This document shows positions 1 to 64,000 of a stretch of 64,000 nucleotides of DNA, one piece after another (the stretch's first letter is position 1; every line of letters starts with the position of its first letter). Made by a program: the position numbers and the translations under genes. Origin of the DNA: Patescibacteria group bacterium (GTDB taxonomy: Bacteria; Patescibacteriota; Microgenomatia; Levybacterales; UBA12049); contig JBBTTO010000003.1 of the NCBI GenBank assembly GCA_038064195.1, positions 114,428 to 178,427 of the forward strand. The letters run 5' to 3'. The notes beneath the pieces are model-generated. The model was not told the DNA's origin. It made no database searches and saw only the letters and a program-made list of their open reading frames with translations.

Positions 1-473
1 TAGATCTTCGTTTGGGCAATGCCTTCAGAATTTTTGAACATAGTAAAAACCCCTTTATCGATCCGACGCGTAAAGATTTTACCAACGATATTACCCGTGA
101 GATCAAAATTAAAAAAGGTGAGCGCTTTATGATGCAGCCGGGGGATTTCGTCCTGGCCGTAACCTTGGAAAAAGTGACCATCAGTCCCGATCTCTTAGGT
201 AGACTTGAGGGGAGGTCATCACTTGGTAGACTCGGGATTGTCGTTCATTCGACTGCTTCTATTTTTGATCCCGGCTGGGATGGTAACCCCGTGCTGGAAC
301 TGGGCAATCTCGGCCGTATAGCAGTCGCGTTGTATCCCGGGATGCGTATCTGTGCCATGACTTTTGAAGAACTCTCAAGTCCGGCGGAAGTGCCTTATGT
401 CAAGAAAAAAGTTGCCAAATATACTTTTCAGGCAGGACCTGAGGCGAGTCGCTTCCACTTGGATAATAAGTAG
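1..473 (+). CDS. dcd: dCTP deaminase/dUTPase-family protein, 5'-truncated by window edge
   Basis: Frame open from nt 3; aligns to the Dcd core (GRSSLGRLGIVVHSTA...DPGWDG...LELGN) starting ~40 aa into a typical Dcd, so the ATG at 12 is internal. Confidence 0.75.
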   Translation, partial: DLRLGNAFRIFEHSKNPFIDPTRKDFTNDITREIKIKKGERFMMQPGDFVLAVTLEKVTISPDLLGRLEGRSSLGRLGIVVHSTASIFDPGWDGNPVLELGNLGRIAVALYPGMRICAMTFEELSSPAEVPYVKKKVAKYTFQAGPEASRFHLDNK

Positions 474-553
474 TTTTAATTTATTATTTTCAACAAAGGT
501 GGACTGTTGAAGTATGTCTAATAGTGAATTTAATAAAAGCTATAAATTGATTT

Positions 554-1231
554 ATGATTTATCACGTAGAGTTTGATCTCGATTTTAAAAGAAATCTTTA
601 CGACGGATGTTTTATCGCGCTTGAAGGAATTGATGGTAGCGGAAAATCAACACAGGCACAGAAATTAAAAGAAATTCTTGAGAAAAAAGGAAGAAAAGTC
701 GTTGTCCGGAATCCTTTTGAAGGAGAGATAGGCGTATTTGTTAGAACAATTTTGGCAGGTGAAAGAAGAGTTTCACCCATTGCTTTACAATATATAATCT
801 CAGCCAATCGAGCAGCACAACAGGAGGGGATCATAAAAGATCTCAAAGACGGATTTGATGTAATTATCGACCGTTATTTCTGGTCAGCAGTCGCGTACGC
901 AATTCTTGATCATCCTACCGCTGATAAAGAAGATATGAAGCAATGGCTCTTGGTCAGTCAAAGCATTTTATCTCATTATCATCAATTTTTACTGCCTGAT
1001 ATCACGTTTTTCTTAGATATCTCCTCAAGAACTGCATCAGTACGTCTTGACTTGATGGAGAAGGAAAAAGAGATTTATGAGGAGGAATCCAAAATAAAAA
1101 AGATTGAAAAGATTTATGAATGGTTGGTTGGGGAATTTCCAGCAGAATTTGTAACAGTCAATGGTGAGCAGCCAATTGAAAAAGTAACAGATGAATTGCT
1201 CAGGCATATCGAAATGTGTAAAAATACATAA
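554..1231 (+). CDS. tmk: thymidylate kinase
   Basis: P-loop LEGIDGSGKSTQ, DRY motif, typical dTMP kinase length. Confidence 0.9.
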   Translation: MIYHVEFDLDFKRNLYDGCFIALEGIDGSGKSTQAQKLKEILEKKGRKVVVRNPFEGEIGVFVRTILAGERRVSPIALQYIISANRAAQQEGIIKDLKDGFDVIIDRYFWSAVAYAILDHPTADKEDMKQWLLVSQSILSHYHQFLLPDITFFLDISSRTASVRLDLMEKEKEIYEEESKIKKIEKIYEWLVGEFPAEFVTVNGEQPIEKVTDELLRHIEMCKNT

Positions 1232-1232
1232 T

Positions 1233-1772
1233 ATGATTTTAGGACCGAAATTATTACTTCAGTTAGTCAAAAAGAAAAAACTTGTTGAAAATCTTTCCGA
1301 GCGGGAATTAACCAATCCCGAAGGGGCTGGTTTTGACTTACGACTTGGTGAAGTCTTCAAAATTTCAGGTAACGCTTTTCTTGGTGAGACTCACAGACAG
1401 ACACCAGGTATCGAATCTGTTATGGTCTATGATCCTAAAAAGCCTAAGAGTATCAAGATAAAACCGGGTGATTTTTTCTTAGTCAAAACAATTGAAAAAA
1501 TAAATCTTCCTCTTGATCTGTCCGCAGTGATTTTACCCAGAACGACTACGTTCAGGTCAGGGCTTTTTATTCGCACGGGTCCCATCCAGCCGGGGTACTC
1601 AGGGGAATTGACCTTTGGTCTAAAAAATGAAGGTCCGATAACAGTTGAGATCGAAATGGGAGCACGATTTACGCATGTTGTCTTTAGTGAGATAAAAGGT
1701 GAGGGAAGTAAGTATCGCGGACAGTGGCAGGGTGGCCGCGTCAGCTCAAGTAAAAAAGAAAAACAAGTCTAG
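1233..1772 (+). CDS. second dCTP deaminase/dUTPase-family protein (possible bifunctional Dcd-Dut or Dut)
   Basis: ILPRTTTFRSGLFIRTGPIQPGYSGELTFGLKN matches the dUTPase/Dcd beta-barrel signature; the likely start is the ATG at 1233, 1 nt after the tmk stop (the listed ORF starts at 1191). Confidence 0.7.
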   Translation: MILGPKLLLQLVKKKKLVENLSERELTNPEGAGFDLRLGEVFKISGNAFLGETHRQTPGIESVMVYDPKKPKSIKIKPGDFFLVKTIEKINLPLDLSAVILPRTTTFRSGLFIRTGPIQPGYSGELTFGLKNEGPITVEIEMGARFTHVVFSEIKGEGSKYRGQWQGGRVSSSKKEKQV

Positions 1773-2347
1773 CTAACTCTCCATTTCTTCTTCAACTTCT
1801 CAAAATGCGGGCGGGAGATTTCTTGAGACTTCGGTAACATTTTTTCAAAACGATCGAATTTGCGTTGGAGTCTGTCAAAATTATTTGTCTCATCAGCCCA
1901 TTTCTTGGCAGCAGTATGCAGTTTTTCATTTACATAAAAATCAATATAGTCGGCATCTTTGACGATAGATTTTTCCAGAGAGTTATTTTCATGTGAAAAA
2001 ATTTCTTCAATTTGCTTTATCTGTTTTTGGGTTAACCCCAGTTTGGGGAGTAAGTCTTTGGTCACTTCACGTCCCATTTCCTCGTGTTTTTCCAGGAGCG
2101 TTTGTTCGTCAGCCTTAACTACTTTGCCGATGTCATGAAAAAGAGCAGATAATGCCACGACGAGCGGATCCACTTCGACAGGATACCCATCAGCGATCTC
2201 AAGCGCATATTTCATGACCTGAATACTATGATCGGCCATGATATGCCAGTCGCCAAAGCTATAATGAGGGTTTTCCCTAAAGGATTTATTTACAAATTCG
2301 ACGGATTGCTGTACTGCCGGATGATTAAGCACTGGGTGATCGTGCAT
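1769..2347 (-). CDS. HD-domain phosphohydrolase
   Basis: LFHDIGK HD motif, ~190 aa. Confidence 0.7.
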   Translation of the reverse strand: MHDHPVLNHPAVQQSVEFVNKSFRENPHYSFGDWHIMADHSIQVMKYALEIADGYPVEVDPLVVALSALFHDIGKVVKADEQTLLEKHEEMGREVTKDLLPKLGLTQKQIKQIEEIFSHENNSLEKSIVKDADYIDFYVNEKLHTAAKKWADETNNFDRLQRKFDRFEKMLPKSQEISRPHFEKLKKKWRVS

Positions 2348-2417
2348 TAGCCTGATTATATCACCAAAAAAAAGTCAGGGCTTGTAAAATCAAGCAAATT
2401 CTTCTATAAACTGATCC

Positions 2418-3017
2418 ATGCCGCGTCGTACTAAAAAAATATCCCGTGATATAGAATTTCTCTATGAAATAGGGTCACTTCGCCATCTCCAAAGGTCCTG
2501 GCGACAGTTCACGCGAGTCGATGTCGCCAATAATTCAGAGCATATCTTCAGAGTGATCTGGATCGCACTTATTATTGCAAGGCGTGAGGGAGTCAAAAAT
2601 GAGGAAAAAATTATCAAGCTCGCCCTTGTCCATGATGTCGGCGAGACACGCGTTCCGGATACCAACTATCTGACGAAAATATACAGTTCACGCGATGAAG
2701 CAATGGCCATGAGCCACATTCTCAAAAATACGTCCCTTGAAAATGATTTCCATGATTTATATAAAGAATACGCAGCTAGATCGACAATTGAGGCAAAAAT
2801 CGTCAAAGACGCAGATAACTTAGATGTCGATTTTGAACTGGCAGAGATGAAAGCTCAGGGTCATACACTCAAAAAATATTGGCCGAGAACACGGGTGAGG
2901 GATAAATTATTTACCAAGACCGCCAAAAAGATATGGGAGGAGCTGCAGTCAGCTAATCCCCATGAATGGCATATTTTTGCCCATGAAGATTATGCAGCAG
3001 AGATGGATAAAAAGTGA
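2418..3017 (+). CDS. HD-domain hydrolase, YfbR-like 5'-deoxynucleotidase family
   Basis: H..LVHDVGE..D motif arrangement typical of YfbR/HD-3 nucleotidases. Confidence 0.65.
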   Translation: MPRRTKKISRDIEFLYEIGSLRHLQRSWRQFTRVDVANNSEHIFRVIWIALIIARREGVKNEEKIIKLALVHDVGETRVPDTNYLTKIYSSRDEAMAMSHILKNTSLENDFHDLYKEYAARSTIEAKIVKDADNLDVDFELAEMKAQGHTLKKYWPRTRVRDKLFTKTAKKIWEELQSANPHEWHIFAHEDYAAEMDKK

Positions 3018-3066
3018 TACAAAAATATATCTTGTAAAAATCAGCATAAAAGGGTAATGTAGTCAT

Positions 3067-3363
3067 ATGTTAACGAAAAATGATTTACAAGCAATTCAAG
3101 GAATTGTTGAAACCACGATTGATCGTAGGTTGGGTTCAGTTAACACTCAACTTGGTAAGATTAGTACGGATGTTGATCGTAGGTTGGGTTCAGTTAATGA
3201 TCAATTAGGTAAAATTAATAAAGATATAAAGTCACTGCATAGAGATACTAGGAAAATAAAAAAAGACACAGAGGCGATTATCGATCATTTTGATAAACGA
3301 GATATGCGTTTGCAAAAAAGAGTAACGAGGATAGAAGAGCATCTTGTTTTGACACCTCAGTAA
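3067..3363 (+). CDS. small coiled-coil hypothetical protein with internal 19-aa tandem repeat
   Basis: DRRLGSVNTQLGKISTDV / DRRLGSVNDQLGKINKDI encoded by a 57-bp direct duplication (3118-3174 / 3175-3231). Confidence 0.5.
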   Translation: MLTKNDLQAIQGIVETTIDRRLGSVNTQLGKISTDVDRRLGSVNDQLGKINKDIKSLHRDTRKIKKDTEAIIDHFDKRDMRLQKRVTRIEEHLVLTPQ

Positions 3364-3430
3364 AAATCAGCCAATACTGATACAGTTTGTCGTCTTGAAA
3401 ATATCCTGTAAAAGCAGTACAAAGTAACAG

Positions 3431-4435
3431 ATGAAAGCCGTGAAAAAGCATCCCGAATATCAGTATCTCGATCTTCTCCAAGAAATTCTTGATGATGGTA
3501 TCAGGAAAGTAGATAGAGGGACTGATGTGGTTCTGTATAGCTTATTCGGAAGACAAACACGGTATGATCTCTCTGCGGGTTTCCCTTTACTTACGACAAA
3601 GAAAGTCTATTGGAAAGGAGTCCTCCACGAGCTCTACTGGTTCATGTCGGGGAATTCTAACATCAAGTATTTGGTGGATAATAATGTCCATATTTGGGAT
3701 GATTATCCATTCAAAATTTATAATTGGAAAAGAGAAAAAGCCAAGCTTCCGGAATTGACGAAAGATGAGTTCATCGAAAAAATTCATGTTAATGATAAGT
3801 TTGCCAAAAAATGGGGAGAGTTACCCAAAATTTACGGTGAATCATGGCGACGCTGGCCGACCCGCATCCCAGGAAGGACGATAGATCAGCTTTCGTGGGC
3901 GATCCAGGAATTGAAAGATGATCCCGATGCCAAAAATCTGATTATTAATTCATGGAATCCGGAATACCTCTATACTATGGCGACGTATGAAGATGCATCA
4001 CGTTTCCCTATATGCCATAACATGTATCAATTTAGTAATCGAAACGGGAAATTATCGCTTCAACTATATCAGAGGAGTGCGGATATGTTCTTAGGTGTAC
4101 CATTTAATATCGCGAGTTATGCATTGCTTACGATTATTTTAGCTAAGATCAGTGGTTTGGAACCCGGTGAATTTGTACATACTTTTGGTGATGTCCATAT
4201 TTATGAGAATCACATTGAACAGGTTAAAGAGCAGTTGAAGCGCAAGCCCAAAACCCTGCCGACAATCAAACTTGATGACTCAGTTGTTTCACTTGATACA
4301 TTTACTCCTGATAAAGTTATCCTTGAGAATTACGATCCTCATCCATCTCTCAAAGGAGAGCTGACCGTTGCCGGCGGCTTCTTTGAAAAAAAGTCCAACA
4401 AAGCTGCATCTTCTCCTAAGAAGAAAAAGAAATAA
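3431..4435 (+). CDS. thyA: thymidylate synthase (long form with Lys-rich C-terminal tail)
   Basis: LHELYWF, PICHNMYQF (catalytic Cys), LQLYQRSADMFLGVPFNIASYALL. Confidence 0.9.
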   Translation: MKAVKKHPEYQYLDLLQEILDDGIRKVDRGTDVVLYSLFGRQTRYDLSAGFPLLTTKKVYWKGVLHELYWFMSGNSNIKYLVDNNVHIWDDYPFKIYNWKREKAKLPELTKDEFIEKIHVNDKFAKKWGELPKIYGESWRRWPTRIPGRTIDQLSWAIQELKDDPDAKNLIINSWNPEYLYTMATYEDASRFPICHNMYQFSNRNGKLSLQLYQRSADMFLGVPFNIASYALLTIILAKISGLEPGEFVHTFGDVHIYENHIEQVKEQLKRKPKTLPTIKLDDSVVSLDTFTPDKVILENYDPHPSLKGELTVAGGFFEKKSNKAASSPKKKKK

Positions 4436-4450
4436 GGTATAATTTCCAGT

Positions 4451-4915
4451 ATGAATAAAGAAGGTGAGGTGGTCCCGACAATTGGCGTAGTTACTTTTCG
4501 GGCTGAACAAGTCCTCCTCGTACGCCACGGAACAAAAGCCGGTCATATTCAAGATACAGTTGGTATTCCTTCAGGGAGAATTGAACTTGATGACAACCGG
4601 CAGCCAAAAGAGAGTCCGAAGGAGGCTTCAGCTAGAGAACTTCGAGAAGAGACTGGTTATGAAGTGGATGAAGTAAATCTTGCGGAGTTTGAAGGAAATC
4701 ACTTCTTGGCAGATATTCCTCGTAGTGATGGAAGTATTGTAAAGATGTCGTGGAATGTTTTTCTAGCATCTCAAATAACTGGAGAGATGAAGGAAGGGGA
4801 TGACGAGACGTCGCCTCTCTGGTATCCAGTGAATGATATCAATGATCTTAACTTGCTACCCAATGTCGCAAGTGTAATTATAAATGCTCAAAAATTTATC
4901 AATAGTCAGCGATGA
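4451..4915 (+). CDS. NUDIX hydrolase
   Basis: Nudix box E..ASARELREETGYEV. Confidence 0.75.
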   Translation: MNKEGEVVPTIGVVTFRAEQVLLVRHGTKAGHIQDTVGIPSGRIELDDNRQPKESPKEASARELREETGYEVDEVNLAEFEGNHFLADIPRSDGSIVKMSWNVFLASQITGEMKEGDDETSPLWYPVNDINDLNLLPNVASVIINAQKFINSQR

Positions 4916-5289
4916 AGATATACATAAGTCATAATCGTAAGCAGTTTAATTATAAAAAAGAATTATACGAACCGCTCAAAAATTCTCAGTTAAGTAAAGA
5001 TCATATTTTTATTTTCCCCCACGACAATAATCCGCAGTCGTTTAATGCCAAGGATTTATTTCAGAACAAAGGTTGTGATTTGGTCATCGCGGAAGTCTCC
5101 TATCCTGCAACAGGTCAGGGAATAGAGCTTGCATGGGCAAATATGTATCAGATACCCATAGTTTGTATTTACAAACAGGGGAGTGATATCTCAGGCTCTT
5201 TGTCATTTATTACCAGCAAGTTTCTTATGTATACCGATACTCAAAATATGATTGAAGATATTGCGGGATTTTTGCGACAATATGAATAA
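4912..5289 (+). CDS. nucleoside 2-deoxyribosyltransferase / dNMP N-glycosidase (DNPH1/Rcl)-like protein
   Basis: Small Rossmann-like protein with GQGIELAWA motif (conserved Glu), located in the nucleotide cluster. Confidence 0.5.
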   Translation: MKIYISHNRKQFNYKKELYEPLKNSQLSKDHIFIFPHDNNPQSFNAKDLFQNKGCDLVIAEVSYPATGQGIELAWANMYQIPIVCIYKQGSDISGSLSFITSKFLMYTDTQNMIEDIAGFLRQYE

Positions 5290-5341
5290 ACTTTTCAGGG
5301 GAGTCACCCCGCATTAGTTTGTATGGCGGGGAAACACCCCT

Positions 5342-5881
5342 TTGTATATGAATAAACCACGAATAAGTATTATCGTCGCGATGGCTGAGAACCGGGTCAT
5401 CGGGAATAAAGGTGATATCCCCTGGCATATCCCGGGTGAGCAGAAGCGGGCTAAAGACATCACCATGCCGCATCCTCTTATCATGGGGCGTAAGACGCAT
5501 GAATCAATAGGGAGAATTCTGCCAGGGAGACTAAATATCATCGTTACAACCGACACTAATTATAAAGTTGAAGGGGGAGTTGTTGTCCATTCACTTGAAG
5601 ATGCAATAGAGACAGCAACAAAAGTAGAAGAGGAACGAGTCCATAACAATTTAACAATTGAACAATTTAACAATGACGACCCTGAGATTTTCATTTTCGG
5701 TGGAGCCAATCTTTATCAACAGGCATTACCGATGGTCGATAGACTCTATCTTACTATTGTTCACAAAGATGCAGAGGGGGATGCTGTCTTTCCTGATTAT
5801 TCAGAGTTTACGAAAGAGATTGAAAGAGAAGAAAAGGAATTTGAAGGTCTCAAATATACGTATCTGACGCTGGAGAGATAG
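5342..5881 (+). CDS. folA: dihydrofolate reductase
   Basis: ISIIVAMAENRVIGNKGDIPWHIPGE...LIMGRKTHESIG. Confidence 0.9.
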   Translation: MYMNKPRISIIVAMAENRVIGNKGDIPWHIPGEQKRAKDITMPHPLIMGRKTHESIGRILPGRLNIIVTTDTNYKVEGGVVVHSLEDAIETATKVEEERVHNNLTIEQFNNDDPEIFIFGGANLYQQALPMVDRLYLTIVHKDAEGDAVFPDYSEFTKEIEREEKEFEGLKYTYLTLER

Positions 5882-5898
5882 TCTTGACCTCACCCCGA

Positions 5899-5919
5899 CC
5901 CTCTCCTTCGAGGAGAGGG
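5899..5919 (+). terminator. hairpin CCCTCTCC-TTCG-AGGAGAGGG after folA
   Basis: Perfect 8-bp GC-rich stem with TTCG loop directly after the folA stop. Confidence 0.5.
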
Positions 5920-6000
5920 AGATCAAGGAAGAGTCATTGTATTGATACATTTTGTTCTCTTGTCAGTCCAAACGCATACTTGTATACTGATCGGAATTAG

Positions 6001-7323
6001 ATGAAGAATCTCAAACAATCAGATCCGCAAATTTACGGCTTTATAAAAGAAGAAGAAAAGCGCCAAAAAGGCGTCTTGGAGATGATCGCCTCAGAAAATT
6101 ATGCTTCGAGCAGTATTCGCGAAGCATTGGGTAGCGTTCTTACTAACAAGTACTCAGAAGGATTCCCCGGTAAGCGCTATTATCAGGGCAATTCAGTGAT
6201 CGATAAGATAGAGTCCCTCGCCCAGGAAAGGGCGCAAAAATTATTTGGCGTTCCGTATGTCAATGTTCAGCCTCTTTCAGGTGCTCCTGCCAATTCCGCA
6301 GTCTATTTGGCAGTTCTGCAGAATGGTGAAAAATTAATGGGTCTTTCACTCACTTCGGGCGGCCATATTACCCATGGACACAAATTAGGTCTCTCAGGAA
6401 GGCTTTTTACTTTTGCTCACTACACGCTCGGTCAGGATGGGACGCTTAACTATGATGAGATTGAAAAGCAGGTGCTTTCCGAAAAGCCACAACTTCTCAT
6501 CTGCGGATTTACCGCCTATGCACGTAAAATTGATTTTAAGCGTTTCGGACAGATTGCCGATAAAGCAAATTGCTACCTGATGGCTGATGTCTCACATATT
6601 ACAGGGCTTATCGTTGCAGGAGTGCACCAGTCACCTGTGCCGTATGTGCATATCGTCACGACGACAACCCATAAGACATTGCGTGGACCCAGGGGTGCCA
6701 TGATCATGGTAACTGCCAAAGGCCTTAAGAAAAATCCTGATTTACCTAAAAATATCGAAACAGCGATCATCCCAGGACTTCAAGGCGGGCCGCACGATAA
6801 CCAGACTGCGGGGATTGCCGTCGCGCTTAAAGAAGCCGGAACTGCCAAATTTAAAAAATACGGGGAGCAGATTATCCTCAACGCAAGAGCATTGGCCGAA
6901 GGTTTGAAAAGTTATGGTTTTGATCTGGTCAGTGGTGGAACTGACAATCATCTGATCCTTATTGATTTGCGCAATAAAAAAGTCAATGGGCGAGTGGCTG
7001 CCATTGCTTTGGAAAAGGCTAATATTGTCCTCAATTACAACGGCGTACCGGGGGACCCGATGCCGCCGCTTTATTCAAGTGGAATCAGGCTTGGGACACC
7101 GGCGATCACGACGCGAGGGCTTAAGGAACGCGATATGAAAAAAGTTGCCAAGTGGTATAGCGATGTCATTGAAGAAGTCAAAGGCATGGAGTTGCCTGTT
7201 GATGATAGAGTCAAACGTGGAGAACTGATGAAAAAGTATCGCGCGGAGATTGAGAAGAATAAAAAGCTCGTCTCAATCGGGCGGGAAGTTGCCGCATTCG
7301 CTAACAAACTCCCACTACCCTGA
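6001..7323 (+). CDS. glyA: serine hydroxymethyltransferase
   Basis: Full-length SHMT with conserved PLP-lysine region VTTTTHKTLRGPRG. Confidence 0.95.
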   Translation: MKNLKQSDPQIYGFIKEEEKRQKGVLEMIASENYASSSIREALGSVLTNKYSEGFPGKRYYQGNSVIDKIESLAQERAQKLFGVPYVNVQPLSGAPANSAVYLAVLQNGEKLMGLSLTSGGHITHGHKLGLSGRLFTFAHYTLGQDGTLNYDEIEKQVLSEKPQLLICGFTAYARKIDFKRFGQIADKANCYLMADVSHITGLIVAGVHQSPVPYVHIVTTTTHKTLRGPRGAMIMVTAKGLKKNPDLPKNIETAIIPGLQGGPHDNQTAGIAVALKEAGTAKFKKYGEQIILNARALAEGLKSYGFDLVSGGTDNHLILIDLRNKKVNGRVAAIALEKANIVLNYNGVPGDPMPPLYSSGIRLGTPAITTRGLKERDMKKVAKWYSDVIEEVKGMELPVDDRVKRGELMKKYRAEIEKNKKLVSIGREVAAFANKLPLP

Positions 7324-7373
7324 TTTAGAATTCATAATTCAGAGTTCAGAATTTAATTCAAAGTTCGAGAATT
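7324..7373. repeat. AGAATT/CAGAAT-type repeat, left inverted repeat flanking the four-helix-bundle gene
   Basis: TTTAGAATTCATAATTCAGAGTTCAGAATTTAATTC...GAGAATT; its reverse complement matches 7741-7771 (shared AATTCATAATTCAGA). Confidence 0.6.
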
Positions 7374-7742
7374 ATTTTTTGTGTTAAGAATAATTGTTGA
7401 AAGTAGTTTTTTAATTTGATCACATTCATCCGAAGCTCTCTCTATTTCTTGCTGCATATTCTTATTGATTTCTTTTAAGAGAGCGAGCCAATAAAGAGTT
7501 TCTGAAGCAGACTTCAAAGCGATATTGAAGAAGTTTAGGAATTCTTTTTTTGAGGTACTGTTCCCACCTTCTACGACATTTGCGCCAATTGATGTCCCTG
7601 AACGGATAAGCTGGTCAAGTAGTGGCCAATTTGTTCTATTACTTCTAAGATTTTCCGACAAGGCAAGTATAACTAGAGAAAAAGAAAAGCAACGTTTTTT
7701 AAATTCTTGTTTGAACGTATTTTGCTTATTTGGCTCTCCCAT
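7353..7742 (-). CDS. four-helix-bundle protein (23S rRNA intervening-sequence protein family)
   Basis: GANVVEG core and overall pattern of the S23 ribosomal/IVS four-helix-bundle family; the start codon abuts the right IR. Confidence 0.8.
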   Translation of the reverse strand: MGEPNKQNTFKQEFKKRCFSFSLVILALSENLRSNRTNWPLLDQLIRSGTSIGANVVEGGNSTSKKEFLNFFNIALKSASETLYWLALLKEINKNMQQEIERASDECDQIKKLLSTIILNTKNNSRTLN

Positions 7743-7771
7743 TCTGAATTCTAAAATCTGAATTATGAATT
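7741..7771. repeat. right inverted repeat partner of 7324-7373
   Basis: ATTCTGAATTCTAAAATCTGAATTATGAATTA. Confidence 0.6.
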
Positions 7772-7774
7772 AGT

Positions 7775-10627
7775 CTACGGCGCAACCTCCTGCCAGATGA
7801 AGTTGGGGACACGCAGGAATTCAGGCGCGTTGAGGATCATATCCGGTCGTTCACGAATCGTGAATGACGGGAAGTTGATATTGTCAGTACACAGGTCACG
7901 TGAGTTGATAAAGTTACCACCACTTCCTCCTGCGTTGACAACTATAGCCCCTTGAACATTGAGTTGTTTGTCAGGGATCGGACTCGGACTTGCCGAGCAG
8001 TCAGCTGTAGCAGGATTGGTACTTGAGCCACTCGGTACACTGAAATTTTGGTCAGCGCTGAAAAAGCCTTCTAAATTACCACTGCCTATGACAGGTCCCG
8101 GACAGGCAGCAGTCCTACCCAGGCTCGGGTCAACTGTTATTGACCCTGAGACCGAGTAAAAGACAGTTGAAGTCGTCGGGACACTTAACGTGCCTTTCAA
8201 GGTCAGATCGCCATTGACGAGTATGATGATATCCCGATTAGCGCTTGCTGTAAAGTTGTTAAGAGTAACTGAGCTATTAGCTTGATAGATACCATTTGAC
8301 AAGCCTCCGGGAAGAGTACAGTTATTGAGGTTGCTACATACTGTCGTGAGATTAGTGGGCGTGATATTGGACTGCTTCATAATTGACTGCAAGTAGCCGT
8401 AGGATGTCTGGATGAGCGTACCGTTACTCGGAACAAATGTCTCAGGATAGGCAGCTCCACCGACCAGCCAGCCATTTGAGGAGACGTTTCCCTGCCAGAA
8501 GTTCGCGGGCGCGGCGCCTGTGAAGGCGACACCGGGTGTTGAAGATGACCCGGGAAGCATGGCATAAGCACCTGTACAGGAGGCATCAGGGCTTGGAGGT
8601 ACAGGATTACTGATTCCTGTGTCAAAGCGGACATCCAGACCATACGCCTGCCACCAGGGAAGTCCTCTTTTTATCGCGAAATTGAGATTTTCCAGATTAT
8701 TGTTATTGCAATTTCCTCCGGGTGAGGGAGTAGCTTCTGCACAGCTTGAGCCGACTGGCGCTATAAATGAGGCGGGCGGTCCGTTACGCGGGTGATTCAT
8801 GATGTAGCCTGTTGGCAGGCTCGGGTAACGGACTGTGTATTGACCTGAGATAAGTCCAGTCAGCGTATAGCTGCCATCTGGGTTATTGGTAATAAGCGGG
8901 TTAGGCGCGCCTCCAGGATAGTTAGACATCAGAATACCGGGACTAGCTGCGAAGTTCGTCTCTGATCCGTTTTTCCTCTGACTGTCATCGCTGTCCACAA
9001 AGACATTACCCGAGATTTGGTATTTGCCGAAGAACTTCAGATCCCGTTGATGCGCGTCACCGGCAGTAATCGTTAGCGGCCGGGGATAGGTGGGGAGAGA
9101 GACATAGTCAGTCCCGGGATCGGCGGTGAGGAGGAAGTCTCCCGGTTCGATAGCTGTGATGAGGAAGTCGCCGTTGGCATCAGATCTGTCAGAGCGGGAT
9201 TGCTGGGTGCCTTGGGGAACCGCGTGGACGACGACGCTTGCAAGCGGCATATCTTTAGCGCTGTTAAAGTCCCCGCTACTCATTGAGCTGCTGCTTTTGT
9301 CAGCGTCAACATAGATTTTCCCAGCGATAGTATAGACGCGGTTGATCCCGATGTCAGCTGTCCAGCCGTTTTGGGTTGAGTTAAGAGGTATCGTGATAGT
9401 ACGGGTATTATCATTGTTAGGATAGGCTTTGTAGTCTACAGGTACTGTCAGCGTGACAGTATAATTTCCGCGCTTTTTATTAGGGAAGGAGTATCGTCCG
9501 GTCGCGTCAGTTGTCGTCGTGCCGCCTTCACCTGCTGGCCCTGTCAGGGTGACTGTTGCTCCCGAGTAGCCTGTGGTTTCAGTAGGATCTTTCGTGCCGT
9601 CTCGATTGTCATCGATGAAGATATAGCCTGAGAGGTCGTAAGTCGGGATAGCCGCGAAGCGGATACGGGTATTAGGGCCGAGGGTTGTCGTACGGGGATT
9701 GGTATTGACGGTACGCCAGGAGTTACTCGAGAAAGTAAGTGCATAGTCACCGCCCGCGCGGTAATCGAAGTCATAGTCTCCGTTGGAGTTGGTCGTATGT
9801 GAGCCGATTGATACTCCGTTACGCGTCGCGGATATTCTTACTCCGGCGACCATCGGTTCACCCGTGTCGCACTGAGCGTCTTCATTTTGACTCCAGCAGA
9901 CAGAGCCGTAGAGATGAGCATAGACATCATAGGTAGTAGAGCCGACATTATTCGCGTCGCTGTGTTCGGCGAGATTGTTGCCATAATCAGCGTAAACCCT
10001 CAGAGTATACGTGTCTGCTTCGTTTTGCGTAAAGGTTTGGTTATTAAAAGTCGTATAGTTACTGCCCCCAGTCCATGACATATAGTCTATAGATGTAATA
10101 GGGAAGTTAGCTCCTGAACTAAATTGCATCGTAGGCGTGCCGTTATTGTAGGCTGTTGAGTCTTTAAATACCGCATGCCCGGCCCAGCAGCAAGTCCATT
10201 CATCCCCAATGTTATTAATTGTTGCTCTGATAGCAATATCTTGACCTGTTATAAAATATCCGGCACTCGGATTTGCTCCGGTCGACGTTCTCGCATCGAC
10301 CTGTGTGACCGTGAAGTCTGGATAGGTAGGTACGGGAGTTGGAGTTGGCAGAGGCCCCCCACCCCCACCAGGGCAAGCAGCGGGTTGACAACAATAACCA
10401 ACAATATCCCCGGGGGTTGCCTGGCACGTAATAGTATAACTTGGTTGATTTGGACAAAATGGCAAACGTGTACACAAGGCGTTGTCCATACATCCTGCTT
10501 GACCATCACATGCAGGCACTATTGCAGCTTGAGTTTGATAGAAACTAAATAAAGAGAAAAGTCCGATAATAGAGCCCACAAAAATAAGCCCGTTAAATAA
10601 GAAAAATCTTGATAAGTAGTGTTTCAT
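7775..10627 (-). CDS. large (950 aa) secreted/surface protein, N-terminal TM/signal anchor, Cys-rich module, Gly/Pro linker, Ser/Thr/Asn-rich beta-repeat domains
   Basis: N-terminal hydrophobic segment, PGGGGGPLPTPTPVP linker, SdrD/Cna-B-like repeats (GDYxxT, DxDxDG motifs). Confidence 0.65.
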   Translation of the reverse strand: MKHYLSRFFLFNGLIFVGSIIGLFSLFSFYQTQAAIVPACDGQAGCMDNALCTRLPFCPNQPSYTITCQATPGDIVGYCCQPAACPGGGGGPLPTPTPVPTYPDFTVTQVDARTSTGANPSAGYFITGQDIAIRATINNIGDEWTCCWAGHAVFKDSTAYNNGTPTMQFSSGANFPITSIDYMSWTGGSNYTTFNNQTFTQNEADTYTLRVYADYGNNLAEHSDANNVGSTTYDVYAHLYGSVCWSQNEDAQCDTGEPMVAGVRISATRNGVSIGSHTTNSNGDYDFDYRAGGDYALTFSSNSWRTVNTNPRTTTLGPNTRIRFAAIPTYDLSGYIFIDDNRDGTKDPTETTGYSGATVTLTGPAGEGGTTTTDATGRYSFPNKKRGNYTVTLTVPVDYKAYPNNDNTRTITIPLNSTQNGWTADIGINRVYTIAGKIYVDADKSSSSMSSGDFNSAKDMPLASVVVHAVPQGTQQSRSDRSDANGDFLITAIEPGDFLLTADPGTDYVSLPTYPRPLTITAGDAHQRDLKFFGKYQISGNVFVDSDDSQRKNGSETNFAASPGILMSNYPGGAPNPLITNNPDGSYTLTGLISGQYTVRYPSLPTGYIMNHPRNGPPASFIAPVGSSCAEATPSPGGNCNNNNLENLNFAIKRGLPWWQAYGLDVRFDTGISNPVPPSPDASCTGAYAMLPGSSSTPGVAFTGAAPANFWQGNVSSNGWLVGGAAYPETFVPSNGTLIQTSYGYLQSIMKQSNITPTNLTTVCSNLNNCTLPGGLSNGIYQANSSVTLNNFTASANRDIIILVNGDLTLKGTLSVPTTSTVFYSVSGSITVDPSLGRTAACPGPVIGSGNLEGFFSADQNFSVPSGSSTNPATADCSASPSPIPDKQLNVQGAIVVNAGGSGGNFINSRDLCTDNINFPSFTIRERPDMILNAPEFLRVPNFIWQEVAP

Positions 10628-11196
10628 TAGTTTGTAAGAGTAATAGTGAAGGGATTATTTTCTGGTTTTTCACCGTATCCCCAAAAAAGAGATTTAAATC
10701 CATCCCTAGGAGGAGGCGAATGATTTACATTTTGCAGGGTTGCTATTATTCCGGCTGGAATCGAAACTCTCAAGCCATTTATATATTTTTTATCTTTTAC
10801 TTCGTCTGGGTCTATATATATTAGGATTTTTACATCATTATTTCCCACTTTCGAGATCAAACTAAAGTTAGTAATAGGTATTGGATTGTCTGCACTTTTA
10901 ATTGTTCGATATGTATTGAGGGGTCTAATTTTGTTAGTTGTCTCAAGTGTGATTTTAGATATTTTAGGTGTTTTAGGGTCTGACTTGATTGCTTCTTTAT
11001 TCCAATCTTTCAATTTTCTCTCAAATTCAGGCGAGCTTTTGTATTGAATAGTATAGTTCTTACTGGTATTTTTGATATTTATAAAATTGTTACTCTTAAC
11101 TACAAAGAAAAGTAAAAAAAGATTGATTATTAGTAAAGATACGAGGATGCTGATTAAAATAATATTATTAACTTTCATTTTAGCAAAAAGATGCAC
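10627..11196 (-). CDS. hypothetical membrane-anchored protein
   Basis: N-terminal TM helix ILISILVSLLIINLFLLFFVV. Confidence 0.5.
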   Translation of the reverse strand: MHLFAKMKVNNIILISILVSLLIINLFLLFFVVKSNNFINIKNTSKNYTIQYKSSPEFERKLKDWNKEAIKSDPKTPKISKITLETTNKIRPLNTYRTIKSADNPIPITNFSLISKVGNNDVKILIYIDPDEVKDKKYINGLRVSIPAGIIATLQNVNHSPPPRDGFKSLFWGYGEKPENNPFTITLTN

Positions 11197-11240
11197 TCTC
11201 CTTAAGTGTATAAATCAGTATTTGTAAAGTCAAGAAAACT

Positions 11241-11736
11241 CTTTACATATTTCTTATAGAGATATACTATATGTAAAGTATCTACTTCGAGTAGGAATAA
11301 TTTGCTCTACTATATTCATCATGAGAAAGAATTTTAAAGAACTATTGCTGCATTACAGCTTAGATTGTATACCGCCCATACGGCGGCGATAGTCTTATGA
11401 AAAAGAGACAGCAGCCTATTATTTCCTCTTCTTCTCCCTCTCTGCTCTCTCTTTTTTCTTTTTTCTCCTCATCTTTATCGGCAGGTATTCCCCGCCTAAT
11501 TCCCGATTTTAGCCTCAGCGAGCATCCCATAGGCTTGACATTAGACCTATAATATGTTAACATTTGAAGCTTAGCACCTTAAAAAGCTAGCTTTCGTAGG
11601 AAGTTATTCGACCAGCAGCCTCTGTTTGATTATGTATATTGTTTCTCAATTGCGAGATGATAATTTATATAGTCTTCAGATTGTCTCCTGTTCGGATCGT
11701 CTTTCTACGAATTACTTGACAATTTTTGCTCTGATC
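11241..11736. repeat. left arm of ~0.5-kb imperfect terminal inverted repeat
   Basis: The core 11371-11736 aligns in inverted orientation with 14504-14871 (e.g. ACCGCCCATACGGCGGCGATAGTCTTATGAAAAAGAGACAGCAGCC vs revcomp ACCGCCGATACGGAGGCGATAGTCTTATGAAAAAGAGACAGCAGCC). The outer part 11241-11278 matches the revcomp of 14967-14998. Confidence 0.85.
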
Positions 11737-11848
11737 TCCGATGTTAGATCGGTGGCTTTGTGCTCATAAAAGTGGGTACAAAGCTACCGGTCAACGTACC
11801 TGCCTTACCGGTAGCATGTCTTTGGACTTTTTGTTCGAATAACGCCCG

Positions 11849-12640
11849 GTGACGGGCAAGGAGACTTCGATGAACCGCCGTAACCTTTTCTCGATCGTTT
11901 TCTCGTTCGTTTTCACGTTGTCGTTGTTTGGTTCGGCACTGGCCGATGACCCCAAGGTGGCGCCCGTAGTGGCGACTCCGGAACAGGTCACCTTGACGAC
12001 GAAGACTCTCGCCGAGTGGGCGACCCTCGTGAGCGATCACGATCCGGCCGCGCTCGACATGATGTCGAAGAAGGCCGTCAAGGCCCTCTTCGGCACCGAC
12101 GACTCCGCGACGCTCGTGCAGTACCTAGCGATCAAGTTCGAGACCCAGATCTATCCCGTCGATGATGGGACGGTCACAGTCCCGAGCGAAGGGCAATTCG
12201 CTGCGACCGTGTCCTTTCGTGGGTTTTACACCGCGATGGGGTACTACACGGTGAAGCTTCGCTTGGTGGATAACGGTGGGGAGTTCCTCACCATCGACTC
12301 GGCGAAGCTCAGCTCTCCGGTGTTTCCGGAGGGCACGAAGCCGACCACGATCAAGCTCACCATCGCGCCGGATGTTCCGGCGGTGCTCTCTACCAATGGA
12401 CTGGATGTGTCGGACTTCGTCGTCCTAAGCATTGTGAGCACCGATGTTCAGACCCACGTCATCACCCTGGTCAAGCCGGGCAAGAGCCCGCTCGACCCAG
12501 CCAACTGGCTTGGCATGGCGATCATTAATCCCGAGAAGAAGGGGAAGATGGGTCTCGCCGGCCTTCCGGCTGGCACGTACGACGTGATCGACAGCACCAT
12601 GGCCGCCGACATCCTCGTTGGCCAGATTACCGTCAAGTAA
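11849..12640 (+). CDS. secreted hypothetical protein (GC-rich cargo gene)
   Basis: Signal peptide MNRRNLFSIVFSFVFTLSLFGSALA; GC content clearly above surroundings. Confidence 0.6.
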   Translation: MTGKETSMNRRNLFSIVFSFVFTLSLFGSALADDPKVAPVVATPEQVTLTTKTLAEWATLVSDHDPAALDMMSKKAVKALFGTDDSATLVQYLAIKFETQIYPVDDGTVTVPSEGQFAATVSFRGFYTAMGYYTVKLRLVDNGGEFLTIDSAKLSSPVFPEGTKPTTIKLTIAPDVPAVLSTNGLDVSDFVVLSIVSTDVQTHVITLVKPGKSPLDPANWLGMAIINPEKKGKMGLAGLPAGTYDVIDSTMAADILVGQITVK

Positions 12641-12751
12641 TTCAATTCACCGCAAAGTGCGGTACAAGAAGGACGAACCCCCACCGAATCCCGGTGGGGG
12701 GCGTTCTCCTCTCCTTAAAAAGTGAAGAGAGAAGAACGCCAACCATAGGTA

Positions 12752-13726
12752 ATGCTAATGCCCATAAGTATGAATAAAGATTCTGGACCAATACATATAA
12801 GCAGTAGTGATCGCATGTCTCGCCGAGCTTTTTTGGTTGCTAGTGCAGGTGTAGCAGCAGGTGGTGCTTCTGTAGCCGTGGATGTAATTAGAGGCATGCG
12901 ACAAAACCCTCCTGCCATTGAAGAAGTCCCTGAACCGACTCCAGAAACAGCTCCTATTAATTTAGCACCTGATGGTGCATATTATTCTTTACTAGTAGAT
13001 GATGAAGCAAATAGTCTCATGGGTGAGACTGGGGTAGCGCTAATTGATAAAGAGATGCAGAACTTTGCTGTTTTTCATCCTAAGACCACTATACGAGTCA
13101 GTAAAGAAGGGGGCGATTTTACTCCTGAACAATTTCTCTATTCAGGAGATGCGTTAGCTAAGCTTGAGGTTGATATCCCATTTGTTGTCCTACGATCTGT
13201 TCTTGAGCGTGTGCTAGCAGAAGCACAAGAGCCAACGACCCTTAATGGTGCAAAGCTGAAAGCACTTGGTGAATTTGCATTATTTCATCAGACTGTAACT
13301 GATAATGACCGAGCTCTGGATATCTTTAATCCTGCAGGGAATGTAGAATTATCGGAAGATGCCGCTGCCTATGTTGAAGCTTATAAGTCATGCCTTTATG
13401 ATCCCTTATCTTATTTTGCAGCAGTTGGAACGACCATTTATCGTAATACACGTCATCTGGGTCCAATAATTAATAATATTCCTGACGAAGCTGTACAAGA
13501 ATTCACTAATTCAGTCGCAGCAGCGCAAGGTACTCCTACAGTAGTTCTTCATGAGTCATCTGATAAAAAAGTATCGAGGAACACTGTTATCTATGAGAGA
13601 GATCTTTTACGAGCCTTGATTACCCCCTATGGTATTAAAGATTCTACTGAAGCCGATGAGTCAATCGAAGAGTCTATGCACGGTTTTCATCAGCTAACTA
13701 AGGAATTAGGAATTGATGAAGTGTAA
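12752..13726 (+). CDS. hypothetical exported protein with twin-arginine-like signal
   Basis: SRRAFLVASAGVAAGGASVA near the N-terminus. Confidence 0.55.
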   Translation: MLMPISMNKDSGPIHISSSDRMSRRAFLVASAGVAAGGASVAVDVIRGMRQNPPAIEEVPEPTPETAPINLAPDGAYYSLLVDDEANSLMGETGVALIDKEMQNFAVFHPKTTIRVSKEGGDFTPEQFLYSGDALAKLEVDIPFVVLRSVLERVLAEAQEPTTLNGAKLKALGEFALFHQTVTDNDRALDIFNPAGNVELSEDAAAYVEAYKSCLYDPLSYFAAVGTTIYRNTRHLGPIINNIPDEAVQEFTNSVAAAQGTPTVVLHESSDKKVSRNTVIYERDLLRALITPYGIKDSTEADESIEESMHGFHQLTKELGIDEV

Positions 13727-13948
13727 AGCGTTTTAAATTGATTTAAACCCCACTCCACATATTTTTTGATCGAGTTCGCAACAATAGAGTATAAGTTGGT
13801 AGACATTACTATTTCTGCAGGCACTAGCGTTGACTTTATTTTAATAAATGGTGAAATTTTTGGCATGAAAAAGCCCCGCACATAGCTATGGCGGGGCTCT
13901 TTCGTCTTGTCCCCATAGGGGATGCGAGTTACTTCGAGCGAGCACGAC

Positions 13949-14395
13949 CTAGTCGGCCGTGGGTGCGTGGGGGTACCGAACCGCCCATTCCGTGACGACG
14001 AAATCGTCTTCGCTGGTTCCCGTCAGGTGGAGCTCATCGTACGAGAGGGCGCCCTCGTGGCTGAACCCCGTGTAGACGATCCGGATATTGAGCTCATCGT
14101 GCAGGTCGAAACCGACGTACGGCAGCGCGACGATCCCGGCGCTGACCGGAGTCTCCGGCAGCCCGACTCGTGCTTCCGGCGCGACCATGTCGATCCAGCT
14201 CGGATTGCCGGATGCTATCTTTTCGAAGAGCTGCTTCATGAACCACTCGACGCTCGCCTGTAGCTCGACCGAAGGGGTCGGATTGGGGCGGGCGGCAGTA
14301 GTAGTGGAGCGAACTCCTCCGATTGCGGCGGCGGTGAGGCCACCGGCTATCGCAGCGAAACGACGACGACTAACTATAACAGTACTACCGTTCAT
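13949..14395 (-). CDS. small exported hypothetical protein (GC-rich cargo gene), Tat-like signal
   Basis: Start taken at MNGSTVIVSRRRFAAIAGGLTAAAIGG (GGAGG 5 nt upstream); the longer listed ORF (to 14584) runs into the right repeat arm and is probably not translated. Confidence 0.5.
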   Translation of the reverse strand: MNGSTVIVSRRRFAAIAGGLTAAAIGGVRSTTTAARPNPTPSVELQASVEWFMKQLFEKIASGNPSWIDMVAPEARVGLPETPVSAGIVALPYVGFDLHDELNIRIVYTGFSHEGALSYDELHLTGTSEDDFVVTEWAVRYPHAPTAD

Positions 14396-14503
14396 GCATG
14401 CCTCCTCGGCTTGTGAGCTTGCGCCCTTGTGCCAATTGCTACGGAAGTCCCGCGCATGATCGACAACTTTATAGCGAGGAAATTCCTCAGCCATGAAGTT
14501 GTC

Positions 14504-14998
14504 GATCAGAAGACAAAAATTTGAAGTAACTCGTAGGAAGACGATCCGAACAGGAGACACCCAGACGTTCATACAATTTGTCACCTCGCAATTGAGAGAC
14601 TTTTTATACGAACAAGCTGAGGCTGCTGGTCGAATAACTTCCTACGAAATATTAACTTGTAAATGAGCGAACCCGTGTATCCTAATCTATTATAGGACAG
14701 CTGTCAAGGTTATGAGACATCACAAGCTCCGGAGTTAGAAAATATGAAAGGGAGCCTGAGGCTAAGCGGATTAGTGAAGAGAAAAAAGAGAGAGCAGTGG
14801 AGAGAGAAAAGTAAAAAAATAGTGGCTGCTGTCTCTTTTTCATAAGACTATCGCCTCCGTATCGGCGGTATGTGATTCAGCCAGTAATGCAGTCTGAGCT
14901 GATTAGAATTAATTCTCATATGATTATAGTTGAGCCAAACGTTCTCAAAAGCTTTTTCTATTTCAAATATAGTATATCTTTATAAGAAATATGTAAAG
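14504..14998. repeat. right arm of ~0.5-kb imperfect terminal inverted repeat
   Basis: See the left arm; contains the polypurine complement (GAAGAGAAAAAAGAGAGAGCAGTGGAGAGAGAAAAG) of the left-arm CT tract. Confidence 0.85.
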
Positions 14999-15377
14999 AT
15001 TTAATTAAAAGGATGAGTAGGCTGAGATATAAATACGCGAAAATTACGTATATCATGTAAGAATTTAGGAAGAAAGATAATTATAGAAAAATAGCAGAGG
15101 GAGGATATAGTCTGTAAAGATGTTGAAGAAGCGATATTGCCCTGACCTTGATTATAAGCAGTAGGTAAATATCCCGATTATGGTTGATGTGAATAAAGAT
15201 AAATGATTGAGGATTGAGGAATAATTGCATTCCCGCATTGTTGTATTGTCTTCATGTATTAGCCTTGCTTTCATGTTGAAAGTTGCAATAATCAGATTAT
15301 GGATGAGAGGCAGGAGCTTGACATCGTCTAGTCTCAGTGCTATAGCAGGCTAGCACTAGATAATTTCAAAACTGTAT

Positions 15378-16844
15378 ATGACAGAGCAAGATACGCAAGT
15401 TAAACTATCCCGTCGCGACCTTTTCAAAGCCGCGGGCACTTTTGCTCTTGGCACTTTTGTACTTGAAAATAAAGGGTTGCAGGTCGCAAGCGCGCAAGAA
15501 CAAGTCCCTACCGTTATTAAAGAGATATTCACCTCAGATCCTAAAGAAGTTAATAGTATGCAGCATGATCAGATCACGCTTATGAGTACTTTTGAAGACG
15601 AGTCTGGGGTATCGGCAATTCTTAATATGACACCAGATGGTGCACAAGGCATTCCTTCGCGCTTACAGCTTGCGAAATACGATGCTTCTACAAGCCAGTT
15701 TGGTCAATTTCAGGAGATAGGGAGGGCTCCGATGAATGACTCCGAGGCAATTGCCCTCTTGCCCGGTGAGACTGAACATACCCTTGGTATCCTGGCAGGA
15801 GTAAATGAAGGACATACTCAATTAGATGCAAATGGAGAGGCTGCTGTCCCGCGTCTATTTTTTTCAGGTGACGAAGGGAGAAGATTTGATGAAATTGATC
15901 TTACTGATCAAAATGGAGAGAAGCTATCCCATGGGATGATTTTAGACGTTAGACGAATTCCACAGTCTCGTATTGGCTTAGTTCAAGTAATTCTGCCTAA
16001 TAGAGAGACAGGGTATGGCATTGTAGATTCTGAGACTAAGCAGTATATACCAATTCCTAGTGAGTCGTCCGTGCCTATACTTGATGATATTACTCTCAGT
16101 AAGGACGGTTTAATCTTAAGTGGCGTAGGGAGAGTGGTAGAGCGTGATAGTGGTGGGTTTCAAAAATTAAAAGCAATTTCAAGGATTGAAATTGACTTAC
16201 AAACGAACACAGTTATAAGTAATTTTGAGATTTATCAGAACGATGAGGCTTTTGCATTTAAGTCAATGGGGGTGAGGCATGATGAGCAGGGGGATCCGAC
16301 AGTAGGCTATGCTGTACAAAAATATACGACAAGTCGCGAAGGAGATAGACATTACTATAAAATAGATCTTCAGACAGGAGAGGTACAAGCAGTTGACTAT
16401 GGCCCTATCTTAGACCAAATCGTCCTAAAATATGTTAGGCCAGAGCAATTTATGCCTAAGGAGCTTTTTGTTGGCTCATTTCCGGTGGTTACCAAAATAA
16501 CACCAGTTGCGGGGGGTAATTTATTTACCGGTAGACTTCAAATACCTCAAGCCGGTTCACACCCAATGGCTGTTTTTATACCTGAAGGAGTAGATCCAGT
16601 TAATGAAATTGATAAAGTTATTAACTGGCCTTTTAACGAGTTGCGTATTTTCCCGGGGGAGATAAAGCAAATTGAGATAGCTTCATTCCCTTCAGATCCT
16701 TTTGCGAGAAATCAGGAATCTCCGGTTCCAAATCATGGATTTCTTTTGAATATGAGTGCCTGTGGACAAGCCTTTATCCCCACAAATGAAAAATATGAGC
16801 CGATCGGCAGTGAAGTTCTGTATGCAATTAAAAGCCAGGGATAG
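15378..16844 (+). CDS. hypothetical exported protein with twin-arginine-like signal (488 aa)
   Basis: LSRRDLFKAAGTFALGTFVL. Confidence 0.6.
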   Translation: MTEQDTQVKLSRRDLFKAAGTFALGTFVLENKGLQVASAQEQVPTVIKEIFTSDPKEVNSMQHDQITLMSTFEDESGVSAILNMTPDGAQGIPSRLQLAKYDASTSQFGQFQEIGRAPMNDSEAIALLPGETEHTLGILAGVNEGHTQLDANGEAAVPRLFFSGDEGRRFDEIDLTDQNGEKLSHGMILDVRRIPQSRIGLVQVILPNRETGYGIVDSETKQYIPIPSESSVPILDDITLSKDGLILSGVGRVVERDSGGFQKLKAISRIEIDLQTNTVISNFEIYQNDEAFAFKSMGVRHDEQGDPTVGYAVQKYTTSREGDRHYYKIDLQTGEVQAVDYGPILDQIVLKYVRPEQFMPKELFVGSFPVVTKITPVAGGNLFTGRLQIPQAGSHPMAVFIPEGVDPVNEIDKVINWPFNELRIFPGEIKQIEIASFPSDPFARNQESPVPNHGFLLNMSACGQAFIPTNEKYEPIGSEVLYAIKSQG

Positions 16845-16928
16845 GAGGTTGACTTGACACCCCGGGGAATTTATCTGTCAGTCCGAAGGGGGAGGTCTGA
16901 GTCATCACAAGAGGAGAGATTAATCATA

Positions 16929-17501
16929 TTAGGGGATGATGATATATCCTGCGCTTTCCTTTTTACCGTCACAAGTGTATTGATAGAACTTTCCTTTAGT
17001 GAACTGTTGACTGGTAACTTTTTGAAATTTGTTCCCTTCTACAGAATATTTCCATTGAGTATTGTCTATAAATTGTAAGGTGTGACTCGTTGCATCATCA
17101 TTTTGAAGATAAAACGAGTCGGGAGTGATAATCTGGGCGACGGTCGGTGACGTCGAGCAATTTTTACCAATAAAGACGCTTGATGTTCCGCGTTGGTTGG
17201 ATGTGAGTAATGCTATTTGTTGCTCATTATCTTTCCCGGGGGCGCCTGTTGGTATTTCACGAATAAGCCTGACTTTTGGAGTCTCTTGTTCGACCTTTTT
17301 TATTTTTGATGAAATAAGATCAGGTGTGGTTGTGGGGAGATTATTTTTGCTGGAGAAAATTCGGTAACCTGTATAGAGTGTTAAGCCTAGTGCAATAAGC
17401 AACATAATTCCCAGAGCAACAAGCACGGATTTTTTGATATAGACAGTTTTATCTTCATGGTTGAGAGAAGATTGAGAGGGAGCTTGAGTTGGTTCTTCCA
17501 T
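16929..17501 (-). CDS. hypothetical membrane-anchored protein
   Basis: TM helix LVALGIMLLIALGLTLYTGY after a short N-terminal tail. Confidence 0.5.
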   Translation of the reverse strand: MEEPTQAPSQSSLNHEDKTVYIKKSVLVALGIMLLIALGLTLYTGYRIFSSKNNLPTTTPDLISSKIKKVEQETPKVRLIREIPTGAPGKDNEQQIALLTSNQRGTSSVFIGKNCSTSPTVAQIITPDSFYLQNDDATSHTLQFIDNTQWKYSVEGNKFQKVTSQQFTKGKFYQYTCDGKKESAGYIIIP

Positions 17502-17674
17502 AGATACTATGTATCATAGCATAGATATATTGCAGATTTAGCTCGAATAGGATATAATTACGCTTATCACACACATCTGGCTGATGTTCCTGCTAATACA
17601 GATTTGCCAGATGGAGGGTCCCGCCTTCGTCCCGATAATATCGGGACTTCGGCGAGGCGAAGAAGGAACACACT

Positions 17675-18589
17675 ATGCGTAACGTAACACTTGAAGAATT
17701 ATTGGAGGCCGGTGCTCATTTCGGGCATCAGGTAACTCGCCAAAACCCCAAAGCTCGGGACTATGTCTTTGAAGCTCGCGACAATATCCATATTATTGAT
17801 TTAGCCAAGACCAAAGAAGGCTTAGACGAAGCCGCTGCTTTTGTTAAGTCACTGGCTGCTAAAGGTGGAACTATGATTGTTCTTGGTGCTAAGCGTCAGG
17901 CAGAGCCGGTCGTTCGCGAACAAGCCAAAAGAGTTCAGGAAGCAGGTATCGACGGATTGTATTTTGTCAGCAATCGCTGGATCGGCGGCATACTCACCAA
18001 TTTTCCGGAGGTCAGTAAGAACTTCAAACGCCTCAAGGATCTGGGTAAATTTATGGATACTCCCTCTGAAAAGGCCCGTTTTACCAAAAAGGAAGTTTCG
18101 CTCATGGAAAAATCTCGTCAAAAGCTAGATAGTTTTTATTGGGGGGTGGCTGACATGACTCATATTCCTGATGCTGTTTTTATCATTGATACTCATTTGG
18201 AAGATTTGGCAGTCCGTGAAGCTATCGCGACTAAAGTCAAAACAGTCGGTATCACCGATACGAATGCCGACCCGACGATTATTGATTATCCGATCCCGGC
18301 TAACGATGATGCTGTGGGATCTGTACAGTTGATAGTTGCGCATATCATTGATGCGTGGATTGAAGGTCGTTCTGCACAGCAGAATGCAGAAGGCGGAGAG
18401 GTAAAGGGGACAAAAGAGACAAAAGCTCCAGTAAAAAAGGATAAAGAGGCTGAGAAGATCGTCGAAGCTGCCGAAAATGTCGATGACAAAATGGAAAAAA
18501 CAGTTGAAGCGGAAAAAGATCTGAAAGCGGTTGAAACTCCAGGCAAGGCTCCGGTGAAAAAAACTACCAAGAAAGCAAAAGCAGCATAG
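17675..18589 (+). CDS. rpsB: 30S ribosomal protein S2 with Lys/Ala-rich C-terminal extension
   Basis: LLEAGAHFGHQ...signature; conserved order rpsB-tsf. Confidence 0.95.
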   Translation: MRNVTLEELLEAGAHFGHQVTRQNPKARDYVFEARDNIHIIDLAKTKEGLDEAAAFVKSLAAKGGTMIVLGAKRQAEPVVREQAKRVQEAGIDGLYFVSNRWIGGILTNFPEVSKNFKRLKDLGKFMDTPSEKARFTKKEVSLMEKSRQKLDSFYWGVADMTHIPDAVFIIDTHLEDLAVREAIATKVKTVGITDTNADPTIIDYPIPANDDAVGSVQLIVAHIIDAWIEGRSAQQNAEGGEVKGTKETKAPVKKDKEAEKIVEAAENVDDKMEKTVEAEKDLKAVETPGKAPVKKTTKKAKAA

Positions 18590-18614
18590 CGCTAAGCGCT
18601 TTGCTCAAAGCGAG
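18585..18614. repeat. GCGC-family palindromic repeat at rpsB/tsf junction
   Basis: CATAGCGCTAAGCGCTTTGCTCAAAGCGAG; overlaps the rpsB stop. Confidence 0.6.
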
Positions 18615-18621
18615 AACAAAT

Positions 18622-19077
18622 ATGGCCAACGCAGATATCGCATTACTCAAAAAACTCCGCAGTGAAACTTCAGCAAGTATCTCTGATTGTCGAAATGCTT
18701 TAGAGGAGACGGACAATGACTATAAAAAAGCCGTTGAATGGCTTAAAAAGCGTGGTCTTGAGAAAGCTGCCAAAAAATCAGATCGTGAGACTAGTCAGGG
18801 TTTGGTTGAAGCATACATCCATAATGGCGGTAAAGTCGGAGCGCTTGTCGTCCTTCTTTGTGAAACTGACTTTGTTGCTCGCACAGATGAATTCAAAAAT
18901 CTGGCTCGCGAGATCGGCATGCAGGCCAGTGCCATGAATCCTGAAAGTGTCGAAGCACTCCTCAAACAGGAATATATCCGCGACGCTTCCCAAACGGTTG
19001 AGGATCTTATTAAAAATGTCATCGGCAAGCTTGGCGAAAATATTACGCTCAAGGAGTTCAAGAGATTCTCGATCTAG
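18622..19077 (+). CDS. tsf: elongation factor Ts, short form
   Basis: UBA-like N-terminus LLKKLRSETSASISDCRNAL; the start is taken at the ATG at 18622 (the listed ORF start at 18601 lies inside a dispersed repeat). Confidence 0.85.
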   Translation: MANADIALLKKLRSETSASISDCRNALEETDNDYKKAVEWLKKRGLEKAAKKSDRETSQGLVEAYIHNGGKVGALVVLLCETDFVARTDEFKNLAREIGMQASAMNPESVEALLKQEYIRDASQTVEDLIKNVIGKLGENITLKEFKRFSI

Positions 19078-19115
19078 ATTGTTGCATCAATTTATTATTA
19101 GCGTATAATTGACCC

Positions 19116-19673
19116 ATGGATAGCTTAGAAAACCTCAGACAGCAGATTCAAAAAGTCCTGGATCTTATCAAAAACGATATCAGTTCCATCCGTACAGGCA
19201 GAGCAGCGCCCAGTCTTATTGAAAATATCTCAATTGTGACATATGGTGGTTCGACAAAGCTTCGAGTACTCGAGCTTGCGACAATCGCTGCAACTGACCC
19301 TCAGACTCTGGTTATTACTCCCTTTGATCAAAGTACAAGAGAGGATATCAGAAAAGGGATTGTTGATGCGGGAACTGGTCTTAATCCAACAGATGATGGT
19401 CATATCCTGCGTATCACCATCCCGCCACTTTCCACTGAGCGTCGTGAAGAACTCATCAAGATGATGAATCACAAATTAGAAAACGGGAGAGTTATGATCA
19501 GACAAGCCAGACATGAGGCTATGAATGATATCAAAAAACAAGCTGAAAGTGATGGGTTATCTGAGGATGATCAGAGTAGGCTTGAGAAAGAAGCGCAAAA
19601 AATAGTTGATGAAAGCATTGCGACCATCGACGGCATGGGCAAGCAAAAAGAAGCAGAACTTTTGGCTATGTAG
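19116..19673 (+). CDS. frr: ribosome recycling factor
   Basis: Full-length RRF (185 aa) with the typical coiled-coil. Confidence 0.9.
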   Translation: MDSLENLRQQIQKVLDLIKNDISSIRTGRAAPSLIENISIVTYGGSTKLRVLELATIAATDPQTLVITPFDQSTREDIRKGIVDAGTGLNPTDDGHILRITIPPLSTERREELIKMMNHKLENGRVMIRQARHEAMNDIKKQAESDGLSEDDQSRLEKEAQKIVDESIATIDGMGKQKEAELLAM

Positions 19674-19690
19674 CCAAAAGTTCTCGGAAG

Positions 19691-19714
19691 GCGCGTAGCG
19701 GTTAGCGCAAAGCG
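19691..19714. repeat. GCGC-family repeat 5' of frameshifted four-helix-bundle gene
   Basis: GCGCGTAGCGGTTAGCGCAAAGCG. Confidence 0.55.
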
Positions 19715-19715
19715 T

Positions 19716-20077
19716 ATGGCATTTCGATTTGAAGAATTAGAAATATGGCAACTAGCAATAGCCTATACAAATAGCATTTATCTAATTTGTAAAACATTCC
19801 CCAAAGAAGAACTTTTTTCCTTACAGGACCAACTGAAAAGATGTGCTGCTTCTATTGCCGCCAATATTGCCGAAGGATCTGGCGCCAGCTCGAGAAAGAC
19901 TTTTGTCATTACCTTGATATTTCAATTAAGTCAGTCTACGAATCCGTTTCTCATTTGTATATTGCTAAACAACAAGGTTACATCAATGAAGAACAATTAG
20001 CAAAACTTTATGAAGATGCCGATAAGCTCTCTCGTAAGATACGTTCATTTAAGGCTTCCTTATTAAGGAACGCTTAG
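19716..20077 (+). pseudogene. four-helix-bundle (IVS-family) gene interrupted by a frameshift
   Basis: 19716-19910 encodes ...IAANIAEGSGASSRK. The family sequence continues in the next frame (DFCHYLDISIKS...LAKLYEDADKLSRKIRSF, 19841-20077). The shift lies around 19893-19900 (AGAAAGACTTTTG). Confidence 0.6.
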
Positions 20078-20103
20078 CGCTATGCCCTTTGCGCTTGGCG
20101 AGC
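20071..20103. repeat. GCGC-family repeat 3' of frameshifted four-helix-bundle gene
   Basis: CGCTTAGCGCTATGCCCTTTGCGCTTGGCGAGC. Confidence 0.55.
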
Positions 20104-20124
20104 TAGGTGTTATAATGATCCCTC

Positions 20125-21306
20125 ATGCTACTTACCGCGCTTGTTTTTTTACTCATCCTTTCGGTTCTGGTCCTCATTCATGAACTCGGGCATTTCTTAG
20201 TTGCCAAAAAATTAAATATCAAAGTTGAGGAGTTCGGTTTTGGTCTGCCGCCGCGTGTTTTTGGTATCAAACGGGGAGAGACAATCTATTCAATTAACTG
20301 GCTGCCGATTGGTGGCTTTGTCAAATTATACGGAGAAGATGACGCAGGCGCAGGTAAGGTTAGCGCAAAGCGCATAGCGCAAAGCGAGAAACCGAAAGCT
20401 CTTGCGAGAGCTTTCTATGCCAGGCCGGTCGGTCAGCGGGCAGCAGTAGTTGTCGCCGGTGTGGTCATGAATACACTGTTGGCTATTGTGATTTTTTACA
20501 TTTTTATGGGGGTCTCAGGTTTTCGAGCACAGCTGCCTCTTCTAAAAGACCATATATTTTACTTTGCGAATACAAGTATTAAGACTGATATTTTGATAAG
20601 TCAAGTTCAAAAAGATTCTCCTGCAGCTAAAATAGGTCTTCCTCAATATGCACAAATCGTGTCGTTAAATACTATCAAGCCCAGTACTCCTGAAGAATTC
20701 ACTTCAATCATTAAGAAAAGTCAGGGGAAGGAGCTTAGTATTACCTGGATTGATCCGAACACCCATAAAAAAACGACCAAGTCCGCAGTCCCGCGTGTCA
20801 ATCCGCCAAAGGGTCAAGGGGCTTTGGGGGTGAGCCTTTTTGGGGCAAGATCAGCCATACTGAATTATGAGACGCCAGTCCAAAAAGTTTTCTCTGGTAT
20901 CACTCATCCGATCAATCTCCTGCTGTACAATTTTGATTTGATCGGCAGTTTGATCAAGTCAGCAGTTAGGGATCATAACGCAACGGCTTTAGGTGAGGGA
21001 GTGGCAGGGCCGGTCGGGATCTATTCACTTGTCGGGACCATCGTACAGATCCCTAATATCAAAGAACGAACGCTCGAGCTTTTGAATTTGGCGGGAATTT
21101 TGTCTATTTCGTTGGCTTTCTTTAATGTCCTACCAATCCCGGCACTCGATGGGGGAAGACTCTTCTTTATCCTCATCGAAGGAGTCACCAGACGAAAAGT
21201 AAATCCCAAATATGAAACTTTAGCCCACACCATCGGTATGGCAGTTTTACTGCTGCTTATTGTGCTGATTACCTTTAAAGACATTTTTCAATTTGTGATT
21301 AAATAA
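20125..21306 (+). CDS. rseP: RIP metalloprotease RseP (site-2 protease, M50)
   Basis: HELGHF zinc motif, PDZ region, C-terminal LDGG. Confidence 0.85.
   Translation: MLLTALVFLLILSVLVLIHELGHFLVAKKLNIKVEEFGFGLPPRVFGIKRGETIYSINWLPIGGFVKLYGEDDAGAGKVSAKRIAQSEKPKALARAFYARPVGQRAAVVVAGVVMNTLLAIVIFYIFMGVSGFRAQLPLLKDHIFYFANTSIKTDILISQVQKDSPAAKIGLPQYAQIVSLNTIKPSTPEEFTSIIKKSQGKELSITWIDPNTHKKTTKSAVPRVNPPKGQGALGVSLFGARSAILNYETPVQKVFSGITHPINLLLYNFDLIGSLIKSAVRDHNATALGEGVAGPVGIYSLVGTIVQIPNIKERTLELLNLAGILSISLAFFNVLPIPALDGGRLFFILIEGVTRRKVNPKYETLAHTIGMAVLLLLIVLITFKDIFQFVIK
20358..20388. repeat. GCGC-family repeat inserted in-frame in rseP
   Basis: GGTTAGCGCAAAGCGCATAGCGCAAAGCGAG encodes VSAKRIAQSEK. Confidence 0.65.
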
Positions 21307-21419
21307 TTACGTCATCCTGGCTTGTCCAGGATCGATTCTGGATGCGTTCGCTTTGCTCCTTACCAGAATGACGTCCCTCTGGACTTGTATTTTATTTAGG
21401 ATCGTCTTATACTTCAGTT

Positions 21420-22565
21420 ATGACTAAGCCAAGAGTAACCTTACCCGGTCCGATTGCGCTTGTAAAAGAGTCATGGGTCATCTATAAAAAAAGCTTTTGG
21501 AATATAATCGGTGTTGGTCTCCTCGCAATTCTTACCGTCCTTGGGTATATTGTCCTCGGTGGACTCGGCGGCGGCTTAATGGCTGTCATTTTTGCCAATC
21601 ACTTCAATATTTTCTCTTATCTTTTTATAGGGATTGTCGGGGTTTTGTATTTACTCGGTTTTTTTGCAGTCATAGCCTGGGCACAGGCAGCTTTTGTGGT
21701 CGTCATCCGTGACTCTGGAAAAAAGACAGGGAGCAGACTGGCTTTTAAAAATGCCCGTCAGTATGCAATTCCTTTAGTCATGACATCTCTTTTGTCGATG
21801 GTCCTCGTTTTCGGCGGAGTATTGCTTTTTATTATTCCCGGGATACTTTTAGGTATTTGGTTTAGCTATAGTATCTATGCGATTGTCTGTGAAGATAAGA
21901 AAGGCTTGTTAGCCCTTCATTCAAGTCGGGAGTATTTCAGAGGAAAATTTTGGAAGATCATAGGGAGAGAGATTGCAGTACGCTTGCCCGAAATCATCCT
22001 GAGCATGTTTATAACATCTCTGGTCACCCAACATGTACTCCCGGGATCGGTTCAAGGACTATATCAACTGCTATCCCTACTGGCTGCGCCTTTTTATATT
22101 ATTTATTCGTATCTTCTTTACACCAAAGTTCGCGAGGCGACCGGGTCCGTTGCAACGGTACCGGGGGGAAATAAAAAAGTTTACCTGGGTATCCCGGCCG
22201 TAGGGTATGTCCTTGTTGTTATAGCTGCTATTTACACCGGGCCGATGATCATGAAATTGGCCTCCCAGACACCTGAGATACTCCCGGCGATGATGGGCAA
22301 GTCGTTGACCAACGACCAGGTACTTCCAAGTACTGCCATAGTTTATGGCTTGGTCAGCTACTACCTAACCAACAAACATTATCCTTCCAGTCTTGAGAGT
22401 ATTGTAGATAAAAGCTTTTTACCGAAGGTTCCTAATGATCCCAAGACTGGCCTACCGTATCGTTATACGGTGCTTGAGGCCGGTCAGGACTTCAAGCTAT
22501 GCACCCCTCAAGGAGAGAAGCCTGAAAAATGTGTTACCTCCAAATCGTCTCAATTTGACCTCTAA
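21420..22565 (+). CDS. polytopic membrane protein of unknown function
   Basis: Six or more hydrophobic helices; hydrophilic C-terminal domain. Confidence 0.5.
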   Translation: MTKPRVTLPGPIALVKESWVIYKKSFWNIIGVGLLAILTVLGYIVLGGLGGGLMAVIFANHFNIFSYLFIGIVGVLYLLGFFAVIAWAQAAFVVVIRDSGKKTGSRLAFKNARQYAIPLVMTSLLSMVLVFGGVLLFIIPGILLGIWFSYSIYAIVCEDKKGLLALHSSREYFRGKFWKIIGREIAVRLPEIILSMFITSLVTQHVLPGSVQGLYQLLSLLAAPFYIIYSYLLYTKVREATGSVATVPGGNKKVYLGIPAVGYVLVVIAAIYTGPMIMKLASQTPEILPAMMGKSLTNDQVLPSTAIVYGLVSYYLTNKHYPSSLESIVDKSFLPKVPNDPKTGLPYRYTVLEAGQDFKLCTPQGEKPEKCVTSKSSQFDL

Positions 22566-22666
22566 ATAACCGCTGAAAAACACGGAACCAAAGTTTGGAC
22601 ACACTGAACAACGCAGAAGCGCCTCTAGAGTAATTGTTCAGAATGTGGTATACATAATGCTACTTC

Positions 22667-23449
22667 ATGATAGACCTAGGACAAATCCTCAGGGACAAAC
22701 AATTTGTGATCTATCAGCAGCACGGGCTCCATGTCGCCAAGGTAGATACTATGTATGAGGGTTTTCGCATCGCCCGTGAAACTCTCTATTCTATAGTCGA
22801 CAAAACAACCGTTCTTTATTTATCAGGCGGTAGGACCCCAAAAGACCTCTACGAAAATTTAGCCAACGATAGAAAAATCCTTCCGGGAGCAGTCGCACTC
22901 GTTGATGAGCGGTATGGTCCCAAAGGACATGTCAATAGTAATGAGAAGATGATAACAGAAAGTGGTTTTATGCCCTATTTGGCTGGGGCTGGAGTTCCAT
23001 TTTATCCGGTTTTACAAGATAACAAACCTGGGATTGAGGAAATGGCTGATAACTACGATATGACAGTACGCTATCTTTTTGCGGGATTTCCCAAGAGTGT
23101 TGCTACACTTGGGATCGGGATGGATGGACACACGGCAGGTATTGCCGGGAATCGCCCTGATGTAGTAGGCACTCCCGGCTTTCACAATCCGATGTTTGAT
23201 CCGGAGCAAAAAAATCTTTTAGTTTCACATTTCTCTGACATGCAGGGGATGTTCAAAGAAAGAATTTCTCTGACCTTCCTCGGCCTATCGATGATTGATG
23301 TCCTGATCGTGATGGTTTTCGGCAATGATAAAAGAGAGACTTTAGAAAAAGTTTTTACAGAGGGTAGTGAAGAGGATGTCCCGGCTAGATTCCTTAAGCG
23401 CCCCGATATTGCTAAACGGACACTTCTTATAACAGACCAGAAAGTTTAG
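22667..23449 (+). CDS. pgl: 6-phosphogluconolactonase
   Basis: LSGGRTP, VDERYGP, GIGMDGHTAGI motifs of the DevB/NagB family. Confidence 0.75.
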   Translation: MIDLGQILRDKQFVIYQQHGLHVAKVDTMYEGFRIARETLYSIVDKTTVLYLSGGRTPKDLYENLANDRKILPGAVALVDERYGPKGHVNSNEKMITESGFMPYLAGAGVPFYPVLQDNKPGIEEMADNYDMTVRYLFAGFPKSVATLGIGMDGHTAGIAGNRPDVVGTPGFHNPMFDPEQKNLLVSHFSDMQGMFKERISLTFLGLSMIDVLIVMVFGNDKRETLEKVFTEGSEEDVPARFLKRPDIAKRTLLITDQKV

Positions 23450-23545
23450 TCACGAATGGATACGAATTATTACTACGAATGAGTCCAAATATTCGGGATT
23501 ATTCAGACTAAACATCCGGATTCATTAGTGATTTAATTAAGTATT

Positions 23546-24973
23546 ATGACTTCTCCTTTTGCTTTAGTTATCTTCGGCGCCACAGGAGATTTGATGCGGG
23601 CTAAATTAATGCCTTCGCTTTTTTCTCTTTTCAAACAAGGTCTTCTCCCAGAGGATTTTTTTATTTTCGGTTTTTCCAGACGCGAGATTTCGGATCAGGA
23701 ATTTTATGCATTATTCCCGAAATTAGCTCAAGACGCAGCCTGGGCTGATTTTATCCGTCATGTTCAGTATCAACAGGGTAACTTTGAAGACGAAAAGGGA
23801 TATAAAGAGTTGATCAGTAAATTAACGCAACTTGATGAAAAGATGGGAGCGTGTATCACCCGTCTTTTTTACTTAGCGACACCACCTGATAATTATGAAC
23901 AAATTCTGGACAATCTTGATAAGACTAAATTGGCTGAAGGTTGCGGACAAGGAAGTAATAAATGGACACGGATTATTTTAGAAAAACCTTTCGGTCGCGA
24001 TCTGGAGACAGCCCAGCATTTAGATCAGAAATTAGCAACGATATTTGAAGAGCGTCAGATTTTCAGGGTAGATCATTATTTAGGTAAAGAAAATGTACAG
24101 AACATGCTGGCTTTTCGATTTGCCAACGGCATTTTTGAGCCTGTTTGGAATAATAAATACATCGATCATATCCAGGTCACCATTAGTGAAAAAAACGGTA
24201 TCGGAACGAGGGGGAAATTTTATGACGGTGTAGGAAATCTGCGGGATGTAGCCCAAAATCATTTACTGCAGCTTGTTGCAGCAGTGGCCATGGAGCAACC
24301 AAAATCTTTTATGAAAGAAGATGTGAGAGATGCTCGAGCGAGCGCAATCCAGGCAATTGAGTGTATCGAGTCTGATAGTGTACCTGAGAAAGTTATAAGG
24401 GGACAGTATAAAAGTTATCTCTCAGAGAGTAATGTCAGTCCTTCGTCTCAAACAGAAACATTTGTCGCGATGAAATTTTCGATGGATAGTGAGCGCATGA
24501 AAGGGATCCCTATCTATGTCCGGGTAGGCAAGAAAATGGAGAAAGACGTGGTCGAAATTTCGATAGTCTTTATCCAGACCTGTCATATTTTATTTAAAGA
24601 ATACGGCTGCCCTGAGATCGGCAACGTTATCACGATCCGCATTCAACCTGACGAAGGAATAAAAATGCGTTTTATTACTAAGAAGCCCGGGACTAAGCTG
24701 GCATTAGAACCAGTCGAAATGAAATTTACTTATCAAGACCATTTTGGTAAGAAAGGACCTGATGCATATGAAAAAGTGTTACTTGATATTATGAGTGGGG
24801 AACAAATGCTTTTTAATCGTACCGATGAACTCATGAGTTCATGGGAGTTTATTACCAATATCTTAGAGGGATGGAAAAAGAATAATCCTCCCTTATATAT
24901 TTATGAAGACGGATCAGAGGGGCCAAAAGAAGCAAAGGAATTGATCGAAAAAGACGGGAGGCATTGGCTCTGA
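23546..24973 (+). CDS. zwf: glucose-6-phosphate 1-dehydrogenase
   Basis: GATGDL, RVDHYLGKE, EKPFG motifs. Confidence 0.9.
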   Translation: MTSPFALVIFGATGDLMRAKLMPSLFSLFKQGLLPEDFFIFGFSRREISDQEFYALFPKLAQDAAWADFIRHVQYQQGNFEDEKGYKELISKLTQLDEKMGACITRLFYLATPPDNYEQILDNLDKTKLAEGCGQGSNKWTRIILEKPFGRDLETAQHLDQKLATIFEERQIFRVDHYLGKENVQNMLAFRFANGIFEPVWNNKYIDHIQVTISEKNGIGTRGKFYDGVGNLRDVAQNHLLQLVAAVAMEQPKSFMKEDVRDARASAIQAIECIESDSVPEKVIRGQYKSYLSESNVSPSSQTETFVAMKFSMDSERMKGIPIYVRVGKKMEKDVVEISIVFIQTCHILFKEYGCPEIGNVITIRIQPDEGIKMRFITKKPGTKLALEPVEMKFTYQDHFGKKGPDAYEKVLLDIMSGEQMLFNRTDELMSSWEFITNILEGWKKNNPPLYIYEDGSEGPKEAKELIEKDGRHWL

Positions 24974-24977
24974 CTCT

Positions 24978-25685
24978 ATGAATTCAAAAAGAATTGCTAT
25001 AACCGGTGCACATGGTGTGATAGGAGCTTTTTTAGTTGCAGAGCTATCTCATCATGGTTATGAGATAACCCAGCTCGTACGAGCTTCAACTGATATCAAT
25101 AATTATGATGGGCTCGTGCAGGCATTAGCCGGGCATGCTGCTGTCATCCATCTTGCCTGGAATAGCCGAGCAGAGGATGTACATAGCGGACAAGCTGATC
25201 AAGACAATACCCGGATGTTTTCAAATGTTTATCGCGCAGCTTTAGAAGCGAAAGTTAAACGTGTAATTATGGCAAGCTCAGTGCATGCTCATGGATTTTA
25301 TAATGTAACCCCCGATAATCTTATCCATCCCTATGATTTGCCTACACCTGATAGTCCCTATGGAGCGAGCAAAGTGCATATGGAGGCGCTCGGAAGATTT
25401 TATGCTACAGAAGGGTTGGAAGTCATCTGTATTAGGTTTGGCGCATTCGGAAAACAAAATATCCCACCTGTCGTTACTAGACGCAACAATCCGATTGAGA
25501 AAATCAAAAGAGCTGTATGGTTAAGTCGTGACGATTGTGTCGGGCTTGTTCGAAAATGTCTTGAAGCCCCATCACTACCTAACAATTATGAACTGCTGTA
25601 TGGTATCTCCAACAATTCCGGTCGAGTTCATGATATAACTAATCATATCGGCTGGGTACCTCACGATGACGCGAATGAATTTTAA
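24978..25685 (+). CDS. NAD(P)-dependent epimerase/dehydratase-family protein
   Basis: ITGAHGVIG Rossmann motif; lies in the zwf-gnd operon. Confidence 0.6.
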   Translation: MNSKRIAITGAHGVIGAFLVAELSHHGYEITQLVRASTDINNYDGLVQALAGHAAVIHLAWNSRAEDVHSGQADQDNTRMFSNVYRAALEAKVKRVIMASSVHAHGFYNVTPDNLIHPYDLPTPDSPYGASKVHMEALGRFYATEGLEVICIRFGAFGKQNIPPVVTRRNNPIEKIKRAVWLSRDDCVGLVRKCLEAPSLPNNYELLYGISNNSGRVHDITNHIGWVPHDDANEF

Positions 25686-25690
25686 GTAAT

Positions 25691-26656
25691 ATGCAAATAG
25701 GATTTATCGGACTTGGCAAAATGGGCACTCGGATGGTATTTAAGCTTCTTGAAGGGGGACATGAGGTTGTGGTTTGGAATAGATCAACGGAGCCGATAAA
25801 AGATTTAGAATTTAGAATTCAGGATTCAGAATCGGAGAAATATTTTAAGACTGCTAATACAATTAAGGATTTGATTTCTCAATTAGATAAGCCTCGAATT
25901 ATTTGGTCTATGCTGCCGGCAGGAGGGGTGACTGAGTCGGCTCTTAAAGAAATTGCAAATTATGTTGAAAAGGGAGATATCGTCGTCGACGGGGGCAATG
26001 CGTTTTATAAAGACACGCAAAGACGTAGCGAAGAGCTTAGCGCAAAGGGCATAGCGTTTTTAGGTATAGGAGTTAGCGGTGGAATCAAGGCTGTCGATAA
26101 AGGATATCCCTTGATGGTAGGGGGAGACAAGTCGGCATTTGAGGAAATAAAACCGATCCTTGAAACGCTTATTAAGCCGGACGGGCCAGCCTCGACTAGC
26201 GCGAGTCTAGGCGGGGGGTATGAGTATTTTGGGACAGGCGGAGCCGGGCATTTCGTAAAAATGGTCCATAACGGTATCGAGTACGGCATGATGCAAGCAA
26301 TTGGTGAAGGATATGGCGTCCTTGAGAAAGCGCCATATGAAATAGATCTGGTAAAAGTCAGTCAGCTCTGGCAAAAAAATACGATAGTCACGAGTTATCT
26401 TAATGAGTGTGCGAAAGATGCATTGGAGAAAGACCCGACTCTGTCAGGTCTTGACGGTGTCATCGATGCCACCGGGGAAGCAGAGTGGACGGTCAACCAA
26501 GCCCGCGAAGAAGGAGTCTATGCTGAGAATATCGACCAGTCACTTGATTTTCGCAGGCGTTCAAAAACTGATAAAAATGTTAGCTCTTCTTTTGCTGCGC
26601 GGATGGTCGCAGCTCTGCGCCGCGAATTCGGCGGCCACGCCGTGAAGAAAAAATAA
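25691..26656 (+). CDS. gnd: 6-phosphogluconate dehydrogenase (short, decarboxylating-type/YqeC-like)
   Basis: IGLGKMG...VWNRS NAD-binding N-terminus and 6PGD C-domain; carries two in-frame repeat insertions. Confidence 0.8.
   Translation: MQIGFIGLGKMGTRMVFKLLEGGHEVVVWNRSTEPIKDLEFRIQDSESEKYFKTANTIKDLISQLDKPRIIWSMLPAGGVTESALKEIANYVEKGDIVVDGGNAFYKDTQRRSEELSAKGIAFLGIGVSGGIKAVDKGYPLMVGGDKSAFEEIKPILETLIKPDGPASTSASLGGGYEYFGTGGAGHFVKMVHNGIEYGMMQAIGEGYGVLEKAPYEIDLVKVSQLWQKNTIVTSYLNECAKDALEKDPTLSGLDGVIDATGEAEWTVNQAREEGVYAENIDQSLDFRRRSKTDKNVSSSFAARMVAALRREFGGHAVKKK
25801..25834. repeat. AGAATT-type repeat inserted in-frame in gnd
   Basis: AGATTTAGAATTTAGAATTCAGGATTCAGAATCG encodes KDLEFRIQDSES in an otherwise conserved region. 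Confidence 0.6.
26022..26056. repeat. GCGCTAAGCGC-family palindromic repeat inserted in-frame in gnd
   Basis: GACGTAGCGAAGAGCTTAGCGCAAAGGGCATAGCG. Confidence 0.6.
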
Positions 26657-26685
26657 GGATAACATGCCACAATTAGTGGGGGAAT

Positions 26686-27483
26686 ATGGATATGTATAAA
26701 GTAATAATTTCTGACTTTGATGGTACTCTTGTAGGAGTAAATTATAAACTGTCCAAAAAGCTCAAGCATGCAGTTAGTGAATGGTTACGCGCGGGTAAGT
26801 TTTTTTCAGTTGCAACAGGGAAAGCATTCGTTCCAATGTTAACAAACGCCTTAGAAGAGCTGAATATAACATCGCCGATTATCATTAACGGAGGTGCCGA
26901 GATAATTAGTTGGAGATCAAAGGAGATCTTATTTTCTGCATATATAACTCCTGATATTGCGCAAGCGATTTGTAATCTGTTAACTCAACATAACTATCCT
27001 TTTGTCGTGGTTAAGACCGATAAAGTATATTCGTTTTCTAAGGAGAATGACCTGCATAAAGAAGATATTAGCTTTAGAGATTTATCTAAACTAGCTAATT
27101 ATCACAATATTTCTAAGATTAGAATAACCACTACAGATTTGCAAGAAGATATAGTAGAAAATTTTGTTAAGCAGGAAATAACAGATGTATATCCGACAAT
27201 TAACGTAGTCCGAGGTTATACTCCTTCATCAAAGGGTTATGATATAACGTCAGTGAACGCGACGAAGCAATTAGCTATGATTAAACTCTTTGAGTTATTA
27301 AAAATTGATCGCAGTGAAGTAATTGGAATTGGAGACGGATTCAATGATTATTCTTTGTTAACCGCGTGTGGATATAAGGTGGCGTTGGAGAATGCACCAG
27401 AAGATTTGAAGTCGATAGCGGACTATATAGCACCTTCTGCTGATAAGGACGGTGTAGCAGATGTTATTTACAAGCATATTTGA
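26686..27483 (+). CDS. Cof-type HAD phosphatase
   Basis: DFDGTL, GDGFND motifs. Confidence 0.75.
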   Translation: MDMYKVIISDFDGTLVGVNYKLSKKLKHAVSEWLRAGKFFSVATGKAFVPMLTNALEELNITSPIIINGGAEIISWRSKEILFSAYITPDIAQAICNLLTQHNYPFVVVKTDKVYSFSKENDLHKEDISFRDLSKLANYHNISKIRITTTDLQEDIVENFVKQEITDVYPTINVVRGYTPSSKGYDITSVNATKQLAMIKLFELLKIDRSEVIGIGDGFNDYSLLTACGYKVALENAPEDLKSIADYIAPSADKDGVADVIYKHI

Positions 27484-27527
27484 GTAGCTAGGCAGTAAGA
27501 TGTTCTAGTGCTATACTAGGTACGATT

Positions 27528-28754
27528 ATGCGATATTCGTCATTTTTCCCACAGACTATCAAAGAAGCTCCAAAAGATGAGGTGGCTGTTAATGCCAAAT
27601 ATCTTATCCGTGGCGGGTATATCGATAAATTAATGGCCGGATCCTATACACTTTTGCCACTTGGAATGCGCGTCGTCCAAAAAATTAATCAAATTATAAG
27701 GGAGGAGATGAATAAGACCGGAGCGCAGGAATTACTTATGCCGCTACTTCATCCGAAGGAGATCTGGAATGAGACAGGCAGGTGGGACTCTGCTAAAGAA
27801 GTCATGTATCAATTTGAGAAAAATGACAAAGAATATGCGTTATCTTTCACCCATGAGGAAATTGTCATGGATCTCATCCGCAAGCATACGAATTCTTATA
27901 AAAATCTGCCGGTCAAAGTCTATCATTTCTCAACGAAGTTTCGTAACGAGCTCCGTGCCAAATCAGGCATCTTGAGGGGGAGAGAATTTATGATGAAAGA
28001 TCTCTATAGTGCTCACAGGAGTGAAGAAGACTTACTGACATACTACTGGCAGGTAGCGGATGCTTATATAGAAATTTTCAAGCGGATCGGGATTGATGTC
28101 AAAATTACTGAAGCAGACGGGGGGGTTTTTACCAAATCACATACCCATGAATTCCAGGCGCTTTGTGAAGTCGGTGAGGATACTATCTATCACAAGGAAG
28201 GCTGGAAGTTCTGGAAGAATAAAGAGGTTATGACACAGGAAGAATTGGATGATCCAGAAGTGAAAAACGCACAGGCAATCGAGGTCGGCAATATTTTTCC
28301 ACTCGGCACGATGTATGCTGAGAGGATGAATGCACTCTTTACCGATGAGGACGGGTCACGTAAGCCGGTCTGGTTTGCCAGTTACGGCATCGGTCCGACC
28401 AGAGTTATGGGGACAGTCGTTGAGATATCACATGATGACAGGGGGATTATTTGGCCGGAGGCAATCGCTCCTTTCGCGGTTCACCTGATAGGACTGCATG
28501 AACGAGCTGATGAAGTTTATGAAGAGCTGGTACAGGCCGGAGTCGATGTCCTCTATGATGATAGATGGGACAGCGGGGCCGGAGAGAAATTTGCGGACGC
28601 TGACCTCATCGGAATTCCGGTAAGACTTGTCGTCAGTAGCAAAACCCATTCGGCAAGCTCAGGGCAGGCAGGTGAACAGGTGGAGTGGAAAAAAAGAGAT
28701 AGTAGTGAGACGGAGTTGCTTGCAACTGATGAGGTCATTAAAAGGTTGACGTAA
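27528..28754 (+). CDS. proS: prolyl-tRNA synthetase (short form lacking editing domain)
   Basis: N-terminal class-II motifs resembling E. coli ProRS (LIRGGYI..., LPLGMRV); ~408 aa. Confidence 0.8.
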   Translation: MRYSSFFPQTIKEAPKDEVAVNAKYLIRGGYIDKLMAGSYTLLPLGMRVVQKINQIIREEMNKTGAQELLMPLLHPKEIWNETGRWDSAKEVMYQFEKNDKEYALSFTHEEIVMDLIRKHTNSYKNLPVKVYHFSTKFRNELRAKSGILRGREFMMKDLYSAHRSEEDLLTYYWQVADAYIEIFKRIGIDVKITEADGGVFTKSHTHEFQALCEVGEDTIYHKEGWKFWKNKEVMTQEELDDPEVKNAQAIEVGNIFPLGTMYAERMNALFTDEDGSRKPVWFASYGIGPTRVMGTVVEISHDDRGIIWPEAIAPFAVHLIGLHERADEVYEELVQAGVDVLYDDRWDSGAGEKFADADLIGIPVRLVVSSKTHSASSGQAGEQVEWKKRDSSETELLATDEVIKRLT

Positions 28755-28847
28755 TTTTATTCAGGGTTTTTCCACAGGGGACTACTTCTAACAAGGGTCG
28801 TATTTCGGAATCTGATGGGATCCTGAAACAAGTTCAGGATGACTTCG

Positions 28848-29459
28848 TCATTTAGGCAAAGGGAGCAGGGACATAACGTCCACTTGGAAGACCACAATCC
28901 AGACTATTGTATAGATCAAAATCCCGACAGGAACTCCCACAATCAGTAATAGCTTCTTTTTACCTCCCGGTTTTTTCTCGCCTGTCGACTTGGCTTTCGT
29001 ATCGCCATTATTTACAACTCCATAGGTAGTTGTTGAGGGTGTCACGGCCGGTGCTTTGACAATGGGGGTATTAGGATCAATTGTCGGAAGGGGTGTGGCG
29101 TATTTGGCAGCGAGCGCAGCATAGTCGACAGTCGGTTTCATACCCGATGGTTGAGCAGCTGGATTCGGAGGTGGAAGAGGCGGAGCCGCAAGTACTGCGC
29201 CATTAGTTTTGGGTGTCACTGGCGCAGTAGCTACCTGCTCCGACGGGTCAAGGCGGGCCGGTGGGGGCGCGGGCGTTAGTCCCGGTTGACTTGGAAGAGG
29301 TGTGGGTGGTAGAGGCGATAGCCCACCCAGGTCTGGTTGAGCAGCTGGACTTGGAAGTGGTGGAGGGGTAGTCGCTTTGGCACCTGTTGTCGTACCCATG
29401 ACACGGTCATAGACTTCTTTTAATTTGGGATCAAGATTGGCAGTGTTTTTAGGATCCAT
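28848..29459 (-). CDS. Pro-rich tail-anchored membrane protein
   Basis: Low-complexity P/A/T-rich N-terminal region and a C-terminal TM helix. Confidence 0.45.
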   Translation of the reverse strand: MDPKNTANLDPKLKEVYDRVMGTTTGAKATTPPPLPSPAAQPDLGGLSPLPPTPLPSQPGLTPAPPPARLDPSEQVATAPVTPKTNGAVLAAPPLPPPNPAAQPSGMKPTVDYAALAAKYATPLPTIDPNTPIVKAPAVTPSTTTYGVVNNGDTKAKSTGEKKPGGKKKLLLIVGVPVGILIYTIVWIVVFQVDVMSLLPLPK

Positions 29460-29623
29460 TTGTTCAGTAGTTAGTTATTAGTGTTTAGAAGTTAGTTAAA
29501 CACTGATTTAATGATCGGGGATTTGTTAGTATTTGTCAAGTAAAACACATTGCTACATTGTTTGATTGTTAAATTGTTTTATAGCAATTGAACAATAGTT
29601 TTTCTTCGGCTATACTTAGCTTT

Positions 29624-30526
29624 ATGAAAATAATCGTTACCCACAATGCTCCTGACTGGGATGCTATCAGCTCAGTTTGGCTCATCAAGAGATATTTACC
29701 CGGTTGGCGGGATGCTATTGTCGAATTTGTTCCGGCAGGGACCAGACGAGCCAAGAGCCAAGAGCTAGGAGATATGATTGACCCGATTGAAATTGTCGGT
29801 GAGGATGAAGTCATCCATGTTGATACCGGACTTGGGCCGCTTGACCACCATCAGACAGCAGACAAAACAGTTTGTGGTGCAACTAAGACCTGGGACTATA
29901 TCCAAATGCAAATCACATTAGCAGGTGAGGAATTGAAAGCCGAACATGTCGAAGCTGTCTCACGAATAGTCGCTATTATTTTGGCGGATGATCATTTCAG
30001 AGAAGTGTTTTGGGCAGATCCGATGGCTGATTATCATGAATTCTCACTCATTGGTTTGCTTGAGGGCATCAAATTATCCCATCCTGATCAGGATAATTTT
30101 TATATGGATTTCGGGATGCAGTGTCTGGACGGAATGGTGCATACTTTTGAAAGTCGTATTTGGTCAGAAAAGGAAATTGCCGATAAAGGCATCAGTTTTC
30201 GCGTTAAGCGTGGCCGCGCCTTGGCCTTTGAGACGGTGAATGACGGTGTAATAAAACTCGCGCAAAAAATGGGCTATATCCTCGTCGTCCGAAAGGATCC
30301 GCGTAAAGGATATGTGCGGATCAAAGCCCGCCCTGCATCAGGCAAAGATGATGATCTCGATCTGACAGCAGCCTATGAAAAGCTGCAAGAGATCGACTCA
30401 AAGGCAACGTGGTTCCTGCACGTCTCCAAAAAAATGCTCCTGAACGGTACTCCTAAAAATCCTAAAATGGTACCCACTACTCTGACGCTTGAGCAGATTA
30501 TTGAAGTTTTAAAAAGTATTTACTAG
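29624..30526 (+). CDS. DHH-family phosphoesterase (NrnA-like)
   Basis: HNAPDWDAISS and GLGPLDHHQ motifs; start placed at MKIIVTH. Confidence 0.7.
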   Translation: MKIIVTHNAPDWDAISSVWLIKRYLPGWRDAIVEFVPAGTRRAKSQELGDMIDPIEIVGEDEVIHVDTGLGPLDHHQTADKTVCGATKTWDYIQMQITLAGEELKAEHVEAVSRIVAIILADDHFREVFWADPMADYHEFSLIGLLEGIKLSHPDQDNFYMDFGMQCLDGMVHTFESRIWSEKEIADKGISFRVKRGRALAFETVNDGVIKLAQKMGYILVVRKDPRKGYVRIKARPASGKDDDLDLTAAYEKLQEIDSKATWFLHVSKKMLLNGTPKNPKMVPTTLTLEQIIEVLKSIY

Positions 30527-30612
30527 CAAAGCGCGTAGCGGATAGCGCTAGGCGTTGTTTTTATTTCAAGATCTTGAAACCCTTGGCTCTTTGCGCTATG
30601 CTCTAAGCGATT
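30526..30612. repeat. composite GCGC-family repeat pair flanking palindrome TTTCAAGATCTTGAAA
   Basis: GCAAAGCGCGTAGCGGATAGCGCTAGGCG ... CTCTTTGCGCTATGCTCTAAGCGATT. Confidence 0.6.
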
Positions 30613-30615
30613 ACT

Positions 30616-30948
30616 ATGAATGATTGTATTTTTTGCAGAATTGCGAGGAAGGAAATTCCTAAAGAATTTACCTACGAGGATGAGGATATTATGGTTTTTC
30701 CTGATATCAATCCTGTCAAACCGATTCATCTCCTGATCATCCCCAAAAAACATATTCCGGAACTCCACGCTCTTGATAATCCGGCTCTTTTTGAGAAGAT
30801 AGGCTCTGTTATCCTCCGGATGATTGTGAAGATGGAGCTACAAAATAAAGGGTACCGAGTCGTCATCAATGGCGGAGGGGCACAGCTGGTCGATCATCTC
30901 CATATCCACCTCATGGGCCCCATCGCCAAAACCGCCAGTCTCGGCTAG
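30616..30948 (+). CDS. HIT-family hydrolase
   Basis: HLHIHLMG histidine triad. Confidence 0.8.
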   Translation: MNDCIFCRIARKEIPKEFTYEDEDIMVFPDINPVKPIHLLIIPKKHIPELHALDNPALFEKIGSVILRMIVKMELQNKGYRVVINGGGAQLVDHLHIHLMGPIAKTASLG

Positions 30949-30959
30949 TGAGAGTCTAG

Positions 30960-31152
30960 GCGGGCTTCTCTTTAGGCTTCAGGTTTACATGTCTTCGCTT
31001 TTGATGTAAAATAGAGCCCTACGGAATGTAGATCCGCAAAAGGTTAGCAAGGGGGCTTGCCACTCCGAAGCCCGACTCAAAGCTTGGGATAAGGAATTTA
31101 AGGTGAACCCTCCTTCGTTAAAACTTCGGCGGGCGAAGGGTGGTGTTTTTTT
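30960..31152 (+). promoter_or_regulatory. structured leader / possible small RNA upstream of rpsU
   Basis: Several hairpins ending in CCTTCG...CGAAGG plus a T7 run; the GGGTGG purine tract that could serve as the rpsU RBS lies inside the last stem. Confidence 0.3.
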
Positions 31153-31335
31153 ATGGTATTTGTTAAGAAACAACCGGGTGACACAGATGATGCGATTATT
31201 CGCAAGTTCTCGCGTAAAGTAATTGATGCGGGGATTGTGAATGAGGCCAAGCGTCGACAATTTTATCTCAAACCTTCTCTTGCCAAAAAATTAAAGGCTG
31301 AAGAGTCTCGCCGCGCGAGGAAGAAGATCATTTAA
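31153..31335 (+). CDS. rpsU: 30S ribosomal protein S21
   Basis: 60 aa, basic; S21 signature ...FYLKPS...RARKK. Confidence 0.85.
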   Translation: MVFVKKQPGDTDDAIIRKFSRKVIDAGIVNEAKRRQFYLKPSLAKKLKAEESRRARKKII

Positions 31336-31337
31336 TT

Positions 31338-31411
31338 GCATAGCGCTTAGCGCAAAAGGGCCAAGCGTTCCATTTTAACTTTACGCTACGCGCTTACCGC
31401 TATCCGCTTGC
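31338..31411. repeat. GCGC-family palindromic repeat pair
   Basis: GCATAGCGCTTAGCGCAAAAGGGCCAAGCG ... CGCTACGCGCTTACCGCTATCCGCTTGC. Confidence 0.6.
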
Positions 31412-31418
31412 CCGAATT

Positions 31419-31802
31419 ATGGCTGACGTTAAAATTTTCACCTTTGTTGAAAGCCGCTATCAGGTCAATCGAAAAAAAATCAGGGATGTTATTCATGAAG
31501 TGCTCGACACCAAAGGCATAACGAGTAAATGTGAAGTATCGCTGGCTTTTGTCGGGGATCGTAAGATGCATGGTCTGAATTTGAAATTTCGTAATTTGGA
31601 TAAAACGACTAACATTTTGTCCTTCCCTTTGAGCGAAGGCCAACAAACCCCTCTTCCCGCATCGGTCATGCGTCTTGGAGATATCGTCATATCCTATCCG
31701 CAAATCATAAAAGAGGCAGCTCGGGATGAGATGATGGTTGATGATAAGATCAATCAACTCGTCGAGCATGGACTGCTGCACTTACTTGGAGAACACCACT
31801 AA
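31419..31802 (+). CDS. ybeY: rRNA maturation endoribonuclease YbeY
   Basis: HGLLHLLG(E)HH zinc motif. Confidence 0.85.
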   Translation: MADVKIFTFVESRYQVNRKKIRDVIHEVLDTKGITSKCEVSLAFVGDRKMHGLNLKFRNLDKTTNILSFPLSEGQQTPLPASVMRLGDIVISYPQIIKEAARDEMMVDDKINQLVEHGLLHLLGEHH

Positions 31803-31814
31803 TACGGTATCTCG

Positions 31815-31870
31815 CCTAGCGCATAGGGCAAAGCGAAATAACGCTTGGCGCTTACCGCTTTGCGCTAAGC
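31815..31870. repeat. GCGC-family palindromic repeat
   Basis: CCTAGCGCATAGGGCAAAGCG...CGCTTGGCGCTTACCGCTTTGCGCTAAGC. Confidence 0.6.
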
Positions 31871-31876
31871 AACTAT

Positions 31877-33421
31877 ATGGTTTATTACAGAACGTATCGA
31901 CCGCAAAAAATAAGTGATTTGGATAGTGAAGCTGTCCGTCGCAAACTTTTTTCTGTTCTTCAGGTAGCAGCGCCTACCTTTTTACAAATCCCGCATGCTT
32001 TTCTTTTTACCGGACCTAAAGGTCTGGGCAAGACCTCAACAGCTCGTATTGTGGCGAAAGTAATAAATTGCACGGGTAGAACGCATAGCGCTAAGCGCTT
32101 AGCGCAAAGCGATTCCATTGAGCCATGCAACGAATGTCAGCAATGTGTATCGATTACGAATGGCACAAATTTGGATGTCTTTGAGATTGATGCCGCGTCA
32201 AATCGGGGAATTGATGAGATACGTGATTTAAAAGAAAAAATTCGTCTGAGTCCGGTATCTGCCCAAAAAAAAGTCTATATCATTGATGAAGTGCATATGC
32301 TGACAACTGAAGCATTTAACGCGCTTCTGAAAACGCTTGAGGAGCCGCCAAGCCATGCTGTTTTTATCCTGTGCACGACTGAAGCGCATAAAGTCCCCGC
32401 GACAATTCTCTCGCGCTGTCTTCATATCGGATTTAAAAGGGCGACAGATGATGAGTTGGTGAGGGCATTACAGCGAATTGTTAAAGGGGAAGGATTAAAG
32501 ATAGATGAGCAGACGCTTCATGAAATTGCTAAGCTGGCAGACGGAGGTTTTAGAGACGGGACAAAAATTCTTGAAGAACTGGTGGCACTCTCAGATGGAA
32601 AAGATATCAATGCAGCGCTTTTGGAAAAGGGTTACCAGGTCACGTCAATGAACCAAAGTATCCGGGAGCTGATTGATGCGTGTGCAGAAAAAAATCTGCA
32701 GGCAAGCATTGCCGTTGTCAGTAAAGCGACGGACGCGGGAACTGACATGAGCTATCTCCTTTCGGAGTTGATTGAAGCGTTGCATACTCTTTTGCTCTCG
32801 CGGGTAGGTGTGGGAGAAGCGTTGTTTGTTGCGGAACTGGAGATTGAGGACCTGAGGGAGTTACTGGCTCTTTTAACAAAGGCTGCCGGTGAAATGAAAT
32901 ATACGGTCGTGCCGTCATTACCGCTTGAGTTGGCTCTGGTGAGCTGGTGCAGCGGGGCACAAGAATTAAGAATTAAGAATGAAGAATTAAGAATAGAAAA
33001 AAAAGAAACCGTGGGAAAAGAGGGGGTGACGGTGGCTTCGATGAGAAGAGAGGCAGGTAATATAGCAAAGCTTAAAGCTGTTAATGGTGAGGAACAGGAT
33101 GTAAAAGAAAAAGCAGTCAAAGGTGATCCGTCTGAGGTAAGCATACTCAACTATGCAGCAAGGGGGGATCATTCACAGGAATGGATTGATGCATTGTGGA
33201 AAAATATTATTATTGAGATAAAAAGCCACAATCATATGATAGCGGGAGTATTACGTTCGTGCCGAATTGTAAGCTACGATCGTAAAGTCCTGACTATTGA
33301 GGCGGCAGCCTCCTTTCACAAAGAGAAATTGGTCGAGCCCAAGACCTTTGCCGCGCTACTGGCAGTATGCGAGAAGTTAATTGGTAATCCGATTGAGGTT
33401 TCAATTACATTGAAACAGTAG
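31877..33421 (+). CDS. dnaX: DNA polymerase III subunit gamma/tau
   Basis: GPKGLGKTS Walker A, CNECQQC zinc module, SRC motif; carries two in-frame repeat insertions. Confidence 0.9.
   Translation: MVYYRTYRPQKISDLDSEAVRRKLFSVLQVAAPTFLQIPHAFLFTGPKGLGKTSTARIVAKVINCTGRTHSAKRLAQSDSIEPCNECQQCVSITNGTNLDVFEIDAASNRGIDEIRDLKEKIRLSPVSAQKKVYIIDEVHMLTTEAFNALLKTLEEPPSHAVFILCTTEAHKVPATILSRCLHIGFKRATDDELVRALQRIVKGEGLKIDEQTLHEIAKLADGGFRDGTKILEELVALSDGKDINAALLEKGYQVTSMNQSIRELIDACAEKNLQASIAVVSKATDAGTDMSYLLSELIEALHTLLLSRVGVGEALFVAELEIEDLRELLALLTKAAGEMKYTVVPSLPLELALVSWCSGAQELRIKNEELRIEKKETVGKEGVTVASMRREAGNIAKLKAVNGEEQDVKEKAVKGDPSEVSILNYAARGDHSQEWIDALWKNIIIEIKSHNHMIAGVLRSCRIVSYDRKVLTIEAAASFHKEKLVEPKTFAALLAVCEKLIGNPIEVSITLKQ
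32083..32111. repeat. GCGC-family repeat inserted in-frame in dnaX (between Walker A and Zn module)
   Basis: GCATAGCGCTAAGCGCTTAGCGCAAAGCG encodes HSAKRLAQSD. Confidence 0.65.
32961..32996. repeat. AGAATT-type repeat inserted in-frame in dnaX
   Basis: AAGAATTAAGAATTAAGAATGAAGAATTAAGAATAG encodes QELRIKNEELRIE. Confidence 0.6.
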
Positions 33422-33521
33422 TATAAAGTATTAGGTATAAGGTATTATGTATTAGCAAATTATTTATACTGTATACTTAATACAAAATACATGATACATA
33501 TTTAGGGGGGGTGATTGAATT

Positions 33522-33806
33522 ATGCAAAATCCATTTGGACAACTTGGTGAATTAAAAAAGATGCGTGATCAGGCGATGCAGATTCAGCGTCAATTGGCGG
33601 CCGAGGAAATTACGGTTGAGAAGAAAGGCATCACCATTATCATCACCGGTGATCAAAAAATCAAAGAAATTCAGACCAACGGAAAGTCTGACCACGATAT
33701 CGCTGAAGCAGTCAACGAAGCAGTCAAAAAATCACAGGAAATCGCTGCTAAAAAGCTGCAACAAATGTCAGGGGGACTCGGCGGCTTGCTCGGGGGAATG
33801 AAATAA
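33522..33806 (+). CDS. ybaB: nucleoid-associated protein YbaB/EbfC
   Basis: Conserved dnaX-ybaB-recR neighbourhood; typical size and sequence. Confidence 0.85.
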   Translation: MQNPFGQLGELKKMRDQAMQIQRQLAAEEITVEKKGITIIITGDQKIKEIQTNGKSDHDIAEAVNEAVKKSQEIAAKKLQQMSGGLGGLLGGMK

Positions 33807-33824
33807 AAAGATCGGGGCTAACTT

Positions 33825-34388
33825 ATGTTCAGTCCAGGCGCATTTATTAGTGAGTTTACCTCCAAGAAAGGCAGACAAATTGTCTTTCGTCTCCTCAGTG
33901 AAAATGATGTTCCTCAATTAACTGATTATATTAATTCCCTCAGTAAAGAAGATACCTTTATTTCTTTTAGTGATGAAAAATTTGATTTAGAGCGTGAGAA
34001 GAAAATAGTTAGTGAGTGGCTTGAGTTGATGAGAAAAGGCGATATGGTTACAATTCTCTCCTTCCATGATCAAAATCTTGTTTCCAATGCATCTATTACT
34101 CGCGAGACGAGGCGAGCAAAACATGTAGGTGCTGTAGCCCTCAGTGTTAAATCAGGCTTCCGCGAAGAAGGGATAGGCTCTAAGATACTTGAACTGCTTG
34201 AGGATGCAGGAAGGCAAATGAATCTTCGCATGCTCGAACTGACAGTTTTTGCTAATAACGATCGGGCACGCCATGTCTATCATAAACACGGCTATAAAGA
34301 AGTCGGGGCAATACCTGAAAAGATATTATATAAAGGTAGGTATATAGACGAGGTCATCATGTTCAAGCGTTTGGTCTCAGCCTCTTGA
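33825..34388 (+). CDS. GNAT-family N-acetyltransferase
   Basis: Motif A REEGIGSKIL. Confidence 0.7.
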   Translation: MFSPGAFISEFTSKKGRQIVFRLLSENDVPQLTDYINSLSKEDTFISFSDEKFDLEREKKIVSEWLELMRKGDMVTILSFHDQNLVSNASITRETRRAKHVGAVALSVKSGFREEGIGSKILELLEDAGRQMNLRMLELTVFANNDRARHVYHKHGYKEVGAIPEKILYKGRYIDEVIMFKRLVSAS

Positions 34389-35317
34389 TTATTTTTCTAT
34401 CTCCCGATACACTCAAGACAATGAAACTCTTCAGCGGTTCTTCAAATAGGCCTTTAGCGGAAAAGATCGCGATAGAATTAAAAACTAAGGTCTCACCCAG
34501 TGAAATCTTTGTTTTTCCTGACGGCGAACGGCGAATTCAAATTCAGGATACTGTTGTTGATGAGGATGTCGTGATCATCCAGCCGACGACACCTCCGGCG
34601 GAAATTCATTATTTTGAACTTTTTTTTCTGGCAGACGCGGCGAAAAGAAGTGGCGCGAAAAGTGTTACCGCTGTCGTACCGTATTTAGGCTACCAGCGTC
34701 AGGATCATGTTTTCCGCGATGGTGAGGCAGTATCACTTGAAGTAATCGTCAATACCATGCAGTCAGTGAGCATTGATAAAGTTATTTCCTTTGATCTTCA
34801 TACGATTAAAATCCCTGAGGTCTTTTCTATCCCCATGCTTCATTTATCCGCCCTTCCCCTTTTTGCTCGCGAAATACAAAAGCAGGGCTGGGGGGGACTG
34901 GATACTGTCCTTGTCTCGCCTGACATGGGTGGTATAAGACGGATCAAGATCATATCTGAGATGCTAAAAGATATGCCGTATGTCACTATAGAAAAAAATC
35001 GTGATTTAGCAACCGGTCATGTTGAAATGGAGGAGATTCGTGGTGAGATCACACACAGAGTAGTTATTGTGGATGATATGATCTCCAGTGGCGGGACGAT
35101 TGTCAAAGCCGCTCAAGCCTTGAGAGCTAAAGGAGCCAAGGAAGTCTATGTTTTTGTCACTCATCCTGTTTTCTCCTCAGATGCCCCAAAAATTTTACAG
35201 GATTCGGCAGTGGATAAAGTTTATGTCACTGACTCGGTATTCGTCCCCAAAGAAAGACAATTCCCGAAACTCCGGATTCTTTCACTAGCCCCGGTAATTG
35301 CCGGGGCTCTGGGTTAA
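34385..35317 (+). CDS. prs: ribose-phosphate pyrophosphokinase
   Basis: PRPP-binding VVIVDDMISSGGTI. Confidence 0.9.
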   Translation: MIIFLSPDTLKTMKLFSGSSNRPLAEKIAIELKTKVSPSEIFVFPDGERRIQIQDTVVDEDVVIIQPTTPPAEIHYFELFFLADAAKRSGAKSVTAVVPYLGYQRQDHVFRDGEAVSLEVIVNTMQSVSIDKVISFDLHTIKIPEVFSIPMLHLSALPLFAREIQKQGWGGLDTVLVSPDMGGIRRIKIISEMLKDMPYVTIEKNRDLATGHVEMEEIRGEITHRVVIVDDMISSGGTIVKAAQALRAKGAKEVYVFVTHPVFSSDAPKILQDSAVDKVYVTDSVFVPKERQFPKLRILSLAPVIAGALG

Positions 35318-35496
35318 TCTCGCCTTGAGAAATTGAGGCTAGTGTGTTAGTCTAGATAAGTCAATACTCCGCTTATTCGTTCAGGGGATTAATACCCCAA
35401 GGGTACTAGCTACTTGCCGAAGGCACTAGGGTCTTTGCCAGTCGCGTAGCGGCGCCCGCAGTTTGAGCGAGGGGCGGGGAGAAACCCCTTCATAAT

Positions 35497-36111
35497 ATGA
35501 GAATTCCCAAGGCTATTCAGTCAACCATTGAATCATTTGAAAAATTACCAGGCATCGGGCCCAAAACTGCTCAACGCCTGACATTTTATCTTCTCCACGT
35601 TCCTCAACACGAACTTGATCGGTTTGCGGAGGCTGTCAAAAACCTTAAAGTCGGTACGGTCCTCTGCTCAGTTTGCTTTAGCGTAGGTGAGGAAGATCCG
35701 TGCAGTTACTGCGCGAGCAGTTCACGGGATCACGGTACTGTCTGTGTCGTCGAGCAGGCACTCGATGTCCTGGCTCTTGAGAAAAGCGGACGGTATAACG
35801 GTGTGTATCATGTCCTGCATGGCAAAATCGACCCGCTTAATAGTATCGGACCGGATGAGATCTATATTCGTCAGTTATTTGAGAGGATAAAAAACAGCCA
35901 AAACGGTCATAGTATCAAAGAGCTTATCCTGGCGACCAATCCGACTATGGAGGGCGAGGCGACAGCCATGTATATAGCTCAGGAACTCAAAAATCAAAAT
36001 TCAAAAGTCAAAATTACGAGGATAGGACGGGGACTCCCAATCGGTGCTGATCTGGAATACGCTGACAGTGTGACACTGGAACGCGCCATGGAGAGCAGGA
36101 GCCAGTATTAA
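35497..36111 (+). CDS. recR: recombination protein RecR
   Basis: HhH LPGIGPKTAQR, C4 zinc finger, Toprim. Confidence 0.9.
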   Translation: MRIPKAIQSTIESFEKLPGIGPKTAQRLTFYLLHVPQHELDRFAEAVKNLKVGTVLCSVCFSVGEEDPCSYCASSSRDHGTVCVVEQALDVLALEKSGRYNGVYHVLHGKIDPLNSIGPDEIYIRQLFERIKNSQNGHSIKELILATNPTMEGEATAMYIAQELKNQNSKVKITRIGRGLPIGADLEYADSVTLERAMESRSQY

Positions 36112-36272
36112 AATCGTCCCGATGATATTTTTCATACGGGATCCTGATAAGATTTCCGACGAACAAAAAGAAGAAATGGGCATAATCAGGTAGCTTGTAT
36201 TAAGTAGTATGTATCATGTATGAAGGTACTGAATATACAAAATACGTAATACCAAATACATAATACAAATTT

Positions 36273-36824
36273 ATGGCAAATAATCCGTTTGGTTCATTTG
36301 AAGATGCCTTTGAACAAGGTGTCTCAACAGTTAAGCAACAGGTCAAACAACAAGCCTCAACGACAGTACAGTCGGCTACTTCTCAGGTTACCGGGTCAAC
36401 TCCAACTCCCACCCCCATCCTGCATGGAGGACAAGCGGATAGTAAGGCACTTACCGATCAGTTCAACGAAGCAGGAGCGAGTAATCAGCAATCAGCAAAC
36501 AGTGATCAGCAAAATGACCCTGTCGCTCAGGCAGCTCAGCTCCAACAGCTGGATGCTAAAAGTCAGGAAGAACAACAAAAGAAGTTAGTCGAAGCACGCA
36601 AGCAACTCAAGCAGCATCGGGAACAGCACACAACAACGTATTTTGATCCAACATTTAATAAGCATCATCCCGAGCCGACTGTCCAAGAACGTCTGGAACA
36701 GCAAGAGCAAGAAAAAGAACAAAAGAAAATGGCAGACCTTGAGGAGCAGAAGAAAAAGGCACCACCGATTGCTCTTAAGCAGGCCCAAACTCGAGCGGAA
36801 ATTAACCGCGGCGCCTCTGGGTAA
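36273..36824 (+). CDS. Gln-rich low-complexity hypothetical protein
   Basis: Q/E/K-rich, no recognisable domain. Confidence 0.4.
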   Translation: MANNPFGSFEDAFEQGVSTVKQQVKQQASTTVQSATSQVTGSTPTPTPILHGGQADSKALTDQFNEAGASNQQSANSDQQNDPVAQAAQLQQLDAKSQEEQQKKLVEARKQLKQHREQHTTTYFDPTFNKHHPEPTVQERLEQQEQEKEQKKMADLEEQKKKAPPIALKQAQTRAEINRGASG

Positions 36825-37002
36825 CATAAATTAGTAGTTATTTCTCTGTATTGACAATTTTTTTATACGAGACGTACAATGCTAAGTGAGGCACAGGCAG
36901 GAAGATACATGGAAGAAGAAGACAATTACCTAGGTAATGTCTTTTCCTTTTAAGTAATTTTATCTTCCTCTTTTGTTTTTTTATATTAAGGAGTAACTAT
37001 TT

Positions 37003-38226
37003 ATGTTGTATTTCTCTCGTTTAAAAGGAATGCCCGTCCATACCGAAGGGGGAATCATGGTGGGAAAGCTGGAAGATCTTTTTTTTCTTGCCTCTGAAAC
37101 CCCGCTTATCACCAAGCTTGTCATCAAAACCAGGAATAAGCACGAGATTATTGCCTCAGTGGACGAGCTGAAAAAAATGAATGGTGCTATCACCATCAAA
37201 GATAATTTCAAACAGACCAGTCTATCTGATGAAGATCTGTCTCTTTTACGAAATCTGTTGGATAAGCAGATTATTGATGTTGAGGGGCATAAAGTCGTCA
37301 GGGTTAATGATGTCACCATCCAGGAAAAAGAGAATAATAATCCCTCATATTACATTTCAGGGGTTGACATTGGTTTTCGGGGGATTCTGCGTTGGCTTAA
37401 ATTAGAAGACGCGGCTCTACCTCTTTACCGTCTCACCAAATGGGATTCTCATCCGCATTTTCTTTCCTGGACGGCTGTGCAGCCTTTAGAGCTTGCACGT
37501 GGTAATGTCCAATTGAAAAAAGGACTGGAGAATCTGGAGAAGATCAGGCCTGAAGATCTGGCTGACTATCTGGAGAAGACGACTATCCGCAATGTCAATA
37601 AAATTGTCAGCAGTCTGGATGAAGACTATGCTGCCGAGGTTATCAGTGACTTGAACACGAGTTATCAGACAGCTCTGTTTCGCAGGTTCTCACCGGAAAA
37701 ATCTGCCGAGCTGATCACCCTTATCGATCCTGACGAAGCTGTTGATATTTTACTTACTCTGCCTGAGGAGCGTAGGACCGATATCCTTGAGTCACTGCCC
37801 AGGGAGAAAAGTCAGGAACTCCACGCTCTCCTCAAGCTTTCAAAGACCCCGATAGGCGAACTCATTACCACCGATTACTTTACTATCCCAGCCACAGACA
37901 CGATCGGCAAAGCAATTTCCACTCTCAGAGAGCACACTGAACAGGCATCCTTTCTGCCGTATCTGTATGTCATTAATGAAGAGAAGGAACTCGTCGGAGT
38001 TCTCTCTGTTCAAAGTCTCCTGGCTCATGATAATGATGAGCGAGTCAGGGACGTCATGGAGCAGAATCTGATCGTGATTCACGTCACAACTCCCCGTGAT
38101 ATCGCTGTTAAAAAAATGCTGCGCTATAAAGTCTATGCACTACCGGTACTCGATAACGCACAACATCTAGAGGGTGTAGTCCGTTTTGATGATCTGGCCG
38201 AGACAGTACTTGAACGCTATGCTTAA
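37003..38226 (+). CDS. PRC-barrel + MgtE-N + CBS-pair cytoplasmic regulatory protein
   Basis: N-terminal PRC-barrel-like segment, MgtE intracellular-domain-like helices, tandem CBS. Confidence 0.6.
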   Translation: MLYFSRLKGMPVHTEGGIMVGKLEDLFFLASETPLITKLVIKTRNKHEIIASVDELKKMNGAITIKDNFKQTSLSDEDLSLLRNLLDKQIIDVEGHKVVRVNDVTIQEKENNNPSYYISGVDIGFRGILRWLKLEDAALPLYRLTKWDSHPHFLSWTAVQPLELARGNVQLKKGLENLEKIRPEDLADYLEKTTIRNVNKIVSSLDEDYAAEVISDLNTSYQTALFRRFSPEKSAELITLIDPDEAVDILLTLPEERRTDILESLPREKSQELHALLKLSKTPIGELITTDYFTIPATDTIGKAISTLREHTEQASFLPYLYVINEEKELVGVLSVQSLLAHDNDERVRDVMEQNLIVIHVTTPRDIAVKKMLRYKVYALPVLDNAQHLEGVVRFDDLAETVLERYA

Positions 38227-39457
38227 CTTTCGTCGTATGCGCAAACAATTATTGCTGCTTCTGGCAGTGGTCGGTCCCGGCATCATTACGGCTTTTGCTG
38301 ACAACGATGCGGGTGGAGTGGCTACTTATTCCGTAGCCGCAGCCAAGTTTGGCTACGGGATGTTGACGACGATTATCCCGATCACCATCGTCCTGATGAT
38401 CACACAGGAAATCGGCTCAAGGCTTGCTGTCGTGACAGGGAAAGGTTTAGGAGACCTCATCCGCGAACGCTTTGGCATCAGGATCTCCCTGCTTATTTTC
38501 GGACTTCTTTTTTTCGTTAATTTGGGAGTCATTATCCAGGATCTGGGGGGACTTAAAGACGGGCTGAAGCTTTTTCATCTCAATATTTATCTTTTTTTGC
38601 CGCTTATTATCCTTTTTTTGTTTTTCTTTATCGCTAAATCCTCATATGCAAAAATTGAGAAATTTTTCTTATTTTTGATTTTTTTCTATTTGGCATACCT
38701 TGTCTCGGCAATGCTTGCCAAGCCTGATTGGGGCCTGGTTGCCAAATCCGTTATCATCCCGCAAAGTAAAATCAGCTTTGATTATCTTTATACATCTATT
38801 GCCGTTCTTGGGACGACTGTGACAGCCTGGGGGCAGTTTTTTATCAACAGTTATGTCAAAGACAAGAAGCTATCACCTGAGAAATTAAAGTATAACCGTC
38901 TGGAAATTTATGCCGGGGCTATTCTGACTGATTTCTTTTCGCTTTTAATGATGGTAGCGGTTATTGCCACAATTTTTGTGCATGGTATTCAGATCAATGG
39001 GGCGGCGGATGCAGCCCGTGCAATTGAGCCTTTCGCGGGTAATCTGGCCGGGATTATGTTTGGGGCCGGATTGCTCGTAGCCGGCTTTATCGGAGCCGCG
39101 ATCGTCCCCCTGGCCACAGCGTATGCTTTCTCCGAGTTCTTCGGCTATGAGGGGAGTCTGGATGTCAGCTTTAATAAAAGTCAGCTTTTCTATGGCTTTT
39201 TTATGCTGCAAATTCTGCTTGGTTTTGCGGTCATTATGATCCCGGGTGTTTCACTTTTTAAGATCACACTCTACGCTGATTATCTCAACGGAATCTTCCT
39301 GCCGATTATTTTCTTCTTCCTTTACCGTTTTGCCAATAACGAAGAGTTGATGGGTGAATATAAAAATACCAGATTCCAAAATATTTTACTCGTGGGATCG
39401 GGTGTGGTCATCACTTTCGCAGCCCTCATCGGTGCGTTCGGTAAATTTTTCCTCTAG
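38219..39457 (+). CDS. NRAMP-family divalent metal transporter (MntH-like)
   Basis: GPG...D.D.GG...AAKFGY and IGSRLAVVTGKGL align to MntH TM1/TM2; ~11 TM. Confidence 0.7.
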   Translation: MLNFRRMRKQLLLLLAVVGPGIITAFADNDAGGVATYSVAAAKFGYGMLTTIIPITIVLMITQEIGSRLAVVTGKGLGDLIRERFGIRISLLIFGLLFFVNLGVIIQDLGGLKDGLKLFHLNIYLFLPLIILFLFFFIAKSSYAKIEKFFLFLIFFYLAYLVSAMLAKPDWGLVAKSVIIPQSKISFDYLYTSIAVLGTTVTAWGQFFINSYVKDKKLSPEKLKYNRLEIYAGAILTDFFSLLMMVAVIATIFVHGIQINGAADAARAIEPFAGNLAGIMFGAGLLVAGFIGAAIVPLATAYAFSEFFGYEGSLDVSFNKSQLFYGFFMLQILLGFAVIMIPGVSLFKITLYADYLNGIFLPIIFFFLYRFANNEELMGEYKNTRFQNILLVGSGVVITFAALIGAFGKFFL

Positions 39458-39626
39458 TAGGTCTATATATTATAGAGCACCTGCTTCATCGTAGCTTCTG
39501 ATGTGTTAGAATAGGGACATAATTTTTAATTTGAAATTTTCAATTCTCATTTAATATTAAATGTTTTAATATTTAAAGTTTAAAAATTTACTTCAAATTA
39601 AAAATTGTAAATTGAAAATTTGACAT

Positions 39627-41105
39627 ATGTTGCGTCTCTACAACTCTTTATCTCGACAAATAGAAGAATTTCAGCCGATTCAGCCTCCACATGTCGGTAT
39701 GTATACCTGCGGTCCGACAGTCTATCAATACGCTCATATCGGTAATTTCCGAGCCTATATGACAGCCGATATTCTCGTGCGCGTACTTAAACATAATAAC
39801 TATGACCTGAAATTTGTCATGAACATTACTGACGTCGGGCATCTGGTCAGTGATGCAGATAGTGGAGAGGATAAGCTTGAAAAATCAGCCAAAAAAGAAG
39901 GCAAGACTGCTTGGGATATCGCTGAGCTCTACACAGATGCATTTCTCAAAGACTATGATGCTTTAGGCCTTACTCGACCTGATGTTTTAGCGAAGGCAAC
40001 GGACCACGTTCAGGAGCAAATAGATTTGATTAAAAGACTTGAGGCAAAAGGCTTTACTTATATCATCAGTGACGGAGTCTACTTTGACACCTCAAAATTA
40101 GCAGACTACGGCAAGCTCTCAACCCTTGACCAAATTAAAGAAGGAGCACGGGTAGAGATCAATGAAGAGAAAAGAAATCCACGTGACTTTGCTCTGTGGA
40201 AATTCAGTGAACCAAAAGGTACAGGACCCTTCGACTCTGCTCAGGCCGTTCGAGGCTCTGAGGAGCCCCCAGGCTCTCGAAGAGGTGACGCTGTTTCACG
40301 TCGTCATATGGAATGGGAGAGTCCATGGGGAGTAGGCTTCCCGGGGTGGCATATTGAGTGTAGTGCAATGAGTATGAAATATCTGGGTGAGACTTTCGAC
40401 ATTCATACGGGAGGGGTGGATCATATCTCAATCCATCATACTAATGAGATTGCCCAGTCTGAAGCAGCGACGGGCAAAAAATTTGTCGACTACTGGGTTC
40501 ATACAGCCTTTATGCTGGTACAGGGACAGAAAATGAGTAAAAGCCTGGGGAATACATACAAGCTGTCTGACTTGGTGGGTAACGGCTACCTGCCTGTCCA
40601 CTTGCGTTATCTGTATCTCCAGACCCATTATCGGCAGGAAATGAATTTTACCTGGGAGAGTTTAGAGGCAGCCAAGACAGCACTTGAGCGCCTGACCAAC
40701 AGTGTGGCGATGTGGGATAAGGGAGAGGGAGAAGTCTCAAAAAAATTTGAAGAGAAATTCCTAATGGCGCTCAATGATGATTTGAATACCCCGCGGGCTT
40801 TAGCAGTCGTGTGGGAGCTGATGAAGTCAGATATCAAGCCAGGCCAGAAGCGGGCGACTCTCCTGAAAATGGATGAGGTACTCGGCCTCGGGCTCCAGCG
40901 GGCAGGGAAGAAGCCCGACTTCGTTAAAACTACGACGGGCAAGCAGGAGGCTATCCCAGAGGTCGTACAATCGCTTCTGGATGAGCGTACGAGAGTGCGG
41001 GCTCAACAGGACTTTCAGCGTTCTGATGAGCTCAGAGAGCAGATTCGTGGCCTTGGCTATGACGTCCAGGATAGCCCCAGCGGCCCCAGCCTCAAAAAGC
41101 TCTAA
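39627..41105 (+). CDS. cysS: cysteinyl-tRNA synthetase (with ~25-aa GC-rich insertion before the WHIECSAM motif)
   Basis: [26 protein letters not shown]. Confidence 0.9.
40914..40944. repeat. direct repeat copy 1 (inside cysS)
   Basis: CCCGACTTCGTTAAAACTACGACGGGCAAGC; 29/31 identical to 45059-45089. Confidence 0.8.
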
Positions 41106-41155
41106 GTTAGCCTTGAAATTAGTGAATTTAGCCTCAACTCAAGGCTGGGAGGAGA

Positions 41156-41184
41156 CTTGACAAAGATCCCATAGTAATATATAT
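41156..41184 (+). promoter_or_regulatory. sigma70-like promoter TTGACA-17-TATATT firing into a ~550-nt noncoding stretch
   Basis: Near-consensus -35/-10 with a 17-nt spacer immediately after the cysS terminator region. Confidence 0.45.
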
Positions 41185-41189
41185 TATAG

Positions 41190-41745
41190 GTCTCTTATCG
41201 TAGAGTTTACGATACGCGGAGATTGACAATTGAGCCTTTACTTTTACCAGCCATACATAAGAGATCCTGTCCTCTTATACATGCCTATTTAGGCACGACT
41301 TACAGGGCTGGTTTTTTGTTGGCTACAAAGTAGCCAACACCCCTCTTATGCGCTCTTCGAGTCGTGTACGAATAGTACTGAAAAGACGAGAAGTAAGCTT
41401 TGTGGGGTTGATACCTTTATCTTAGCCACAGCTGGAGTCAGTTCGGTTTGATTATTGAAGCTAAATAGCTTCACTGCTTACGGAACTGAATCTAGCGTTG
41501 GCTAGCAATAGTTAACGTTACTAAGGTGGATAAATTTGTCTCTAGAGCGAAAGTTCTACAAGATGAGCTTTGATATCTTAGGAACCCAAGACATGTGTCC
41601 ACTCTCCGATGTAAATCGGAGGCGTAGCGGTGACTCCGCTGCAGGCTGTCTCGGCGAGTTTAGCCTTAGACGAAAGTTTGAGAACTAGGCTCAAGGAGCA
41701 GCAAGTGGAAATTTGAAGGTATTGCCTTCAAATTTCCACTTTAAT
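41190..41745 (+). ncRNA. candidate long structured noncoding RNA (unclassified)
   Basis: No ORF over 60 aa; many local hairpins; ends in a perfect 15-bp hairpin followed by TTTAATTT. Confidence 0.3.
41705..41739 (+). terminator. intrinsic-terminator-like hairpin GTGGAAATTTGAAGG-TATT-GCCTTCAAATTTCCAC
   Basis: Perfect inverted repeat followed by a T-rich tract. Confidence 0.55.
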
Positions 41746-42064
41746 TTGAGAGATATTGTTCGAGTTAATCGAGAACTTCTCGATGCGGGTTTCACCCTTA
41801 CTCGAAGAATAAAAAGCACTTTCACAAATGAAAGTGCTCTTACGTCCCGATGACATCGGGATTGGCGAAGAGCACCCTTATGAGAAATTCGAAGCACGAA
41901 TTTCGAATAGCGAAACCCCACTTCGTCCCGCTTTGGCGGGACTACGAAGGGGCAAAGCAAAATAGGTTTCGTATTTCGGATTTAGGATTTCGATATTTCC
42001 GTCGGGGTGGTCTTCGTCAAAGACTAGAGTTTGGTCGTGTTGCAGAGAGCAACTACAGACTCTT

Positions 42065-42481
42065 TTGGAGACAAATTCCATGCCATCCAATGCTACTGAG
42101 GCAGTTTTCGACGTAGTTGCGATCATTACCTTTGGAGGCGTGATCTGGATGATTTTCGCCACCATCAATCTCTTTTTCTTTGAGGTTATCAGGTGGTGGA
42201 CCGGTCGCGATCTCGAATGGGGCTTCATCGTCTCTCACAGGGCGGAGGAAGCCATCGAGGTGCGTGGGTTGATGCGTAACATCTTCGTTTACTCATCCGG
42301 AATCGTCGCATTCGTTTTTTTCGTTGTCTATCTCTATGTCGGACCCCGGTTCGGCAGTTGGTGGGCGACAGCGGCGTTTTTCTCGGCGTGGCTACCTTTT
42401 TTGTATTGGTATGCCAGATCCTGGCAGATCGCCAGGATAGTTCGCCGGGAGGCTCTCCAAGCCCTTTACGCTAGGGATTAG
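42065..42481 (+). CDS. small membrane protein (3 predicted TM)
   Basis: GGAGA RBS 8 nt upstream; hydrophobic helices. Confidence 0.5.
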   Translation: METNSMPSNATEAVFDVVAIITFGGVIWMIFATINLFFFEVIRWWTGRDLEWGFIVSHRAEEAIEVRGLMRNIFVYSSGIVAFVFFVVYLYVGPRFGSWWATAAFFSAWLPFLYWYARSWQIARIVRREALQALYARD

Positions 42482-42500
42482 CGTATCATTCTTGGGATGA

Positions 42501-42528
42501 GTCTCCCCGCTGTCAAAAGCGGGGAGAC
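42501..42528 (+). terminator. terminator hairpin GTCTCCCCGC-TGTCAAAA-GCGGGGAGAC + T7
   Basis: Follows the 42065-42481 gene. Confidence 0.6.
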
Positions 42529-42598
42529 AAGTTCTTTTTTTGATGGTGAGTGAAAAGCTCCGATTAGCTCGGGATTTTTCGGTCTTCGTCAGGCCCCC

Positions 42599-42615
42599 AT
42601 CCGCAATGTGTGGAT
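42599..42615. promoter_or_regulatory. operator-like palindrome ATCCGCA-ATG-TGTGGAT directly 5' of AGGAGG-N5-ATG
   Basis: Paralogue of 43479-43495. Confidence 0.45.
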
Positions 42616-42634
42616 GTGAGATCAGGAGGAAAAA

Positions 42635-42760
42635 ATGGATCGAAGACTTGCCCTGATAGGGCTAGTAGCCGCCATGATTGGCGGTTTTGCTGCCGCTCTC
42701 AGGTGGGGATCGGTAGCACTGGACACCCTACTGCTTGGTGGGATCTATTGCTCATCATAG
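42635..42760 (+). CDS. 41-aa hydrophobic peptide (MDRRLALIGLVAAMIGGFAAALRWGS...)
   Basis: Perfect AGGAGG RBS with 5-nt spacing; below the 60-aa ORF-track cut-off. Confidence 0.3.
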   Translation: MDRRLALIGLVAAMIGGFAAALRWGSVALDTLLLGGIYCSS

Positions 42761-43138
42761 CAGTAATTTTTATTGTTATATCAGTTGTCTTTGATTTCAT
42801 AGGTAAATGACTGTCTTGGTTTTACTGCCGGAGTTTGGCCTTACGGCCAAGCTCCGGCAAGGAGTCTTAGGAAAGGTGAAAAAATGCTGACAAAATAGCA
42901 TTGTCAAGCGAAAGCTCTCTCCTTCTGATATCGTAGTTTTTATACTAAGCACTGCATATCTTTGATAAAAAGCAAACTATTAGCTATGAACTATTTACTC
43001 ATAGCTGGTTGTTTGGTCTTCGTCAGAGACTAGCCCTGTGTCGCTGGGGGTGATTTTGCCTTCAGGGTATACCGGCTTACGCACCGGGAGAAAAAAAGTG
43101 GTATTTATTATCCAGAATCTTTTCTCTTGGCGTCGTCC

Positions 43139-43334
43139 CATGTCGGACTCGGGAGCTCCGGTGGAGTCACCTGCTGAGCTCAGAGCGCAGATGCAGCACG
43201 GTTGCTGCATATTCTGTGGCGACTGCAGTGCCCCCACAGCGTGGGGATGCAGTAAGTGCTGGTCCTATGGGGCTGGGTTGAGTGGGTCGTCACAAGATGC
43301 TCCCGCTCCGTTACTGGAGCGAATGAGTGTCTGA
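43139..43334 (+). CDS. small Cys-rich (3x CxxC) zinc-ribbon-like peptide
   Basis: HGCCIFCGDCSAPTAWGCSKCW; the start is uncertain (the listed ORF begins with GTG at 43038). Confidence 0.3.
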
Positions 43335-43354
43335 GACGCCCAAAAATTTTTATG

Positions 43355-43384
43355 CTCGGGGGTTGCCGTAAGGCGACCCCCGAG
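43355..43384 (+). terminator. terminator hairpin CTCGGGGGTTGCCGTAAGGCGACCCCCGAG + T7 run
   Basis: Immediately followed by TTGACTAGAGCAA. Confidence 0.6.
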
Positions 43385-43478
43385 CTTCTCTTTTTTTGAC
43401 TAGAGCAAGAAGAATAATCGATTCTGGACGCACTGCGTTTGCCAGAATGACGATGGTTTTTATTGGTCTAGTCAACCT

Positions 43479-43495
43479 ATCCGCAATGTGCGGAT
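43479..43495. promoter_or_regulatory. operator-like perfect palindrome ATCCGCA-ATG-TGCGGAT 5' of AGGAGG-N5-ATG
   Basis: 7-bp arms, 3-bp spacer, 18 nt before the start of 43514. Confidence 0.5.
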
Positions 43496-43513
43496 GTAGA
43501 TCAGGAGGAAAAA

Positions 43514-43777
43514 ATGAGTAAATCTAGAATGGGTGTCCTCCTCATTTTTGGGGATGGTCACTTGAGCGGTTCTCAGCTTCGTGAGGTCCTCACGGATGGA
43601 CCGATCGTAATCGAGCATCTGAAAGTCTCATCGACTACTGATGAGCGGATCGCGAAGATCCCTGAGGGATTTAGCCTCAGGGCAGTCGCAATTCGTTCTG
43701 ATGTCGGCTCTGGAGCACTGGAGGAAGCTCAACGATTTGCTGAAAATCAAGGAGGAATTTTTTTGATTATCTCCTGA
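43514..43777 (+). CDS. hypothetical 87-aa protein (possible small alpha/beta fold)
   Basis: Strong RBS; alternating beta-alpha pattern; no recognisable motif. Confidence 0.5.
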   Translation: MSKSRMGVLLIFGDGHLSGSQLREVLTDGPIVIEHLKVSSTTDERIAKIPEGFSLRAVAIRSDVGSGALEEAQRFAENQGGIFLIIS

Positions 43778-43800
43778 TTACATGTACTGGGCGAGTTGCT

Positions 43801-43828
43801 CCGCCTCGGGTTTCAAACCCCGGGGCGG
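43801..43828 (+). terminator. terminator hairpin CCGCCTCGGG-TTTCAAA-CCCCGGGGCGG + T run
   Basis: Followed by TTGACTAAAGCAA; the same GGGCGAGTTG...GGGGCGGGCACCGTCTTTT context recurs at 44506-44559. Confidence 0.55.
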
Positions 43829-43892
43829 GCACCGTCTTTTTTGACTAAAGCAAAAAGTTTCACAACAGAAATTTATTGGTCTAGTCAACCCG

Positions 43893-43908
43893 GTCGCCAG
43901 TTGGCGAC
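43893..43908. promoter_or_regulatory. palindrome GTCGCCA-GT-TGGCGAC between TTGACT box and gene start
   Basis: Perfect 7-bp arms directly after the shared TTATTGGTCTAGTCAACC block. Confidence 0.4.
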
Positions 43909-43951
43909 TGTTACTGATCATTTTTCGTTATCCCTCAGAAAGGGGAAATCG

Positions 43952-44485
43952 ATGCAACTGTTGTCTCGTCGTTCCAAAGTCGAAGCACTTTCGCCGGCGG
44001 ATCAGCAGGAGGCCTCAGCCGCGGCTCTCCAGATCAACTGCGACGCCGATGCCGCGCGCTTGATCCAGATTTACCAGTTCAGCTGGCGTCATCTTGAGCT
44101 TTGGGTCGCTGAGAGGCGATCCACCAACATCGGTTTCGACTTCCGTCGCAATGGTGGCATGGAGCGCCTGAATAAGGCAATTCGCGTCATTAAGGAAGTC
44201 GACGTCGAGTACGTCCTCTACAACGAGCCGAAGCGGCACTACAAGGACGACTACCAACGATGGTTGGTCGTTATGATGCTGGCCAAGGCGGCCGGCGTCG
44301 AAGAAGTGTCCAACTTTGAGGATGGCATCCTCCACGAACAGTTCATCGGGCAGGGGACGATATCCCTTTGCCACAGCAAGAACTGCGCGTGGATCACCGT
44401 GACCGGCGCGGGCTACAACCCCGATCCAGACACCAATCCTCTCTACCGGAAAACGATCATCTACACGAGGCGCACCGACATCTAG
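43952..44485 (+). CDS. hypothetical 177-aa protein
   Basis: Start at MQLL, with GGGGAA 7 nt upstream; the listed longer ORF includes the upstream repeat. Confidence 0.5.
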   Translation: MQLLSRRSKVEALSPADQQEASAAALQINCDADAARLIQIYQFSWRHLELWVAERRSTNIGFDFRRNGGMERLNKAIRVIKEVDVEYVLYNEPKRHYKDDYQRWLVVMMLAKAAGVEEVSNFEDGILHEQFIGQGTISLCHSKNCAWITVTGAGYNPDPDTNPLYRKTIIYTRRTDI

Positions 44486-44682
44486 GAGCGCCTCGACATT
44501 CTTGGGCGAGTTGTCCCGCTTCGTCGGCCTTCGGGCTTACGGGGCGGGCACCGTCTTTTATTTCTGATCCCGATTTAATCGGGACTGACAGTGAGCGAAA
44601 AGTTTCGTTAATTCGAAATTTCTCGTTCCTTAGTCAGGAGCCGGCGACCGATTGGTTGCTGTCATCATATGGAGGAAATGCA

Positions 44683-44976
44683 ATGAAATTGACAAGGAAG
44701 TCTGTCCTCGATCAGGTCTTCGACTTGGTGGAGGAGCAACTGCGGACCAACCGCAGAAGCAACTCACGGGACGAAACCCAGATTTACGTGGGTGGTATGA
44801 CCTATCGCCCCGAGGTCCGAGAGGAGGATGGCAAGTATGTCGTGAAGATCACGATGTCCTGTGCTCGCTGTCCTGACAGAGTGTCCGAGCTTCGCTTCAA
44901 CACCTGGTTGGGATGGATTCCTCTCTGGAAGTCCATCCAGATCCAAAGTTTCATTAATGAGCATTCTCCCCGATGA
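44683..44976 (+). CDS. hypothetical 97-aa protein
   Basis: GGAGGA RBS 6 nt before the ATG. Confidence 0.45.
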   Translation: MKLTRKSVLDQVFDLVEEQLRTNRRSNSRDETQIYVGGMTYRPEVREEDGKYVVKITMSCARCPDRVSELRFNTWLGWIPLWKSIQIQSFINEHSPR

Positions 44977-45058
44977 TCGTCTTGGGAGCGTCTCGCCCGC
45001 CTCCGCCACGTGGTGGGGGCGGGCGGACAAACCCCTATCTTTGAAAATTATTTTTAGG

Positions 45059-45089
45059 CCCGACTTTGTTAAAACAACGACGGGCAAGC
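45059..45089. repeat. direct repeat copy 2 (duplicate of cysS internal segment)
   Basis: CCCGACTTTGTTAAAACAACGACGGGCAAGC. Confidence 0.8.
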
Positions 45090-45121
45090 TCCACGCCGCA
45101 CGACGTGCTATGAGGAGCAAA

Positions 45122-45270
45122 GCAGAAAGCTGTTTGTAACCCCCGCTTAGCGGGGTGACCCATGTTTGATAGTTAGCTTTAGCAACGGAAGACAGGCCTT
45201 CGCTAAAGCTACAGCCTGCAATGCAGGCTAATCCTACACGGATCATTACAAGCAGCTTTCTGCTTTTTTT
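45122..45270 (+). ncRNA. candidate structured RNA closed by an 18-bp stem and followed by a T run
   Basis: GCAGAAAGCTGTTTGTAA ... TTACAAGCAGCTTTCTGC (17/18 bp) encloses three local hairpins (CCCCGC-TTA-GCGGGG; TAGCTTTAGC...GCTAAAGCTA; AGCCTGCA/TGCAGGCT), followed by TTTTTTT. Confidence 0.35.
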
Positions 45271-45279
45271 GTGGGTTTT

Positions 45280-45726
45280 TTAGGAAGCTTCACCTTCAGG
45301 AGTCGGTGGAGTAGGTTCGCGATTGAGCGCTTGAGTAGCTGGATTGAGGTTAACTGCAGCATCCGGTCGGCCTGCGTGTTCGGCATGGGCACGTGCCATA
45401 GCGTCAACAACTACCTGAGACGCATCAGGTGTAGGAGGAGTCGGAGGTATCTTTTCAAGAGTTTTTGTTTCAGGATTGATCCGCCAGCCACCCTGAGCGA
45501 GTCGTCCTTCAATATTACTTACTCGAGAAGTAGTATCGAGGGAACGATCACCTAGGCTAGATATAGCTTGGGTCTGGAGAAGTTGTTTTCGCTCGCTTAC
45601 GAGCGTTTGAGCCTCTTCACGACTTAATAGAGGGGAGGAAGAGGGGGATTCTGGTTGAGGATTTTGTTCTGATTTGCCACCGAAGAGACGCTTGAAGAAC
45701 CCGCCTTCACCACCACTTTCACTCAT
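45280..45726 (-). CDS. hypothetical low-complexity protein with N-terminal GFFKRLFGG amphipathic motif
   Basis: Pro/Thr/Glu-rich; the N-terminal motif resembles the MinD-type membrane-targeting helix. Confidence 0.4.
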   Translation of the reverse strand: MSESGGEGGFFKRLFGGKSEQNPQPESPSSSPLLSREEAQTLVSERKQLLQTQAISSLGDRSLDTTSRVSNIEGRLAQGGWRINPETKTLEKIPPTPPTPDASQVVVDAMARAHAEHAGRPDAAVNLNPATQALNREPTPPTPEGEAS

Positions 45727-45822
45727 ATGTCAATCATAAAAAGAAAAGCCTGGATTGTCAAACAACAAGATCAGAATGAGAATGGCGGAGCCTGTAGCTT
45801 GACTTTTTTTACGATTTCGGGA

Positions 45823-46914
45823 ATGATAGGGGGTATGAATGATAATATGAACACACAAGCAAGCCCCATTCCTTCGATATTGAGCTCACTTCCTGATGCG
45901 CGTATCGCGTATCAAAGCGCTCAAGACGAAATAGCCAAAGCACAAGGTCTGCCTGAGCGGGATGTCAGGCGAGTGCAGGAAAAAGCTTTTCGCCAGATTA
46001 TCGCCACAAATAGTCCTGAGGTCTGTGATGCTATTGCCAGTGAGGATCAGACGTTCAGACGTCTTTGGTACAAAATACAAGTTGAGGAATTGAGAAAAGA
46101 CACGACGTTGAGCAAATATGCTCTTCTGCAAAAGCAACTTGAGATTTATCAAACTCTCCAAAATAAAGCCCTTGCCGCTCAATCAATTGATGCTTCCTGG
46201 TTGCCGCGAAGTATTCGCGAAGAACGACGACGGTCCTATCTTCATTTTATCAAGGACATGAGTAAAGCAGGTAAGTATGATCAGCTCGTCAGCCTTGCCG
46301 GCAAGAATGATCTTTATTTGCAAAAATTACTTGATGAGCTTGAAGGGCGAAAGGTTCGCTCAGACAAGTTACGCGTAGTTCCAGCTCCTCAGTCTGAAGT
46401 TGAGGAAGCAGCTCCACAATCCGAAGCGCTTCATGAGTCGCCTGTCTCAGTTAATGAAGGAGTGCAAGAAGTAACGTCTGTCGAAAAACCTTCACAGCCT
46501 TATCGTTCCGCCACATACGGGCAAGAGAGGGAGGATTTATGGGAAAAACGTTTTGGTCAGCGTATCTCAGCGCCAAGACAGGAGAACTTGTCTGACGCAT
46601 CAGGTGGGAGGACCCAGCGATGGACGAGAAATCTGGGAGTGAGTGTCATGATAGAAGTTGCTCAGATAAAGCCGATGGTTGAGTCTGCCACTGATACAGT
46701 TCCAACTGAATCCGCAACCATGGTTCAGGTTCCGCAGACGTTAGAGCCCGTTACTCCTGATGTCCATGCAGAGCAAATGACCGGCCAAAATCAAGCGCCT
46801 GCCGAGTCGATGACAACCGTAGAAAATGAGCATGCTGACATTTCAGATGAGAAAAATGAGAGTGTCGATACTAAAAGTAGAGGCTTTTTCAGTAGACTTT
46901 TTGGCAGAGGTTAG
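45823..46914 (+). CDS. hypothetical protein with C-terminal GFFSRLFGRG amphipathic motif
   Basis: The start is ambiguous (ATGs at 45823/45835/45847); the C-terminal motif mirrors that of the divergent neighbour. Confidence 0.5.
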   Translation: MIGGMNDNMNTQASPIPSILSSLPDARIAYQSAQDEIAKAQGLPERDVRRVQEKAFRQIIATNSPEVCDAIASEDQTFRRLWYKIQVEELRKDTTLSKYALLQKQLEIYQTLQNKALAAQSIDASWLPRSIREERRRSYLHFIKDMSKAGKYDQLVSLAGKNDLYLQKLLDELEGRKVRSDKLRVVPAPQSEVEEAAPQSEALHESPVSVNEGVQEVTSVEKPSQPYRSATYGQEREDLWEKRFGQRISAPRQENLSDASGGRTQRWTRNLGVSVMIEVAQIKPMVESATDTVPTESATMVQVPQTLEPVTPDVHAEQMTGQNQAPAESMTTVENEHADISDEKNESVDTKSRGFFSRLFGRG

Positions 46915-46920
46915 ACTACT

Positions 46921-47241
46921 ATGCAAGACCCGATTAACGAGTTGATTACTTTTCTTCAGCAGAAGGGACTCACACAAGAGGAGATCGCAACAGAGTGTGA
47001 GAATTTGACGTGGCAGGCCTCAGACAAGTTCCATGAAGAACTTATGTCTATCCTTATCCCTGAAGACAAGCAGGCAATTGACGCGATTGGAGACGATCTG
47101 GAGGCAGAAGCTGAGATGAAAAGGCGCTATGTAGCTAGAACGGCTAAAGATCCTCAGGATGTGATGCGTGATATCCTCACGCAGCAAGCTAAGCAGGTTA
47201 TGCGTGAATACGACACATCGTCCTCAATGACCGCGCAATAA
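46921..47241 (+). CDS. acidic hypothetical protein
   Basis: 106 aa, no motif. Confidence 0.4.
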   Translation: MQDPINELITFLQQKGLTQEEIATECENLTWQASDKFHEELMSILIPEDKQAIDAIGDDLEAEAEMKRRYVARTAKDPQDVMRDILTQQAKQVMREYDTSSSMTAQ

Positions 47242-47946
47242 GGTATTAGTGCGTTCCCCTTTTAAAAACGACATATAGATATCAAATTTGAGCAGATTTA
47301 TTAATTCACTAAGCAGGTGGTGGTGGCGGGTGTTGATAATTCCGTTCACCGGTATCCCATGCTCCTTAAAGGCAGCCACGAGTCGCTCCTGCTGTGTAAA
47401 AGGAATACGTTCGTCACGCATAGCAAGGTAGACAAGAACTCTTTTAACCTTAATCTGACTGAGATTATTGACAGGTGAGATCGGAGCCCAGAGCTTCTTG
47501 AGGGATGAAAGTGAAAATTTCTTTTTACGCAGGCTTTTTTTTAGTTCAGGTACAGTTTTGCTCCATGTCCAGACTATCTCTGCCAGATCGGCTCCACTGA
47601 GATTGAGCACGATGCTTTCCAGGCGGGGAACTGCGTTGGCCACCATCAGCGCCACTCCTGTGCCTTGACTCAGAGCAAAAAGTGACAGATGCTGTTGCTG
47701 CCTCTTAGGAAGCTGGCTTATAATTTCCAAACATTTATTTTTCACTGACATAAAATGTTGTACGGTTAACCCGGGATCGGTGGTCAACAATGTTTTGTCC
47801 CAGGTGAGGATGATGGCCTTAAAGCCATAGGAGGTGAAGAGTTGGCCAAGGAGCCAGAGATGCCATTGACGGACACCCCAGCCGGCAAAGACTATGACGA
47901 CTTTGCTATTTTTTTGACCGTAGATTTTATATGAGGAGGTGAACAT
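47224..47946 (-). CDS. alpha/beta-hydrolase fold esterase/lipase-like protein
   Basis: VIVFAGWG oxyanion-type segment and a GxSxG-like nucleophile elbow (ALSQGTG). Confidence 0.65.
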   Translation of the reverse strand: MFTSSYKIYGQKNSKVVIVFAGWGVRQWHLWLLGQLFTSYGFKAIILTWDKTLLTTDPGLTVQHFMSVKNKCLEIISQLPKRQQQHLSLFALSQGTGVALMVANAVPRLESIVLNLSGADLAEIVWTWSKTVPELKKSLRKKKFSLSSLKKLWAPISPVNNLSQIKVKRVLVYLAMRDERIPFTQQERLVAAFKEHGIPVNGIINTRHHHLLSELINLLKFDIYMSFLKGERTNTLLRGH

Positions 47947-48006
47947 TTATGAATAATATACGAAAGATAGTGAATAGTAAATGGTTTGAAGAGGGATAGA
48001 ATTACT

Positions 48007-48055
48007 GGTCAGTGGTCAGTGGTCAGTGGTCAGTGGTCAGTGGTCAGTGGTCAGT
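48007..48055. repeat. heptanucleotide microsatellite (GGTCAGT)x7
   Basis: Seven perfect tandem copies plus a partial one, in the divergent intergenic region. Confidence 0.95.
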
Positions 48056-48099
48056 GGTTGAATTGGAATGCAAGCTACAGGTGAGTGTATAAATACGTT

Positions 48100-48309
48100 T
48101 CATGGGTAGTGACAAATCTGTCACTCATTTCAAGCCGCTTTTGGCTTGATGGAGATGATAGACGTGGCACATATGCCATGTCCGGTCAGAAAGAGGGGGC
48201 TTCGGCAAGAGCGAAACGCAATCCACCGCAAGCGTCCCCACGCTATCATAGCGGTAATTCCGTATCACTCTCACCGAAGCAAAGGGGAGGCGCCCGTCGG
48301 CGCCTTTTT
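48100..48309 (+). ncRNA. candidate small RNA: extended -10 promoter (TGTATAAAT, 48086-48094), GC-rich structured body, intrinsic terminator GGCGCC-CGTC-GGCGCC+T5 (48289-48309)
   Basis: No ribosome-binding site or plausible protein; all three forward frames are open only because of the high GC. Confidence 0.35.
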
Positions 48310-48782
48310 AGCCTTTGGTAAGGCGAGGTGTGTCACTGTGGGGAACACGCTCATGGGGAAGTTTTATTACCTCCTTTCTCGCGGGTTACTCCCGTTGACA
48401 TCCCTCATATCAGGGGGAGTTGTGACCCCCGCCTGGGCCACAACCCCCTGGAGGAGGTGTGTTCGGCAGGGTGCAACTACCGAACTGTCAGTATCGTCTC
48501 ATTGGGTGCGGAGATCGGTACTCACAGTCCGGTAGTTATTGATAAAATTACCGTTAAATCTAACAGGACTCAGCCTGTAGCTTGTCAAAGATCATTTTCT
48601 CCTAGATTAGGAGGACCACGTTTGACGTGGTCAAAGGACTAGATAGTTAGATAGCACGGTGATCCACGCAAATTGTGAATTATAGTGCTGTCACCTATTT
48701 ACCCTATCTTGATTGAATAGTCAAGAGAGAGCTTACTCATATTTTCATTGACAGGGAAAAGTTTTCCCAGCACAATAAGAGT

Positions 48783-49355
48783 ATGTTTATTATCCGTAAA
48801 ATCTACTATTTCTTACTTGACACCATTCAGACAATTCTGATTGTCGCATCAGTCCTCATGATTCTCTATGCCTTCGTCATCCAACCAAATGAGGTCAGTG
48901 GACTGTCCATGTACCCGACATTTAAGGATCATGATTATCTCCTGAGTTATCTTCTGGATGTCAAATTTGATAAATACAAAAAAGGCGATGTGGTGGTCTT
49001 TCATTCGCCTGTCGAACTTGACAAGTTATATATTAAGCGGGTCATTGCAACGCCCGGTGATACGATCATGGTGCAAAACGGCAAGGTTTTTCTCAATGGT
49101 TCACAACTTGATGAGAGTTTGTATCTGAGTCCGGATGTAGAGACGCATGGCGGAGCCTTCTTGCAAGAGGGTCTTCCCAAGACAATACCTACGGGGACAA
49201 TAGTTGTGATGGGAGATAACAGACCGAACAGTTCAGATAGTCGGGAGTGGGGATTTCTGGACAAATCACGCGTAGTCGGGCGCTCAGTGGTGCGCTTTTT
49301 CCCCTTTAATACTTTCCACCTTATCCACAATCCGTACACGGAGCACAAGCTTTGA
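48783..49355 (+). CDS. lepB: signal peptidase I
   Basis: SM..PT catalytic Ser region, GDNR...S.DSR motif. Confidence 0.85.
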   Translation: MFIIRKIYYFLLDTIQTILIVASVLMILYAFVIQPNEVSGLSMYPTFKDHDYLLSYLLDVKFDKYKKGDVVVFHSPVELDKLYIKRVIATPGDTIMVQNGKVFLNGSQLDESLYLSPDVETHGGAFLQEGLPKTIPTGTIVVMGDNRPNSSDSREWGFLDKSRVVGRSVVRFFPFNTFHLIHNPYTEHKL

Positions 49356-49430
49356 ATCTTTTGGTCGGCCTGCCCATACAAATCACCCTGGGGTGAGTAT
49401 GGGACAGGCCTTTCTTCCTCCTGACTGGAA

Positions 49431-49757
49431 TTAGTCTGCTGCATCGCTGAGCTCCTGAGGATTTCTCCCATAGGAAGCCTTGACAATTGCTTTAACTAAA
49501 CGTCCGAAGCGGTTATTGAGCGTGGTGTCGAGGTTAACGACTCCCCATCCATTTCGCCAACTCTTTTGTTCATAGGCAACATATGGTTGTGCTGCCTCCA
49601 AAACGTCCCGATCAGTGATGATCTGCTGCCAGTTGATCTGCCCAACTTTTCTCGAATTGGGGAGAGAGGCGATGCAGACCGCGATGACTATGTTGTTGAC
49701 TGTATACGGATCGTAAACAATCCGTATCATGACACCTTCATCATTTTCCATGAGCAT
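49431..49757 (-). CDS. hypothetical protein
   Basis: 108-aa ORF with no motif. Confidence 0.35.
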   Translation of the reverse strand: MLMENDEGVMIRIVYDPYTVNNIVIAVCIASLPNSRKVGQINWQQIITDRDVLEAAQPYVAYEQKSWRNGWGVVNLDTTLNNRFGRLVKAIVKASYGRNPQELSDAAD

Positions 49758-49912
49758 TCTCCGGGTTGAGTTCTCAATAGACGACGTTCGGTTCAGTTGA
49801 AAGGAACTTGGTTACTTAATAAAAAAGTGCCTGTCAGCCAAATCGACAGCTCTTCTTTACAAAGTAGATTGGATTGTAACTAAAGCACATTCGTAAAGCA
49901 ATACGCTTCAGT

Positions 49913-52138
49913 TTATGGAGTTAAGGTTATATCAAGGGGTAAAGTTGGAGTTGGAGTATCAGAAGGGATTGGGAAAGGTGTGGGGGTGACTGTAGGAGTT
50001 GGGGTTGCCGTTGGTTCATCGGTATTTTGAGTTTGGGGTACGCTGGTAGGAGTGGCAGTGGGATCTTCAGTAATAGTTGGAAGAGCGTCGGTACAGGATT
50101 TGGTCGGGATCGTGCCTGAGAGGAAATACTCAGTCATCGCACTACTCGTCGCGGCTTCTGCCCGGAGGCCATTTTCTTTACAGATAGTAACTCTCAGGAC
50201 ACTTGAGGGAGGATTAAAACGTTCAACCGGTGTTCCCGTCAGCATGTGCTCCATCATCTGCCGCCAGATAGGTGCTGCTCCGAGTGATCCGGCGATACTG
50301 TCCATAGGTGTGTTGTCATTATTCCCGACCCAGACTCCCACCACCAGACTTGGCGTATAACCGATCGTGAGTGCGTCTTTGTAGTCATTGGTCGTGCCCG
50401 TCTTGACAGCAGTCGGACGTGAGAGGGTAAGTGACGTGCCGAATACTTCGGTCCTGGCTTCATTATCAGATAAGATAGAGGAGATCACAAAACTCGTTTC
50501 AGGACTGAGTACCTGAATAGGGTCAGGTGTATATTCGTATATTTCTTTGCCTTTTTTGTCAGTGATTTGTAGTATTGTCGTCGGGGTAATATGCTTACCC
50601 GTATTTGCAAAGGCAGCATAAGCCTCAGTCATCTGGATAAGCGGTACCTCACCAGCGCCTAAAATCAGCGAGAGGCCGTAGTCGCCGGGGTTGGTAAGTG
50701 AGGTGATCCCCAGTTGTTTGGCGTAACTTAGGGTGTTAGCTATCCCGACTTTTTCCATGACATGGACGGCAGGGATATTTAAAGAGTTAGCCAAAGCGCG
50801 TCGAACAAGGACGTTGTCACGGAATTTACGATCATAGTCTAGAGGCTTGTATCCGTCAGGGAAAGTGACAGGCTTATCATCAAGCACTGTCGCAGCAGTT
50901 ATGATCTGATGCTCGATACCGTACGAATAGACGATCGGCTTAAATGATGATCCCGGCTGACGGGCGCGTACTGCCATATTGATTTTGCCGTTAGTCTCAT
51001 CGAACCAGTCATGACTGCCGACAAGGGAGAGGATCTCACCTGTTTTAGGATCCAGGGCCACAGCCGCGCCATTTGTGACTTTGTTAAATCTGAGATTAGT
51101 GACTTGCCGGCTTACCACTTTTTCAGCGTATTCCTGGTCAGACAAATCAAGAGTAGTCTTGACGATAAAGCCTGAGTTAGCCACTCGTTGTTCGCCGTAT
51201 TTTTTGATCAGCTCGTCTTTGACCATCAAGGCAAAATGCGGAGCCGTGACATTGAGATCCTGTTTTTGCGGATTAAAGAGTATGGTTTGACTCCCTGCCT
51301 GTTGTTCCTGAAGTTGTGTGATATATCCCTGCTTTTCCATAAGAGACAGCACAAGTTTTTGTCTGTTGAAGGCTTTTTGCTTGTCACCACTTAAGGGTGA
51401 GTAGGCAGATGGTGCAGGCAGGATTGCCGCAAATAACGCACTTTGGCTAAGCGTGAGATCTGAGGCATGTTCACCAAAATAAGTCCGGGCCGCGTCTTCA
51501 ACTCCGAAGGCTCCCTCACCGTAATAAACAGTATTGAGATACATCTCTAAAATATCTTCTTTGGAAAATCTGCGTTCGATCTCAATTGCCAAAAAAAGCT
51601 CCTGATACTTACGCAGGAAGTTTTTTTCCTGAGTCAGTAAGGTATTCTTCACCAACTGCTGTGTGATAGTTGATCCTCCCTGAGCGAGTTGTTCTTTTTG
51701 GACGTCACTGACCAAGGCGCGCCCGATCCCCTCGATTGAAAATCCTTGATGCTTATAAAAATCCTTATCCTCAGTTGCGACGACTGCAAGTTGTAGCGAT
51801 TTGGGGATTTGACTGAGGGGAACGGTATGTTTGGATTTGGCCTCATAAAGAGTGAAAAATGTCTTGCCGGTACGATCGGTCAAAATCACGCCAGCATTTT
51901 TATGACTGAGGATGTTTTCCTTACTCGAGAGATCACGGATGAAGTAGAGATAGGTAAGAAGAGGAGTCAGGATAAGGAGCGTAATTCCGGCAAGAATTAT
52001 TATCAATAAGGGTTTTTTAAAAGTAGTCCAGAGCTCTTTGATAACTGAGACGAGGATGGAGGGATTCTTGGGAACTTCTTTAAGTTCCTCTTTAATTTCC
52101 TCAAGCTGCTCTTTGACGTTTTCTAGATTTTGACTCAT
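49913..52138 (-). CDS. class A penicillin-binding protein (transglycosylase + transpeptidase) with Thr/Pro-rich C-terminal tail
   Basis: GT51 motifs (EDKDFYKHQG, RFSKEDILEMYLN), SxxK, SxN, KTG. Confidence 0.9.
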   Translation of the reverse strand: MSQNLENVKEQLEEIKEELKEVPKNPSILVSVIKELWTTFKKPLLIIILAGITLLILTPLLTYLYFIRDLSSKENILSHKNAGVILTDRTGKTFFTLYEAKSKHTVPLSQIPKSLQLAVVATEDKDFYKHQGFSIEGIGRALVSDVQKEQLAQGGSTITQQLVKNTLLTQEKNFLRKYQELFLAIEIERRFSKEDILEMYLNTVYYGEGAFGVEDAARTYFGEHASDLTLSQSALFAAILPAPSAYSPLSGDKQKAFNRQKLVLSLMEKQGYITQLQEQQAGSQTILFNPQKQDLNVTAPHFALMVKDELIKKYGEQRVANSGFIVKTTLDLSDQEYAEKVVSRQVTNLRFNKVTNGAAVALDPKTGEILSLVGSHDWFDETNGKINMAVRARQPGSSFKPIVYSYGIEHQIITAATVLDDKPVTFPDGYKPLDYDRKFRDNVLVRRALANSLNIPAVHVMEKVGIANTLSYAKQLGITSLTNPGDYGLSLILGAGEVPLIQMTEAYAAFANTGKHITPTTILQITDKKGKEIYEYTPDPIQVLSPETSFVISSILSDNEARTEVFGTSLTLSRPTAVKTGTTNDYKDALTIGYTPSLVVGVWVGNNDNTPMDSIAGSLGAAPIWRQMMEHMLTGTPVERFNPPSSVLRVTICKENGLRAEAATSSAMTEYFLSGTIPTKSCTDALPTITEDPTATPTSVPQTQNTDEPTATPTPTVTPTPFPIPSDTPTPTLPLDITLTP

Positions 52139-52492
52139 GGATAATTGTATTCAGTATAAAGTATCAGATAGTAAGTATAAAGCGGTTTTGTATTTTTCGC
52201 CCGAAGTGTTTGAAGGTTAGGCTGCTCGTCTCCGCGAGGTTTTTTATGCAAACCTTACCTCTATGTGCGTTTGGTGTTCATATCATACCAGGGATCAGCT
52301 TTAGTTTTATCATTGTCATTTAATAATCCTAATCCGCCCATTTCAATCCAGATTCTTGCGGCATGTGAGGCTGGAGTCACGTAGTAAGGTTCATTTTTGT
52401 AGGTAGCTATTGCTTGTTGGAGTTCCTGAGTAAGAGGGGAATCTGGATCAGGGGTAGATCCTTTCTTTATATATTTTTGTTATCATAGATCT

Positions 52493-52948
52493 ATGAGGAG
52501 ATTTTTTCTTTCTTTCATTACTTTTTTAGTACTTGGGATATTCATAGTTTCTCCTATTCGTGCTGAGGATATCCACACAACTGACAAGTTACTAACAGTT
52601 GATACCGGCAAGCAAATGCTCTATGCCTGGGAAGGGGGAAGAATAGTCTACCAGACACCTGTGGCTACCGGGCTCCCGAAGTCTCCGACTGTCAAAGGAA
52701 CATTTAAGATTTATGTTAAGTATGAGACTCAGGCACATATGCGTGGTGTATCGCCCTATATCGGTAAATACGACTTTAAAAATGTACCGTATGTCATGTA
52801 TTTCCATGAAGGCTACGGTGTTCATGGAGCGTACTGGCATAACAGTTTTGGTACCAGGAGAAGCAATGGCTGTGTCAATGTTCCGGTCTATGCAGCCAAG
52901 TGGCTCTTTGAATTTGCTCCGATAGGTACGACTGTTATGGTATTTTAG
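52493..52948 (+). CDS. L,D-transpeptidase (YkuD family)
   Basis: HG...SNGCVNV catalytic motif; signal peptide. Confidence 0.8.
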   Translation: MRRFFLSFITFLVLGIFIVSPIRAEDIHTTDKLLTVDTGKQMLYAWEGGRIVYQTPVATGLPKSPTVKGTFKIYVKYETQAHMRGVSPYIGKYDFKNVPYVMYFHEGYGVHGAYWHNSFGTRRSNGCVNVPVYAAKWLFEFAPIGTTVMVF

Positions 52949-52955
52949 GATCTTC

Positions 52956-53321
52956 TTATTTCTTCTTGAGGAGTTCGATGTCAAAAATGAGGGTAGCAAA
53001 GCCGGGGATATCTGGCTCGACTCCGTATTTGCCATATCCTAAGTGATGGGGGATAGTAAGACGACGCTTCCCGCCGACTTTCATCCCAGGTATTCCAATA
53101 TCCCAACCCTGGATGACATAACCCGCGCCAATAGCGACTTCAAAGGGCATATCGCGGTCATGTGAACTGTCAAATTTTTTGCCCGGTTTGCCTGATTCGC
53201 TTAGCCAACCCGTATAGTGCACTGTAATATGGTCACCGGATTTGACTTCGTCTCCGTTACCTACTTTGAGGTCTTCGATTTTTAGTTCCTGTGGGTCATC
53301 CATTCGACACAGTATAAACAA
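52956..53321 (-). CDS. FKBP-type peptidyl-prolyl isomerase
   Basis: VHYTGWL...GKKFDSS...GWDIGIPGMKVGGKRRL. Confidence 0.85.
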   Translation of the reverse strand: MFILCRMDDPQELKIEDLKVGNGDEVKSGDHITVHYTGWLSESGKPGKKFDSSHDRDMPFEVAIGAGYVIQGWDIGIPGMKVGGKRRLTIPHHLGYGKYGVEPDIPGFATLIFDIELLKKK

Positions 53322-53352
53322 TCATTTGGGTTTTGTGGGTAAGAAAATGCTC

Positions 53353-53381
53353 GCAATGCGCTAAGCGCTTGGCGCAGAGCG
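53353..53381. repeat. GCGC-family palindromic repeat overlapping the 3' end of the methyltransferase gene
   Basis: GCAATGCGCTAAGCGCTTGGCGCAGAGCG; supplies the last ~7 codons (LRSAPSA*). Confidence 0.6.
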
Positions 53382-54038
53382 TAATAGATACATGTGGGTT
53401 TGGAGGAAGTCGAGATCATCACCGGCGCGATTTTGTGTTTTTTCCAGTCTTGCCTTAGGTGCCTGTTCTTTACAAAGTTCTAAAACCCTCTCCAGATCGT
53501 AGAGAAAGAGTTCACGATCATGTTCCGCCGGAGTTTCACGAGTCAAAAAATTGAAAGCCACGCCGACTTTAGCCAGAGGCCACATTTTGGCGATAAATGC
53601 TTCCATCATCTGATAGTTATCAGTTGCAAGGACTGCCGCAAGTGCGCCGGAGCAGAAGACGTAGTCATAGGTTTCAGCCAAAGGCTGATCGGCCTCTGGC
53701 CGAAAAGGTCGAGGGTCGAAGGTCAAAAAATCGGAGGTGACAAATCGACCTTCCGGATATTTCATCTGTGCATATTCAACAGACATGTGGTAAATATCAA
53801 TGCCAAGATAATCTATAACTCCACGCTGTTTTAAATAGTCATAGAAATCACCTGTCCCGCAGCCGATGTCCAGCACTGAACTCCCTTTTAGCGGTTTGTT
53901 GGTGTACCGGGTGATATCAGTCAGGAGCTTGAAATTTCCATATTTATCGCGATCTCCCCAGCCGTCATCTAGGTTGTGACGGAGAAAATAACCATAGAAT
54001 TGGTCGTTGATCTCACGATCTTTGTCTGAATAGCGCAT
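53361..54038 (-). CDS. class I SAM-dependent methyltransferase
   Basis: VLDIGCGTGDF motif I. Confidence 0.75.
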   Translation of the reverse strand: MRYSDKDREINDQFYGYFLRHNLDDGWGDRDKYGNFKLLTDITRYTNKPLKGSSVLDIGCGTGDFYDYLKQRGVIDYLGIDIYHMSVEYAQMKYPEGRFVTSDFLTFDPRPFRPEADQPLAETYDYVFCSGALAAVLATDNYQMMEAFIAKMWPLAKVGVAFNFLTRETPAEHDRELFLYDLERVLELCKEQAPKARLEKTQNRAGDDLDFLQTHMYLLRSAPSA

Positions 54039-54135
54039 GAGAATTATTGTACAGGGGTGAAGTCATAATTGCCACACAATTACTATGAGTATAGTTTTTT
54101 GCAATAAAGGAAACTTTTTGTATATAATATAGGAC

Positions 54136-54660
54136 ATGAAAGACGTGCCATTATCCTATGACGCTTTAAGAATGGAGCAATGTCAAAAGGAATTTCGGGA
54201 AGTTGGAGCACTGCTCGAGTCGGTTATTGATAATAACGCAGAGCAGTTAAGGATTGGCCCTGACTATCTTGCGACACTTCGAACCGGTCAAGATATAGAT
54301 GTTGTTTCCTATGCGATTAGGTATGATACTCCACGTGAGTTGAATATGGGAATGTCAGATGCGGCTTTTGTGCTGGTGGCACATGACACCAAAGGTAAAG
54401 TACTCGGAGTGCGATCGTCACACCTTTTTCCATCAGATCCGCAGTATTCCCTCCAAGCTTTCGGAACGATCGTCACCAGTGAACGCGGAGTAGGTGTGGG
54501 TTCAGCACTTGAGACAGCCCATCAGGATCTTCTCAAAAGGGAGGTGACAGACAGAGGTGAGCCTTTGATGTATGTAGCGGTTGATAAAAATCAAGGCCGT
54601 ATCAGTGCTTATCAACATAGATATAACATTTTGGCGATCGTAGACATGCAAAATTTCTAG
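54136..54660 (+). CDS. hypothetical protein (possible acyl-CoA N-acyltransferase fold)
   Basis: Weak GNAT-like RGVGVGSAL segment only. Confidence 0.35.
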   Translation: MKDVPLSYDALRMEQCQKEFREVGALLESVIDNNAEQLRIGPDYLATLRTGQDIDVVSYAIRYDTPRELNMGMSDAAFVLVAHDTKGKVLGVRSSHLFPSDPQYSLQAFGTIVTSERGVGVGSALETAHQDLLKREVTDRGEPLMYVAVDKNQGRISAYQHRYNILAIVDMQNF

Positions 54661-54668
54661 ACGAAATC

Positions 54669-54947
54669 ATGGATGAAAGATCACGCTGGGAAAGCATGTA
54701 TGGGCATGATAGACAATTTGGTTTTAAAACGAGGTTGAATGGTAATTTAACGTTGGTTATTAATCCAGCCAGCACAACACATAGTGAAGATCCAGCCACA
54801 CTCCAAACGGTCCGGATTGTAAAGTCAGAGACAGGCGAGGCTCAAGTCGTGGTCGAAGAGCGAGTAGAGGATCTAACCCAAAGACGCCAGGATAAATTTG
54901 ATGAACTCCATTTCAAGATCCTGCCTGGACTTAAGGCTGTGCAGTAA
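54669..54947 (+). CDS. hypothetical protein
   Basis: 92-aa ORF. Confidence 0.35.
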   Translation: MDERSRWESMYGHDRQFGFKTRLNGNLTLVINPASTTHSEDPATLQTVRIVKSETGEAQVVVEERVEDLTQRRQDKFDELHFKILPGLKAVQ

Positions 54948-54957
54948 GTTTATATCT

Positions 54958-55386
54958 TTAGTTTTGCAGGGATCTGTCGCCTAGATCCTGAGTAAAACGG
55001 AGGAGGTAGCCGTCAGGATCCTGAACTAAAAATTGCTTGTTGCCTGATTCATGGTCATCGACTCGATACCATTTCTCTTCAACTTCCAGGAAGAGTTTTA
55101 TGTCGTTTTTTTGAATTCTTGAGAGCATTTCATCGACGTTCTCGACCTCAATTTGCAGGTTGATACCGCGACCAAGCGGTGGAGTCAGTTCTCCTGTCTC
55201 CCATGTCCGACCTTTACCAATTTCGTCTAGCATCAGCTCTACCTCACCCATGATAAGAAAAGCAAAGCCTTCCTCAGGACGCTCGTAGGCGATTGAAAAG
55301 CCTAAGATCTCAGTATAGAAATGAAGACTTTTTGTAATATCCCCGACACTGAGTTCTGGGATAAGTTTTTGGGATGATGTAGTCAT
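54958..55386 (-). CDS. VOC/glyoxalase-bleomycin-resistance-family protein
   Basis: LSVGDITKSLHFYTEILGF; start at MTTSSQ. Confidence 0.7.
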   Translation of the reverse strand: MTTSSQKLIPELSVGDITKSLHFYTEILGFSIAYERPEEGFAFLIMGEVELMLDEIGKGRTWETGELTPPLGRGINLQIEVENVDEMLSRIQKNDIKLFLEVEEKWYRVDDHESGNKQFLVQDPDGYLLRFTQDLGDRSLQN

Positions 55387-55410
55387 AGTCTTTCGTATTA
55401 TAATACAGAT

Positions 55411-55977
55411 ATGAAAGATAGAACCATGAATGAGATGCAGCAATATATCTATGATCAGGAGAAAAAGTGGTTTGAGATATTTAAACCGTATCTAAAAGGT
55501 AGCATTTTAAAAGTAGGGGACGGACTCGGGTACCTCACTGAGTTTATGATTGAAGAAAAGCCAAACCTTGCTATTTTGGAGATTCAAAAACATGAGGATG
55601 CAATGTATAAAGATAAAGTTGTCATTTATGATGGTCGTCATTTTCCTTTTAAAGATAAGCAATTTGACGCAGTAGTCTGTACGTTTGTGCTCCATCATAC
55701 TCCTCATCCAGTCGAATTGCTTTTAGAGATGAAACGAGTCGCCAAAAGAATTATCCTCATTGAGGAGACTTACTCAGGTATTCTTTCAAAGATGGATTTG
55801 GTTTACCGGGATACATCAGTGAATATGAAAGCCGGGCAGCCATCACCCATACATTGGAAAAGTTATTTTAAAAAAGGTGAGCTTGAGAAGATCTTTGCTC
55901 GTGAGAATCTTGAGATGGTCTATCACAAAGAAGTTAAGAAAAGAAGATATTGGAAAGAGCTATTTGTAGTAGAGTAA
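55411..55977 (+). CDS. SAM-dependent methyltransferase (type 11-like)
   Basis: ILKVGDGLGYL motif I, VVCTFVLHH. Confidence 0.65.
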   Translation: MKDRTMNEMQQYIYDQEKKWFEIFKPYLKGSILKVGDGLGYLTEFMIEEKPNLAILEIQKHEDAMYKDKVVIYDGRHFPFKDKQFDAVVCTFVLHHTPHPVELLLEMKRVAKRIILIEETYSGILSKMDLVYRDTSVNMKAGQPSPIHWKSYFKKGELEKIFARENLEMVYHKEVKKRRYWKELFVVE

Positions 55978-56068
55978 TGTTAACCCGCTTTCGCTCTCTT
56001 CAGCGGACCTTGTCTTGCCGTAGCTTCAGAAGCTCGACTTCGCTCTTTCGAGCTTCGTCGAAACGAAT

Positions 56069-56153
56069 GCGGAGGGAGGGAGATTCGAACTCCCGGAATC
56101 TTGCGATTCGATGGTTTAGTAAACCATTGCACTAGGCCACTATGCGATCCCTC
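56069..56153 (-). tRNA. type-II (long variable arm) tRNA, Ser-like, anticodon loop UUACUAA (anticodon ACU, unusual A34)
   Basis: GGAGGGA/TCCCTCC acceptor, 3-bp D stem with GG in the loop, ATGGT-TTACTAA-ACCAT anticodon arm, 16-nt variable arm, GGGAG-TTCGAAT-CTCCC T arm, discriminator G, CA encoded. Confidence 0.7.
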
Positions 56154-56157
56154 CTTA

Positions 56158-56517
56158 TTAATCCTTTGTGTATAAAGCTAATTTTGTTGCTTTATTAGCA
56201 TTAACTAAAATAACTTTATCTTTTGGCCCGATATAAACAGCTATTAAATCATAGTCCTTATTGTCAAATTTATTGACGTTAATGACTCCATTTCCACGAA
56301 AGATTTGTCTCATTTCAACTTTCCACGTTCCTGACTTTTTTCTCACAGATGTAAATTTAATACTAACGCGTTTAATTTCGCCATCTTTATAGCAAATAAC
56401 ATCGTATTTACTATTATTTGAAAAAGGCAGATAAACTTCATATCCGTTTTCGATTAAGTAAGTAATGACTTTAGCTTCAGCTAGCCTACCCTTGGTTTTC
56501 CGATCCATGAGTATCAT
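56158..56517 (-). CDS. PD-(D/E)xK nuclease-fold protein (Hjc/YraN-like)
   Basis: GRLAEAKV...YDVICYKDGEIKRVSIK matches the D...E.K restriction-endonuclease-like core; 4 nt from the tRNA. Confidence 0.5.
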   Translation of the reverse strand: MILMDRKTKGRLAEAKVITYLIENGYEVYLPFSNNSKYDVICYKDGEIKRVSIKFTSVRKKSGTWKVEMRQIFRGNGVINVNKFDNKDYDLIAVYIGPKDKVILVNANKATKLALYTKD

Positions 56518-56569
56518 GCATTATCCCAAAGAAATCTTTTTTTGTCCATGTTTGTGCTATAGTAGGCTC

Positions 56570-57076
56570 ATGGAAATGGTGGATGTCATTGACTGTGAAG
56601 GGCATGTTTTGTCTGTAGTCCGTAAGGACGAGGCGCATGCTCAGGGTTTTCTGCATAAATGTGTCATCGGGGCACTCAGAAATTCTAAAAGTGAGTTCAT
56701 GCTGATCCGTCCTCCGACACACAAACAAGACGCCGGACAGTATGTCTTTCCTGTCGGAGGACATGTCTCCAGCGGCGAGTCGGAAGTTGCTGCATTAGAA
56801 AGAGAAGTTGAAGAGGAGATAGGGATTACAGGGTTTGCCTCAAAAAGAATAGGACAGGATACTTTCGACCGGCATGTATTGGGGCGGCATGAAAATCATC
56901 TGTTCGTACTATACGAAATCATTTCTGATCAAGAGCCAATTGCGGGAGGAGAACTTGAGACTATGCATTGGTTCACACCAGACGCTTTGCGCAAAGCGAT
57001 TAGCATTGAGAGGGAAGCGTTCGGGGATGCATTTTACTTCGTCGCCGAACGATTTTATCCGGAATTACTCAACTAA
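56570..57076 (+). CDS. NUDIX hydrolase
   Basis: GGHVSSGESEVAALEREVEEEIGI Nudix box; start at MEMVDV. Confidence 0.75.
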   Translation: MEMVDVIDCEGHVLSVVRKDEAHAQGFLHKCVIGALRNSKSEFMLIRPPTHKQDAGQYVFPVGGHVSSGESEVAALEREVEEEIGITGFASKRIGQDTFDRHVLGRHENHLFVLYEIISDQEPIAGGELETMHWFTPDALRKAISIEREAFGDAFYFVAERFYPELLN

Positions 57077-57079
57077 CTT

Positions 57080-58264
57080 TTATTTTACCTCAAGGATGGC
57101 CTTGCTTACCTCGTCGACTAAGCCATTAAAGAAAGGATCGGGGATGATACAGTCAGCTGTCGGTTCAGGCACAAGACTTGCCAATTTTTTGGCAGCGGCT
57201 TCTTTCATCGCATGAGTTACAGTCGTCAGCCTCCCATCAATTACAGCTTTAAATACTGCGGGGAAGGCGAGTAAGTTATTGATTTGGTTAGGATAATCAC
57301 TTCGACCCGTCGCCACGACGTACGCGCCTGCCTCTTTGGCCTCTTGTGGCATGATCTCAGGTGTGGGGTTGGCCATGGCAAAAACAATCGGTTTGTCAGC
57401 CATCTCCTTAATCATTTCAGGACGGATATTCCCCGGGCCTGAGACACCGATGATGACATCTGCACCCTTTATTACTTCCGTAAGAGATCCTTGGAGGCGG
57501 TCTTTATTGGACAGGCCTGCGACGGCTTGCTTGTAGATATTCATATCCTCCCGTCCTGTAAAGAGTGCGCCTTTACTGTCAACGACGATGACATCTCCGA
57601 CGCTGCTACTCCCGGGAAGCCTCTGACAGGAGTCCTCACTACAGTTAAGTCCCAAAAGCATGCGTGAGACCGCCAGCCCTGCAGCGCCTGCTCCGACTAT
57701 GACGACTTTAAGAGACTCGAATGGCTTGCCGACAACTTTGGCAGCATTATGGAGGGCAGCTGTGACGACGATGGCTGTCCCATGCTGGTCATCATGAAAA
57801 ACAGGAATACCGATATCCTGGAGTGCTTCTTCGATATGAAAGCAGGCAGGTGCTGCGATGTCCTCGAGATTGATACCGGCAAAAGATGGCGCGACATTGC
57901 GGACGAACTGGATAATTTGATTTGAGTCCTGTGTAGCCAGGACAAGTGGGACAGAGTCTACGTTGGCAAATCTTTTGAGAAGTAGCGATTTGCCTTCCAT
58001 CACAGGCAGGGCTCCTTCCGGTCCGATATTGCCAAGACCCAGGACCGCCGAGCCATCAGAGATGACGGCGACGGTGCGTCCGCGCCAGGTAAGATCAAAT
58101 GAAAGATCATGATTTTCGGCAACTGCCTGTGAGACTGCGGCGACACCCGGAGTGTAGGCAAGGGAAAGGTCATCACGATTATTGATCTCAACAAGTGAGC
58201 TCGTCGCGAGTTTGCCTTGATGCTTTTTGTGCAGGGCTATCGCGCGTTTTTGGATGTCTTCCAT
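57080..58264 (-). CDS. NAD(P)-dependent malic enzyme (short form)
   Basis: VVIVGAGAAGLA and malic-enzyme N and NAD domains. Confidence 0.85.
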   Translation of the reverse strand: MEDIQKRAIALHKKHQGKLATSSLVEINNRDDLSLAYTPGVAAVSQAVAENHDLSFDLTWRGRTVAVISDGSAVLGLGNIGPEGALPVMEGKSLLLKRFANVDSVPLVLATQDSNQIIQFVRNVAPSFAGINLEDIAAPACFHIEEALQDIGIPVFHDDQHGTAIVVTAALHNAAKVVGKPFESLKVVIVGAGAAGLAVSRMLLGLNCSEDSCQRLPGSSSVGDVIVVDSKGALFTGREDMNIYKQAVAGLSNKDRLQGSLTEVIKGADVIIGVSGPGNIRPEMIKEMADKPIVFAMANPTPEIMPQEAKEAGAYVVATGRSDYPNQINNLLAFPAVFKAVIDGRLTTVTHAMKEAAAKKLASLVPEPTADCIIPDPFFNGLVDEVSKAILEVK

Positions 58265-58463
58265 AGCATGTAGTTTACTCCTTTTTGGGGCAAAAGTGAA
58301 CGTTTTTTAACAACAGGTAAGAAAGAGTATAATAACTCCATGATAAAAGGGATTGTTTTGTTTTGGGGAGGTTTTGGGCGGGACTTGAAAAGAATAGGCT
58401 TGATATAGTATGATATGTCATCTAACTTGACAAAGGTCAGGTTTTTAGTATTTTATATTATTT

Positions 58464-58976
58464 ATGAGAACATCACCTGAATATCCAATGGCTGAAGATC
58501 CCGGTGTAAATGACGCCTATTTTTTGCGCCAAGGCGCCAAGGCTTTTGCCGAGAAAATAGGCTCTAGGGGTGATTTTCCTAGAGTAATGGTATCTCAGAT
58601 TGACAAAGAGACAGGAAGAACAGTTTTGGATGAGAGGGCAGGGCTTGTTGTACCTATTCCTGAAGTCAACGAGGGCTCAGAAATTGATTCGACTCAGCCA
58701 CCGATTGATATGCAGGTTTTATTAGAACCGGATGGAGCTCTTTCAATTATCAAACCTAATGGAGTTAGTGGAGCAGTAAAAGCATACCCTGTAGACACAT
58801 CTGTTCGCCAGACAGAAGATTATGCTCGCATTCATGGGGCTCTCGGGACAGCCACCCAAGCATATCTTGATAGACTCAATGGTGATGATACTCCTCCTCC
58901 TGAAGATCCACAGCCAGATGGTGGTGGTTCAGCCCCTGTAAGACTGTATACTCATGATGATACTGTAGCTGCTTGA
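58464..58976 (+). CDS. hypothetical protein
   Basis: 170-aa ORF. Confidence 0.4.
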   Translation: MRTSPEYPMAEDPGVNDAYFLRQGAKAFAEKIGSRGDFPRVMVSQIDKETGRTVLDERAGLVVPIPEVNEGSEIDSTQPPIDMQVLLEPDGALSIIKPNGVSGAVKAYPVDTSVRQTEDYARIHGALGTATQAYLDRLNGDDTPPPEDPQPDGGGSAPVRLYTHDDTVAA

Positions 58977-59234
58977 AGTAATCATCTTCTTACTCTCCTC
59001 TTACCTCACCCACATCTGCTTCTTAAATCATCAGGTTAATATAAAATTATTCTGTCCTGTAGAACTGGGAAAGCATCTAAAAACAGTACATGACGCATGG
59101 GAGGTTAGCCGGCAGTTACTTCCTGAGTGTTATGTTAACTGAAATACTTTTTATCCAGGCTCTCCTGGTGATAGCAGTTTTTGTCCTCTAGTGGATTCGT
59201 ACTCAATGAGTTGTTTTGTCGTTTTCTATATTAG

Positions 59235-59813
59235 TTATTTGAGCGTGGCGCTAACGACGAAGCGTTTGAGCCCGGCAAAGCCGTAGGGAGTGTAAAGTGT
59301 CAAAGTTTCTTTATTACTAGATTTTATCAGGCTTGTTTCATTTGGAAGAACTACATGCAGGTCCGTCACGGTATAACGATAACTGTCTCCGTTTCTCAAG
59401 CTGAGAATAATTTCGTCCCCTTTGGCAAGACTCGTCAGAAGACCGAACTGATCTGTGGTGTTGCGTCCATAGATTACCACATTGTCGTCCTCACCCGGAG
59501 AACTTGAGTTAGCCACATGCGAGACAGAGTCAGTGTATGTCGGCCAAACCCCGTTGGTTTTGGTAGCCTCGCTAAGAGGAAGTCCTAACTCCAAAGACGG
59601 GATATAGATAAATGTGGGGATAGAATGATTTTTAGCCTCAGATCGTGGAGCATCAGTAGCAAAGGCTGCAAAAGAGTAAGTAGTTGATTCATATAATTTA
59701 CCTATGAGGACAAATGCGATAAGAAGCAAAAAACACAATATGCTAAAGTGAAGAGAAAAAAGATTTCTCAGCGTTAAGGTCAGTAATTTTTGTTTTTTTG
59801 ATCGCAATGCCAT
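59235..59813 (-). CDS. sortase-fold protein lacking catalytic His/Cys (pseudo-sortase)
   Basis: Aligns to SrtA: NISIAGHTF→NVVIYGRNT (His lost), LTLITCDDY→LTLYTPYGF (Cys lost), the conserved Arg is retained (KRFVVSATL); N-terminal TM anchor. Confidence 0.5.
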   Translation of the reverse strand: MALRSKKQKLLTLTLRNLFSLHFSILCFLLLIAFVLIGKLYESTTYSFAAFATDAPRSEAKNHSIPTFIYIPSLELGLPLSEATKTNGVWPTYTDSVSHVANSSSPGEDDNVVIYGRNTTDQFGLLTSLAKGDEIILSLRNGDSYRYTVTDLHVVLPNETSLIKSSNKETLTLYTPYGFAGLKRFVVSATLK

Positions 59814-60102
59814 AATAGGCCTGTAGTATAAATCACTGAGGCTAAAAAGTCAAATACGATAGGGAAGCGGCATCACGCAAAATACTCAGTATTTTGCTAT
59901 CAGTCTGAATCAGTTCCTGTTTGTGGTGGTTTGGGATCATCTATAGCTGTAAATGCAACAGTCATCTTTCATTCACCTCCTTTCATTGATACGAATGTAT
60001 CCAAATGGTTATTTCGAATGAATCCGAATCTACAGGTACAGTTTAGGAGAAAAGTTTAAGAATGGGAATAAGGATGGGTAAGAAAGAGGTAAGGTCCGAT
60101 TG

Positions 60103-61170
60103 TCAGCTAGCGGGGTAGTTACGGAGGAGCTCAAGGACGGCAAATTCGGTTGGTTTGAGATTGTCTTCTTTTTGCGGCTTGTCCCTGTATTCTTTAATAT
60201 GAGGCACGAGGATGTCTTCTTCATAGGTTCGGAAAATTGTCGGGTGGATGTAGTAGCTGCGACAGACTGTCGGAGTATTGCCCAGATTTTTGGAGACTTT
60301 TTTTACGACTTGGGTCATATTTTTTTTCTTATCATCTTTAGTCTTGGGGGTTTCCATTTGACAGAGATAATTTGCGCTGAGCATGGTGCCGCCCCAGGTA
60401 CGGAAATCCTTGGCGGTGATCTGTTCGCCGGTTGTATCCTGCAGATATTGGTTGACCTCAGCAGAGTCGACGGTGTGACGCTGATGCTCCTCGTTTAAGT
60501 ATTGGAAGACCTCATAGCCCGGCAGTTCGATGCATTTACGAATGGTTTTGACCACAGTCGGATTGGTAATGTCTTTTTCATGATCAATCCCTGACTTGCC
60601 TTTGAAGGTAAATCTGATGCGGTCACCGTCGACATCCACATGCTTATTTCGCAGTGTTGTCAGGCCGAAGGACTGATTTTCTTTGGCATATTCTTCATTA
60701 CCGATACGGATAAAGGTATGCTCCAGTAACCAGACGACTGTGGCGATGACTCTTTTTTCATTCAGGCCTCTTGTCGTCATGTCACGCTCTACAGCCTCAC
60801 GAATAGTAGGGAGATGCTTGCCGAAGAACTCAACACGATCGAATTTAGCTTCCTGACAGATGCGTTCCCATTCTTTGTGATAGATATACTGCTTGCGACC
60901 TTTTTGATCGATACCTGTAGCCTGTAAGTGGGTGTTGGCGTAAGGGGAGATCCAGACACCTGTCCAGGCAGGGGGGATGACGAGATCCTTGATACGCTTG
61001 AGGGTTTTGCTGTCGTTGACACGTTCACCGGTAGAGCCTGTGTAAATTGGGGATGTTTTGCTGCCTTCACGGCTGATACCGCGGATAGAGTCGGTGATAT
61101 AACGAAGGTCGAGCTTCTCAGCTTTCTCGAGGACCTCTTCCGGGACATGGGACAGTGATATATCAGACAT
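60103..61170 (-). CDS. bacterial type IB DNA topoisomerase
   Basis: Poxvirus/bacterial TopIB core with the active-site SKxxY context (CRSYYIHP); true start at MSDISL (61170). The upstream part of the listed ORF is spurious. Confidence 0.8.
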   Translation of the reverse strand: MSDISLSHVPEEVLEKAEKLDLRYITDSIRGISREGSKTSPIYTGSTGERVNDSKTLKRIKDLVIPPAWTGVWISPYANTHLQATGIDQKGRKQYIYHKEWERICQEAKFDRVEFFGKHLPTIREAVERDMTTRGLNEKRVIATVVWLLEHTFIRIGNEEYAKENQSFGLTTLRNKHVDVDGDRIRFTFKGKSGIDHEKDITNPTVVKTIRKCIELPGYEVFQYLNEEHQRHTVDSAEVNQYLQDTTGEQITAKDFRTWGGTMLSANYLCQMETPKTKDDKKKNMTQVVKKVSKNLGNTPTVCRSYYIHPTIFRTYEEDILVPHIKEYRDKPQKEDNLKPTEFAVLELLRNYPAS

Positions 61171-61303
61171 AACCAGTGCTGAGTTTAAGTATACAACATT
61201 AAGAAAAGGGTCAAAGGAGACAAAAGGCGCAAAAGAGAGAAAAGGTTGGTGCCGGCGCTCCGGCACCCATATAGGGTGACAAAGCGCCGGCGTGGCCAAC
61301 GAG

Positions 61304-61636
61304 TCACCGGACCGGCTGGTCTGCGTAGCGTTGAAGCTCCGCTTGGACACGCCGGAGTAGGCGGGTGTTGATGTCGGGACTCCTCGCCAGAGCTTGTTTC
61401 TCGACGGGAAGATTCTCGACGAACTGGCTGAGAAGCCATTCCGGTTTTGGTTTTCGGTAGAGAACCTCCTCTGACTTGGGTGACTCCCAGATTTTCCACC
61501 TTGGTGGCCTGGTCGTCTTGGTCTGGTGGGCCTGGTCCCAGACCCACTTTTCGATACTTGCACCCAGGATTTGATCGTCCTGGATGTTTTGCTGTCGTTC
61601 TTGAGACATGACGAGGTCCTTTCGTTTTGTCTCCAC
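61304..61636 (-). CDS. hypothetical protein in GC-rich patch
   Basis: 110-aa ORF; composition differs from the host. Confidence 0.4.
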   Translation of the reverse strand: METKRKDLVMSQERQQNIQDDQILGASIEKWVWDQAHQTKTTRPPRWKIWESPKSEEVLYRKPKPEWLLSQFVENLPVEKQALARSPDINTRLLRRVQAELQRYADQPVR

Positions 61637-61981
61637 CTTACGATAAGGTAGAGCCCGAGCAATCCGTCTGCTTTGCGCAGCCGAGACTCCTCAGGCGCTA
61701 CCTCTTATAACTCGTTGTATTAAAAAGATCCTTTCAGACGTTATAAAACTGCGATCCACAAAGTGGAAGTCTTAAAAATTCTGAAAGTCCAGCGATTATA
61801 GCAAAAAAAGAGAGGAAATGACAACTATAAGATCTAAAGGGGAGTGGGAAGAAAGGAAAGCGGCTCCCAGGCGTGAGCCCGGGAGCCGTGATTGGGTGCA
61901 TGTACATCCCTGCTAATGAGCTATGGTGGGCATCATCGCATGAACGGACTTGCCGCTTGTCCCTGGGGCTTCCGACCCGCG

Positions 61982-62608
61982 TTACATCGCGGGTTGACGC
62001 ATTTGGTTGAAGATAGCTCGCGCTGGTTTCTCCGGCATGTGCTGAAGAGCCTTCACGAACGCCGCCAAACCGAGGGCGTCGAGACCTTGGACGTATTCGT
62101 AAACGTCCATTTGAATCTTGCCCGGAACCTCCTGTGACAGAGGCCCGGCTAGCACGTAGTGGGTAAAGATCGACTTGCCGCCGATCCGTCGGGGGTTGGC
62201 GTACACCTGCCCCGAGTTGACCACCGTTCGTTTGACCGCTTGTGCGATGTTGGCGAGCGATGACCTGACTGCGCGCCAGATCTGGATCTTGGTCGTCTCA
62301 TCCAGGAAAACATCCTCTTGTTCGGCCTGTACGGTGTACCTGCCGGTTTGGGGATCTACCCTGAATGTGATGACGACGTCACCCACACGGTCTTTGCCGC
62401 CGTCGTGCTCGATGAACTTCAACGAGTCGTACTGCGAACCGTCGGGTGATGTTTCCTTGACGAACGCGGCGTGATATGGCCCCCCATTTTCCATTCCTGC
62501 GTGGAAGGAGTTAGGGGAGATCACGTCCGTGTCCGGGTGCTGGATTCTCCAGTTGGAGTCTCCGACTTTGAAGGTGCGAACCCCACTGGGTTCTGTAACT
62601 GTGAGCAT
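61982..62608 (-). CDS. hypothetical protein in GC-rich patch
   Basis: 208-aa ORF with good coding look. Confidence 0.5.
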   Translation of the reverse strand: MLTVTEPSGVRTFKVGDSNWRIQHPDTDVISPNSFHAGMENGGPYHAAFVKETSPDGSQYDSLKFIEHDGGKDRVGDVVITFRVDPQTGRYTVQAEQEDVFLDETTKIQIWRAVRSSLANIAQAVKRTVVNSGQVYANPRRIGGKSIFTHYVLAGPLSQEVPGKIQMDVYEYVQGLDALGLAAFVKALQHMPEKPARAIFNQMRQPAM

Positions 62609-62803
62609 TCTTTTGATCTCCTATGGTGGGGTAGATCGTGCCCAGGACAAGCTCCAGAATTATAGCCTATAATAGTAAAACTGTCAAGTTTTAGTGAGGC
62701 TAGATTGAGGCTGGATGAGTAAAGAAGATGTTCGATGTTTTTAGTTTGAGTGTGGTTGGCTCTCCTCTCACCAGAATGGTGAGAGGAGAGCTTAGTGCCC
62801 GTT

Positions 62804-63040
62804 TTAGAAAGGATCGTAACGACCCTCATCAGCCTCTGTTTTCTTCCTGGGAGGAGTCTCTGGCGGAGGAAAGCGAAAAGCTTGCAGTCCCCGAAGGTGC
62901 TGCTCGGTGATGCGGGTAATGCTGAGACCTCCTCCGCTGACCTTAGCGCCATCCAGATAGGCGCTTCCCAATTTGCGGAGGATTGCTCCGATCCATGGAA
63001 AGCGTGTCAGCACGACGCTGATAATTTGACCGATGGTCAT
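62804..63040 (-). CDS. hypothetical small protein
   Basis: 78 aa; overlaps an alternative-frame ORF. Confidence 0.25.
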   Translation of the reverse strand: MTIGQIISVVLTRFPWIGAILRKLGSAYLDGAKVSGGGLSITRITEQHLRGLQAFRFPPPETPPRKKTEADEGRYDPF

Positions 63041-63215
63041 GTGGCCTCCTTCCGGCTGTACCGGTACTGTGTGTCTGAAGTAACCTGTTTCAGTTCTAAA
63101 ACGTGCGAAATACGTAGTTGATTTGGAACAGCCGCTAACGGATATTCAAATAAAAATACGTCAGGTAATTATAAACTATAAGATGTCCAGTGGCAAGTAA
63201 CGGGAGCAAATCGAG

Positions 63216-63953
63216 TTACAGAAAGCGGACAGTATCCTCCCACCCGATCTCTTTTTGGGTTGAGCTTGCGGGGAGATCATAGGAACCTAAGTTAAGTACC
63301 AGTAAGACTGTAGGGTGCTGGCTGTCCATAAGGAAGATCTCTCTTCGAGGTGCTCCGGGGCAGAGGGGAATAAGCGCAGTATAAATACTAGGATATGTAG
63401 CGGTCTGGTCAACTTGGAAAGTACAATTTTTATAAAGTAAGTCACTTTGGGTGATTTTCTTCACAGCATCCACAGGAGCGTCTGTCGATATCTTTGTGAA
63501 GACATCGACATAAGGTTCTTGGCTTGGAGGCATTTTTTCAGGGACCAGGTAGACTCGATTATTAACTTGCTGAGCTGTAACTTTTTTTAGCTGGTTGGGG
63601 TTGAGCTCAAATTCTTTGGCGTAATCAAACATAATACCTAATTCCTGTGAGTAAAAGCGATTGCTTGTCGGGTCAGCGCTCATACTTGCCTCAGGGGTAG
63701 GTGTGGGAGTAGCAGTAGGAAGGATGGTGGGAGTAGGAATAACTTGATTTGGGGCAGGTTGGGAGGTTTGCCTAAGAGTCAGGATAGCTATCCATGCTCC
63801 CAGAATAATGATTACAGCCAGCATGACGAAGTTAAGTAACTTATGATGATTGCGCGAAGGAGCAGGTGGCATTACAGGTGAGGGGACTACAGGTTGCGGT
63901 GGAGGGGGAACTGGAATTTCAGTTGAGTAAGGAGAGGGTGGATTCTGATCCAT
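63216..63953 (-). CDS. Pro-rich N-terminus, single-TM membrane protein
   Basis: PPPPQPVVP tract, then TM LLNFVMLAVIIILGAWIAIL. Confidence 0.5.
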   Translation of the reverse strand: MDQNPPSPYSTEIPVPPPPQPVVPSPVMPPAPSRNHHKLLNFVMLAVIIILGAWIAILTLRQTSQPAPNQVIPTPTILPTATPTPTPEASMSADPTSNRFYSQELGIMFDYAKEFELNPNQLKKVTAQQVNNRVYLVPEKMPPSQEPYVDVFTKISTDAPVDAVKKITQSDLLYKNCTFQVDQTATYPSIYTALIPLCPGAPRREIFLMDSQHPTVLLVLNLGSYDLPASSTQKEIGWEDTVRFL

Positions 63954-64000
63954 AGGAGTTAAGGTTTAGCTACGAGAGTCTTGAGGATCGAGTCCATCTC

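Follow-up and report, generated by a model that had tools for sequence, protein, structure and literature searches.

The window, a 64-kb stretch of DNA, holds two genes for four-helix-bundle proteins, each framed by inverted tandem arrays of 7-nt units, together with arrays that lie as ORF-less hairpins in intergenic spacers or singly inside coding sequences (Table 1). The host is a groundwater bacterium with a genome of only 1.08 Mb.

Four-helix-bundle genes and heptamer arrays of the window

Gene 1: The 129-aa protein scored above the curated cut-offs of both PF05635 (80.4 bits, E 1.3e-22; cut-off 33.8) and TIGR02436 (94.7 bits; cut-off 24). Four helices were predicted (residues 3–31, 35–59, 64–91 and 93–122; AlphaFold monomer, pLDDT 92.9), giving an up-and-down four-helix bundle of ~110–130 residues like that of the solved family members. 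The best structural match of the model was 2rld, S23 ribosomal protein family (Foldseek E 1.8e-6, TM 0.76–0.91), which was also matched by sequence (phmmer, E 9e-18); 2gsc (TM 0.64–0.80) and the homologous bundle Avd (8ub7_E, 4dwl, TM 0.66–0.79) followed. Xcc0516 and Avd are homopentameric rings. The family is a large one: a narrow profile reached 10,868 clusters (50% identity) at E ≤ 0.001; to our knowledge, PF05635/TIGR02436 has no known function outside DGRs, and we know of no catalytic activity of PF05635 proteins.

Cassette 1: The gene is located between the SHMT gene and the gene for a 950-aa surface protein, and is framed codon to codon by two inverted YAGAATT heptamer arrays (period 7, 4.4 copies each; TRF). 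The right array runs into the start codon (CAT, 7740–7742), at which it had been said to start, and the left one begins at the stop codon (7353–7355) and extends into the last six codons. The inverted repeats of the preliminary description were borne out: 7329–7353 and 7747–7771 are 92% complementary over 25 nt, a longer pair (7320–7352 and 7741–7773) is 79% complementary over 33 nt, and the 15-mer AATTCATAATTCAGA is present on either side of the gene in inverted orientation; all three sequences singled out in that description were found in their places. The two arms were predicted to pair with each other in both MFE and centroid folds.

Cassette 2: A second gene of the family was found between frr and rseP, framed by the other repeat family, WWAGCGC. 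It matched gene 1 (phmmer, E 5e-5) and, with the frameshift repaired, TIGR02436 (111.6 bits); its score against the NCBIfam model DivGenRetAVD (NF033474; E 5e-5, 23.5 bits) is below the cut-off of 80. The two repeat families are one phenomenon, each framing its own four-helix-bundle gene, a point that the preliminary description had missed.

Table 1. Positions of the genes, arms, hairpins and in-gene arrays in the 64-kb window (MFE and centroid pairings are predicted).
Feature	Position	Strand	Remarks
Four-helix-bundle gene 1, 129 aa	7353–7742	−	PF05635 / TIGR02436, "23S rRNA intervening-sequence protein" family
Cassette 1 5' arm	7741–7773	−	sense-strand YAGAATT array into start codon; inverted repeat with 7320–7356
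Cassette 1 3' arm	7320–7373	−	reverse-complement array from stop codon; inner end codes last six residues
Small WWAGCGC hairpin	18587–18621	+	fills rpsB–tsf spacer; 69-nt ATTCAGA-type hairpin at same junction in L088
Cassette 2 5' arm	19686–19716	+	WWAGCGS units, GCGCGTAGCGGTTAGCGCAAAGCG; pairs with 20066–20102 in MFE and centroid folds
Four-helix-bundle gene 2, apparent pseudogene	19716–20077	+	1-nt frameshift near 19900–19910; ORFs 19716–20000 and 19841–20077
Cassette 2 3' arm	20066–20102	+	pairs with 5' arm in MFE and centroid folds
In-gene WWAGCGC array, rseP	20358–20392	+	23/25 identical to reverse complement of cassette 2 3' arm
In-gene YAGAATT array, gnd	25795–25834	+	codes KDLEFRIQDSES; TRF 25803–25832, period 7, 4.3 copies
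ORF-less hairpin, inverted WWAGCGC arms	30527–30615	+	fills spacer before HIT gene
ORF-less WWAGCGC hairpin	31335–31418	+	fills S21–ybeY spacer
ORF-less WWAGCGC hairpin	31806–31876	+	fills ybeY–dnaX spacer
In-gene WWAGCGC array, dnaX (site 1)	32078–32113	+	loop between Cys pairs of zinc module
In-gene AAGAATT array, dnaX linker (site 2)	32956–33002	+	codes QELRIKNEELRIE; TRF 32961–32994, period 7, 4.9 copies
ORF-less hairpin, GTATTAG / reverse-complement arrays	33418–33500	+	between dnaX and ybaB
ORF-less hairpin, AAATTTT-type arrays	39516–39630	+	abuts cysS start codon

Dispersed hairpins and in-gene arrays: Four of the dispersed hairpins are of WWAGCGC and two of other units. Over 15–31 nt, the identity between the arms of cassettes, those of hairpins and the in-gene arrays is ~80–100%. 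As proposed earlier, the units flanking gene 1 are of the same family as those of the arrays in gnd and dnaX; the encoded residues were confirmed, and WWAGCGC matches were found in both genes, so that each of them holds both families. Arrays that abut start codons lie at 36232–36269, 39592–39629 and 7741–7772. Two further regularities were tried and given up: clustering of one unit family by region (3 adjacent same-family pairs, ~1.9 expected, hand count) was not significant, and an "AG" core common to all units (14 of 19 units, ~52% expected, hand count) was weak.

Orthologue alignments were run for DnaX and Gnd, both of which had been said to carry in-frame insertions. This holds for dnaX, in which residues are gained relative to the closest orthologue (L179/P0242, 86–88% identity): site 2 shows a net gain of 21 nt (3 units, 7 aa), and site 1 a net gain of 15 nt with ~18 nt of older sequence overwritten. 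It does not hold for gnd, where neither array changes the length. The number of residues at the YAGAATT array is the same as in the orthologues, with a difference of only 4 from 6vpb, the nearest solved structure; the WWAGCGC match (26032–26056), present also in the relative L088, codes the conserved ELSAKGIA; the extra 10 aa of Gnd come from a separate GC-rich insert (26183–26215). In L088 a related ARAATTC array starts at the same codon of gnd as the window array, and an AAAATTA array of equal length is located at the same codon of rseP.

Enrichment and controls: Period-7 arrays numbered 18 in the window (0.13 expected, ~100-fold enriched); periods 3–6, 10, 11 and 13 gave 0–1 array, periods 8, 9, 12 and 15 gave 1–2, and period 14, twice 7, gave 8. 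No period-7 arrays were found in a 50-kb stretch of E. coli. The objection that the YAGAATT motif is merely frequent in AT-rich sequence was contradicted by the shuffle controls: AGAATTNAGAATTNAGAATT (≤3 mismatches) gave 11 matches at 5 sites (0.23 expected), a number reached in 0/100 shuffles. The WWAGCGC family gave 51 matches (0.32 expected). G+C of the window is ~0.40–0.52. Among the 48 window ORFs scanned there was no transposase, RAYT, integrase or reverse transcriptase; the window also showed no rnc gene, no rRNA gene (Rfam: one tRNA only) and no Rfam match to the arrays. Target-site duplications were not visible at the hairpin and cassette borders, and whole-cassette folding energies were unexceptional (z −1.2, cassette 1; −0.45, cassette 2).

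Related genomes and homologous loci

Turnover: Arms and hairpins form lineage-specific families. From one related genome to the next they have been gained or lost, inverted, stripped of the ORF or re-homogenised. In L090 the frr–rseP cassette has the opposite orientation, and in L088 its ORF has been lost. The spacer before the HIT gene (89 nt in the window) is 9 nt long in L088, and the S21–ybeY spacer (84 nt) is 15 nt long there, both without the hairpin; four hairpin junctions of the window, that of the HIT spacer among them, hold hairpins of other unit variants in L179. WWAGCGC sites numbered 13 in the window and 1 in 36 kb of the relative. Array changes proceed in 7-nt steps, the gain at dnaX site 2 being three units (21 nt).

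Mobility of the gene 1 cassette, which had been thought possible, was upheld in part. Cassette 1 itself sits between the same two genes in L003 and L012 (syntenic in three genomes), hence it is an old resident and not a recent arrival, and its synteny argues for slow turnover. On the other side, related cassettes occur in many other contexts, the frr–rseP cassette is found inverted, and hairpins with the same arms and no ORF are cleanly present in some genomes and absent from others. Strain-level variation of copy number was sought and rejected, the other assemblies with gene 1 being near-identical: the first 17.7 kb of the window are identical in the one assembly that spans them, four further assemblies are exact over the shorter parts that they cover, and a sixth has one mismatch in 9,942 bases; counted over all seven other assemblies with gene 1, six are exact and one has this single mismatch.

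Survey of loci: Framing by inverted period-7 arrays was found in Patescibacteria, Bacteroidota, Chloroflexota, cyanobacteria and Alphaproteobacteria (~150 loci surveyed), and in Nostoc, Riemerella and Azospirillum plasmids; the related sequences are for the most part MAGs, where mis-assembly of repeats is possible. Period-7 array within ≤45 nt of the gene, 77 genome loci: upstream 48, downstream 55, both sides 37 (other periods 0–2; background 0.6% of bases); second subfamily, 69 metagenome loci: upstream 29, downstream 38, both sides 18; the stringent array threshold was passed by only about half of the loci per side, and start-codon calls are approximate. The units on the two sides of one gene match with 0–1 mismatch in 23/27 and 17/19 loci and differ from locus to locus (1.9 and 3.3 mismatches), 19 loci having 19 different units. 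For the duplex formed by the flanks, the energies were −19.5 kcal/mol when both came from one locus, −14.6 when they came from different loci and −10.9 for shuffled sequence. Read on the sense strand, upstream arms are purine-rich in 34/34 and 31/41 loci, and downstream arms are pyrimidine-rich in 47/50 and 22/26. An upstream neighbour on the same strand was found in 66/72 loci, the median gap of 36 nt being the array itself; the median distance from array to ATG was 3 nt in subfamily 1. Only PF05635 four-helix-bundle genes were seen as cargo between the arms.

Arm mismatches were of the G:U type in 56 cases and of the A:C type in 74 (no bias, p = 0.14), giving no positive sign of selected pairing in sense RNA. 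In 50 kb of a Nostoc plasmid 5 arrays were found and no four-helix-bundle gene. Phage collection and viral contigs, searched as a DGR–Avd control, contained no relative.

Comparison with known systems

23S rRNA intervening sequences (IVS): The elements of Coxiella burnetii, Leptospira and Brucella share with the window cassettes the PF05635 protein, the ORF placed inside a terminal stem of ~25–28 bp and transcription within host RNA, which for the window cassettes is presumed. In Coxiella the IVS holds an S23p ORF and a 28-bp stem cut by RNase III, with 3–4 heptameric repeats (GACAGAT) just ahead of the start codon, within the cut stem (PMC4990558). The differences are as follows: the IVS sits in helix 25 or 45, whereas the window cassettes sit between protein-coding genes; the arms of the latter are tandem heptamers throughout and are accompanied by ORF-less derivatives and by in-gene arrays of the same units; RNase III cuts out the IVS, a cleavage that the window cassettes would share by analogy. 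The finding suggests that the 23S rRNA IVS are a special case of a far more general cassette.

REPIN–RAYT (Bertels and Rainey 2011, PMC3116915; PMC3337134): Common features are intergenic two-arm hairpins that form a lineage-specific dispersed population, hairpins kept at orthologous positions, and a gene that has inverted copies of the repeat on its two sides. However, the RAYT gene codes for a Y1/HUH transposase (IS200/IS605 type) and the window genes for PF05635 four-helix bundles, and the REPIN repeat is one conserved palindrome of 20–40 nt, whereas the window arms are tandem 7-nt arrays of variable units.

Avd: This protein, the accessory variability determinant of diversity-generating retroelements (DGR), has nucleic acid and a reverse transcriptase as binding partners (PMC10053308). 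In the window there is no reverse transcriptase, and neither a template nor a variable repeat.

Heptamer repeats: Heptameric tandem repeats were first described decades ago in cyanobacteria as STRR (Calothrix/Anabaena), and many bacterial genomes are known to contain an excess of them. Known units are TAACTGA in Beggiatoaceae, cyanobacteria and Bacteroidetes, which in Beggiatoaceae stops 1 nt short of start codons (PMC4679880), and, in Xanthomonas and Nostoc, GGGAATC and GGGGAYT, respectively (PMC4692102). In Nostoc, expression is influenced by the heptamers located upstream of recF and recO, and a heptamer-repeat-binding protein has been postulated there. The window arrays resemble these repeats in the period of 7, the many unit variants, the mostly intergenic location, often ending at a start codon, and the use of only the stop-free orientation inside ORFs; the taxa of the known repeats are also rich in four-helix-bundle genes. 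The heptamer-repeat literature examined makes no mention of PF05635 or of inverted array pairing around its genes, and in the literature searched no general link between PF05635 and heptamer arrays was met, only the Coxiella IVS paper noting heptamers, at one ORF. The new element is the tie between heptamer arrays and a gene family.

This tie gives genomic context to the large orphan family PF05635/TIGR02436 and a candidate partner family to the excess of 7-base tandem repeats, long puzzling in some bacterial genomes. It bears on CPR genomics as well, since the arrays fill operon spacers in a genome of 1.08 Mb and shape linkers and loops of the essential proteins DnaX, RseP, RecR and Gnd. The link between array and gene is directly testable, cultured Nostoc, Riemerella and Azospirillum carrying framed genes.

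Origin and role of the cassettes

The reading that we prefer, and regard as fairly probable, is that of an IVS-type cassette with REPIN/MITE-like hairpin derivatives, part of a genome-wide system of 7-nt arrays. Its core unit would be a PF05635/TIGR02436 gene directly behind a host gene of the same strand, with a purine-rich heptamer array running up to the start codon and the reverse complement of this array after the stop codon; the arms could pair to a stem of ~25 bp closing off the ORF, the architecture of the ORF-bearing 23S rRNA IVS. The window would then contain two such cassettes (YAGAATT and WWAGCGC), ORF-less hairpins in spacers and single arrays in permissive loops or linkers, and the cassette would resemble the ORF-bearing member of a REPIN/MITE population. 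Probably it has no promoter of its own and is read through from the upstream gene; the stem may be cut by RNase III, by analogy with the rRNA IVS, which would insulate the passenger from the host message, and the protein, a relative of the DGR cofactor Avd, may act on its own arrays. Against this reading stand the missing bias of G:U over A:C in the arm mismatches (56 and 74), the unexceptional folding z-scores (−1.2 and −0.45), the fact that no rRNA gene is involved, and the slow turnover of cassette 1, syntenic in three genomes. Further points against it are that the protein is not known to be catalytic, that the 48 window ORFs scanned included no transposase, RAYT, integrase or reverse transcriptase, that only about half of the loci passed the array threshold per side, and that most relatives are MAGs.

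A stronger version is put forward tentatively, as a possibility to which we give clearly less weight: PF05635 proteins would be the missing partners of bacterial heptanucleotide repeats, each recognising specifically the array family in which its gene is embedded and driving genome-wide copying and homogenisation of ORF-less hairpins and arrays, a transposase-free analogue of REPIN–RAYT. If it is true, it would explain the over-representation of heptamers in cyanobacteria, Beggiatoaceae, Xanthomonas, Bacteroidota and CPR bacteria, and also the origin of the ORF-bearing 23S rRNA IVS. Taken as a rival to the preferred reading, it is likewise possible, if doubtful. The protein would bind its cognate arrays as ssDNA or RNA and act with host replication or repair enzymes or with a reverse transcriptase, and the hairpins would depend on it as a non-autonomous population, in the way that REPINs depend on RAYT transposases. 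The same architecture first tied REPs to RAYTs (PMC3116915, PMC3337134); each window gene is framed by its own family, which is also found elsewhere; the families are homogenised within a genome and different at orthologous sites between genomes; only PF05635 genes are seen between arms; the fold is close to that of Avd, the nucleic-acid-binding reverse transcriptase cofactor (PMC10053308), and the Nostoc work postulates a heptamer-binding protein. However, the family is not known to have any enzymatic activity, WWAGCGC is the most abundant family in the window and yet its cognate gene is frameshifted, arrays also lie far from such genes, as in the 50 kb of Nostoc plasmid, and the match between arms and dispersed arrays is that of two genes only.

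Purely cis-regulatory leaders are unlikely. Heptamer arrays before start codons would here serve translation or transcript stability, and the four-helix-bundle gene would be just one of the strongly regulated genes, its 3' arm sequestering the 5' leader; the window arrays that abut start codons, the median gap of 3 nt in subfamily 1, the TAACTGA repeats of Beggiatoaceae (PMC4679880) and the effect of the recF and recO heptamers in Nostoc are all consistent with this. It leaves unexplained the matched inverted arrays on both sides of one family in many phyla, the arrays within coding sequences, and the fact that orthologous spacers gain and lose arrays and have one family replaced by another.

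That the arms are terminal inverted repeats of a classical transposon, MITE or REP, mobilised by a transposase or RAYT encoded elsewhere with the gene as passive cargo, is very improbable. Presence and absence of hairpins between genomes, related cassettes in different contexts and the presence in some arms of GTAG, the tag of many REPs (PMC3733652), would agree with it; against it, the junctions show no target-site duplication, no transposase or RAYT was found among the 48 window ORFs scanned, there is one kind of cargo only, and the arms are tandem repeats instead of unique ends and differ wholly between cassettes of one genome and between loci, a poor fit with a sequence-specific transposase.

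Microsatellite slippage or low complexity in an AT-rich genome, with coincidental adjacency to the gene, agrees with the AT-rich YAGAATT units and the G+C of the window and was refuted by the shuffle controls and the cross-locus statistics: only period 7 is enriched (18 arrays, 0.13 expected), the GC-rich WWAGCGC behaves alike (51 matches, 0.32 expected), and the association with the gene recurs over ~150 independent loci.

Period-7 arrays in the window

The host is a groundwater member of the Patescibacteria (CPR) with a genome of about 1.08 Mb. Its nearest relatives are annotated as Levybacteria and Microgenomates; the related sequences compared were mostly MAGs. Tandem arrays of period 7 in the window: 18 observed, 0.13 expected (local shuffles); periods 3–6, 10, 11 and 13 gave 0–1, periods 8, 9, 12 and 15 gave 1–2, period 14 (twice 7) gave 8; a 50-kb stretch of E. 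coli gave zero period-7 arrays. The AGAATT pattern had 11 matches (0.23 expected) and the GC-rich WWAGCGC, the other family of the preliminary description, 51 matches at 13 sites (0.32 expected); the units were varied (YAGAATT, WWAGCGC, GTATTAG, AAATTTT, TGGTCAG, AAAATTC and others). The heptamer arrays are neither due to chance nor confined to the AGAATT motif.

The most regular array, of TGGTCAG units, is flanked by divergent ORFs 47224–47946(−) and 48146–48535(+) and folds on itself (dG −24.2, z −5.9); its unit presumably differs by one base from the cyanobacterial STRR2 unit. Two other arrays end exactly at start codons and in this resemble the TAACTGA repeats upstream of start codons in Beggiatoaceae. 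The array in the DHFR ORF is among the few tandem arrays of the window with a period other than 7.

Coordinates of the features in the window
Feature	Position	Location or remark
Gene 1	7353–7742(−)	
Gene 2	19716–20077(+)	between frr and rseP
Gene 2 frameshift, 1 nt	19900–19910	within A-rich run GAGAAAGAC
AGCGCAA array	20358–20392	rseP
GC-rich insert, 12 aa, GPASTSASLGGG	26183–26215	gnd
AAAATTC-type array	35982–36017	recR (35497–36111), inside Toprim domain
WWAGCGC hairpin		rpsB–tsf spacer
WWAGCGC hairpin		spacer between 312-aa ORF (29588–30526) and HIT gene
WWAGCGC hairpin		S21–ybeY spacer
WWAGCGC hairpin		ybeY–dnaX spacer
Hairpin of other units	33418–33500	
Hairpin of other units	39516–39630	
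TGGTCAG ×7.6 array	47999–48063	perfect, 100% matches
Heptamer array	36232–36269	start codon of ORF 36273–36824
Heptamer array	39592–39629	start codon of cysS (39627–41105)
Period-8 array, TAACAATT ×3.9	5644–5674	inside DHFR ORF 5342–5881
Two similar segments	11236–11736, 14504–15002	
Type IB topoisomerase	60103–61662(−)	

Four-helix-bundle genes and their arms

Cassette 1 (gene 1 with its YAGAATT arms): Gene 1 is a PF05635/TIGR02436 member (four-helix-bundle, "23S rRNA intervening sequence protein" family) with a solved relative, 2rld; the structure model of its protein, four helices at high confidence (pLDDT 92.9), matched 2rld and 2gsc, the DGR protein Avd being a more distant match. The three sequences quoted in the preliminary description were all found where it had placed them. 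The inverted repeats bracketing the gene (25 nt with 92% complementarity, or 33 nt with 79%) are tandem 7-nt arrays, unit YAGAATT on the sense strand of the gene; one of the two overlaps with its start codon, the other starts at its stop codon. Gene 1 was present in seven other assemblies, six matching the window exactly and one with a single mismatch, the DNA being that of the window wherever covered, up to 17.7 kb; in two other genomes (L003, L012) cassette 1 lies between the same pair of neighbour genes.

Cassette 2 (gene 2 with its arms): A search with phmmer (gene 1 against all window ORFs) gave a second four-helix-bundle gene; its frameshift could mark a pseudogene or an assembly error, and the repaired protein scored 111.6 bits on TIGR02436. 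It is bracketed by inverted heptamer arrays of the WWAGCGC family, the commonest in the window, so each repeat family frames its own four-helix-bundle gene. The ends of both cassettes pair as a stem of ~25 bp around the ORF (MFE and centroid folds); total folding energy was not out of the ordinary. The frr–rseP spacer of another CPR genome (L090, 1121–1605) contains an intact gene 2 homologue (64% identity) oriented opposite to frr and rseP, which fits an inversion having taken place between the inverted arms; loci L146 and L070 have frr–rseP cassettes in sense orientation (for L146 only frr was found adjoining the gene), and the spacer of a syntenic Levybacteria genome (L088/L089) retains both arms, the ORF being gone. 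Cassette ORFs can undergo inversion or loss.

Locus sets: Eighty loci of species-representative genomes, relatives of gene 1 (set 1: Patescibacteria, Chitinophagaceae and other Bacteroidota, Ignavibacteriota, Chloroflexota, Omnitrophota), and eighty from metagenomes, related to gene 2 (set 2), were gathered by similarity to the two query proteins; array thresholds were arbitrary, but identical for every period, and start codons were predicted. In set 1 the array-framed layout of gene 1 was recognisable by eye; period-7 arrays ≤45 nt from the gene (strict threshold): upstream 48/77, downstream 55/77, both sides 37/77; other periods, 0–2 loci; background, 0.6% of bases. Set 2: upstream 29/69, downstream 38/69, both sides 18/69. 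Framing was also found on plasmids of cultured bacteria: Nostoc edaphicum (GGGAGTA / TCCCTAC on the two sides), N. punctiforme (CAGGAGT), Riemerella (GGTTTAA / AACCTTG) and Azospirillum (CAGAGGA / TCCTCTG). Framing by arrays is general to the four-helix-bundle gene family.

The arms were directly observed to co-vary: the unit differs at nearly every locus (19 units in 19 loci), and the two sides of each gene carry the identical unit as reverse complement, with 0–1 mismatches in 23/27 and 17/19 loci (between loci, 1.9 and 3.3 mismatches); flank-to-flank duplex energy was −19.5 kcal/mol for the flanks of one locus, −14.6 for flanks taken from different loci and −10.9 after shuffling. Polarity was likewise observed, the upstream arm being purine-rich on the sense strand (34/34 and 31/41 loci) and the downstream arm pyrimidine-rich (47/50 and 22/26). 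The upstream neighbour lay on the same strand as the gene in 66/72 cases (p = 4e-5; baseline 0.72), at a median gap of 36 nt, the gap being the array itself. The family inserts within operons of many kinds. One four-helix-bundle gene is wedged between cas6 and cas4 (L176, Anabaena sp. 90 pANA02); another lies antisense between two ribonucleotide reductase subunit genes (L172, Nostoc edaphicum pNe_5).

Hairpins and arrays inside genes

Hairpins, i.e., two inverted arms without an ORF between them, occupy four window spacers in the WWAGCGC form; cassette arms, hairpin arms and the arrays within rseP and dnaX share ~80–100% identity over 15–31 nt. Two junctions of L088/L089 measured 9 and 15 nt, against 89 and 84 nt with the hairpin in the window, and WWAGCGC sites numbered 1 over 36 kb there and 13 over the 64 kb of the window. 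In L179, which is more closely related (DnaX 86–88% identical), hairpins of similar length stood at all four comparable junctions, with other units (AATAGTA/AAATGGT against WWAGCGC; TTAGCGT against GTATTAG). The observed dynamics are family-like: positions are long-lived, and the sequences at them are homogenised inside each genome and replaced from one genome to another.

Arrays in gnd and dnaX had been described as in-frame additions. For gnd the 12 residues said to be added were wrongly so called, since those encoded by the YAGAATT array align gap-free with close orthologues; the protein is there only 4 residues longer than its solved homologue 6vpb, and gnd of L088 has a related ARAATTC array with the identical starting codon. 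The window Gnd exceeds the usual 311 aa by 10 aa through the GC-rich insert, not the heptamer array; some close orthologues have this insert and others lack it, and the loop in which it lies varies among solved homologues too. For dnaX the addition was borne out: against the closest orthologue, site 2 has net +21 nt (7 aa, three units) and site 1 +15 nt, about 18 nt being overwritten by the array; in other orthologues both sites hold different insertions or peptides with a 7-aa period. The rseP array and its L088 counterpart (AAAATTA, 4385–4417) lie at the same codon and are of equal length, with unrelated units, a case of conserved position and replaced sequence. In RecR, a DNA-repair protein, 96 residues of the array-bearing Toprim domain match 83 model positions, probably another in-frame gain. 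In-gene arrays were purine-rich on the sense strand in 8/8 cases.

Relation to known systems and proposed origin

IVS elements with S23p ORFs, REPIN-RAYT systems (PMC3116915) and heptamer repeats (STRR, TAACTGA, GGGAATC) are already known; the case added here is a cassette of the IVS type that lies outside rRNA, has arms made of heptamers and is accompanied by hairpin derivatives. The heptamer-repeat literature examined did not mention PF05635, and a literature search gave no general description of a link between the four-helix-bundle family and heptamer arrays; a preprint explicitly postulates a heptamer-binding protein, as yet unidentified, in Nostoc. The four-helix-bundle genes belong to PF05635/TIGR02436. 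The cassettes differ from IVS proper in location, not being in an rRNA gene, and from REPIN-RAYT systems in lacking a transposase; the genes fall short of Avd in score and in context. A scan of 48 window ORFs gave no transposase, RAYT, integrase, reverse transcriptase or RNase III.

A precedent exists in Coxiella, where a 28-bp stem in the intervening sequence of 23S rRNA is cut by RNase III and encloses an S23p ORF, with heptameric repeats ahead of the start codon (PMC4990558); on this precedent the cassette is most likely read as an IVS-type passenger. It would be transcribed by read-through, its RNA would be folded by the two arms, and RNase III would probably cut it out, on the Coxiella model. 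The hairpins are read as its ORF-less derivatives, REPIN- or MITE-like in behaviour. Arm mismatches were without G:U bias, which counts against RNA-level constraint. A role of the four-helix-bundle protein itself as cognate partner of the arrays is suggested by the analogy with RAYT architecture, the exclusive cargo and the Avd-like fold, and seems rather unlikely; the link of a gene's arms to dispersed arrays of the same genome was drawn from only two genes in 64 kb.

Minor features of the window: The two similar segments (~500 nt each, 73% identical to one another) fall among ORFs without Pfam match. The topoisomerase ORF encodes a bacterial type IB enzyme (Topoisom_I and Top1B_N_bact domains), a type uncommon in bacteria.

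Follow-up and report, generated by a model that had tools for sequence, protein, structure and literature searches.

Inverted copies of a probable structured 5' leader face two genes of a secreted-protein family in a Patescibacteria genome

The window analyzed here, a 64-kb stretch of DNA from a groundwater Patescibacteria genome, contains a short segment in which two genes for secreted proteins, A and C, face each other across a third gene, B. Gene A (11870-12640, forward strand) encodes a secreted protein of 256 amino acids with an NTF2-like N-terminal domain and a cupredoxin-like C-terminal domain, gene B (12752-13726, forward strand) encodes a protein of 317-324 amino acids with a TAT-like signal that is found only here and at one related locus (L017), and gene C (13949-14395, reverse strand) encodes an NTF2-like protein of 148 amino acids, also with a TAT-like signal. 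Judging from profile comparison, C is a distant paralogue of the N-terminal domain of A: the two families are matched by hhalign with a probability of 90% (E 1.5e-6), and a gene pair at a further related locus (L022) displays the motif common to A and C directly. A previous sequence-only reading of this DNA described the segment as a GC-rich cargo devoid of transposase, integrase and recombinase genes. No such domain is present in A, B or C, and A and C are indeed rich in GC (60-62%, with GC3 of 0.805 and 0.725, respectively), but gene B between them has a host-like composition (GC3 0.249). Most of the other window ORFs of at least 150 amino acids have GC3 values of 0.25-0.57, and two unrelated ORFs reach 0.69-0.70. 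The proposal that this cargo is imported DNA does not hold for any recent import. Genes linked to the leader described below have GC3 of 0.46-0.81 vs 0.2-0.45 for their neighbors in every genome examined, and A and its L017 orthologue, although separated by a dS of ~1.1, both show GC3 of 0.74-0.81. Because the family is GC3-rich in all examined relatives and the divergence is this deep, the GC-rich genes were not recently imported.

The segment is bounded by a pair of inverted arms of about 500 nt with 72-80% identity, the left one at 11237-11740 (forward strand), 5' of gene A, and the right one at 14505-15002 (reverse strand), 5' of gene C. The similarity of the arms, previously judged by eye, proved to be real and significant by several approaches. 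A repeat search recovered colinear inverted pairs at 11592-11726/14515-14649 (135 nt, 81%), 11321-11440/14800-14919 (120 nt, 75%) and 11237-11280/14959-15002 (44 nt, 89%), along with further pairs in the CT tract; MAFFT alignment showed colinear homology of approximately 11237-11740 with 15002-14505; and blastn aligned the arms with 72% identity over 508 nt (E ~2e-64). Four perfect blocks of 21-32 nt are common to the arms, each occurring exactly twice in the 64-kb window, where shuffled sequences are expected to have none. The polypyrimidine tract reported in each arm was confirmed as well (11416-11475 in the left arm and ~14797-14764 in the right). Homology between the arms stops at the onset of the GC-rich sequence. 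Reading inward, each arm and its extension comprise a promoter-like block (P1), a short GC hairpin, a purine/pyrimidine hairpin, a second promoter-like site (P2), a long hairpin (HP1), a type-specific hairpin (HP2) and the Shine-Dalgarno sequence of A or C. The sites identified by the promoter scan and the hairpins of both arms face the inner genes A and C. Upstream sequence of the outer flanking genes, as had been suggested for the outer halves, is thus not what the arms primarily represent.

The outer part of the leader, module 1, starts with P1, a sigma-70-like block (TTTACA, 17 nt, TACTAT) located at 11241-11272 in the left arm and at 14998-14967 in the right. Matches to this pattern occur at leaders only among 30 loci, and we infer that P1 is an active promoter. 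It is followed by a short hairpin, CCGCC/GGCGG (11372-11386), read from the sequence and the leader alignment, which in other copies takes the form CCGCC/GGAGG and overlaps a possible Shine-Dalgarno sequence. The module-1 hairpin proper (11399-11458) is formed by the purine block GAAAAAGAGACAGCAG (11399-11414) and the pyrimidine block CTGCTCTCTCTTTTTTC (11442-11458), with its loop and 3' tail lying within the polypyrimidine tract. Both blocks are identical in the two arms. The alignment with homologues of the left-arm leader (L018, L022, L023 and L026) reveals a compensatory change from GCAG/CTGC to GTGG/CCAC in L026 and a stem re-written as AAGAAAAG/CTTTTCTT in L022. Module 1 together with the P1 block is kept in six leaders, and P1 is near-invariant across genomes.

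A small ORF of 51 amino acids (MKKRQQP...; 11397-11552, forward strand) overlaps the module-1 hairpin, and its ATG is invariant in the leader alignment (14843 in the right arm). It is conceivable, if unlikely, that module 1 is an independent gene, in which P1 drives a small RNA ending at the U-rich CT tract or a protein or uORF of about 50 amino acids, such that only P2 and HP1 belong to the A and C mRNAs. Apart from the invariant ATG, a GGAGG lies 10 nt upstream of it in four of the five copies, ORFs of 51-55 amino acids start at this ATG in both window arms, L022 and L023, and a purine/pyrimidine hairpin followed by U-rich sequence resembles a terminator. Furthermore, modules 1 and 2 are separable: in L018, they stand back to back and drive different genes, and the L022b copy has HP1 without module 1. 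However, the reading frame across the conserved CT block differs between the left and right arms of the window, the peptide is not conserved past residue 7, and the composition of CT-rich sequence by itself keeps several frames open; the stem is rich in A-U and G-A, unlike typical intrinsic terminators, none of which was detected at this hairpin by the terminator scan; and a GC-rich secreted-protein gene always follows module 1 directly and in the same orientation. The 51-amino-acid ORF is thus probably non-coding, and translation as a small ORF or uORF is a possibility suggested by the invariant ATG and the plausible GGAGG.

Module 2 consists of P2 and HP1. P2 is a second sigma-70-like site detected by the promoter scan (TTGACA, 17 nt, TAACAT, with a TG extension; 11535-11563 in the left arm, 14707-14679 in the right) immediately 5' of HP1; its TTGACA and spacing are kept in the right arm of the window, L018, L022 and L023, and this stretch is deleted in the right arm of L017. 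HP1 is an imperfect hairpin of ~118 nt with conserved internal loops and the apical sequence CUC-AAUUGC-GAG, located at 11593-11712 (forward strand; fold z-score -3.3) and at 14529-14648 (reverse strand; fold z-score -6.2, covariance-model score 150.9 bits). The two arms share the same fold, the middle stems being re-written through compensatory changes. In the alignment of eight distinct copies, 15 of the 34 pairs show double changes, and 89.7% of the cells are paired compared to 37-50% when the partner is slid, with none of 500 shuffles reaching this level; these statistics draw on 8-10 related sequences from a handful of genomes, in alignments fitted by covariance model and RNAalifold and hence biased towards the proposed structure. 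Downstream of HP1, A-type leaders have their own HP2 (11743-11795, forward strand), kept in the window, L017, L018 and L023, and C-type leaders have a different one (14455-14510, reverse strand), kept in the window, L017 and L022. In A-type leaders, a small hairpin, GCCCGGTGACGGGC (11844-11863), also kept, precedes the Shine-Dalgarno sequence AAGGAG. The counts of G:U cells, which pair in the sense strand only, against A:C cells, which pair in the antisense strand only, are 24:12 for HP1, 20:0 for A-type HP2 and 13:3 for C-type HP2 and favor HP1 and HP2 acting as gene-sense RNA. When single hairpins are folded, the antisense strand equals or surpasses the sense strand in two of the four cases, so the strand assignment relies on the G:U counts and on the association with genes.

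The (near-)perfect conservation of the HP1 internal loops (GUUAUUCGACCAGCAGCC / GUCUCCUGUUCGGAUCGUC) and apical loop amid co-varying stems, and the strict tie to one gene family, could indicate a ligand- or protein-sensing regulatory RNA, that is, a riboswitch-like or operator RNA that switches the A and C genes with or without the help of module 1. We regard such a role as decidedly unlikely. HP1 is a single extended hairpin with no multi-helix junction and no pseudoknot detected; there is no obvious expression platform, given the lack of a terminator and a Shine-Dalgarno sequence 120-160 nt away behind other hairpins; no Rfam family matches; and no candidate ligand can be named for proteins whose function is unassigned.

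The leader modules were found in seven further related genomes, always in the sense orientation, as two direct tandem copies in one (L022/L030) and as single copies in five (L018, L023, L025, L031 and L032). The HP1 covariance model yields high-scoring sense matches only 5' of A/C-family genes across the 64 kb and the related loci. In the window, L017, L018, L022, L023 and L025, which together supply eight instances, 123-167 nt separate HP1 from the start codon, and L031 and L032 contribute one further match each, 5' of A-like genes; the L031 unit is sited elsewhere in its genome, between tsf and frr. In L022 and L030, only the first of the two tandem units has module 1, and in L018, module 1 is additionally found 5' of an unrelated GC-rich secreted-protein gene, D. 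L017 retains the orthologous arrangement A'-B'-C' with hairpins at both ends, which shows that the structure is old and has been retained. The leader blocks are 89-97% identical across genomes in which the identity of the A proteins amounts to only 18-30%. In its outer part, the right arm of L017 is closer to the left arm of the window than to the right one, and this chimerism suggests that recombination or gene conversion between arms adds to their similarity. In Rfam 15, the leader has no match at the gathering score and only noise at E <= 10; it thus appears to be an undescribed and narrowly distributed RNA motif.

This distribution bears on the proposal that the segment is a cassette-capture platform or a non-autonomous mobile element of MITE-like or composite type, with the arms as terminal inverted repeats (TIRs) and the GC-rich genes as imported cargo. 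The long inverted repeats around compositionally aberrant genes, the end of arm homology where the GC-rich sequence starts and the association of module 1 with gene D, which implies that the leader can be combined with different genes, would fit such an element, and the inverted homologous arms around a transposase-free segment are shared with MITEs. The proposal is nevertheless not supported, and we consider it extremely improbable. A target-site duplication is lacking at 11237/15002, viral contigs have no match to the arms or leader, and among the genes called within 10 kb on either side, Pfam annotation shows neither a transposase nor an integrase. The two arms are the only copies in the 64 kb, and relatives carry tandem or single sense copies 5' of the same gene family, so the inverted pair is not an insertion unit. 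The arms are oriented as leaders of transcription units, the conserved unit opens with a promoter block rather than a terminal recombination site, and the GC3 excess is an old trait of the whole family. Moreover, arms of 500 nt far exceed the 10-40 nt of typical TIRs, and neither dispersed copies nor an autonomous partner accompany the segment. With integron attC sites, HP1 shares the format of an imperfect hairpin of ~60-140 nt with conserved unpaired bases that adjoins compositionally odd genes of unassigned function. In contrast to attC, it lies 5' and not 3' of the gene and is not flanked by attC-like R''/R' cores (RYYYAAC / GTTRRRY), there is no IntI integrase at the locus, the copies form an inverted pair instead of a same-direction array, and the genes have their own promoters.

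Inverted repeats around a segment at a surface- or secreted-protein locus are also typical of invertons and shufflons, and arms of 500 bp with 72-80% identity and perfect blocks of 31-32 nt are able to recombine. The arms might accordingly invert the 2.8-kb interior as a recombinational, phase-variation switch, or HP1 might serve as a DNA cruciform or recombination site. The chimeric right arm of L017, the rearrangement of the locus among close relatives (L018 compared to the window, for example) and the ability of the hairpin to fold on both strands would be compatible with this, but the scenario is very unlikely. The repeats are long, diverged and apparently functional leaders, and inversion would merely exchange homologous leader copies before A and C, leaving no on/off logic. 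A single orientation is present in three independent ENA assemblies, the window and L021, no recombinase gene is located near the locus, the single and tandem copies of relatives are unable to serve as inversion sites, and the G:U and A:C counts favor structure in the sense-strand RNA.

Taken together, the arms are likely to be paralogous copies of a structured 5' leader of ~500 nt (~600 nt with the gene-specific part) that belongs to a secreted-protein family of Levybacteria-like Patescibacteria. The earlier suggestion of a promoter region duplicated in inverted orientation was essentially right, except that what was duplicated is the leader of the inner paralogues and that no recent import is involved. 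The inverted repeat probably originated when a unit of leader plus gene was duplicated locally and inverted, which in the lineage of the window and L017 would have placed an A unit with its own module 1 facing C, with gene B in between. Purifying selection acting on the leader would keep the arms similar, perhaps aided by some exchange between them. Promoters and transcript ends are predicted from sequence, as is a role at the RNA level: the leader would be transcribed from P1, and possibly also from P2, and would work as a cis-acting RNA element of the sense transcript, where HP1 and HP2 most likely govern processing, stability and/or translation of the secreted-protein mRNAs. One option is that the long double-stranded stem is an RNase III-type processing site or a 5' protective structure, in which case the hairpins proximal to the Shine-Dalgarno sequence would tune initiation.

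Known structured cis-acting 5' UTR leaders include the 5' stabilizer hairpins of Escherichia coli ompA and Bacillus subtilis aprE and leader stems processed by RNase III. The A/C leader is similar in being a sense-strand element situated between the promoter and the start codon and in its long, stable, covarying hairpins strictly linked to particular genes, but differs in being much longer, modular and more conserved than the downstream proteins, as well as in its lack of homology in Rfam and in a mechanism that is so far a proposal. Covariation, consistent genetic context, narrow taxonomic range and the lack of an assigned function are features it shares with orphan RNA motifs of the Rfam or Breaker-laboratory type, from which it is set apart by its absence from Rfam 15 and its tie to NTF2/cupredoxin-like secreted proteins. 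In L022, the leader is also located between two co-oriented genes, the position of an intercistronic processing site.

The sequence-only reading had described a segment bracketed by imperfect inverted repeats, and the repeat is real, its similarity being far beyond chance in a repeat search, a MAFFT alignment and blastn. The repeat search recovered colinear inverted pairs at 11237-11280/14959-15002 (89%), 11321-11440/14800-14919 (75%) and 11592-11726/14515-14649 (81%), in addition to pairs within the CT tracts. The MAFFT alignment of 11200-11900 on the plus strand with 14340-15040 on the minus strand places arm homology from ~11237 to ~11740 and from 15002 to 14505, and in blastn the arms are 72% identical over 508 nt (E ~2e-64). 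Conservation is patchy, with perfect blocks of 21-32 nt lying between strongly diverged stretches, and each of these blocks has exactly two occurrences in the 64-kb window, vs zero expected. Short-read unitig (Logan) contigs end exactly at a 31-mer common to both arms, and the interior was isolated as a contig of its own in nine samples (L004, a Logan contig of 3056 nt equivalent to 11593-14648). Since any inverted repeat breaks contigs at the shared 31-mer, these ends are a consequence of assembly and not evidence of excision.

Both arms are oriented inward, each forming the region upstream of an inner gene. The left arm leads to the Shine-Dalgarno sequence and start codon of gene A (AAGGAG-N6-ATG; 11870-12640, plus strand), and on the minus strand the right arm leads to those of gene C (GAGGAGG-N7-ATG; 13949-14395, minus strand, starting at 14395). 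The earlier proposal of an inverted duplication of a promoter region was essentially right about the duplication but had attached it to the flanking genes, and has to be re-oriented to A and C. Each arm opens with the P1 block (CTTTACATATTTCTTATARAGATATACTATAT), which contains TTTACA and TACTAT spaced by 17 nt, and continues with a CCGCC/GGNGG hairpin and a perfect 32-mer common to both arms (GGCGATAGTCTTATGAAAAAGAGACAGCAGCC), the purine run of which pairs with a shared CTGCTCTCTCTTTTTTC within the polypyrimidine tract. These elements, referred to as module 1, are followed by module 2, which comprises P2 (TTGACA and, 17 nt further on, a -10-like hexamer) and HP1, an imperfect hairpin of ~118 nt at 11593-11712 and 14648-14529 that has the same fold in both copies (z = -3.3 on the left and -6.2 on the right), with central stems that differ by compensatory changes. 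P1 and P2 are putative promoters, recognized by a promoter scan as consensus matches. Past HP1, arm-to-arm homology ends, and each arm continues 3' of it with a conserved second hairpin, HP2, specific for the gene type (A or C), and then with a small hairpin at the Shine-Dalgarno sequence.

From relatives with S2 identities of 66-95%, up to 10 kb on either side of rpsB was taken so that the syntenic region upstream of rpsB could be examined, and a covariance model of HP1 built from four copies was run over the window and the related loci. In the 64-kb window, the model matched the two arms, upstream of A and C, and nothing further. Among the other loci, matches were found upstream of C', the counterpart of C, in the 3-kb Logan contig L017 (2779-2912, minus strand), upstream of A-like genes in L018 (4917-5051, plus strand), L023 (1863-1995, minus strand), L025 (1761-1896, minus strand) and L032 (673-806, plus strand), and ahead of an A-like gene between tsf and frr in L031 (11439-11560, plus strand). 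L022 (equal to L030) carries two copies in direct tandem (4788-4921 and 3927-4060, both on the minus strand), one for a 154-aa C-like gene and one for a 266-aa A-like gene. All ten distinct hairpins with high-scoring sense-strand matches precede A/C-family genes in the sense orientation; in the eight instances measured (window, L017, L018, L022, L023 and L025), 123-167 nt separate HP1 from the start codon.

The alignment of eight distinct copies shows double (compensatory) changes at 15 of the 34 HP1 pairs, and 89.7% of the cells are able to pair, vs 37-50% after sliding of the 3' partner; none of 500 shuffles matched the observed values. G:U pairing is possible on the sense strand only and A:C cells are compatible with pairing on the antisense strand only; the respective counts are 24:12 for HP1, 20:0 for the A-type HP2 and 13:3 for the C-type HP2. 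Single-sequence folding energies do not decide between the strands. HP1 is an element of the sense strand that is linked to genes, rather than a terminal repeat, and it combines the covariation and the consistent sense position upstream of one gene family that characterize a generic structured cis-acting 5' leader. The same hairpins could be read as a ligand- or protein-sensing RNA; no Rfam 15 family reached its gathering threshold over the leader, the sole match in the window being a tRNA at 56070-56154, and a scan of 11000-15400 at E <= 10 returned only sub-threshold matches to families of microRNA, snoRNA, lncRNA, leader and sRNA type, all of them scoring far short of the gathering cutoff of the respective family. 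A literature search found no description of the leader motif or of the GC3 anomaly considered below. A cis-acting RNA leader is the best-supported reading, and the element is a candidate for an undescribed, narrowly distributed family of structured leader RNAs, associated with one small secreted-protein family.

The exact protein A, which is secreted and combines NTF2-like and cupredoxin-like domains, is present on several public contigs and is annotated as hypothetical at NCBI; the closest named relatives of the S2 protein of this organism belong to Candidatus Levybacteria. A word-index search of a 5.8-billion-protein collection yielded one other cluster each for A and for B (12752-13726, plus strand), both on L017, and an exhaustive HMMER search of 1.84 billion representatives delineated an A family of 16 clusters at E <= 1e-3, which has no Pfam match. 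The AlphaFold model of A reached a pLDDT of 86.9 with a 15-sequence alignment and was unusable (38.8) with a 2-sequence alignment. No conserved set of copper ligands is apparent among the invariant columns of the A family. C-type proteins are NTF2-like paralogues of the N-terminal domain of A (hhalign probability 90%, E 1.5e-6, 115 columns); this homology is visible only with larger alignments, direct comparison of A with C by BLASTP and by 2-sequence hhalign being not significant, and in the L022 gene pair a motif common to the A-like and C-like proteins can be seen directly. Given this paralogy, the inverted repeat is part of a duplicated unit consisting of leader plus gene. Leader blocks are 89-97% identical between genomes, whereas the proteins share 18-30% identity, which suggests an important regulatory role of the leader.

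Counterparts of the outer ~300 nt of each arm are present in L018, L023, L026 and, in part, L022; the P1 block is nearly invariant, with no match elsewhere among 30 loci. In the alignment, the purine/pyrimidine stem of module 1 is rewritten compensatorily, from GCAG/CTGC to GTGG/CCAC in L026 and to AAGAAAAG/CTTTTCTT in L022. In L018, modules 1 and 2 stand back to back, module 1 preceding a gene designated D and HP1 preceding the A-like gene with a predicted TTGACA-17-TATAGT promoter of its own, and the second unit of L022 has HP1 without module 1. Since the modules are separable in these two loci, the arm is a composite of two transcription-unit modules. The L018 segment in question (3720-4745, from a genome with 95% identical S2) has module 1 alone ahead of D, which encodes a 138-aa, cysteine-containing secreted protein, GC-rich with a GC3 of 0.73 and unrelated to A and C; the interval from module 1 to D is ~300 nt of a different, structured-looking UTR. 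The same locus also encodes a Gp49/HigB-like toxin with an HTH antitoxin (6184-6861).

A small RNA or a small ORF encoded in module 1 is a rival to the leader. A check for the small hydrophobic ORF of a type I toxin-antitoxin system or a small membrane peptide showed that conservation of the small ORF (MKKRQQP) covers its ATG and first ~7 codons and does not extend to the rest; the CT block common to both arms is read in a different frame in each. A 22-mer of module 1, searched in metagenome contigs, matched the same organism alone (L021, from Hainich groundwater), and scans of viral contigs found nothing. The pattern CGACCAGCAGCC N{50,80} CTCCTGTTCGG, searched in genome contigs, had nine matches, all by chance in high-GC genomes; the pattern is too strict for relatives, as the blocks vary in L017 and L018.

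The sequence-only reading had called the segment a candidate mobile or cassette-capture structure, with inverted-repeat arms and a GC-rich cargo. It had also noted that the segment lacks a transposase, which was borne out: there is no transposase or integrase domain in A, B and C (Pfam) nor among the called genes within +-10 kb on identical public contigs. The mobile-element reading failed its defining tests, there being no target-site duplication, no dispersed copies in the 64 kb, no transposase within +-10 kb and no attC cores. The left flank reads GAAAACT followed by CTTTACAT and the right flank ATGTAAAG followed by ATTTAAT, with no direct repeat. MITE-like behavior was looked for in the window and in relatives, and no arm copies were found away from A, C and D genes: the 64 kb (of a ~1.08-Mb genome) hold two copies only, and the modules of relatives lie only upstream of A/C-family genes or D. 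The genes flanking the L018 locus (177 aa and 481 aa) have no detectable homology to the 189-aa and 488-aa genes of the window; the whole island evolves fast, so that no clean empty site can be defined. In integron cassettes, attC lies 3' of a promoterless cassette, whereas HP1 follows promoter-like sites and precedes the start codons by 123-167 nt; furthermore, the base of HP1 (UUCGUAGGAAG / CUUYCUACGAA) lacks the R''(RYYYAAC)/R'(GTTRRRY) cores, and no integrase (IntI) Pfam family is found within +-10 kb. The conserved unit starts at a predicted promoter block and not at a recombination terminus. DNA inversion between the arms is a further rival; the orientation is the same in all assemblies of this organism seen (three ENA assemblies, L021 and the window), and no recombinase is encoded within +-10 kb of the arms. 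The gene calls of L002 (ERZ1286166) are fragmented, suggesting that its long-read assembly is error-prone. Other systems considered and rejected were retrons (no reverse transcriptase), DGRs (no reverse transcriptase and no template/variable repeat pair), CRISPR leaders (no repeats) and attC sites (no core sites).

L017 has the same gene order, A'-B'-C' with C' on the minus strand and HP1 at both ends, so the structure has been retained over a divergence to 58-78% amino-acid identity. L022 and L030 represent a tandem state, in which P1, a partial module 1, HP1, C, HP1 and A follow one another, and in the lineage of the window and L017, A has a module 1 and HP1 of its own and faces C, with B between them. 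The proximal UTRs of A type and of C type are each orthologous across genomes. The HP1 copies of the window arms are 78% identical vs 62% for the two hairpins of L022, the upstream 500 nt of the window arms being likewise more alike, and the outer part of the right arm of L017 resembles the left arm of the window. The likeness of the arms and the chimerism of L017 point to a later leader duplication or inter-arm exchange on top of strong purifying selection. As to function, on the general model of bacterial leaders, P1 and/or P2 would start transcription of the A and C units, and HP1 and HP2 would act on the processing, stability or translation of the mRNAs for the secreted proteins. RNase III-type processing or 5' protection is suggested by the interrupted stem of ~45 bp and by the L022 arrangement, in which a copy of HP1 separates two genes of the same orientation.

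The odd composition of the cargo was confirmed: GC3 is 0.805 in A and 0.725 in C, vs 0.249 in B between them; the remaining long ORFs of the window mostly lie at 0.25-0.57, with two unrelated ORFs at 0.69-0.70. In all genomes examined, leader-linked genes have a GC3 of 0.46-0.81 vs 0.2-0.45 for their neighbors. By locus, the values are 0.81 and 0.73 in the window, 0.73 and 0.76 in L017 (0.21 for gene B'), 0.68 and 0.73 in L018 (comparison genes 0.32-0.41), 0.53 and 0.65 in L022 (0.25-0.42), 0.77 in L023 (0.31-0.44), 0.66 in L025 (0.27-0.39), 0.46 in L031 (0.21-0.30), and 0.59 and 0.54 in L032 (0.31-0.33). The excess is synonymous, given the ordinary GC1 and GC2 values. A and A' are separated by a dS of ~1.1, and both have a GC3 of 0.74-0.81 at sites of identical amino acids; the excess has therefore been maintained, by selection or a persistent bias, and is not the trace of a recent import. 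It is conceivable, although we hold it to be very improbable, that the GC3-rich genes and their leader constitute a dedicated unit of expression in which both odd features are mechanistically linked, as hinted by module 1 ahead of D in L018, the chimeric right arm of L017 and the high GC3 despite a dS of ~1. In one version, the leader could serve both as a promoter, processing and stability element and as a homology arm, with A, C and D being exchanged, captured or re-shuffled among Levybacteria-like lineages without a recombinase of any known mobile-element type; in another, the lasting GC3 excess may reflect an RNA-level requirement of the leader-gene mRNAs.

To our knowledge, almost nothing is known about gene regulation and surface biology in ultra-small groundwater Patescibacteria. 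The analysis removes a false lead, the arms not being a new mobile or cassette-capture element, and leaves a concrete RNA candidate, a modular leader of ~600 nt with good covariation support that is tied to secreted NTF2/cupredoxin-like proteins encoded beside a large SdrD-like surface protein. The family-wide GC3 excess in AT-rich genomes is, in addition, a clean case of gene-specific codon composition kept over long divergence. The narrow distribution implies a modest general impact.

Several other features of the window and its relatives were recorded. Around rpsB-tsf-frr, related Patescibacteria carry small selfish-looking inserts (a Y1_Tnp fragment, PDDEXK_3, GIY-YIG and 23S_rRNA_IVP) at 331-534, 1734-2114 and 2689-2967 in L020, near 6853-7263 in L028/L029 and after frr in the window and L001, none of them associated with the leader. 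The window segment 41105-45300 may be decayed or foreign DNA: ~2.7 kb (41.1-43.8 kb) without an ORF of more than ~140 aa is followed by overlapping GC-richer ORFs at 43796-44485 (GC3 0.69) and 44368-44976, with no Pfam or Rfam match. A GC3-rich (0.70) 208-aa ORF without a Pfam match (61982-62608, minus strand) adjoins a bacterial type IB topoisomerase gene (60103-61662, minus strand), and both are devoid of leader motifs (60103-62608). At 7775-11196, the gene for a large surface protein with SdrD/CarboxypepD_reg repeats (950 aa, ~50% GC) is paired with that for a small, N-terminally anchored protein of ~170-200 aa, which has diverged so far that BLAST does not recognize it even at 95% S2 identity. 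The pair is conserved, with counterparts in L018 (1-1912), L022 (1-2816), L023 (1-879), L025 (1-632) and L031 (2120-5448); in most relatives, this pair directly adjoins the leader-bearing genes.

Follow-up and report, generated by a model that had tools for sequence, protein, structure and literature searches.

According to the genomic-island and amelioration concept, which reportedly goes back to Lawrence and Ochman, atypical acquired DNA drifts toward the composition of its host. The vsp, vsa and vlp loci of Mycoplasma are variable surface-protein loci with conserved 5' regions. Correia elements of Neisseria and other MITEs are hairpin repeats that contain promoter boxes and undergo RNase III cleavage. 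The lifetime or processing of an mRNA can also be set by stem-loops in its 5'UTR, of which the ompA leader of E. coli and RNase III sites are examples. The locus analyzed here, positions 11237–15002 of a 64-kb stretch of Levybacteria DNA (the window), shares some properties with each of these systems and departs from each in others. It has three genes between two inverted repeat arms. On balance, the segment probably represents two convergent copies of one cassette that arose by an old inverted duplication; the coding part would be an ancient import whose high GC3 has since been maintained.

Genes 1 and 3 are compositional outliers. The initial annotation estimated both by eye at about 60% GC with G- and C-ending codons dominant, and proposed that GC, GC3 and codon adaptation be computed. 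The host reference consists of the 41 other ORFs of the window, with a GC of 0.437±0.039 and a GC3 of 0.415±0.064 (highest GC3 0.517). Gene 1 has a GC of 0.595 and a GC3 of 0.805 (z +6.1), and gene 3 has values of 0.620 and 0.725 (GC3 z +4.8). With a codon-adaptation index trained on host genes, z is -5.8 in gene 1 and -3.9 in gene 3. The estimate was accurate, and by GC3 and codon adaptation both genes have the atypical composition taken as a sign of foreign DNA. At the four-fold sites of gene 1 the third base is A, C, G and T in 5, 41, 41 and 14%, as compared with 23, 26, 20 and 30% in host genes. GC1 (z 0.5) and GC2 (z 1.2) of gene 1 are near the host level, so the anomaly is concentrated at third positions. 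Gene 2 had been described as near-host in composition; this is correct for its overall GC (0.416), but its GC3 of 0.245 (z -2.6) is at the low extreme. The GC switch at the gene ends is complete within approximately 100 nt, and the regulatory flanks of the cassettes, both RNA and DNA, have a host-like composition unlike that of the coding part.

The two arms are approximately 490 nt each, are 80% identical and include a 31-nt exact inverted repeat. The outer module of the left arm (positions 11237–11529, + strand, GC 0.38) is mirrored in the right arm (14711–15002, - strand), and nhmmer detects it in L090, L094, L009, L013 and L012. It contains a promoter-like palindromic block, TTTACA-17-TACTAT, at 11242–11270, and folding shows a CCGCC...GGCGG hairpin at about 11372–11387 and, at 11400–11466, a 15-bp hairpin with a T-run behind it. 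The predicted promoter of the gene 1 cassette (11511–11563, + strand) consists of a AGCCTCAG box, CCCATAGG-CTTGACA, a 17-nt spacer with CCTATAAT, and TAACAT. It is the best sigma-70-like site of the region (10/12 positions), and the motif is found upstream of all cassettes; the composite motif occurs three times in the window, where 0.01 is expected. The predicted promoter of the gene 3 cassette (14679–14707, - strand) has TTGACA, a 17-nt spacer and TAGGAT, and is conserved in relatives. The best promoter-like sites are located at equivalent positions in both arms. The inverted repeat is best read as a promoter and 5'UTR present in duplicate, with each copy predicted to face inward at a GC-rich gene. 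The same promoter class is found with other GC-rich ORFs of the window, at 61982–62608 (no signal peptide) and at 42081.

A 118-nt hairpin is found twice, once close to where the 5'UTR of gene 1 is predicted to begin (11593–11710, + strand) and once in the gene 3 5'UTR of the right arm (14531–14648, - strand). The inner leader of gene 1 (11711–11869, + strand, GC 0.47) has a hairpin GGCTTTGTGCTCA...TGGGTACAAAGCT, a hairpin GCCCGGTGACGGGC and the Shine-Dalgarno sequence AAGGAGA at 11857–11863; it aligns with L008, L090 and L094, to which nhmmer adds L009 and L012. The inner leader of gene 3 (14396–14530, - strand, GC 0.49) has the Shine-Dalgarno sequence GAGGAGG at 14407–14401. The 3' trailer of gene 1 (12650–12738, + strand) consists of hairpin A (12650–12662), the linker TACAAGAAGGACGAA (12663–12677), a GC-rich hairpin B without a T-run (12678–12701) and hairpin C (12702–12738). 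In L008, L090, L094, L093, L009, L012 and L013, the A-linker-B layout is also seen behind cassette genes. The trailer of gene 3 (13868–13921, - strand) has hairpin A (13921–13911), the linker ACAAGACGAAAGA (13911–13899), hairpin B (13898–13873) and a T-run (13872–13868), and this layout, as read from the sequence, is kept in L008, L013, L009 and L012. One trailer layout is common to cassettes of both protein families. Read on the + strand, the gene 3 trailer probably doubles as the terminator of gene 2, which is probably co-transcribed with gene 1.

The 118-nt hairpin is highly stable and phylogenetically conserved. The gene 1 copy has an MFE of -42.7 kcal/mol (z -4.4) and a covariance-model score of 132 bits in the sense orientation versus 21 bits antisense; the gene 3 copy has an MFE of -50.8 kcal/mol (z -6.5) and a sense score of 142.6 bits. 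RNAalifold predicts 44 pairs from six sequences, 18 of them compensatory. In an alignment of ten sequences, 87% of cells are paired and both sides change in 30 of the 44 pairs; none of 500 shuffles reaches the observed level, and slid controls are 39–47% paired. There are 12 sense copies in 11 Levybacteria loci (40–143 bits sense, 17–32 antisense), every one upstream of a GC-elevated ORF. No further copy is present in the rest of the window or in approximately 1.2 Mb of related loci, and a search of the arms against Rfam 15 gives no match at gathering scores or at E values up to 10. A dispersed repeat of the MITE or Correia type was considered and rejected, as all 12 copies in the 11 loci occupy one position upstream of one gene set. 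The hairpin appears to be a previously undescribed RNA leader that is conserved through compensatory changes.

Gene 1 (11870–12640, + strand) encodes 256 aa, with a signal peptide at residues 1–25, an alpha/beta domain at about 35–150 and a cupredoxin-like beta sandwich at about 155–256. Its start is more likely the ATG at 11870, with AAGGAGA ahead of it, than the GTG at 11849. The AF2 model has a pLDDT of 86.9, with a low-confidence N-terminal helix at the signal region. Foldseek comparison of this model finds auracyanin (1qhq and 2aan, TM 0.55–0.58) and similar laccase folds, and the family profile matches the blue-copper protein 6kol (E 1.2e-5). The model places the C-terminal ~100 residues in the cupredoxin beta sandwich fold. 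The type-1 copper ligands (His, Cys, His, Met) are absent; the protein has no Cys at all, and therefore no type-1 copper site. In most family members the residue after G-x-Y-x-V-(V/I) is Asp. Gene 3 (13949–14395, - strand, start ATG 14395 after GAGGAGG) encodes 148 aa and consists only of an RR-type signal (SRRRFAAIAGGLTAAAIGG) and an alpha/beta domain. The latter is a homologue of the gene 1 N-terminal domain (hhalign probability 94%, E 1e-7), so that genes 1 and 3 are remote paralogues. Gene 2 (12770–13726, + strand) encodes 318 aa; the ATG at 12770, common to its sole orthologue, is the more likely start as compared with 12752. Its single homologue found is in L008 (78% identity), and homologues of gene 3 are found in L008 (67% identity) and L013 (E 8e-19). 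The dN/dS values, 0.27 for gene 1 against L008, 0.24 for gene 2 and 0.38 for gene 3, indicate that all three are real genes. None of the three proteins matches a Pfam or NCBIfam family, in agreement with the initial annotation, which recognized no catalytic motif.

The peptides that the annotation quoted as export signals, one read as Sec-type and two as Tat-like, are all present in the translated sequences, as is the RR signal claimed for the neighboring gene at 15378–16844. The Tat-like motifs are visible by eye as SRRAFLV in gene 2, SRRRFAA in gene 3 and SRRDLFK in 15378–16844, each followed by an Ala/Gly-rich core. However, gene 2 falls just short of the threshold of each Tat-signal model (13.9 versus 22.7 bits for Pfam, 15.3 versus 16.7 bits for TIGR01409), and gene 3 and the neighbor have no match to these models. 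A syntenic neighbor in L093 exceeds the model threshold at 26.4 bits. The N-terminus of gene 1 has a strongly hydrophobic core, a cleavage-type site between SALA and DD, and an RR pair. By eye, MNRRNLFSIVFSFVFTLSLFGSALA followed by DD would fit a Sec-type signal peptide, but with its RR pair gene 1 may instead use Tat. TatA and TatC have been reported in Microgenomatia (PMC9166423). Approximate probes for the two proteins gave no match in 1.35 Mb of DNA, which includes the 64-kb window of a genome of perhaps ~1.08 Mb.

The cassettes appear to form a family, defined by a common promoter, the 118-nt hairpin leader, a common tail and a GC3-rich coding part. They are found in at least ten Levybacteria lineages in one neighborhood of cell-surface genes, which extends from a giant adhesin to rpsB-tsf-frr; RpsB of the 11 loci with a hairpin is 65–95% identical, where measurable. 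The promoter boxes are TTGACA-17-TAnnnT after CCTATAG, with an AGCCTCAR box in most copies, and the trailer linker is GACGAA, between hairpin A and the GC-rich hairpin B. The flanks meet the coding sequences in the same register, with the Shine-Dalgarno site and the signal-peptide start conserved, and at least three unrelated types of small exported protein have the common promoter. In every relative examined, the GC3 of the coding part exceeds that of the neighboring genes, by 0.17 to 0.40 across lineages and by up to 0.6 when the cassettes are taken one by one. The values are 0.81 and 0.73 in the window (neighbors 0.415), 0.73 and 0.76 in L008, 0.72 in L090 (neighbors ~0.33), 0.69 and 0.73 in L094 (~0.38), 0.77 in L009 (0.40), 0.63 and 0.78 in L012 (0.32), 0.60 in L013 (0.36), 0.59 and 0.54 in L091 (~0.37), 0.46 in L093 (~0.23), 0.59 and 0.63 in L098 (~0.3–0.4), and 0.68, 0.80 and 0.93 in L099, where three cassettes are in tandem (~0.32). 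Single copies are present in relatives in the same chromosomal neighborhood, and at a dS of 0.5–1.1, L008 matches the window both in the order of the three genes and in its GC mosaic. RpsB of L094 is 95% identical and its cassette protein 26.5%; the corresponding values for L091 are 65% and 36.6%. The gene 1 signal peptide is nearly identical to that of P0012, a member of another subfamily, and unlike that of the L008 orthologue.

Of 1.84e9 representative proteins searched, 16 belong to the gene 1 family. For genes 1 and 3, the best homologues all come from related Levybacteria, where they occupy the same locus. Outside Levybacteria, identity does not exceed 29%, and the leader shared by the homologues of genes 1 and 3 is found only in Levybacteria-type loci. 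Four members have a context that is not Levybacteria-like, all on contigs of 58–69% GC: P0008 (69%), P0021 from a Thermomicrobiales MAG (67%), and P0017 and P0019 (58–59%). Two of the four adjoin equally GC-rich genes. The family tree is star-like, with these members interspersed among those of Levybacteria; the amino-acid composition of the latter is intermediate and differs from that of the proteins encoded on the 67–69% GC contigs. Because the only homologues outside Levybacteria are on these GC-rich contigs, an ultimate origin in a high-GC bacterium is plausible. Divergence of the cassettes is saturating, with protein identity down to 13–30%; even the closest pair has a dS of 1.1. Simple decay after a single old transfer was rejected, since GC3 stays high despite this divergence. 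The high GC3 does not appear to be the fading signature of a recent transfer.

The initial annotation regarded the genes as cargo of a segment bounded by inverted repeats and suggested that they were horizontally acquired, possibly from a high-GC host or co-resident organism. An ultimate high-GC origin is plausible for the reason just given. It is highly improbable that a mobile segment of this kind recently brought genes of a high-GC host or neighbor into the genome, although the GC3 z-scores, the sharp GC boundaries, the long, similar arms and the family members on high-GC contigs would all fit. The arms are inward-facing copies of a promoter and 5'UTR, the same cassette is present singly at the same locus in relatives, and L008 already has the layout and mosaic of the window. 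The annotation had named best homologues from close relatives of the same composition as evidence against itself, and the outcome comes close to this, the best homologues being from Levybacteria with the same GC3 excess. Synteny and the conserved native flanks already contradict a recent import. No target-site duplication or flanking direct repeat was seen by eye at the segment; the few flanking ORFs scanned contain no match to a transposase or a Pfam mobility domain. A transposon was rejected on these grounds and because the inverted repeats are conserved upstream of single cassettes. An invertible, phase-variable segment was rejected as well; there is one orientation in three full assemblies and the flank contig L089, and no recombinase among the scanned neighbors. 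A recent genomic island was likewise rejected, as the best matches are not in distant taxa and the nearest outsider is so dissimilar. The sole tRNA of the window is at 56069, with none within 40 kb of the segment. The probability of an assembly chimera or contamination, with high-GC fragments joined into a Levybacteria contig, is negligible. The GC switches are sharp, and the breakpoints of short Logan contigs coincide with the 31-nt exact inverted repeat, but three assemblies made independently, including a 250-kb contig, are collinear across the locus at 99.2–99.5% identity, and it is therefore not a chimera. The same layout in the diverged L008 and the conserved flanks that join AT-rich and GC-rich parts in 11 loci also argue against it.

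Two convergent cassettes of ancient foreign origin remain the preferred reading, and some observations are not easily accommodated by it. The spread of the GC3 excess is that expected from different acquisition ages, neither selection nor biased conversion would easily raise GC3 to the 0.93 of one L099 ORF in a genome of 43% GC, and the star-like tree with interspersed members would allow several transfers. It is possible, if unlikely, that coding sequences from high-GC sources were installed again and again between native flanks, with GC3 tracking their age. The range of cassette GC3 from 0.46 to 0.93, including the tandem of L099, would follow, as would the lack of parallel between cassette protein and organism distance in L094 and L091, the mosaic recombination suggested by the P0012-like signal peptide, the interspersed high-GC-contig members and the unrelated protein types on one promoter. 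On the other hand, there is no donor above 29% identity among the representative proteins, a non-exhaustive search revealed no integrase, attC-like site or capture machinery, the flanks adjoin the coding sequences in one register with conserved Shine-Dalgarno site and signal start, and exchange among Levybacteria alone can explain the mosaicism. Distinctly unlikely is an endogenous origin, by which a native family had its GC3 made and kept by selection, e.g., on mRNA stability or on translation control of the regulon, or by GC-biased conversion, and the high-GC members obtained the gene from Levybacteria or are deep vertical relatives. The third-position anomaly, the intermediate amino-acid composition, the single promoter class of GC-rich ORFs, including 61982–62608 and the ORF at 42081, and the AT-rich gene 2 inside the segment, which makes the effect gene-specific, are consistent with it. 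Yet the high-GC-contig members match the composition of their neighbors, which gives transfer a simpler polarity; we know of no precedent for selection keeping GC3 at 0.8–0.9 in a 43% GC genome, and reported effects of GC-biased conversion in bacteria are much smaller than this. A doubtful but conceivable proposal is a dedicated Levybacteria regulon with long-lived messages, marked by AGCCTCAR-TTGACA promoters; the mRNA of its exported-protein cassettes would combine the 118-nt 5' hairpin, the double-hairpin trailer and very high GC3. GC-richness would then either be adaptive or result from intense recombination between alleles, with GC-biased repair, at a locus of host interaction, and compositional "alienness" would be generated and maintained from within rather than be a mark of foreign origin.

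In the preferred model of an old inverted duplication, a high-GC bacterium, perhaps similar to Chloroflexota, would have been the ancient source from which the lineage obtained the coding module, which would then have come under native control before it was duplicated, recombined and diversified. Each cassette, found only in Levybacteria-type loci, would comprise a sigma-70-type promoter, a ~300-nt 5'UTR that opens with the 118-nt hairpin, a Shine-Dalgarno site, a GC3-rich ORF for an exported protein and a trailer, with gene 2, host-like in GC, between the two copies. From the saturation of divergence, we infer that GC3-richness has since been upheld by a force on synonymous sites. Candidates are selection for stable mRNA and GC-biased gene conversion, the latter at a surface-protein locus that recombines and is highly polymorphic. 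The products may be exported binding proteins of the surface or the periplasmic side. The anatomy suggests co-regulation through the common promoter boxes and 5' hairpin, and the hairpin could control processing or stability, e.g., by serving as a target of RNase III or by protecting the 5' end.

In terms of the amelioration concept, the cassettes resemble acquired DNA in a GC3 and codon usage far from the host, in sharp boundaries and in relatives on high-GC contigs. They differ in having no mobility gene in the scanned flanks and no nearby tRNA, in being syntenic across the clade rather than patchy, in an anomaly that outlasts saturating divergence and in the native, conserved regulatory flanks around each coding sequence. 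The C-terminal beta sandwich of gene 1 is like that of the cupredoxins (auracyanin, plastocyanin-type proteins and the domains of two-domain laccases), and the protein is predicted to be exported with an RR-containing signal, as are many cupredoxins; unlike them, it lacks Cys and a type-1 copper site, has an extra N-terminal alpha/beta domain and is only ~20% identical. As in the vsp, vsa and vlp loci, cassette paralogues share a highly conserved upstream region and signal-peptide start while the mature parts are very divergent, copies occur in opposite orientation and there is evidence of mosaic recombination. In contrast to these loci, no recombinase or inversion variant was seen for the cassettes, both copies have complete promoters, the mature proteins lack repeats, and the GC3 anomaly has no counterpart.

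The hairpin is like ompA-type leaders in being a stable stem-loop of an mRNA for an exported protein, ~25 nt from where transcription is predicted to start, and in being combined with putatively protective 3' hairpins. It is much longer (44 pairs) and has no Rfam family match. With Correia elements and other MITEs it shares a length of ~120 nt, long imperfect inverted halves, a TTGACA at the 3' edge and a location in 5'UTRs. Unlike these repeats, it has two copies in 64 kb, a fixed position relative to one gene family across genomes, compensatory changes and a far higher score on the sense strand. Given the fixed position, the compensatory changes and the sense bias, the hairpin behaves like a leader RNA under selection rather than a repeat that spreads.

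Genes 1, 2 and 3, the three exported-protein genes of this region, are located at positions 11870–12640 (+), 12770–13726 (+) and 14395–13949 (−), respectively, in a window with a GC content of 44.8%. The 41 other ORFs of the window, used as the host reference, have a GC3 of 0.415 ± 0.064 with a maximum of 0.517. Gene 1 has a GC3 of 0.805 (z +6.1) and gene 3 a GC3 of 0.725 (z +4.8), which bears out the initial annotation in that both are much more GC-rich than the host. The anomaly of gene 1 is almost wholly in the third position (z of 0.5 for GC1 and 1.2 for GC2), and GC switches within ~100 nt at gene ends. Gene 2 had been described as near-host in composition; this holds for its total GC, which is host-like at 0.416, but not for its GC3 of 0.245 (z −2.6). 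Three independent assemblies, including one contig of 250 kb, agree on a collinear locus, and the observation is therefore real. Metagenomic samples with this population include ERZ1292623 (Hainich groundwater) and the SRR2238xxxx series. An assembly chimera is ruled out by this collinearity and by the same mosaic in a diverged relative. Antisense ORFs within the GC-rich genes are a chance expectation in GC-rich DNA; the sense frames have dN/dS values of 0.27–0.38.

A word-indexed search of 5.8 billion proteins revealed one relative only for each of genes 1–3, and all of these are on a single 3-kb contig (L008). The contig displays the same three-gene layout and GC mosaic, with GC3 values of 0.73, 0.21 and 0.76. 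Comparison with the window gives dN/dS values of 0.27 (dS 1.13) for gene 1, 0.24 (dS 0.53) for gene 2 and 0.38 (dS 0.62) for gene 3. The three genes are functional, and the mosaic is older than the split between the window and L008. The rpsB neighbourhood assigns the window to Candidatus Levyibacteriota (Levybacteria, Patescibacteria), and the closest species representatives have RpsB proteins 86–87% identical to that of the window.

The inverted repeat flanking the three genes consists of a left arm at 11237–11726 (+), which faces inward to gene 1, and a right arm at 15002–14515 (−), which faces inward to gene 3. The arms are ~80% identical to each other and have a host-like GC of 0.36–0.46. 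The two best sigma-70-like sites of the region are at equivalent positions in both arms: TTGACA-17-TAACAT at 11535–11563 (+) for gene 1 and TTGACA-17-TAGGAT at 14707–14679 (−) for gene 3. Approximately 25 nt downstream of each predicted start is a 118-nt imperfect hairpin (11593–11710, +, folding z −4.4; 14648–14531, −, folding z −6.5), and the differences between the arms in the distal hairpin stem are compensatory. An inner leader of ~160 nt follows; it carries a strong Shine-Dalgarno site as well as smaller hairpins. The arms are thus upstream regions and not the ends of a mobile segment carrying the genes as cargo, as had been proposed. A transposon or composite element is further rejected in that no transposase match is present among the flanking ORFs scanned and no target-site duplication was seen by eye at the segment. 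An invertible switch is rejected in that the assemblies compared show one orientation throughout and no inversion variant.

When family profiles are compared, that of gene 3 aligns with the N-terminal domain of the gene 1 family at a probability of 94% (E 1e-7). The convergent genes 1 and 3 are thus remote paralogues, and the segment is an old inverted duplication, around gene 2, of a whole cassette (promoter, hairpin, inner leader, Shine-Dalgarno site, GC3-rich ORF and 3' trailer). Hairpin similarity is 0.80 between left and right arms and 0.74 between the right arm and its L008 counterpart; the higher likeness between arms may be due to constraint or to some gene conversion. A small ORF in each arm, beginning MKKRQQP (11397–11552 and 14843–14682), is probably not coding, as its conservation is limited to the first seven codons, which form half of a conserved hairpin stem. 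The outer part of the arms (11242–11466, +, and its mirror 14997–14775, −) has its own promoter-like site, TTTACA-17-TACTAT, within a palindrome, followed by a CCGCC/GGCGG hairpin and a conserved 15-bp hairpin with a T-run. This module could represent a small RNA of ~190 nt or an insulator. In locus L094 it is present in the opposite orientation, upstream of another GC-rich ORF.

A covariance model built from six of the 118-nt hairpins detects 12 copies on the sense strand, spread over 11 loci and each ~100–250 nt upstream of a GC-elevated signal-peptide ORF. It finds no further match in ~1.2 Mb of Levybacteria rpsB neighbourhoods, and none in the four contigs that are not Levybacteria-like (L096, L097, L100 and L101). 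In an alignment of ten copies 87% of cells pair, and changes on both sides occur in 30 of 44 pairs; these statistics were reached by none of 500 shuffles, and slid controls pair at 39–47%. Sense scores are 40–143 bits versus 17–32 bits for antisense, which points to an RNA read in the direction of the gene. The hairpin has no match in Rfam and was not found by an exact-pattern scan of GTDB genomes, whose representatives apparently lack this species; a metagenome scan revealed only the left flank of the same strain (L089). A phage reservoir was considered and rejected, with no match in a scan of viral contigs.

The promoter is conserved upstream as well, with CCTATAG and AGCCTCAR boxes. The composite promoter motif is present three times in the window versus 0.01 expected, and in related loci, other copies of the same strain's locus excluded, it is found solely upstream of GC-rich ORFs. 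Cassette genes of both protein types have a common 3' trailer, in which a small hairpin is joined by an (ACAA)GACGAA linker to a GC-rich one. The conserved part, of host-like composition, is the regulatory frame, and the fast-diverging GC-rich part is the coding body. The gene 1 trailer has no T-run, which makes read-through into gene 2 likely. On either strand the hairpin at 13873–13898 is followed by a T-rich tail, and it is probably the terminator of gene 2 and of gene 3 alike.

The same promoter class, AGCCTCAA...CTTGACA-17-TATAAT, is found at 62712–62650 ahead of a 208-aa ORF (61982–62608, −) with a GC3 of 0.70 (z +4.5), a short leader without hairpin, no signal peptide and no Pfam match. 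A third copy, AGCCTCAA...CTTGACA-17-TATATT, is found in the region 41130–42080 (+), and the ~900 nt after it, without a convincing ORF, are visibly hairpin-rich; Rfam at gathering scores shows nothing there. This stretch may form an unusually long leader or be a non-coding RNA in its own right, and is followed by a 4-TM-like ORF (~42081–42481) with a GC3 of 0.63. Positions 43000–45100 form a patch of 55–60% GC with overlapping candidate ORFs on both strands, one of which (43949–44485) has a GC3 of 0.76 and no Pfam match. A bacterial topoisomerase IB (60103–61662, −) has a low-complexity N-terminal extension of ~200 aa that is GC-rich (61200–61600) and rich in Ser, Arg and Pro. The only tRNA of the window is a tRNA-Ser at 56069–56154 (−), to which ARAGORN assigns the anticodon ACT; the usual tRNA-Ser anticodon for AGY codons is GCT. 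Cumulative GC skew climbs almost monotonically across positions 1–64000, with the majority of genes on the plus strand, and no replication origin or terminus is apparent within the window.

A profile search with the gene 1 alignment against 1.84 billion representative proteins gave only 16 proteins, nearly all of ~245–385 aa and aligned over almost the whole profile. Most are in Levybacteria-type loci (L090, L091, L093, L094, L098 and L099) whose cassettes have a neighbourhood like that of the window: a giant adhesin with a small membrane-protein neighbour and/or rpsB-tsf-frr. Species representatives L009, L012 and L013 also have GC-rich signal-peptide ORFs at the syntenic spot; that of L013 is a clear gene 3 homologue (E 8e-19 in a local database), and those of L009 and L012 align with the gene 1 family. 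In the window the adhesin-like protein (7775–10627, −) has 950 aa with SdrD_B and CarboxypepD_reg repeats, and adjoins a 189-aa membrane-anchored protein (10627–11196, −; GC 30%). Both are syntenic across the clade and fast-evolving; the adhesin is 67% identical in L094 despite an RpsB identity of 95%. A Gp49/HTH toxin-antitoxin pair is directly downstream of the L094 cassette (7571–8248), at the place occupied by genes 2 and 3 in the window.

Coding GC3 of the cassettes exceeds that of neighbouring genes in every Levybacteria locus examined: 0.81 and 0.73 versus 0.415 in the window, 0.72 versus ~0.33 in L090, 0.69 and 0.73 versus ~0.38 in L094, 0.77 versus 0.40 in L009, 0.63 and 0.78 versus 0.32 in L012, 0.60 versus 0.36 in L013, 0.59 and 0.54 versus ~0.37 in L091, 0.46 versus ~0.23 in L093, 0.59 and 0.63 versus 0.3–0.4 in L098, and 0.68, 0.80 and 0.93 versus ~0.32 in L099. 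L099 (4086–4511 and 5034–5474) and L094 (5107–5523) encode another type of exported protein, which is small (138–146 aa) and contains Cys, with GC3 values of 0.73–0.93 in genomes of ~43–45% GC; at least two of these three ORFs are behind the cassette promoter class, and their structured leaders differ. In L012 a 101-aa ORF (2124–2429, −; GC3 0.78) with a Tat-like NRRSFLGLG signal is flanked by the promoter module on one side and, on the other, by the downstream cassette's 118-nt hairpin.

The export-type signals initially reported for all three genes are present. The motif S-R-R-x-F/L with an Ala/Gly-rich core is found in genes 2 and 3 and in the neighbouring gene 15378–16844. Tat-signal models place gene 2 just below thresholds and do not match genes 1 and 3; a syntenic neighbour in L093 exceeds the Pfam Tat-signal threshold (26.4 bits), and in L098 the 488-aa neighbour has a counterpart, similar at the N-terminus, with, by eye, the same RR motif. 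Probes for TatA and TatC gave no match in the 1.35 Mb of DNA examined, which does not inform on the genome as a whole. For Microgenomatia the presence of TatA and TatC has been reported (PMC9166423), and use of Tat export by these proteins is plausible. As the initial annotation had indicated, no catalytic motif is recognisable, and Pfam and NCBIfam give no domain match for any of the three products. AlphaFold modeling of gene 1 with a 20-sequence family alignment (pLDDT 86.9, pTM 0.81; pLDDT 39 with two sequences) reveals a signal helix followed by an alpha/beta domain and, at the C-terminus, a beta sandwich. This sandwich matches cupredoxins, namely auracyanin (TM 0.55–0.58) and two-domain laccases, and the family profile matches the blue-copper protein 6kol (E 1.2e-5). 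The protein has no cysteine, so a type-1 copper site is absent.

Four family members are in a non-Levybacteria-like context. P0008 and P0017 are on contigs of 69% and 59% GC, both with GC-rich neighbours, P0019 is on a 991-nt contig of 58% GC, and P0021, with an adjacent similar ORF, is in a Thermomicrobiales MAG of 67% GC. Neither hairpin nor promoter was found with these four. P0008 is 29% identical to gene 1, as close as several Levybacteria subfamilies, and the neighbor-joining family tree is star-like and does not separate single from multiple transfers. Entry from a high-GC bacterium into Levybacteria is the simplest polarity. The proposed high-GC horizontal origin is thereby partly supported, in that an ultimate foreign ancestry is plausible, but genes 1 and 3 have long resided in the lineage, as members of a structured cassette family that spans the clade. 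The recent acquisition that had been proposed is contradicted: a very large database contains no close donor, the native flanks have had time to accumulate dozens of compensatory changes, and the layout was already present in the L008 lineage at dS 0.5–1.1.

A single ancient transfer that merely decays is also insufficient, since divergence between cassettes is saturating and GC3 is still high; such genes would by now look host-like. One possible explanation is that GC3 is maintained, either through selection acting on the mRNA or through conversion that is GC-biased at a polymorphic, recombining locus; the absence of donors, junctions that keep a fixed register and the concentration of the anomaly at third positions are in keeping with this. 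Cassette protein distances do not track organism distances: RpsB identity to the window spans 65–95% among cassette lineages with rpsB in the same locus, and L094 (RpsB 95%) has a cassette protein 26.5% identical to that of the window, versus 36.6% in L091 (RpsB 65%). P0012, a member of another subfamily, has nearly the same signal peptide as gene 1, and that of the L008 orthologue is less similar, which indicates mosaic recombination among cassettes. No SNPs are present within genes 1 and 3 between the window and the strains compared (L001 and L003). It is also possible that an unchanging expression frame has received foreign coding sequences again and again; GC3 varies widely, reaching 0.93 in L099 behind the cassette promoter class, which fits such repeated capture.

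What is new here comprises a 118-nt leader hairpin, a promoter class, a conserved trailer and a persistent gene-specific GC3 excess. The analysis provides three handles on uncultivated bacteria: a strongly supported RNA motif of the 5'UTR, a regulon-defining promoter class, and an exported-protein family that couples an alpha/beta domain to a cupredoxin-like domain without copper, encoded beside a giant adhesin. These proteins are candidates for interaction of the cell surface with a partner organism. Recent horizontal transfer is commonly flagged by atypical GC content and codon usage. In this case the genes so flagged have long been at one locus, behind a lineage-specific regulatory RNA, in more than 10 Levybacteria lineages. 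Either a mechanism keeps the synonymous sites of a few genes GC-rich in an AT-leaning genome, or foreign coding sequences are repeatedly installed into a fixed cassette, and either would alter how compositional outliers in reduced (CPR) genomes are read.
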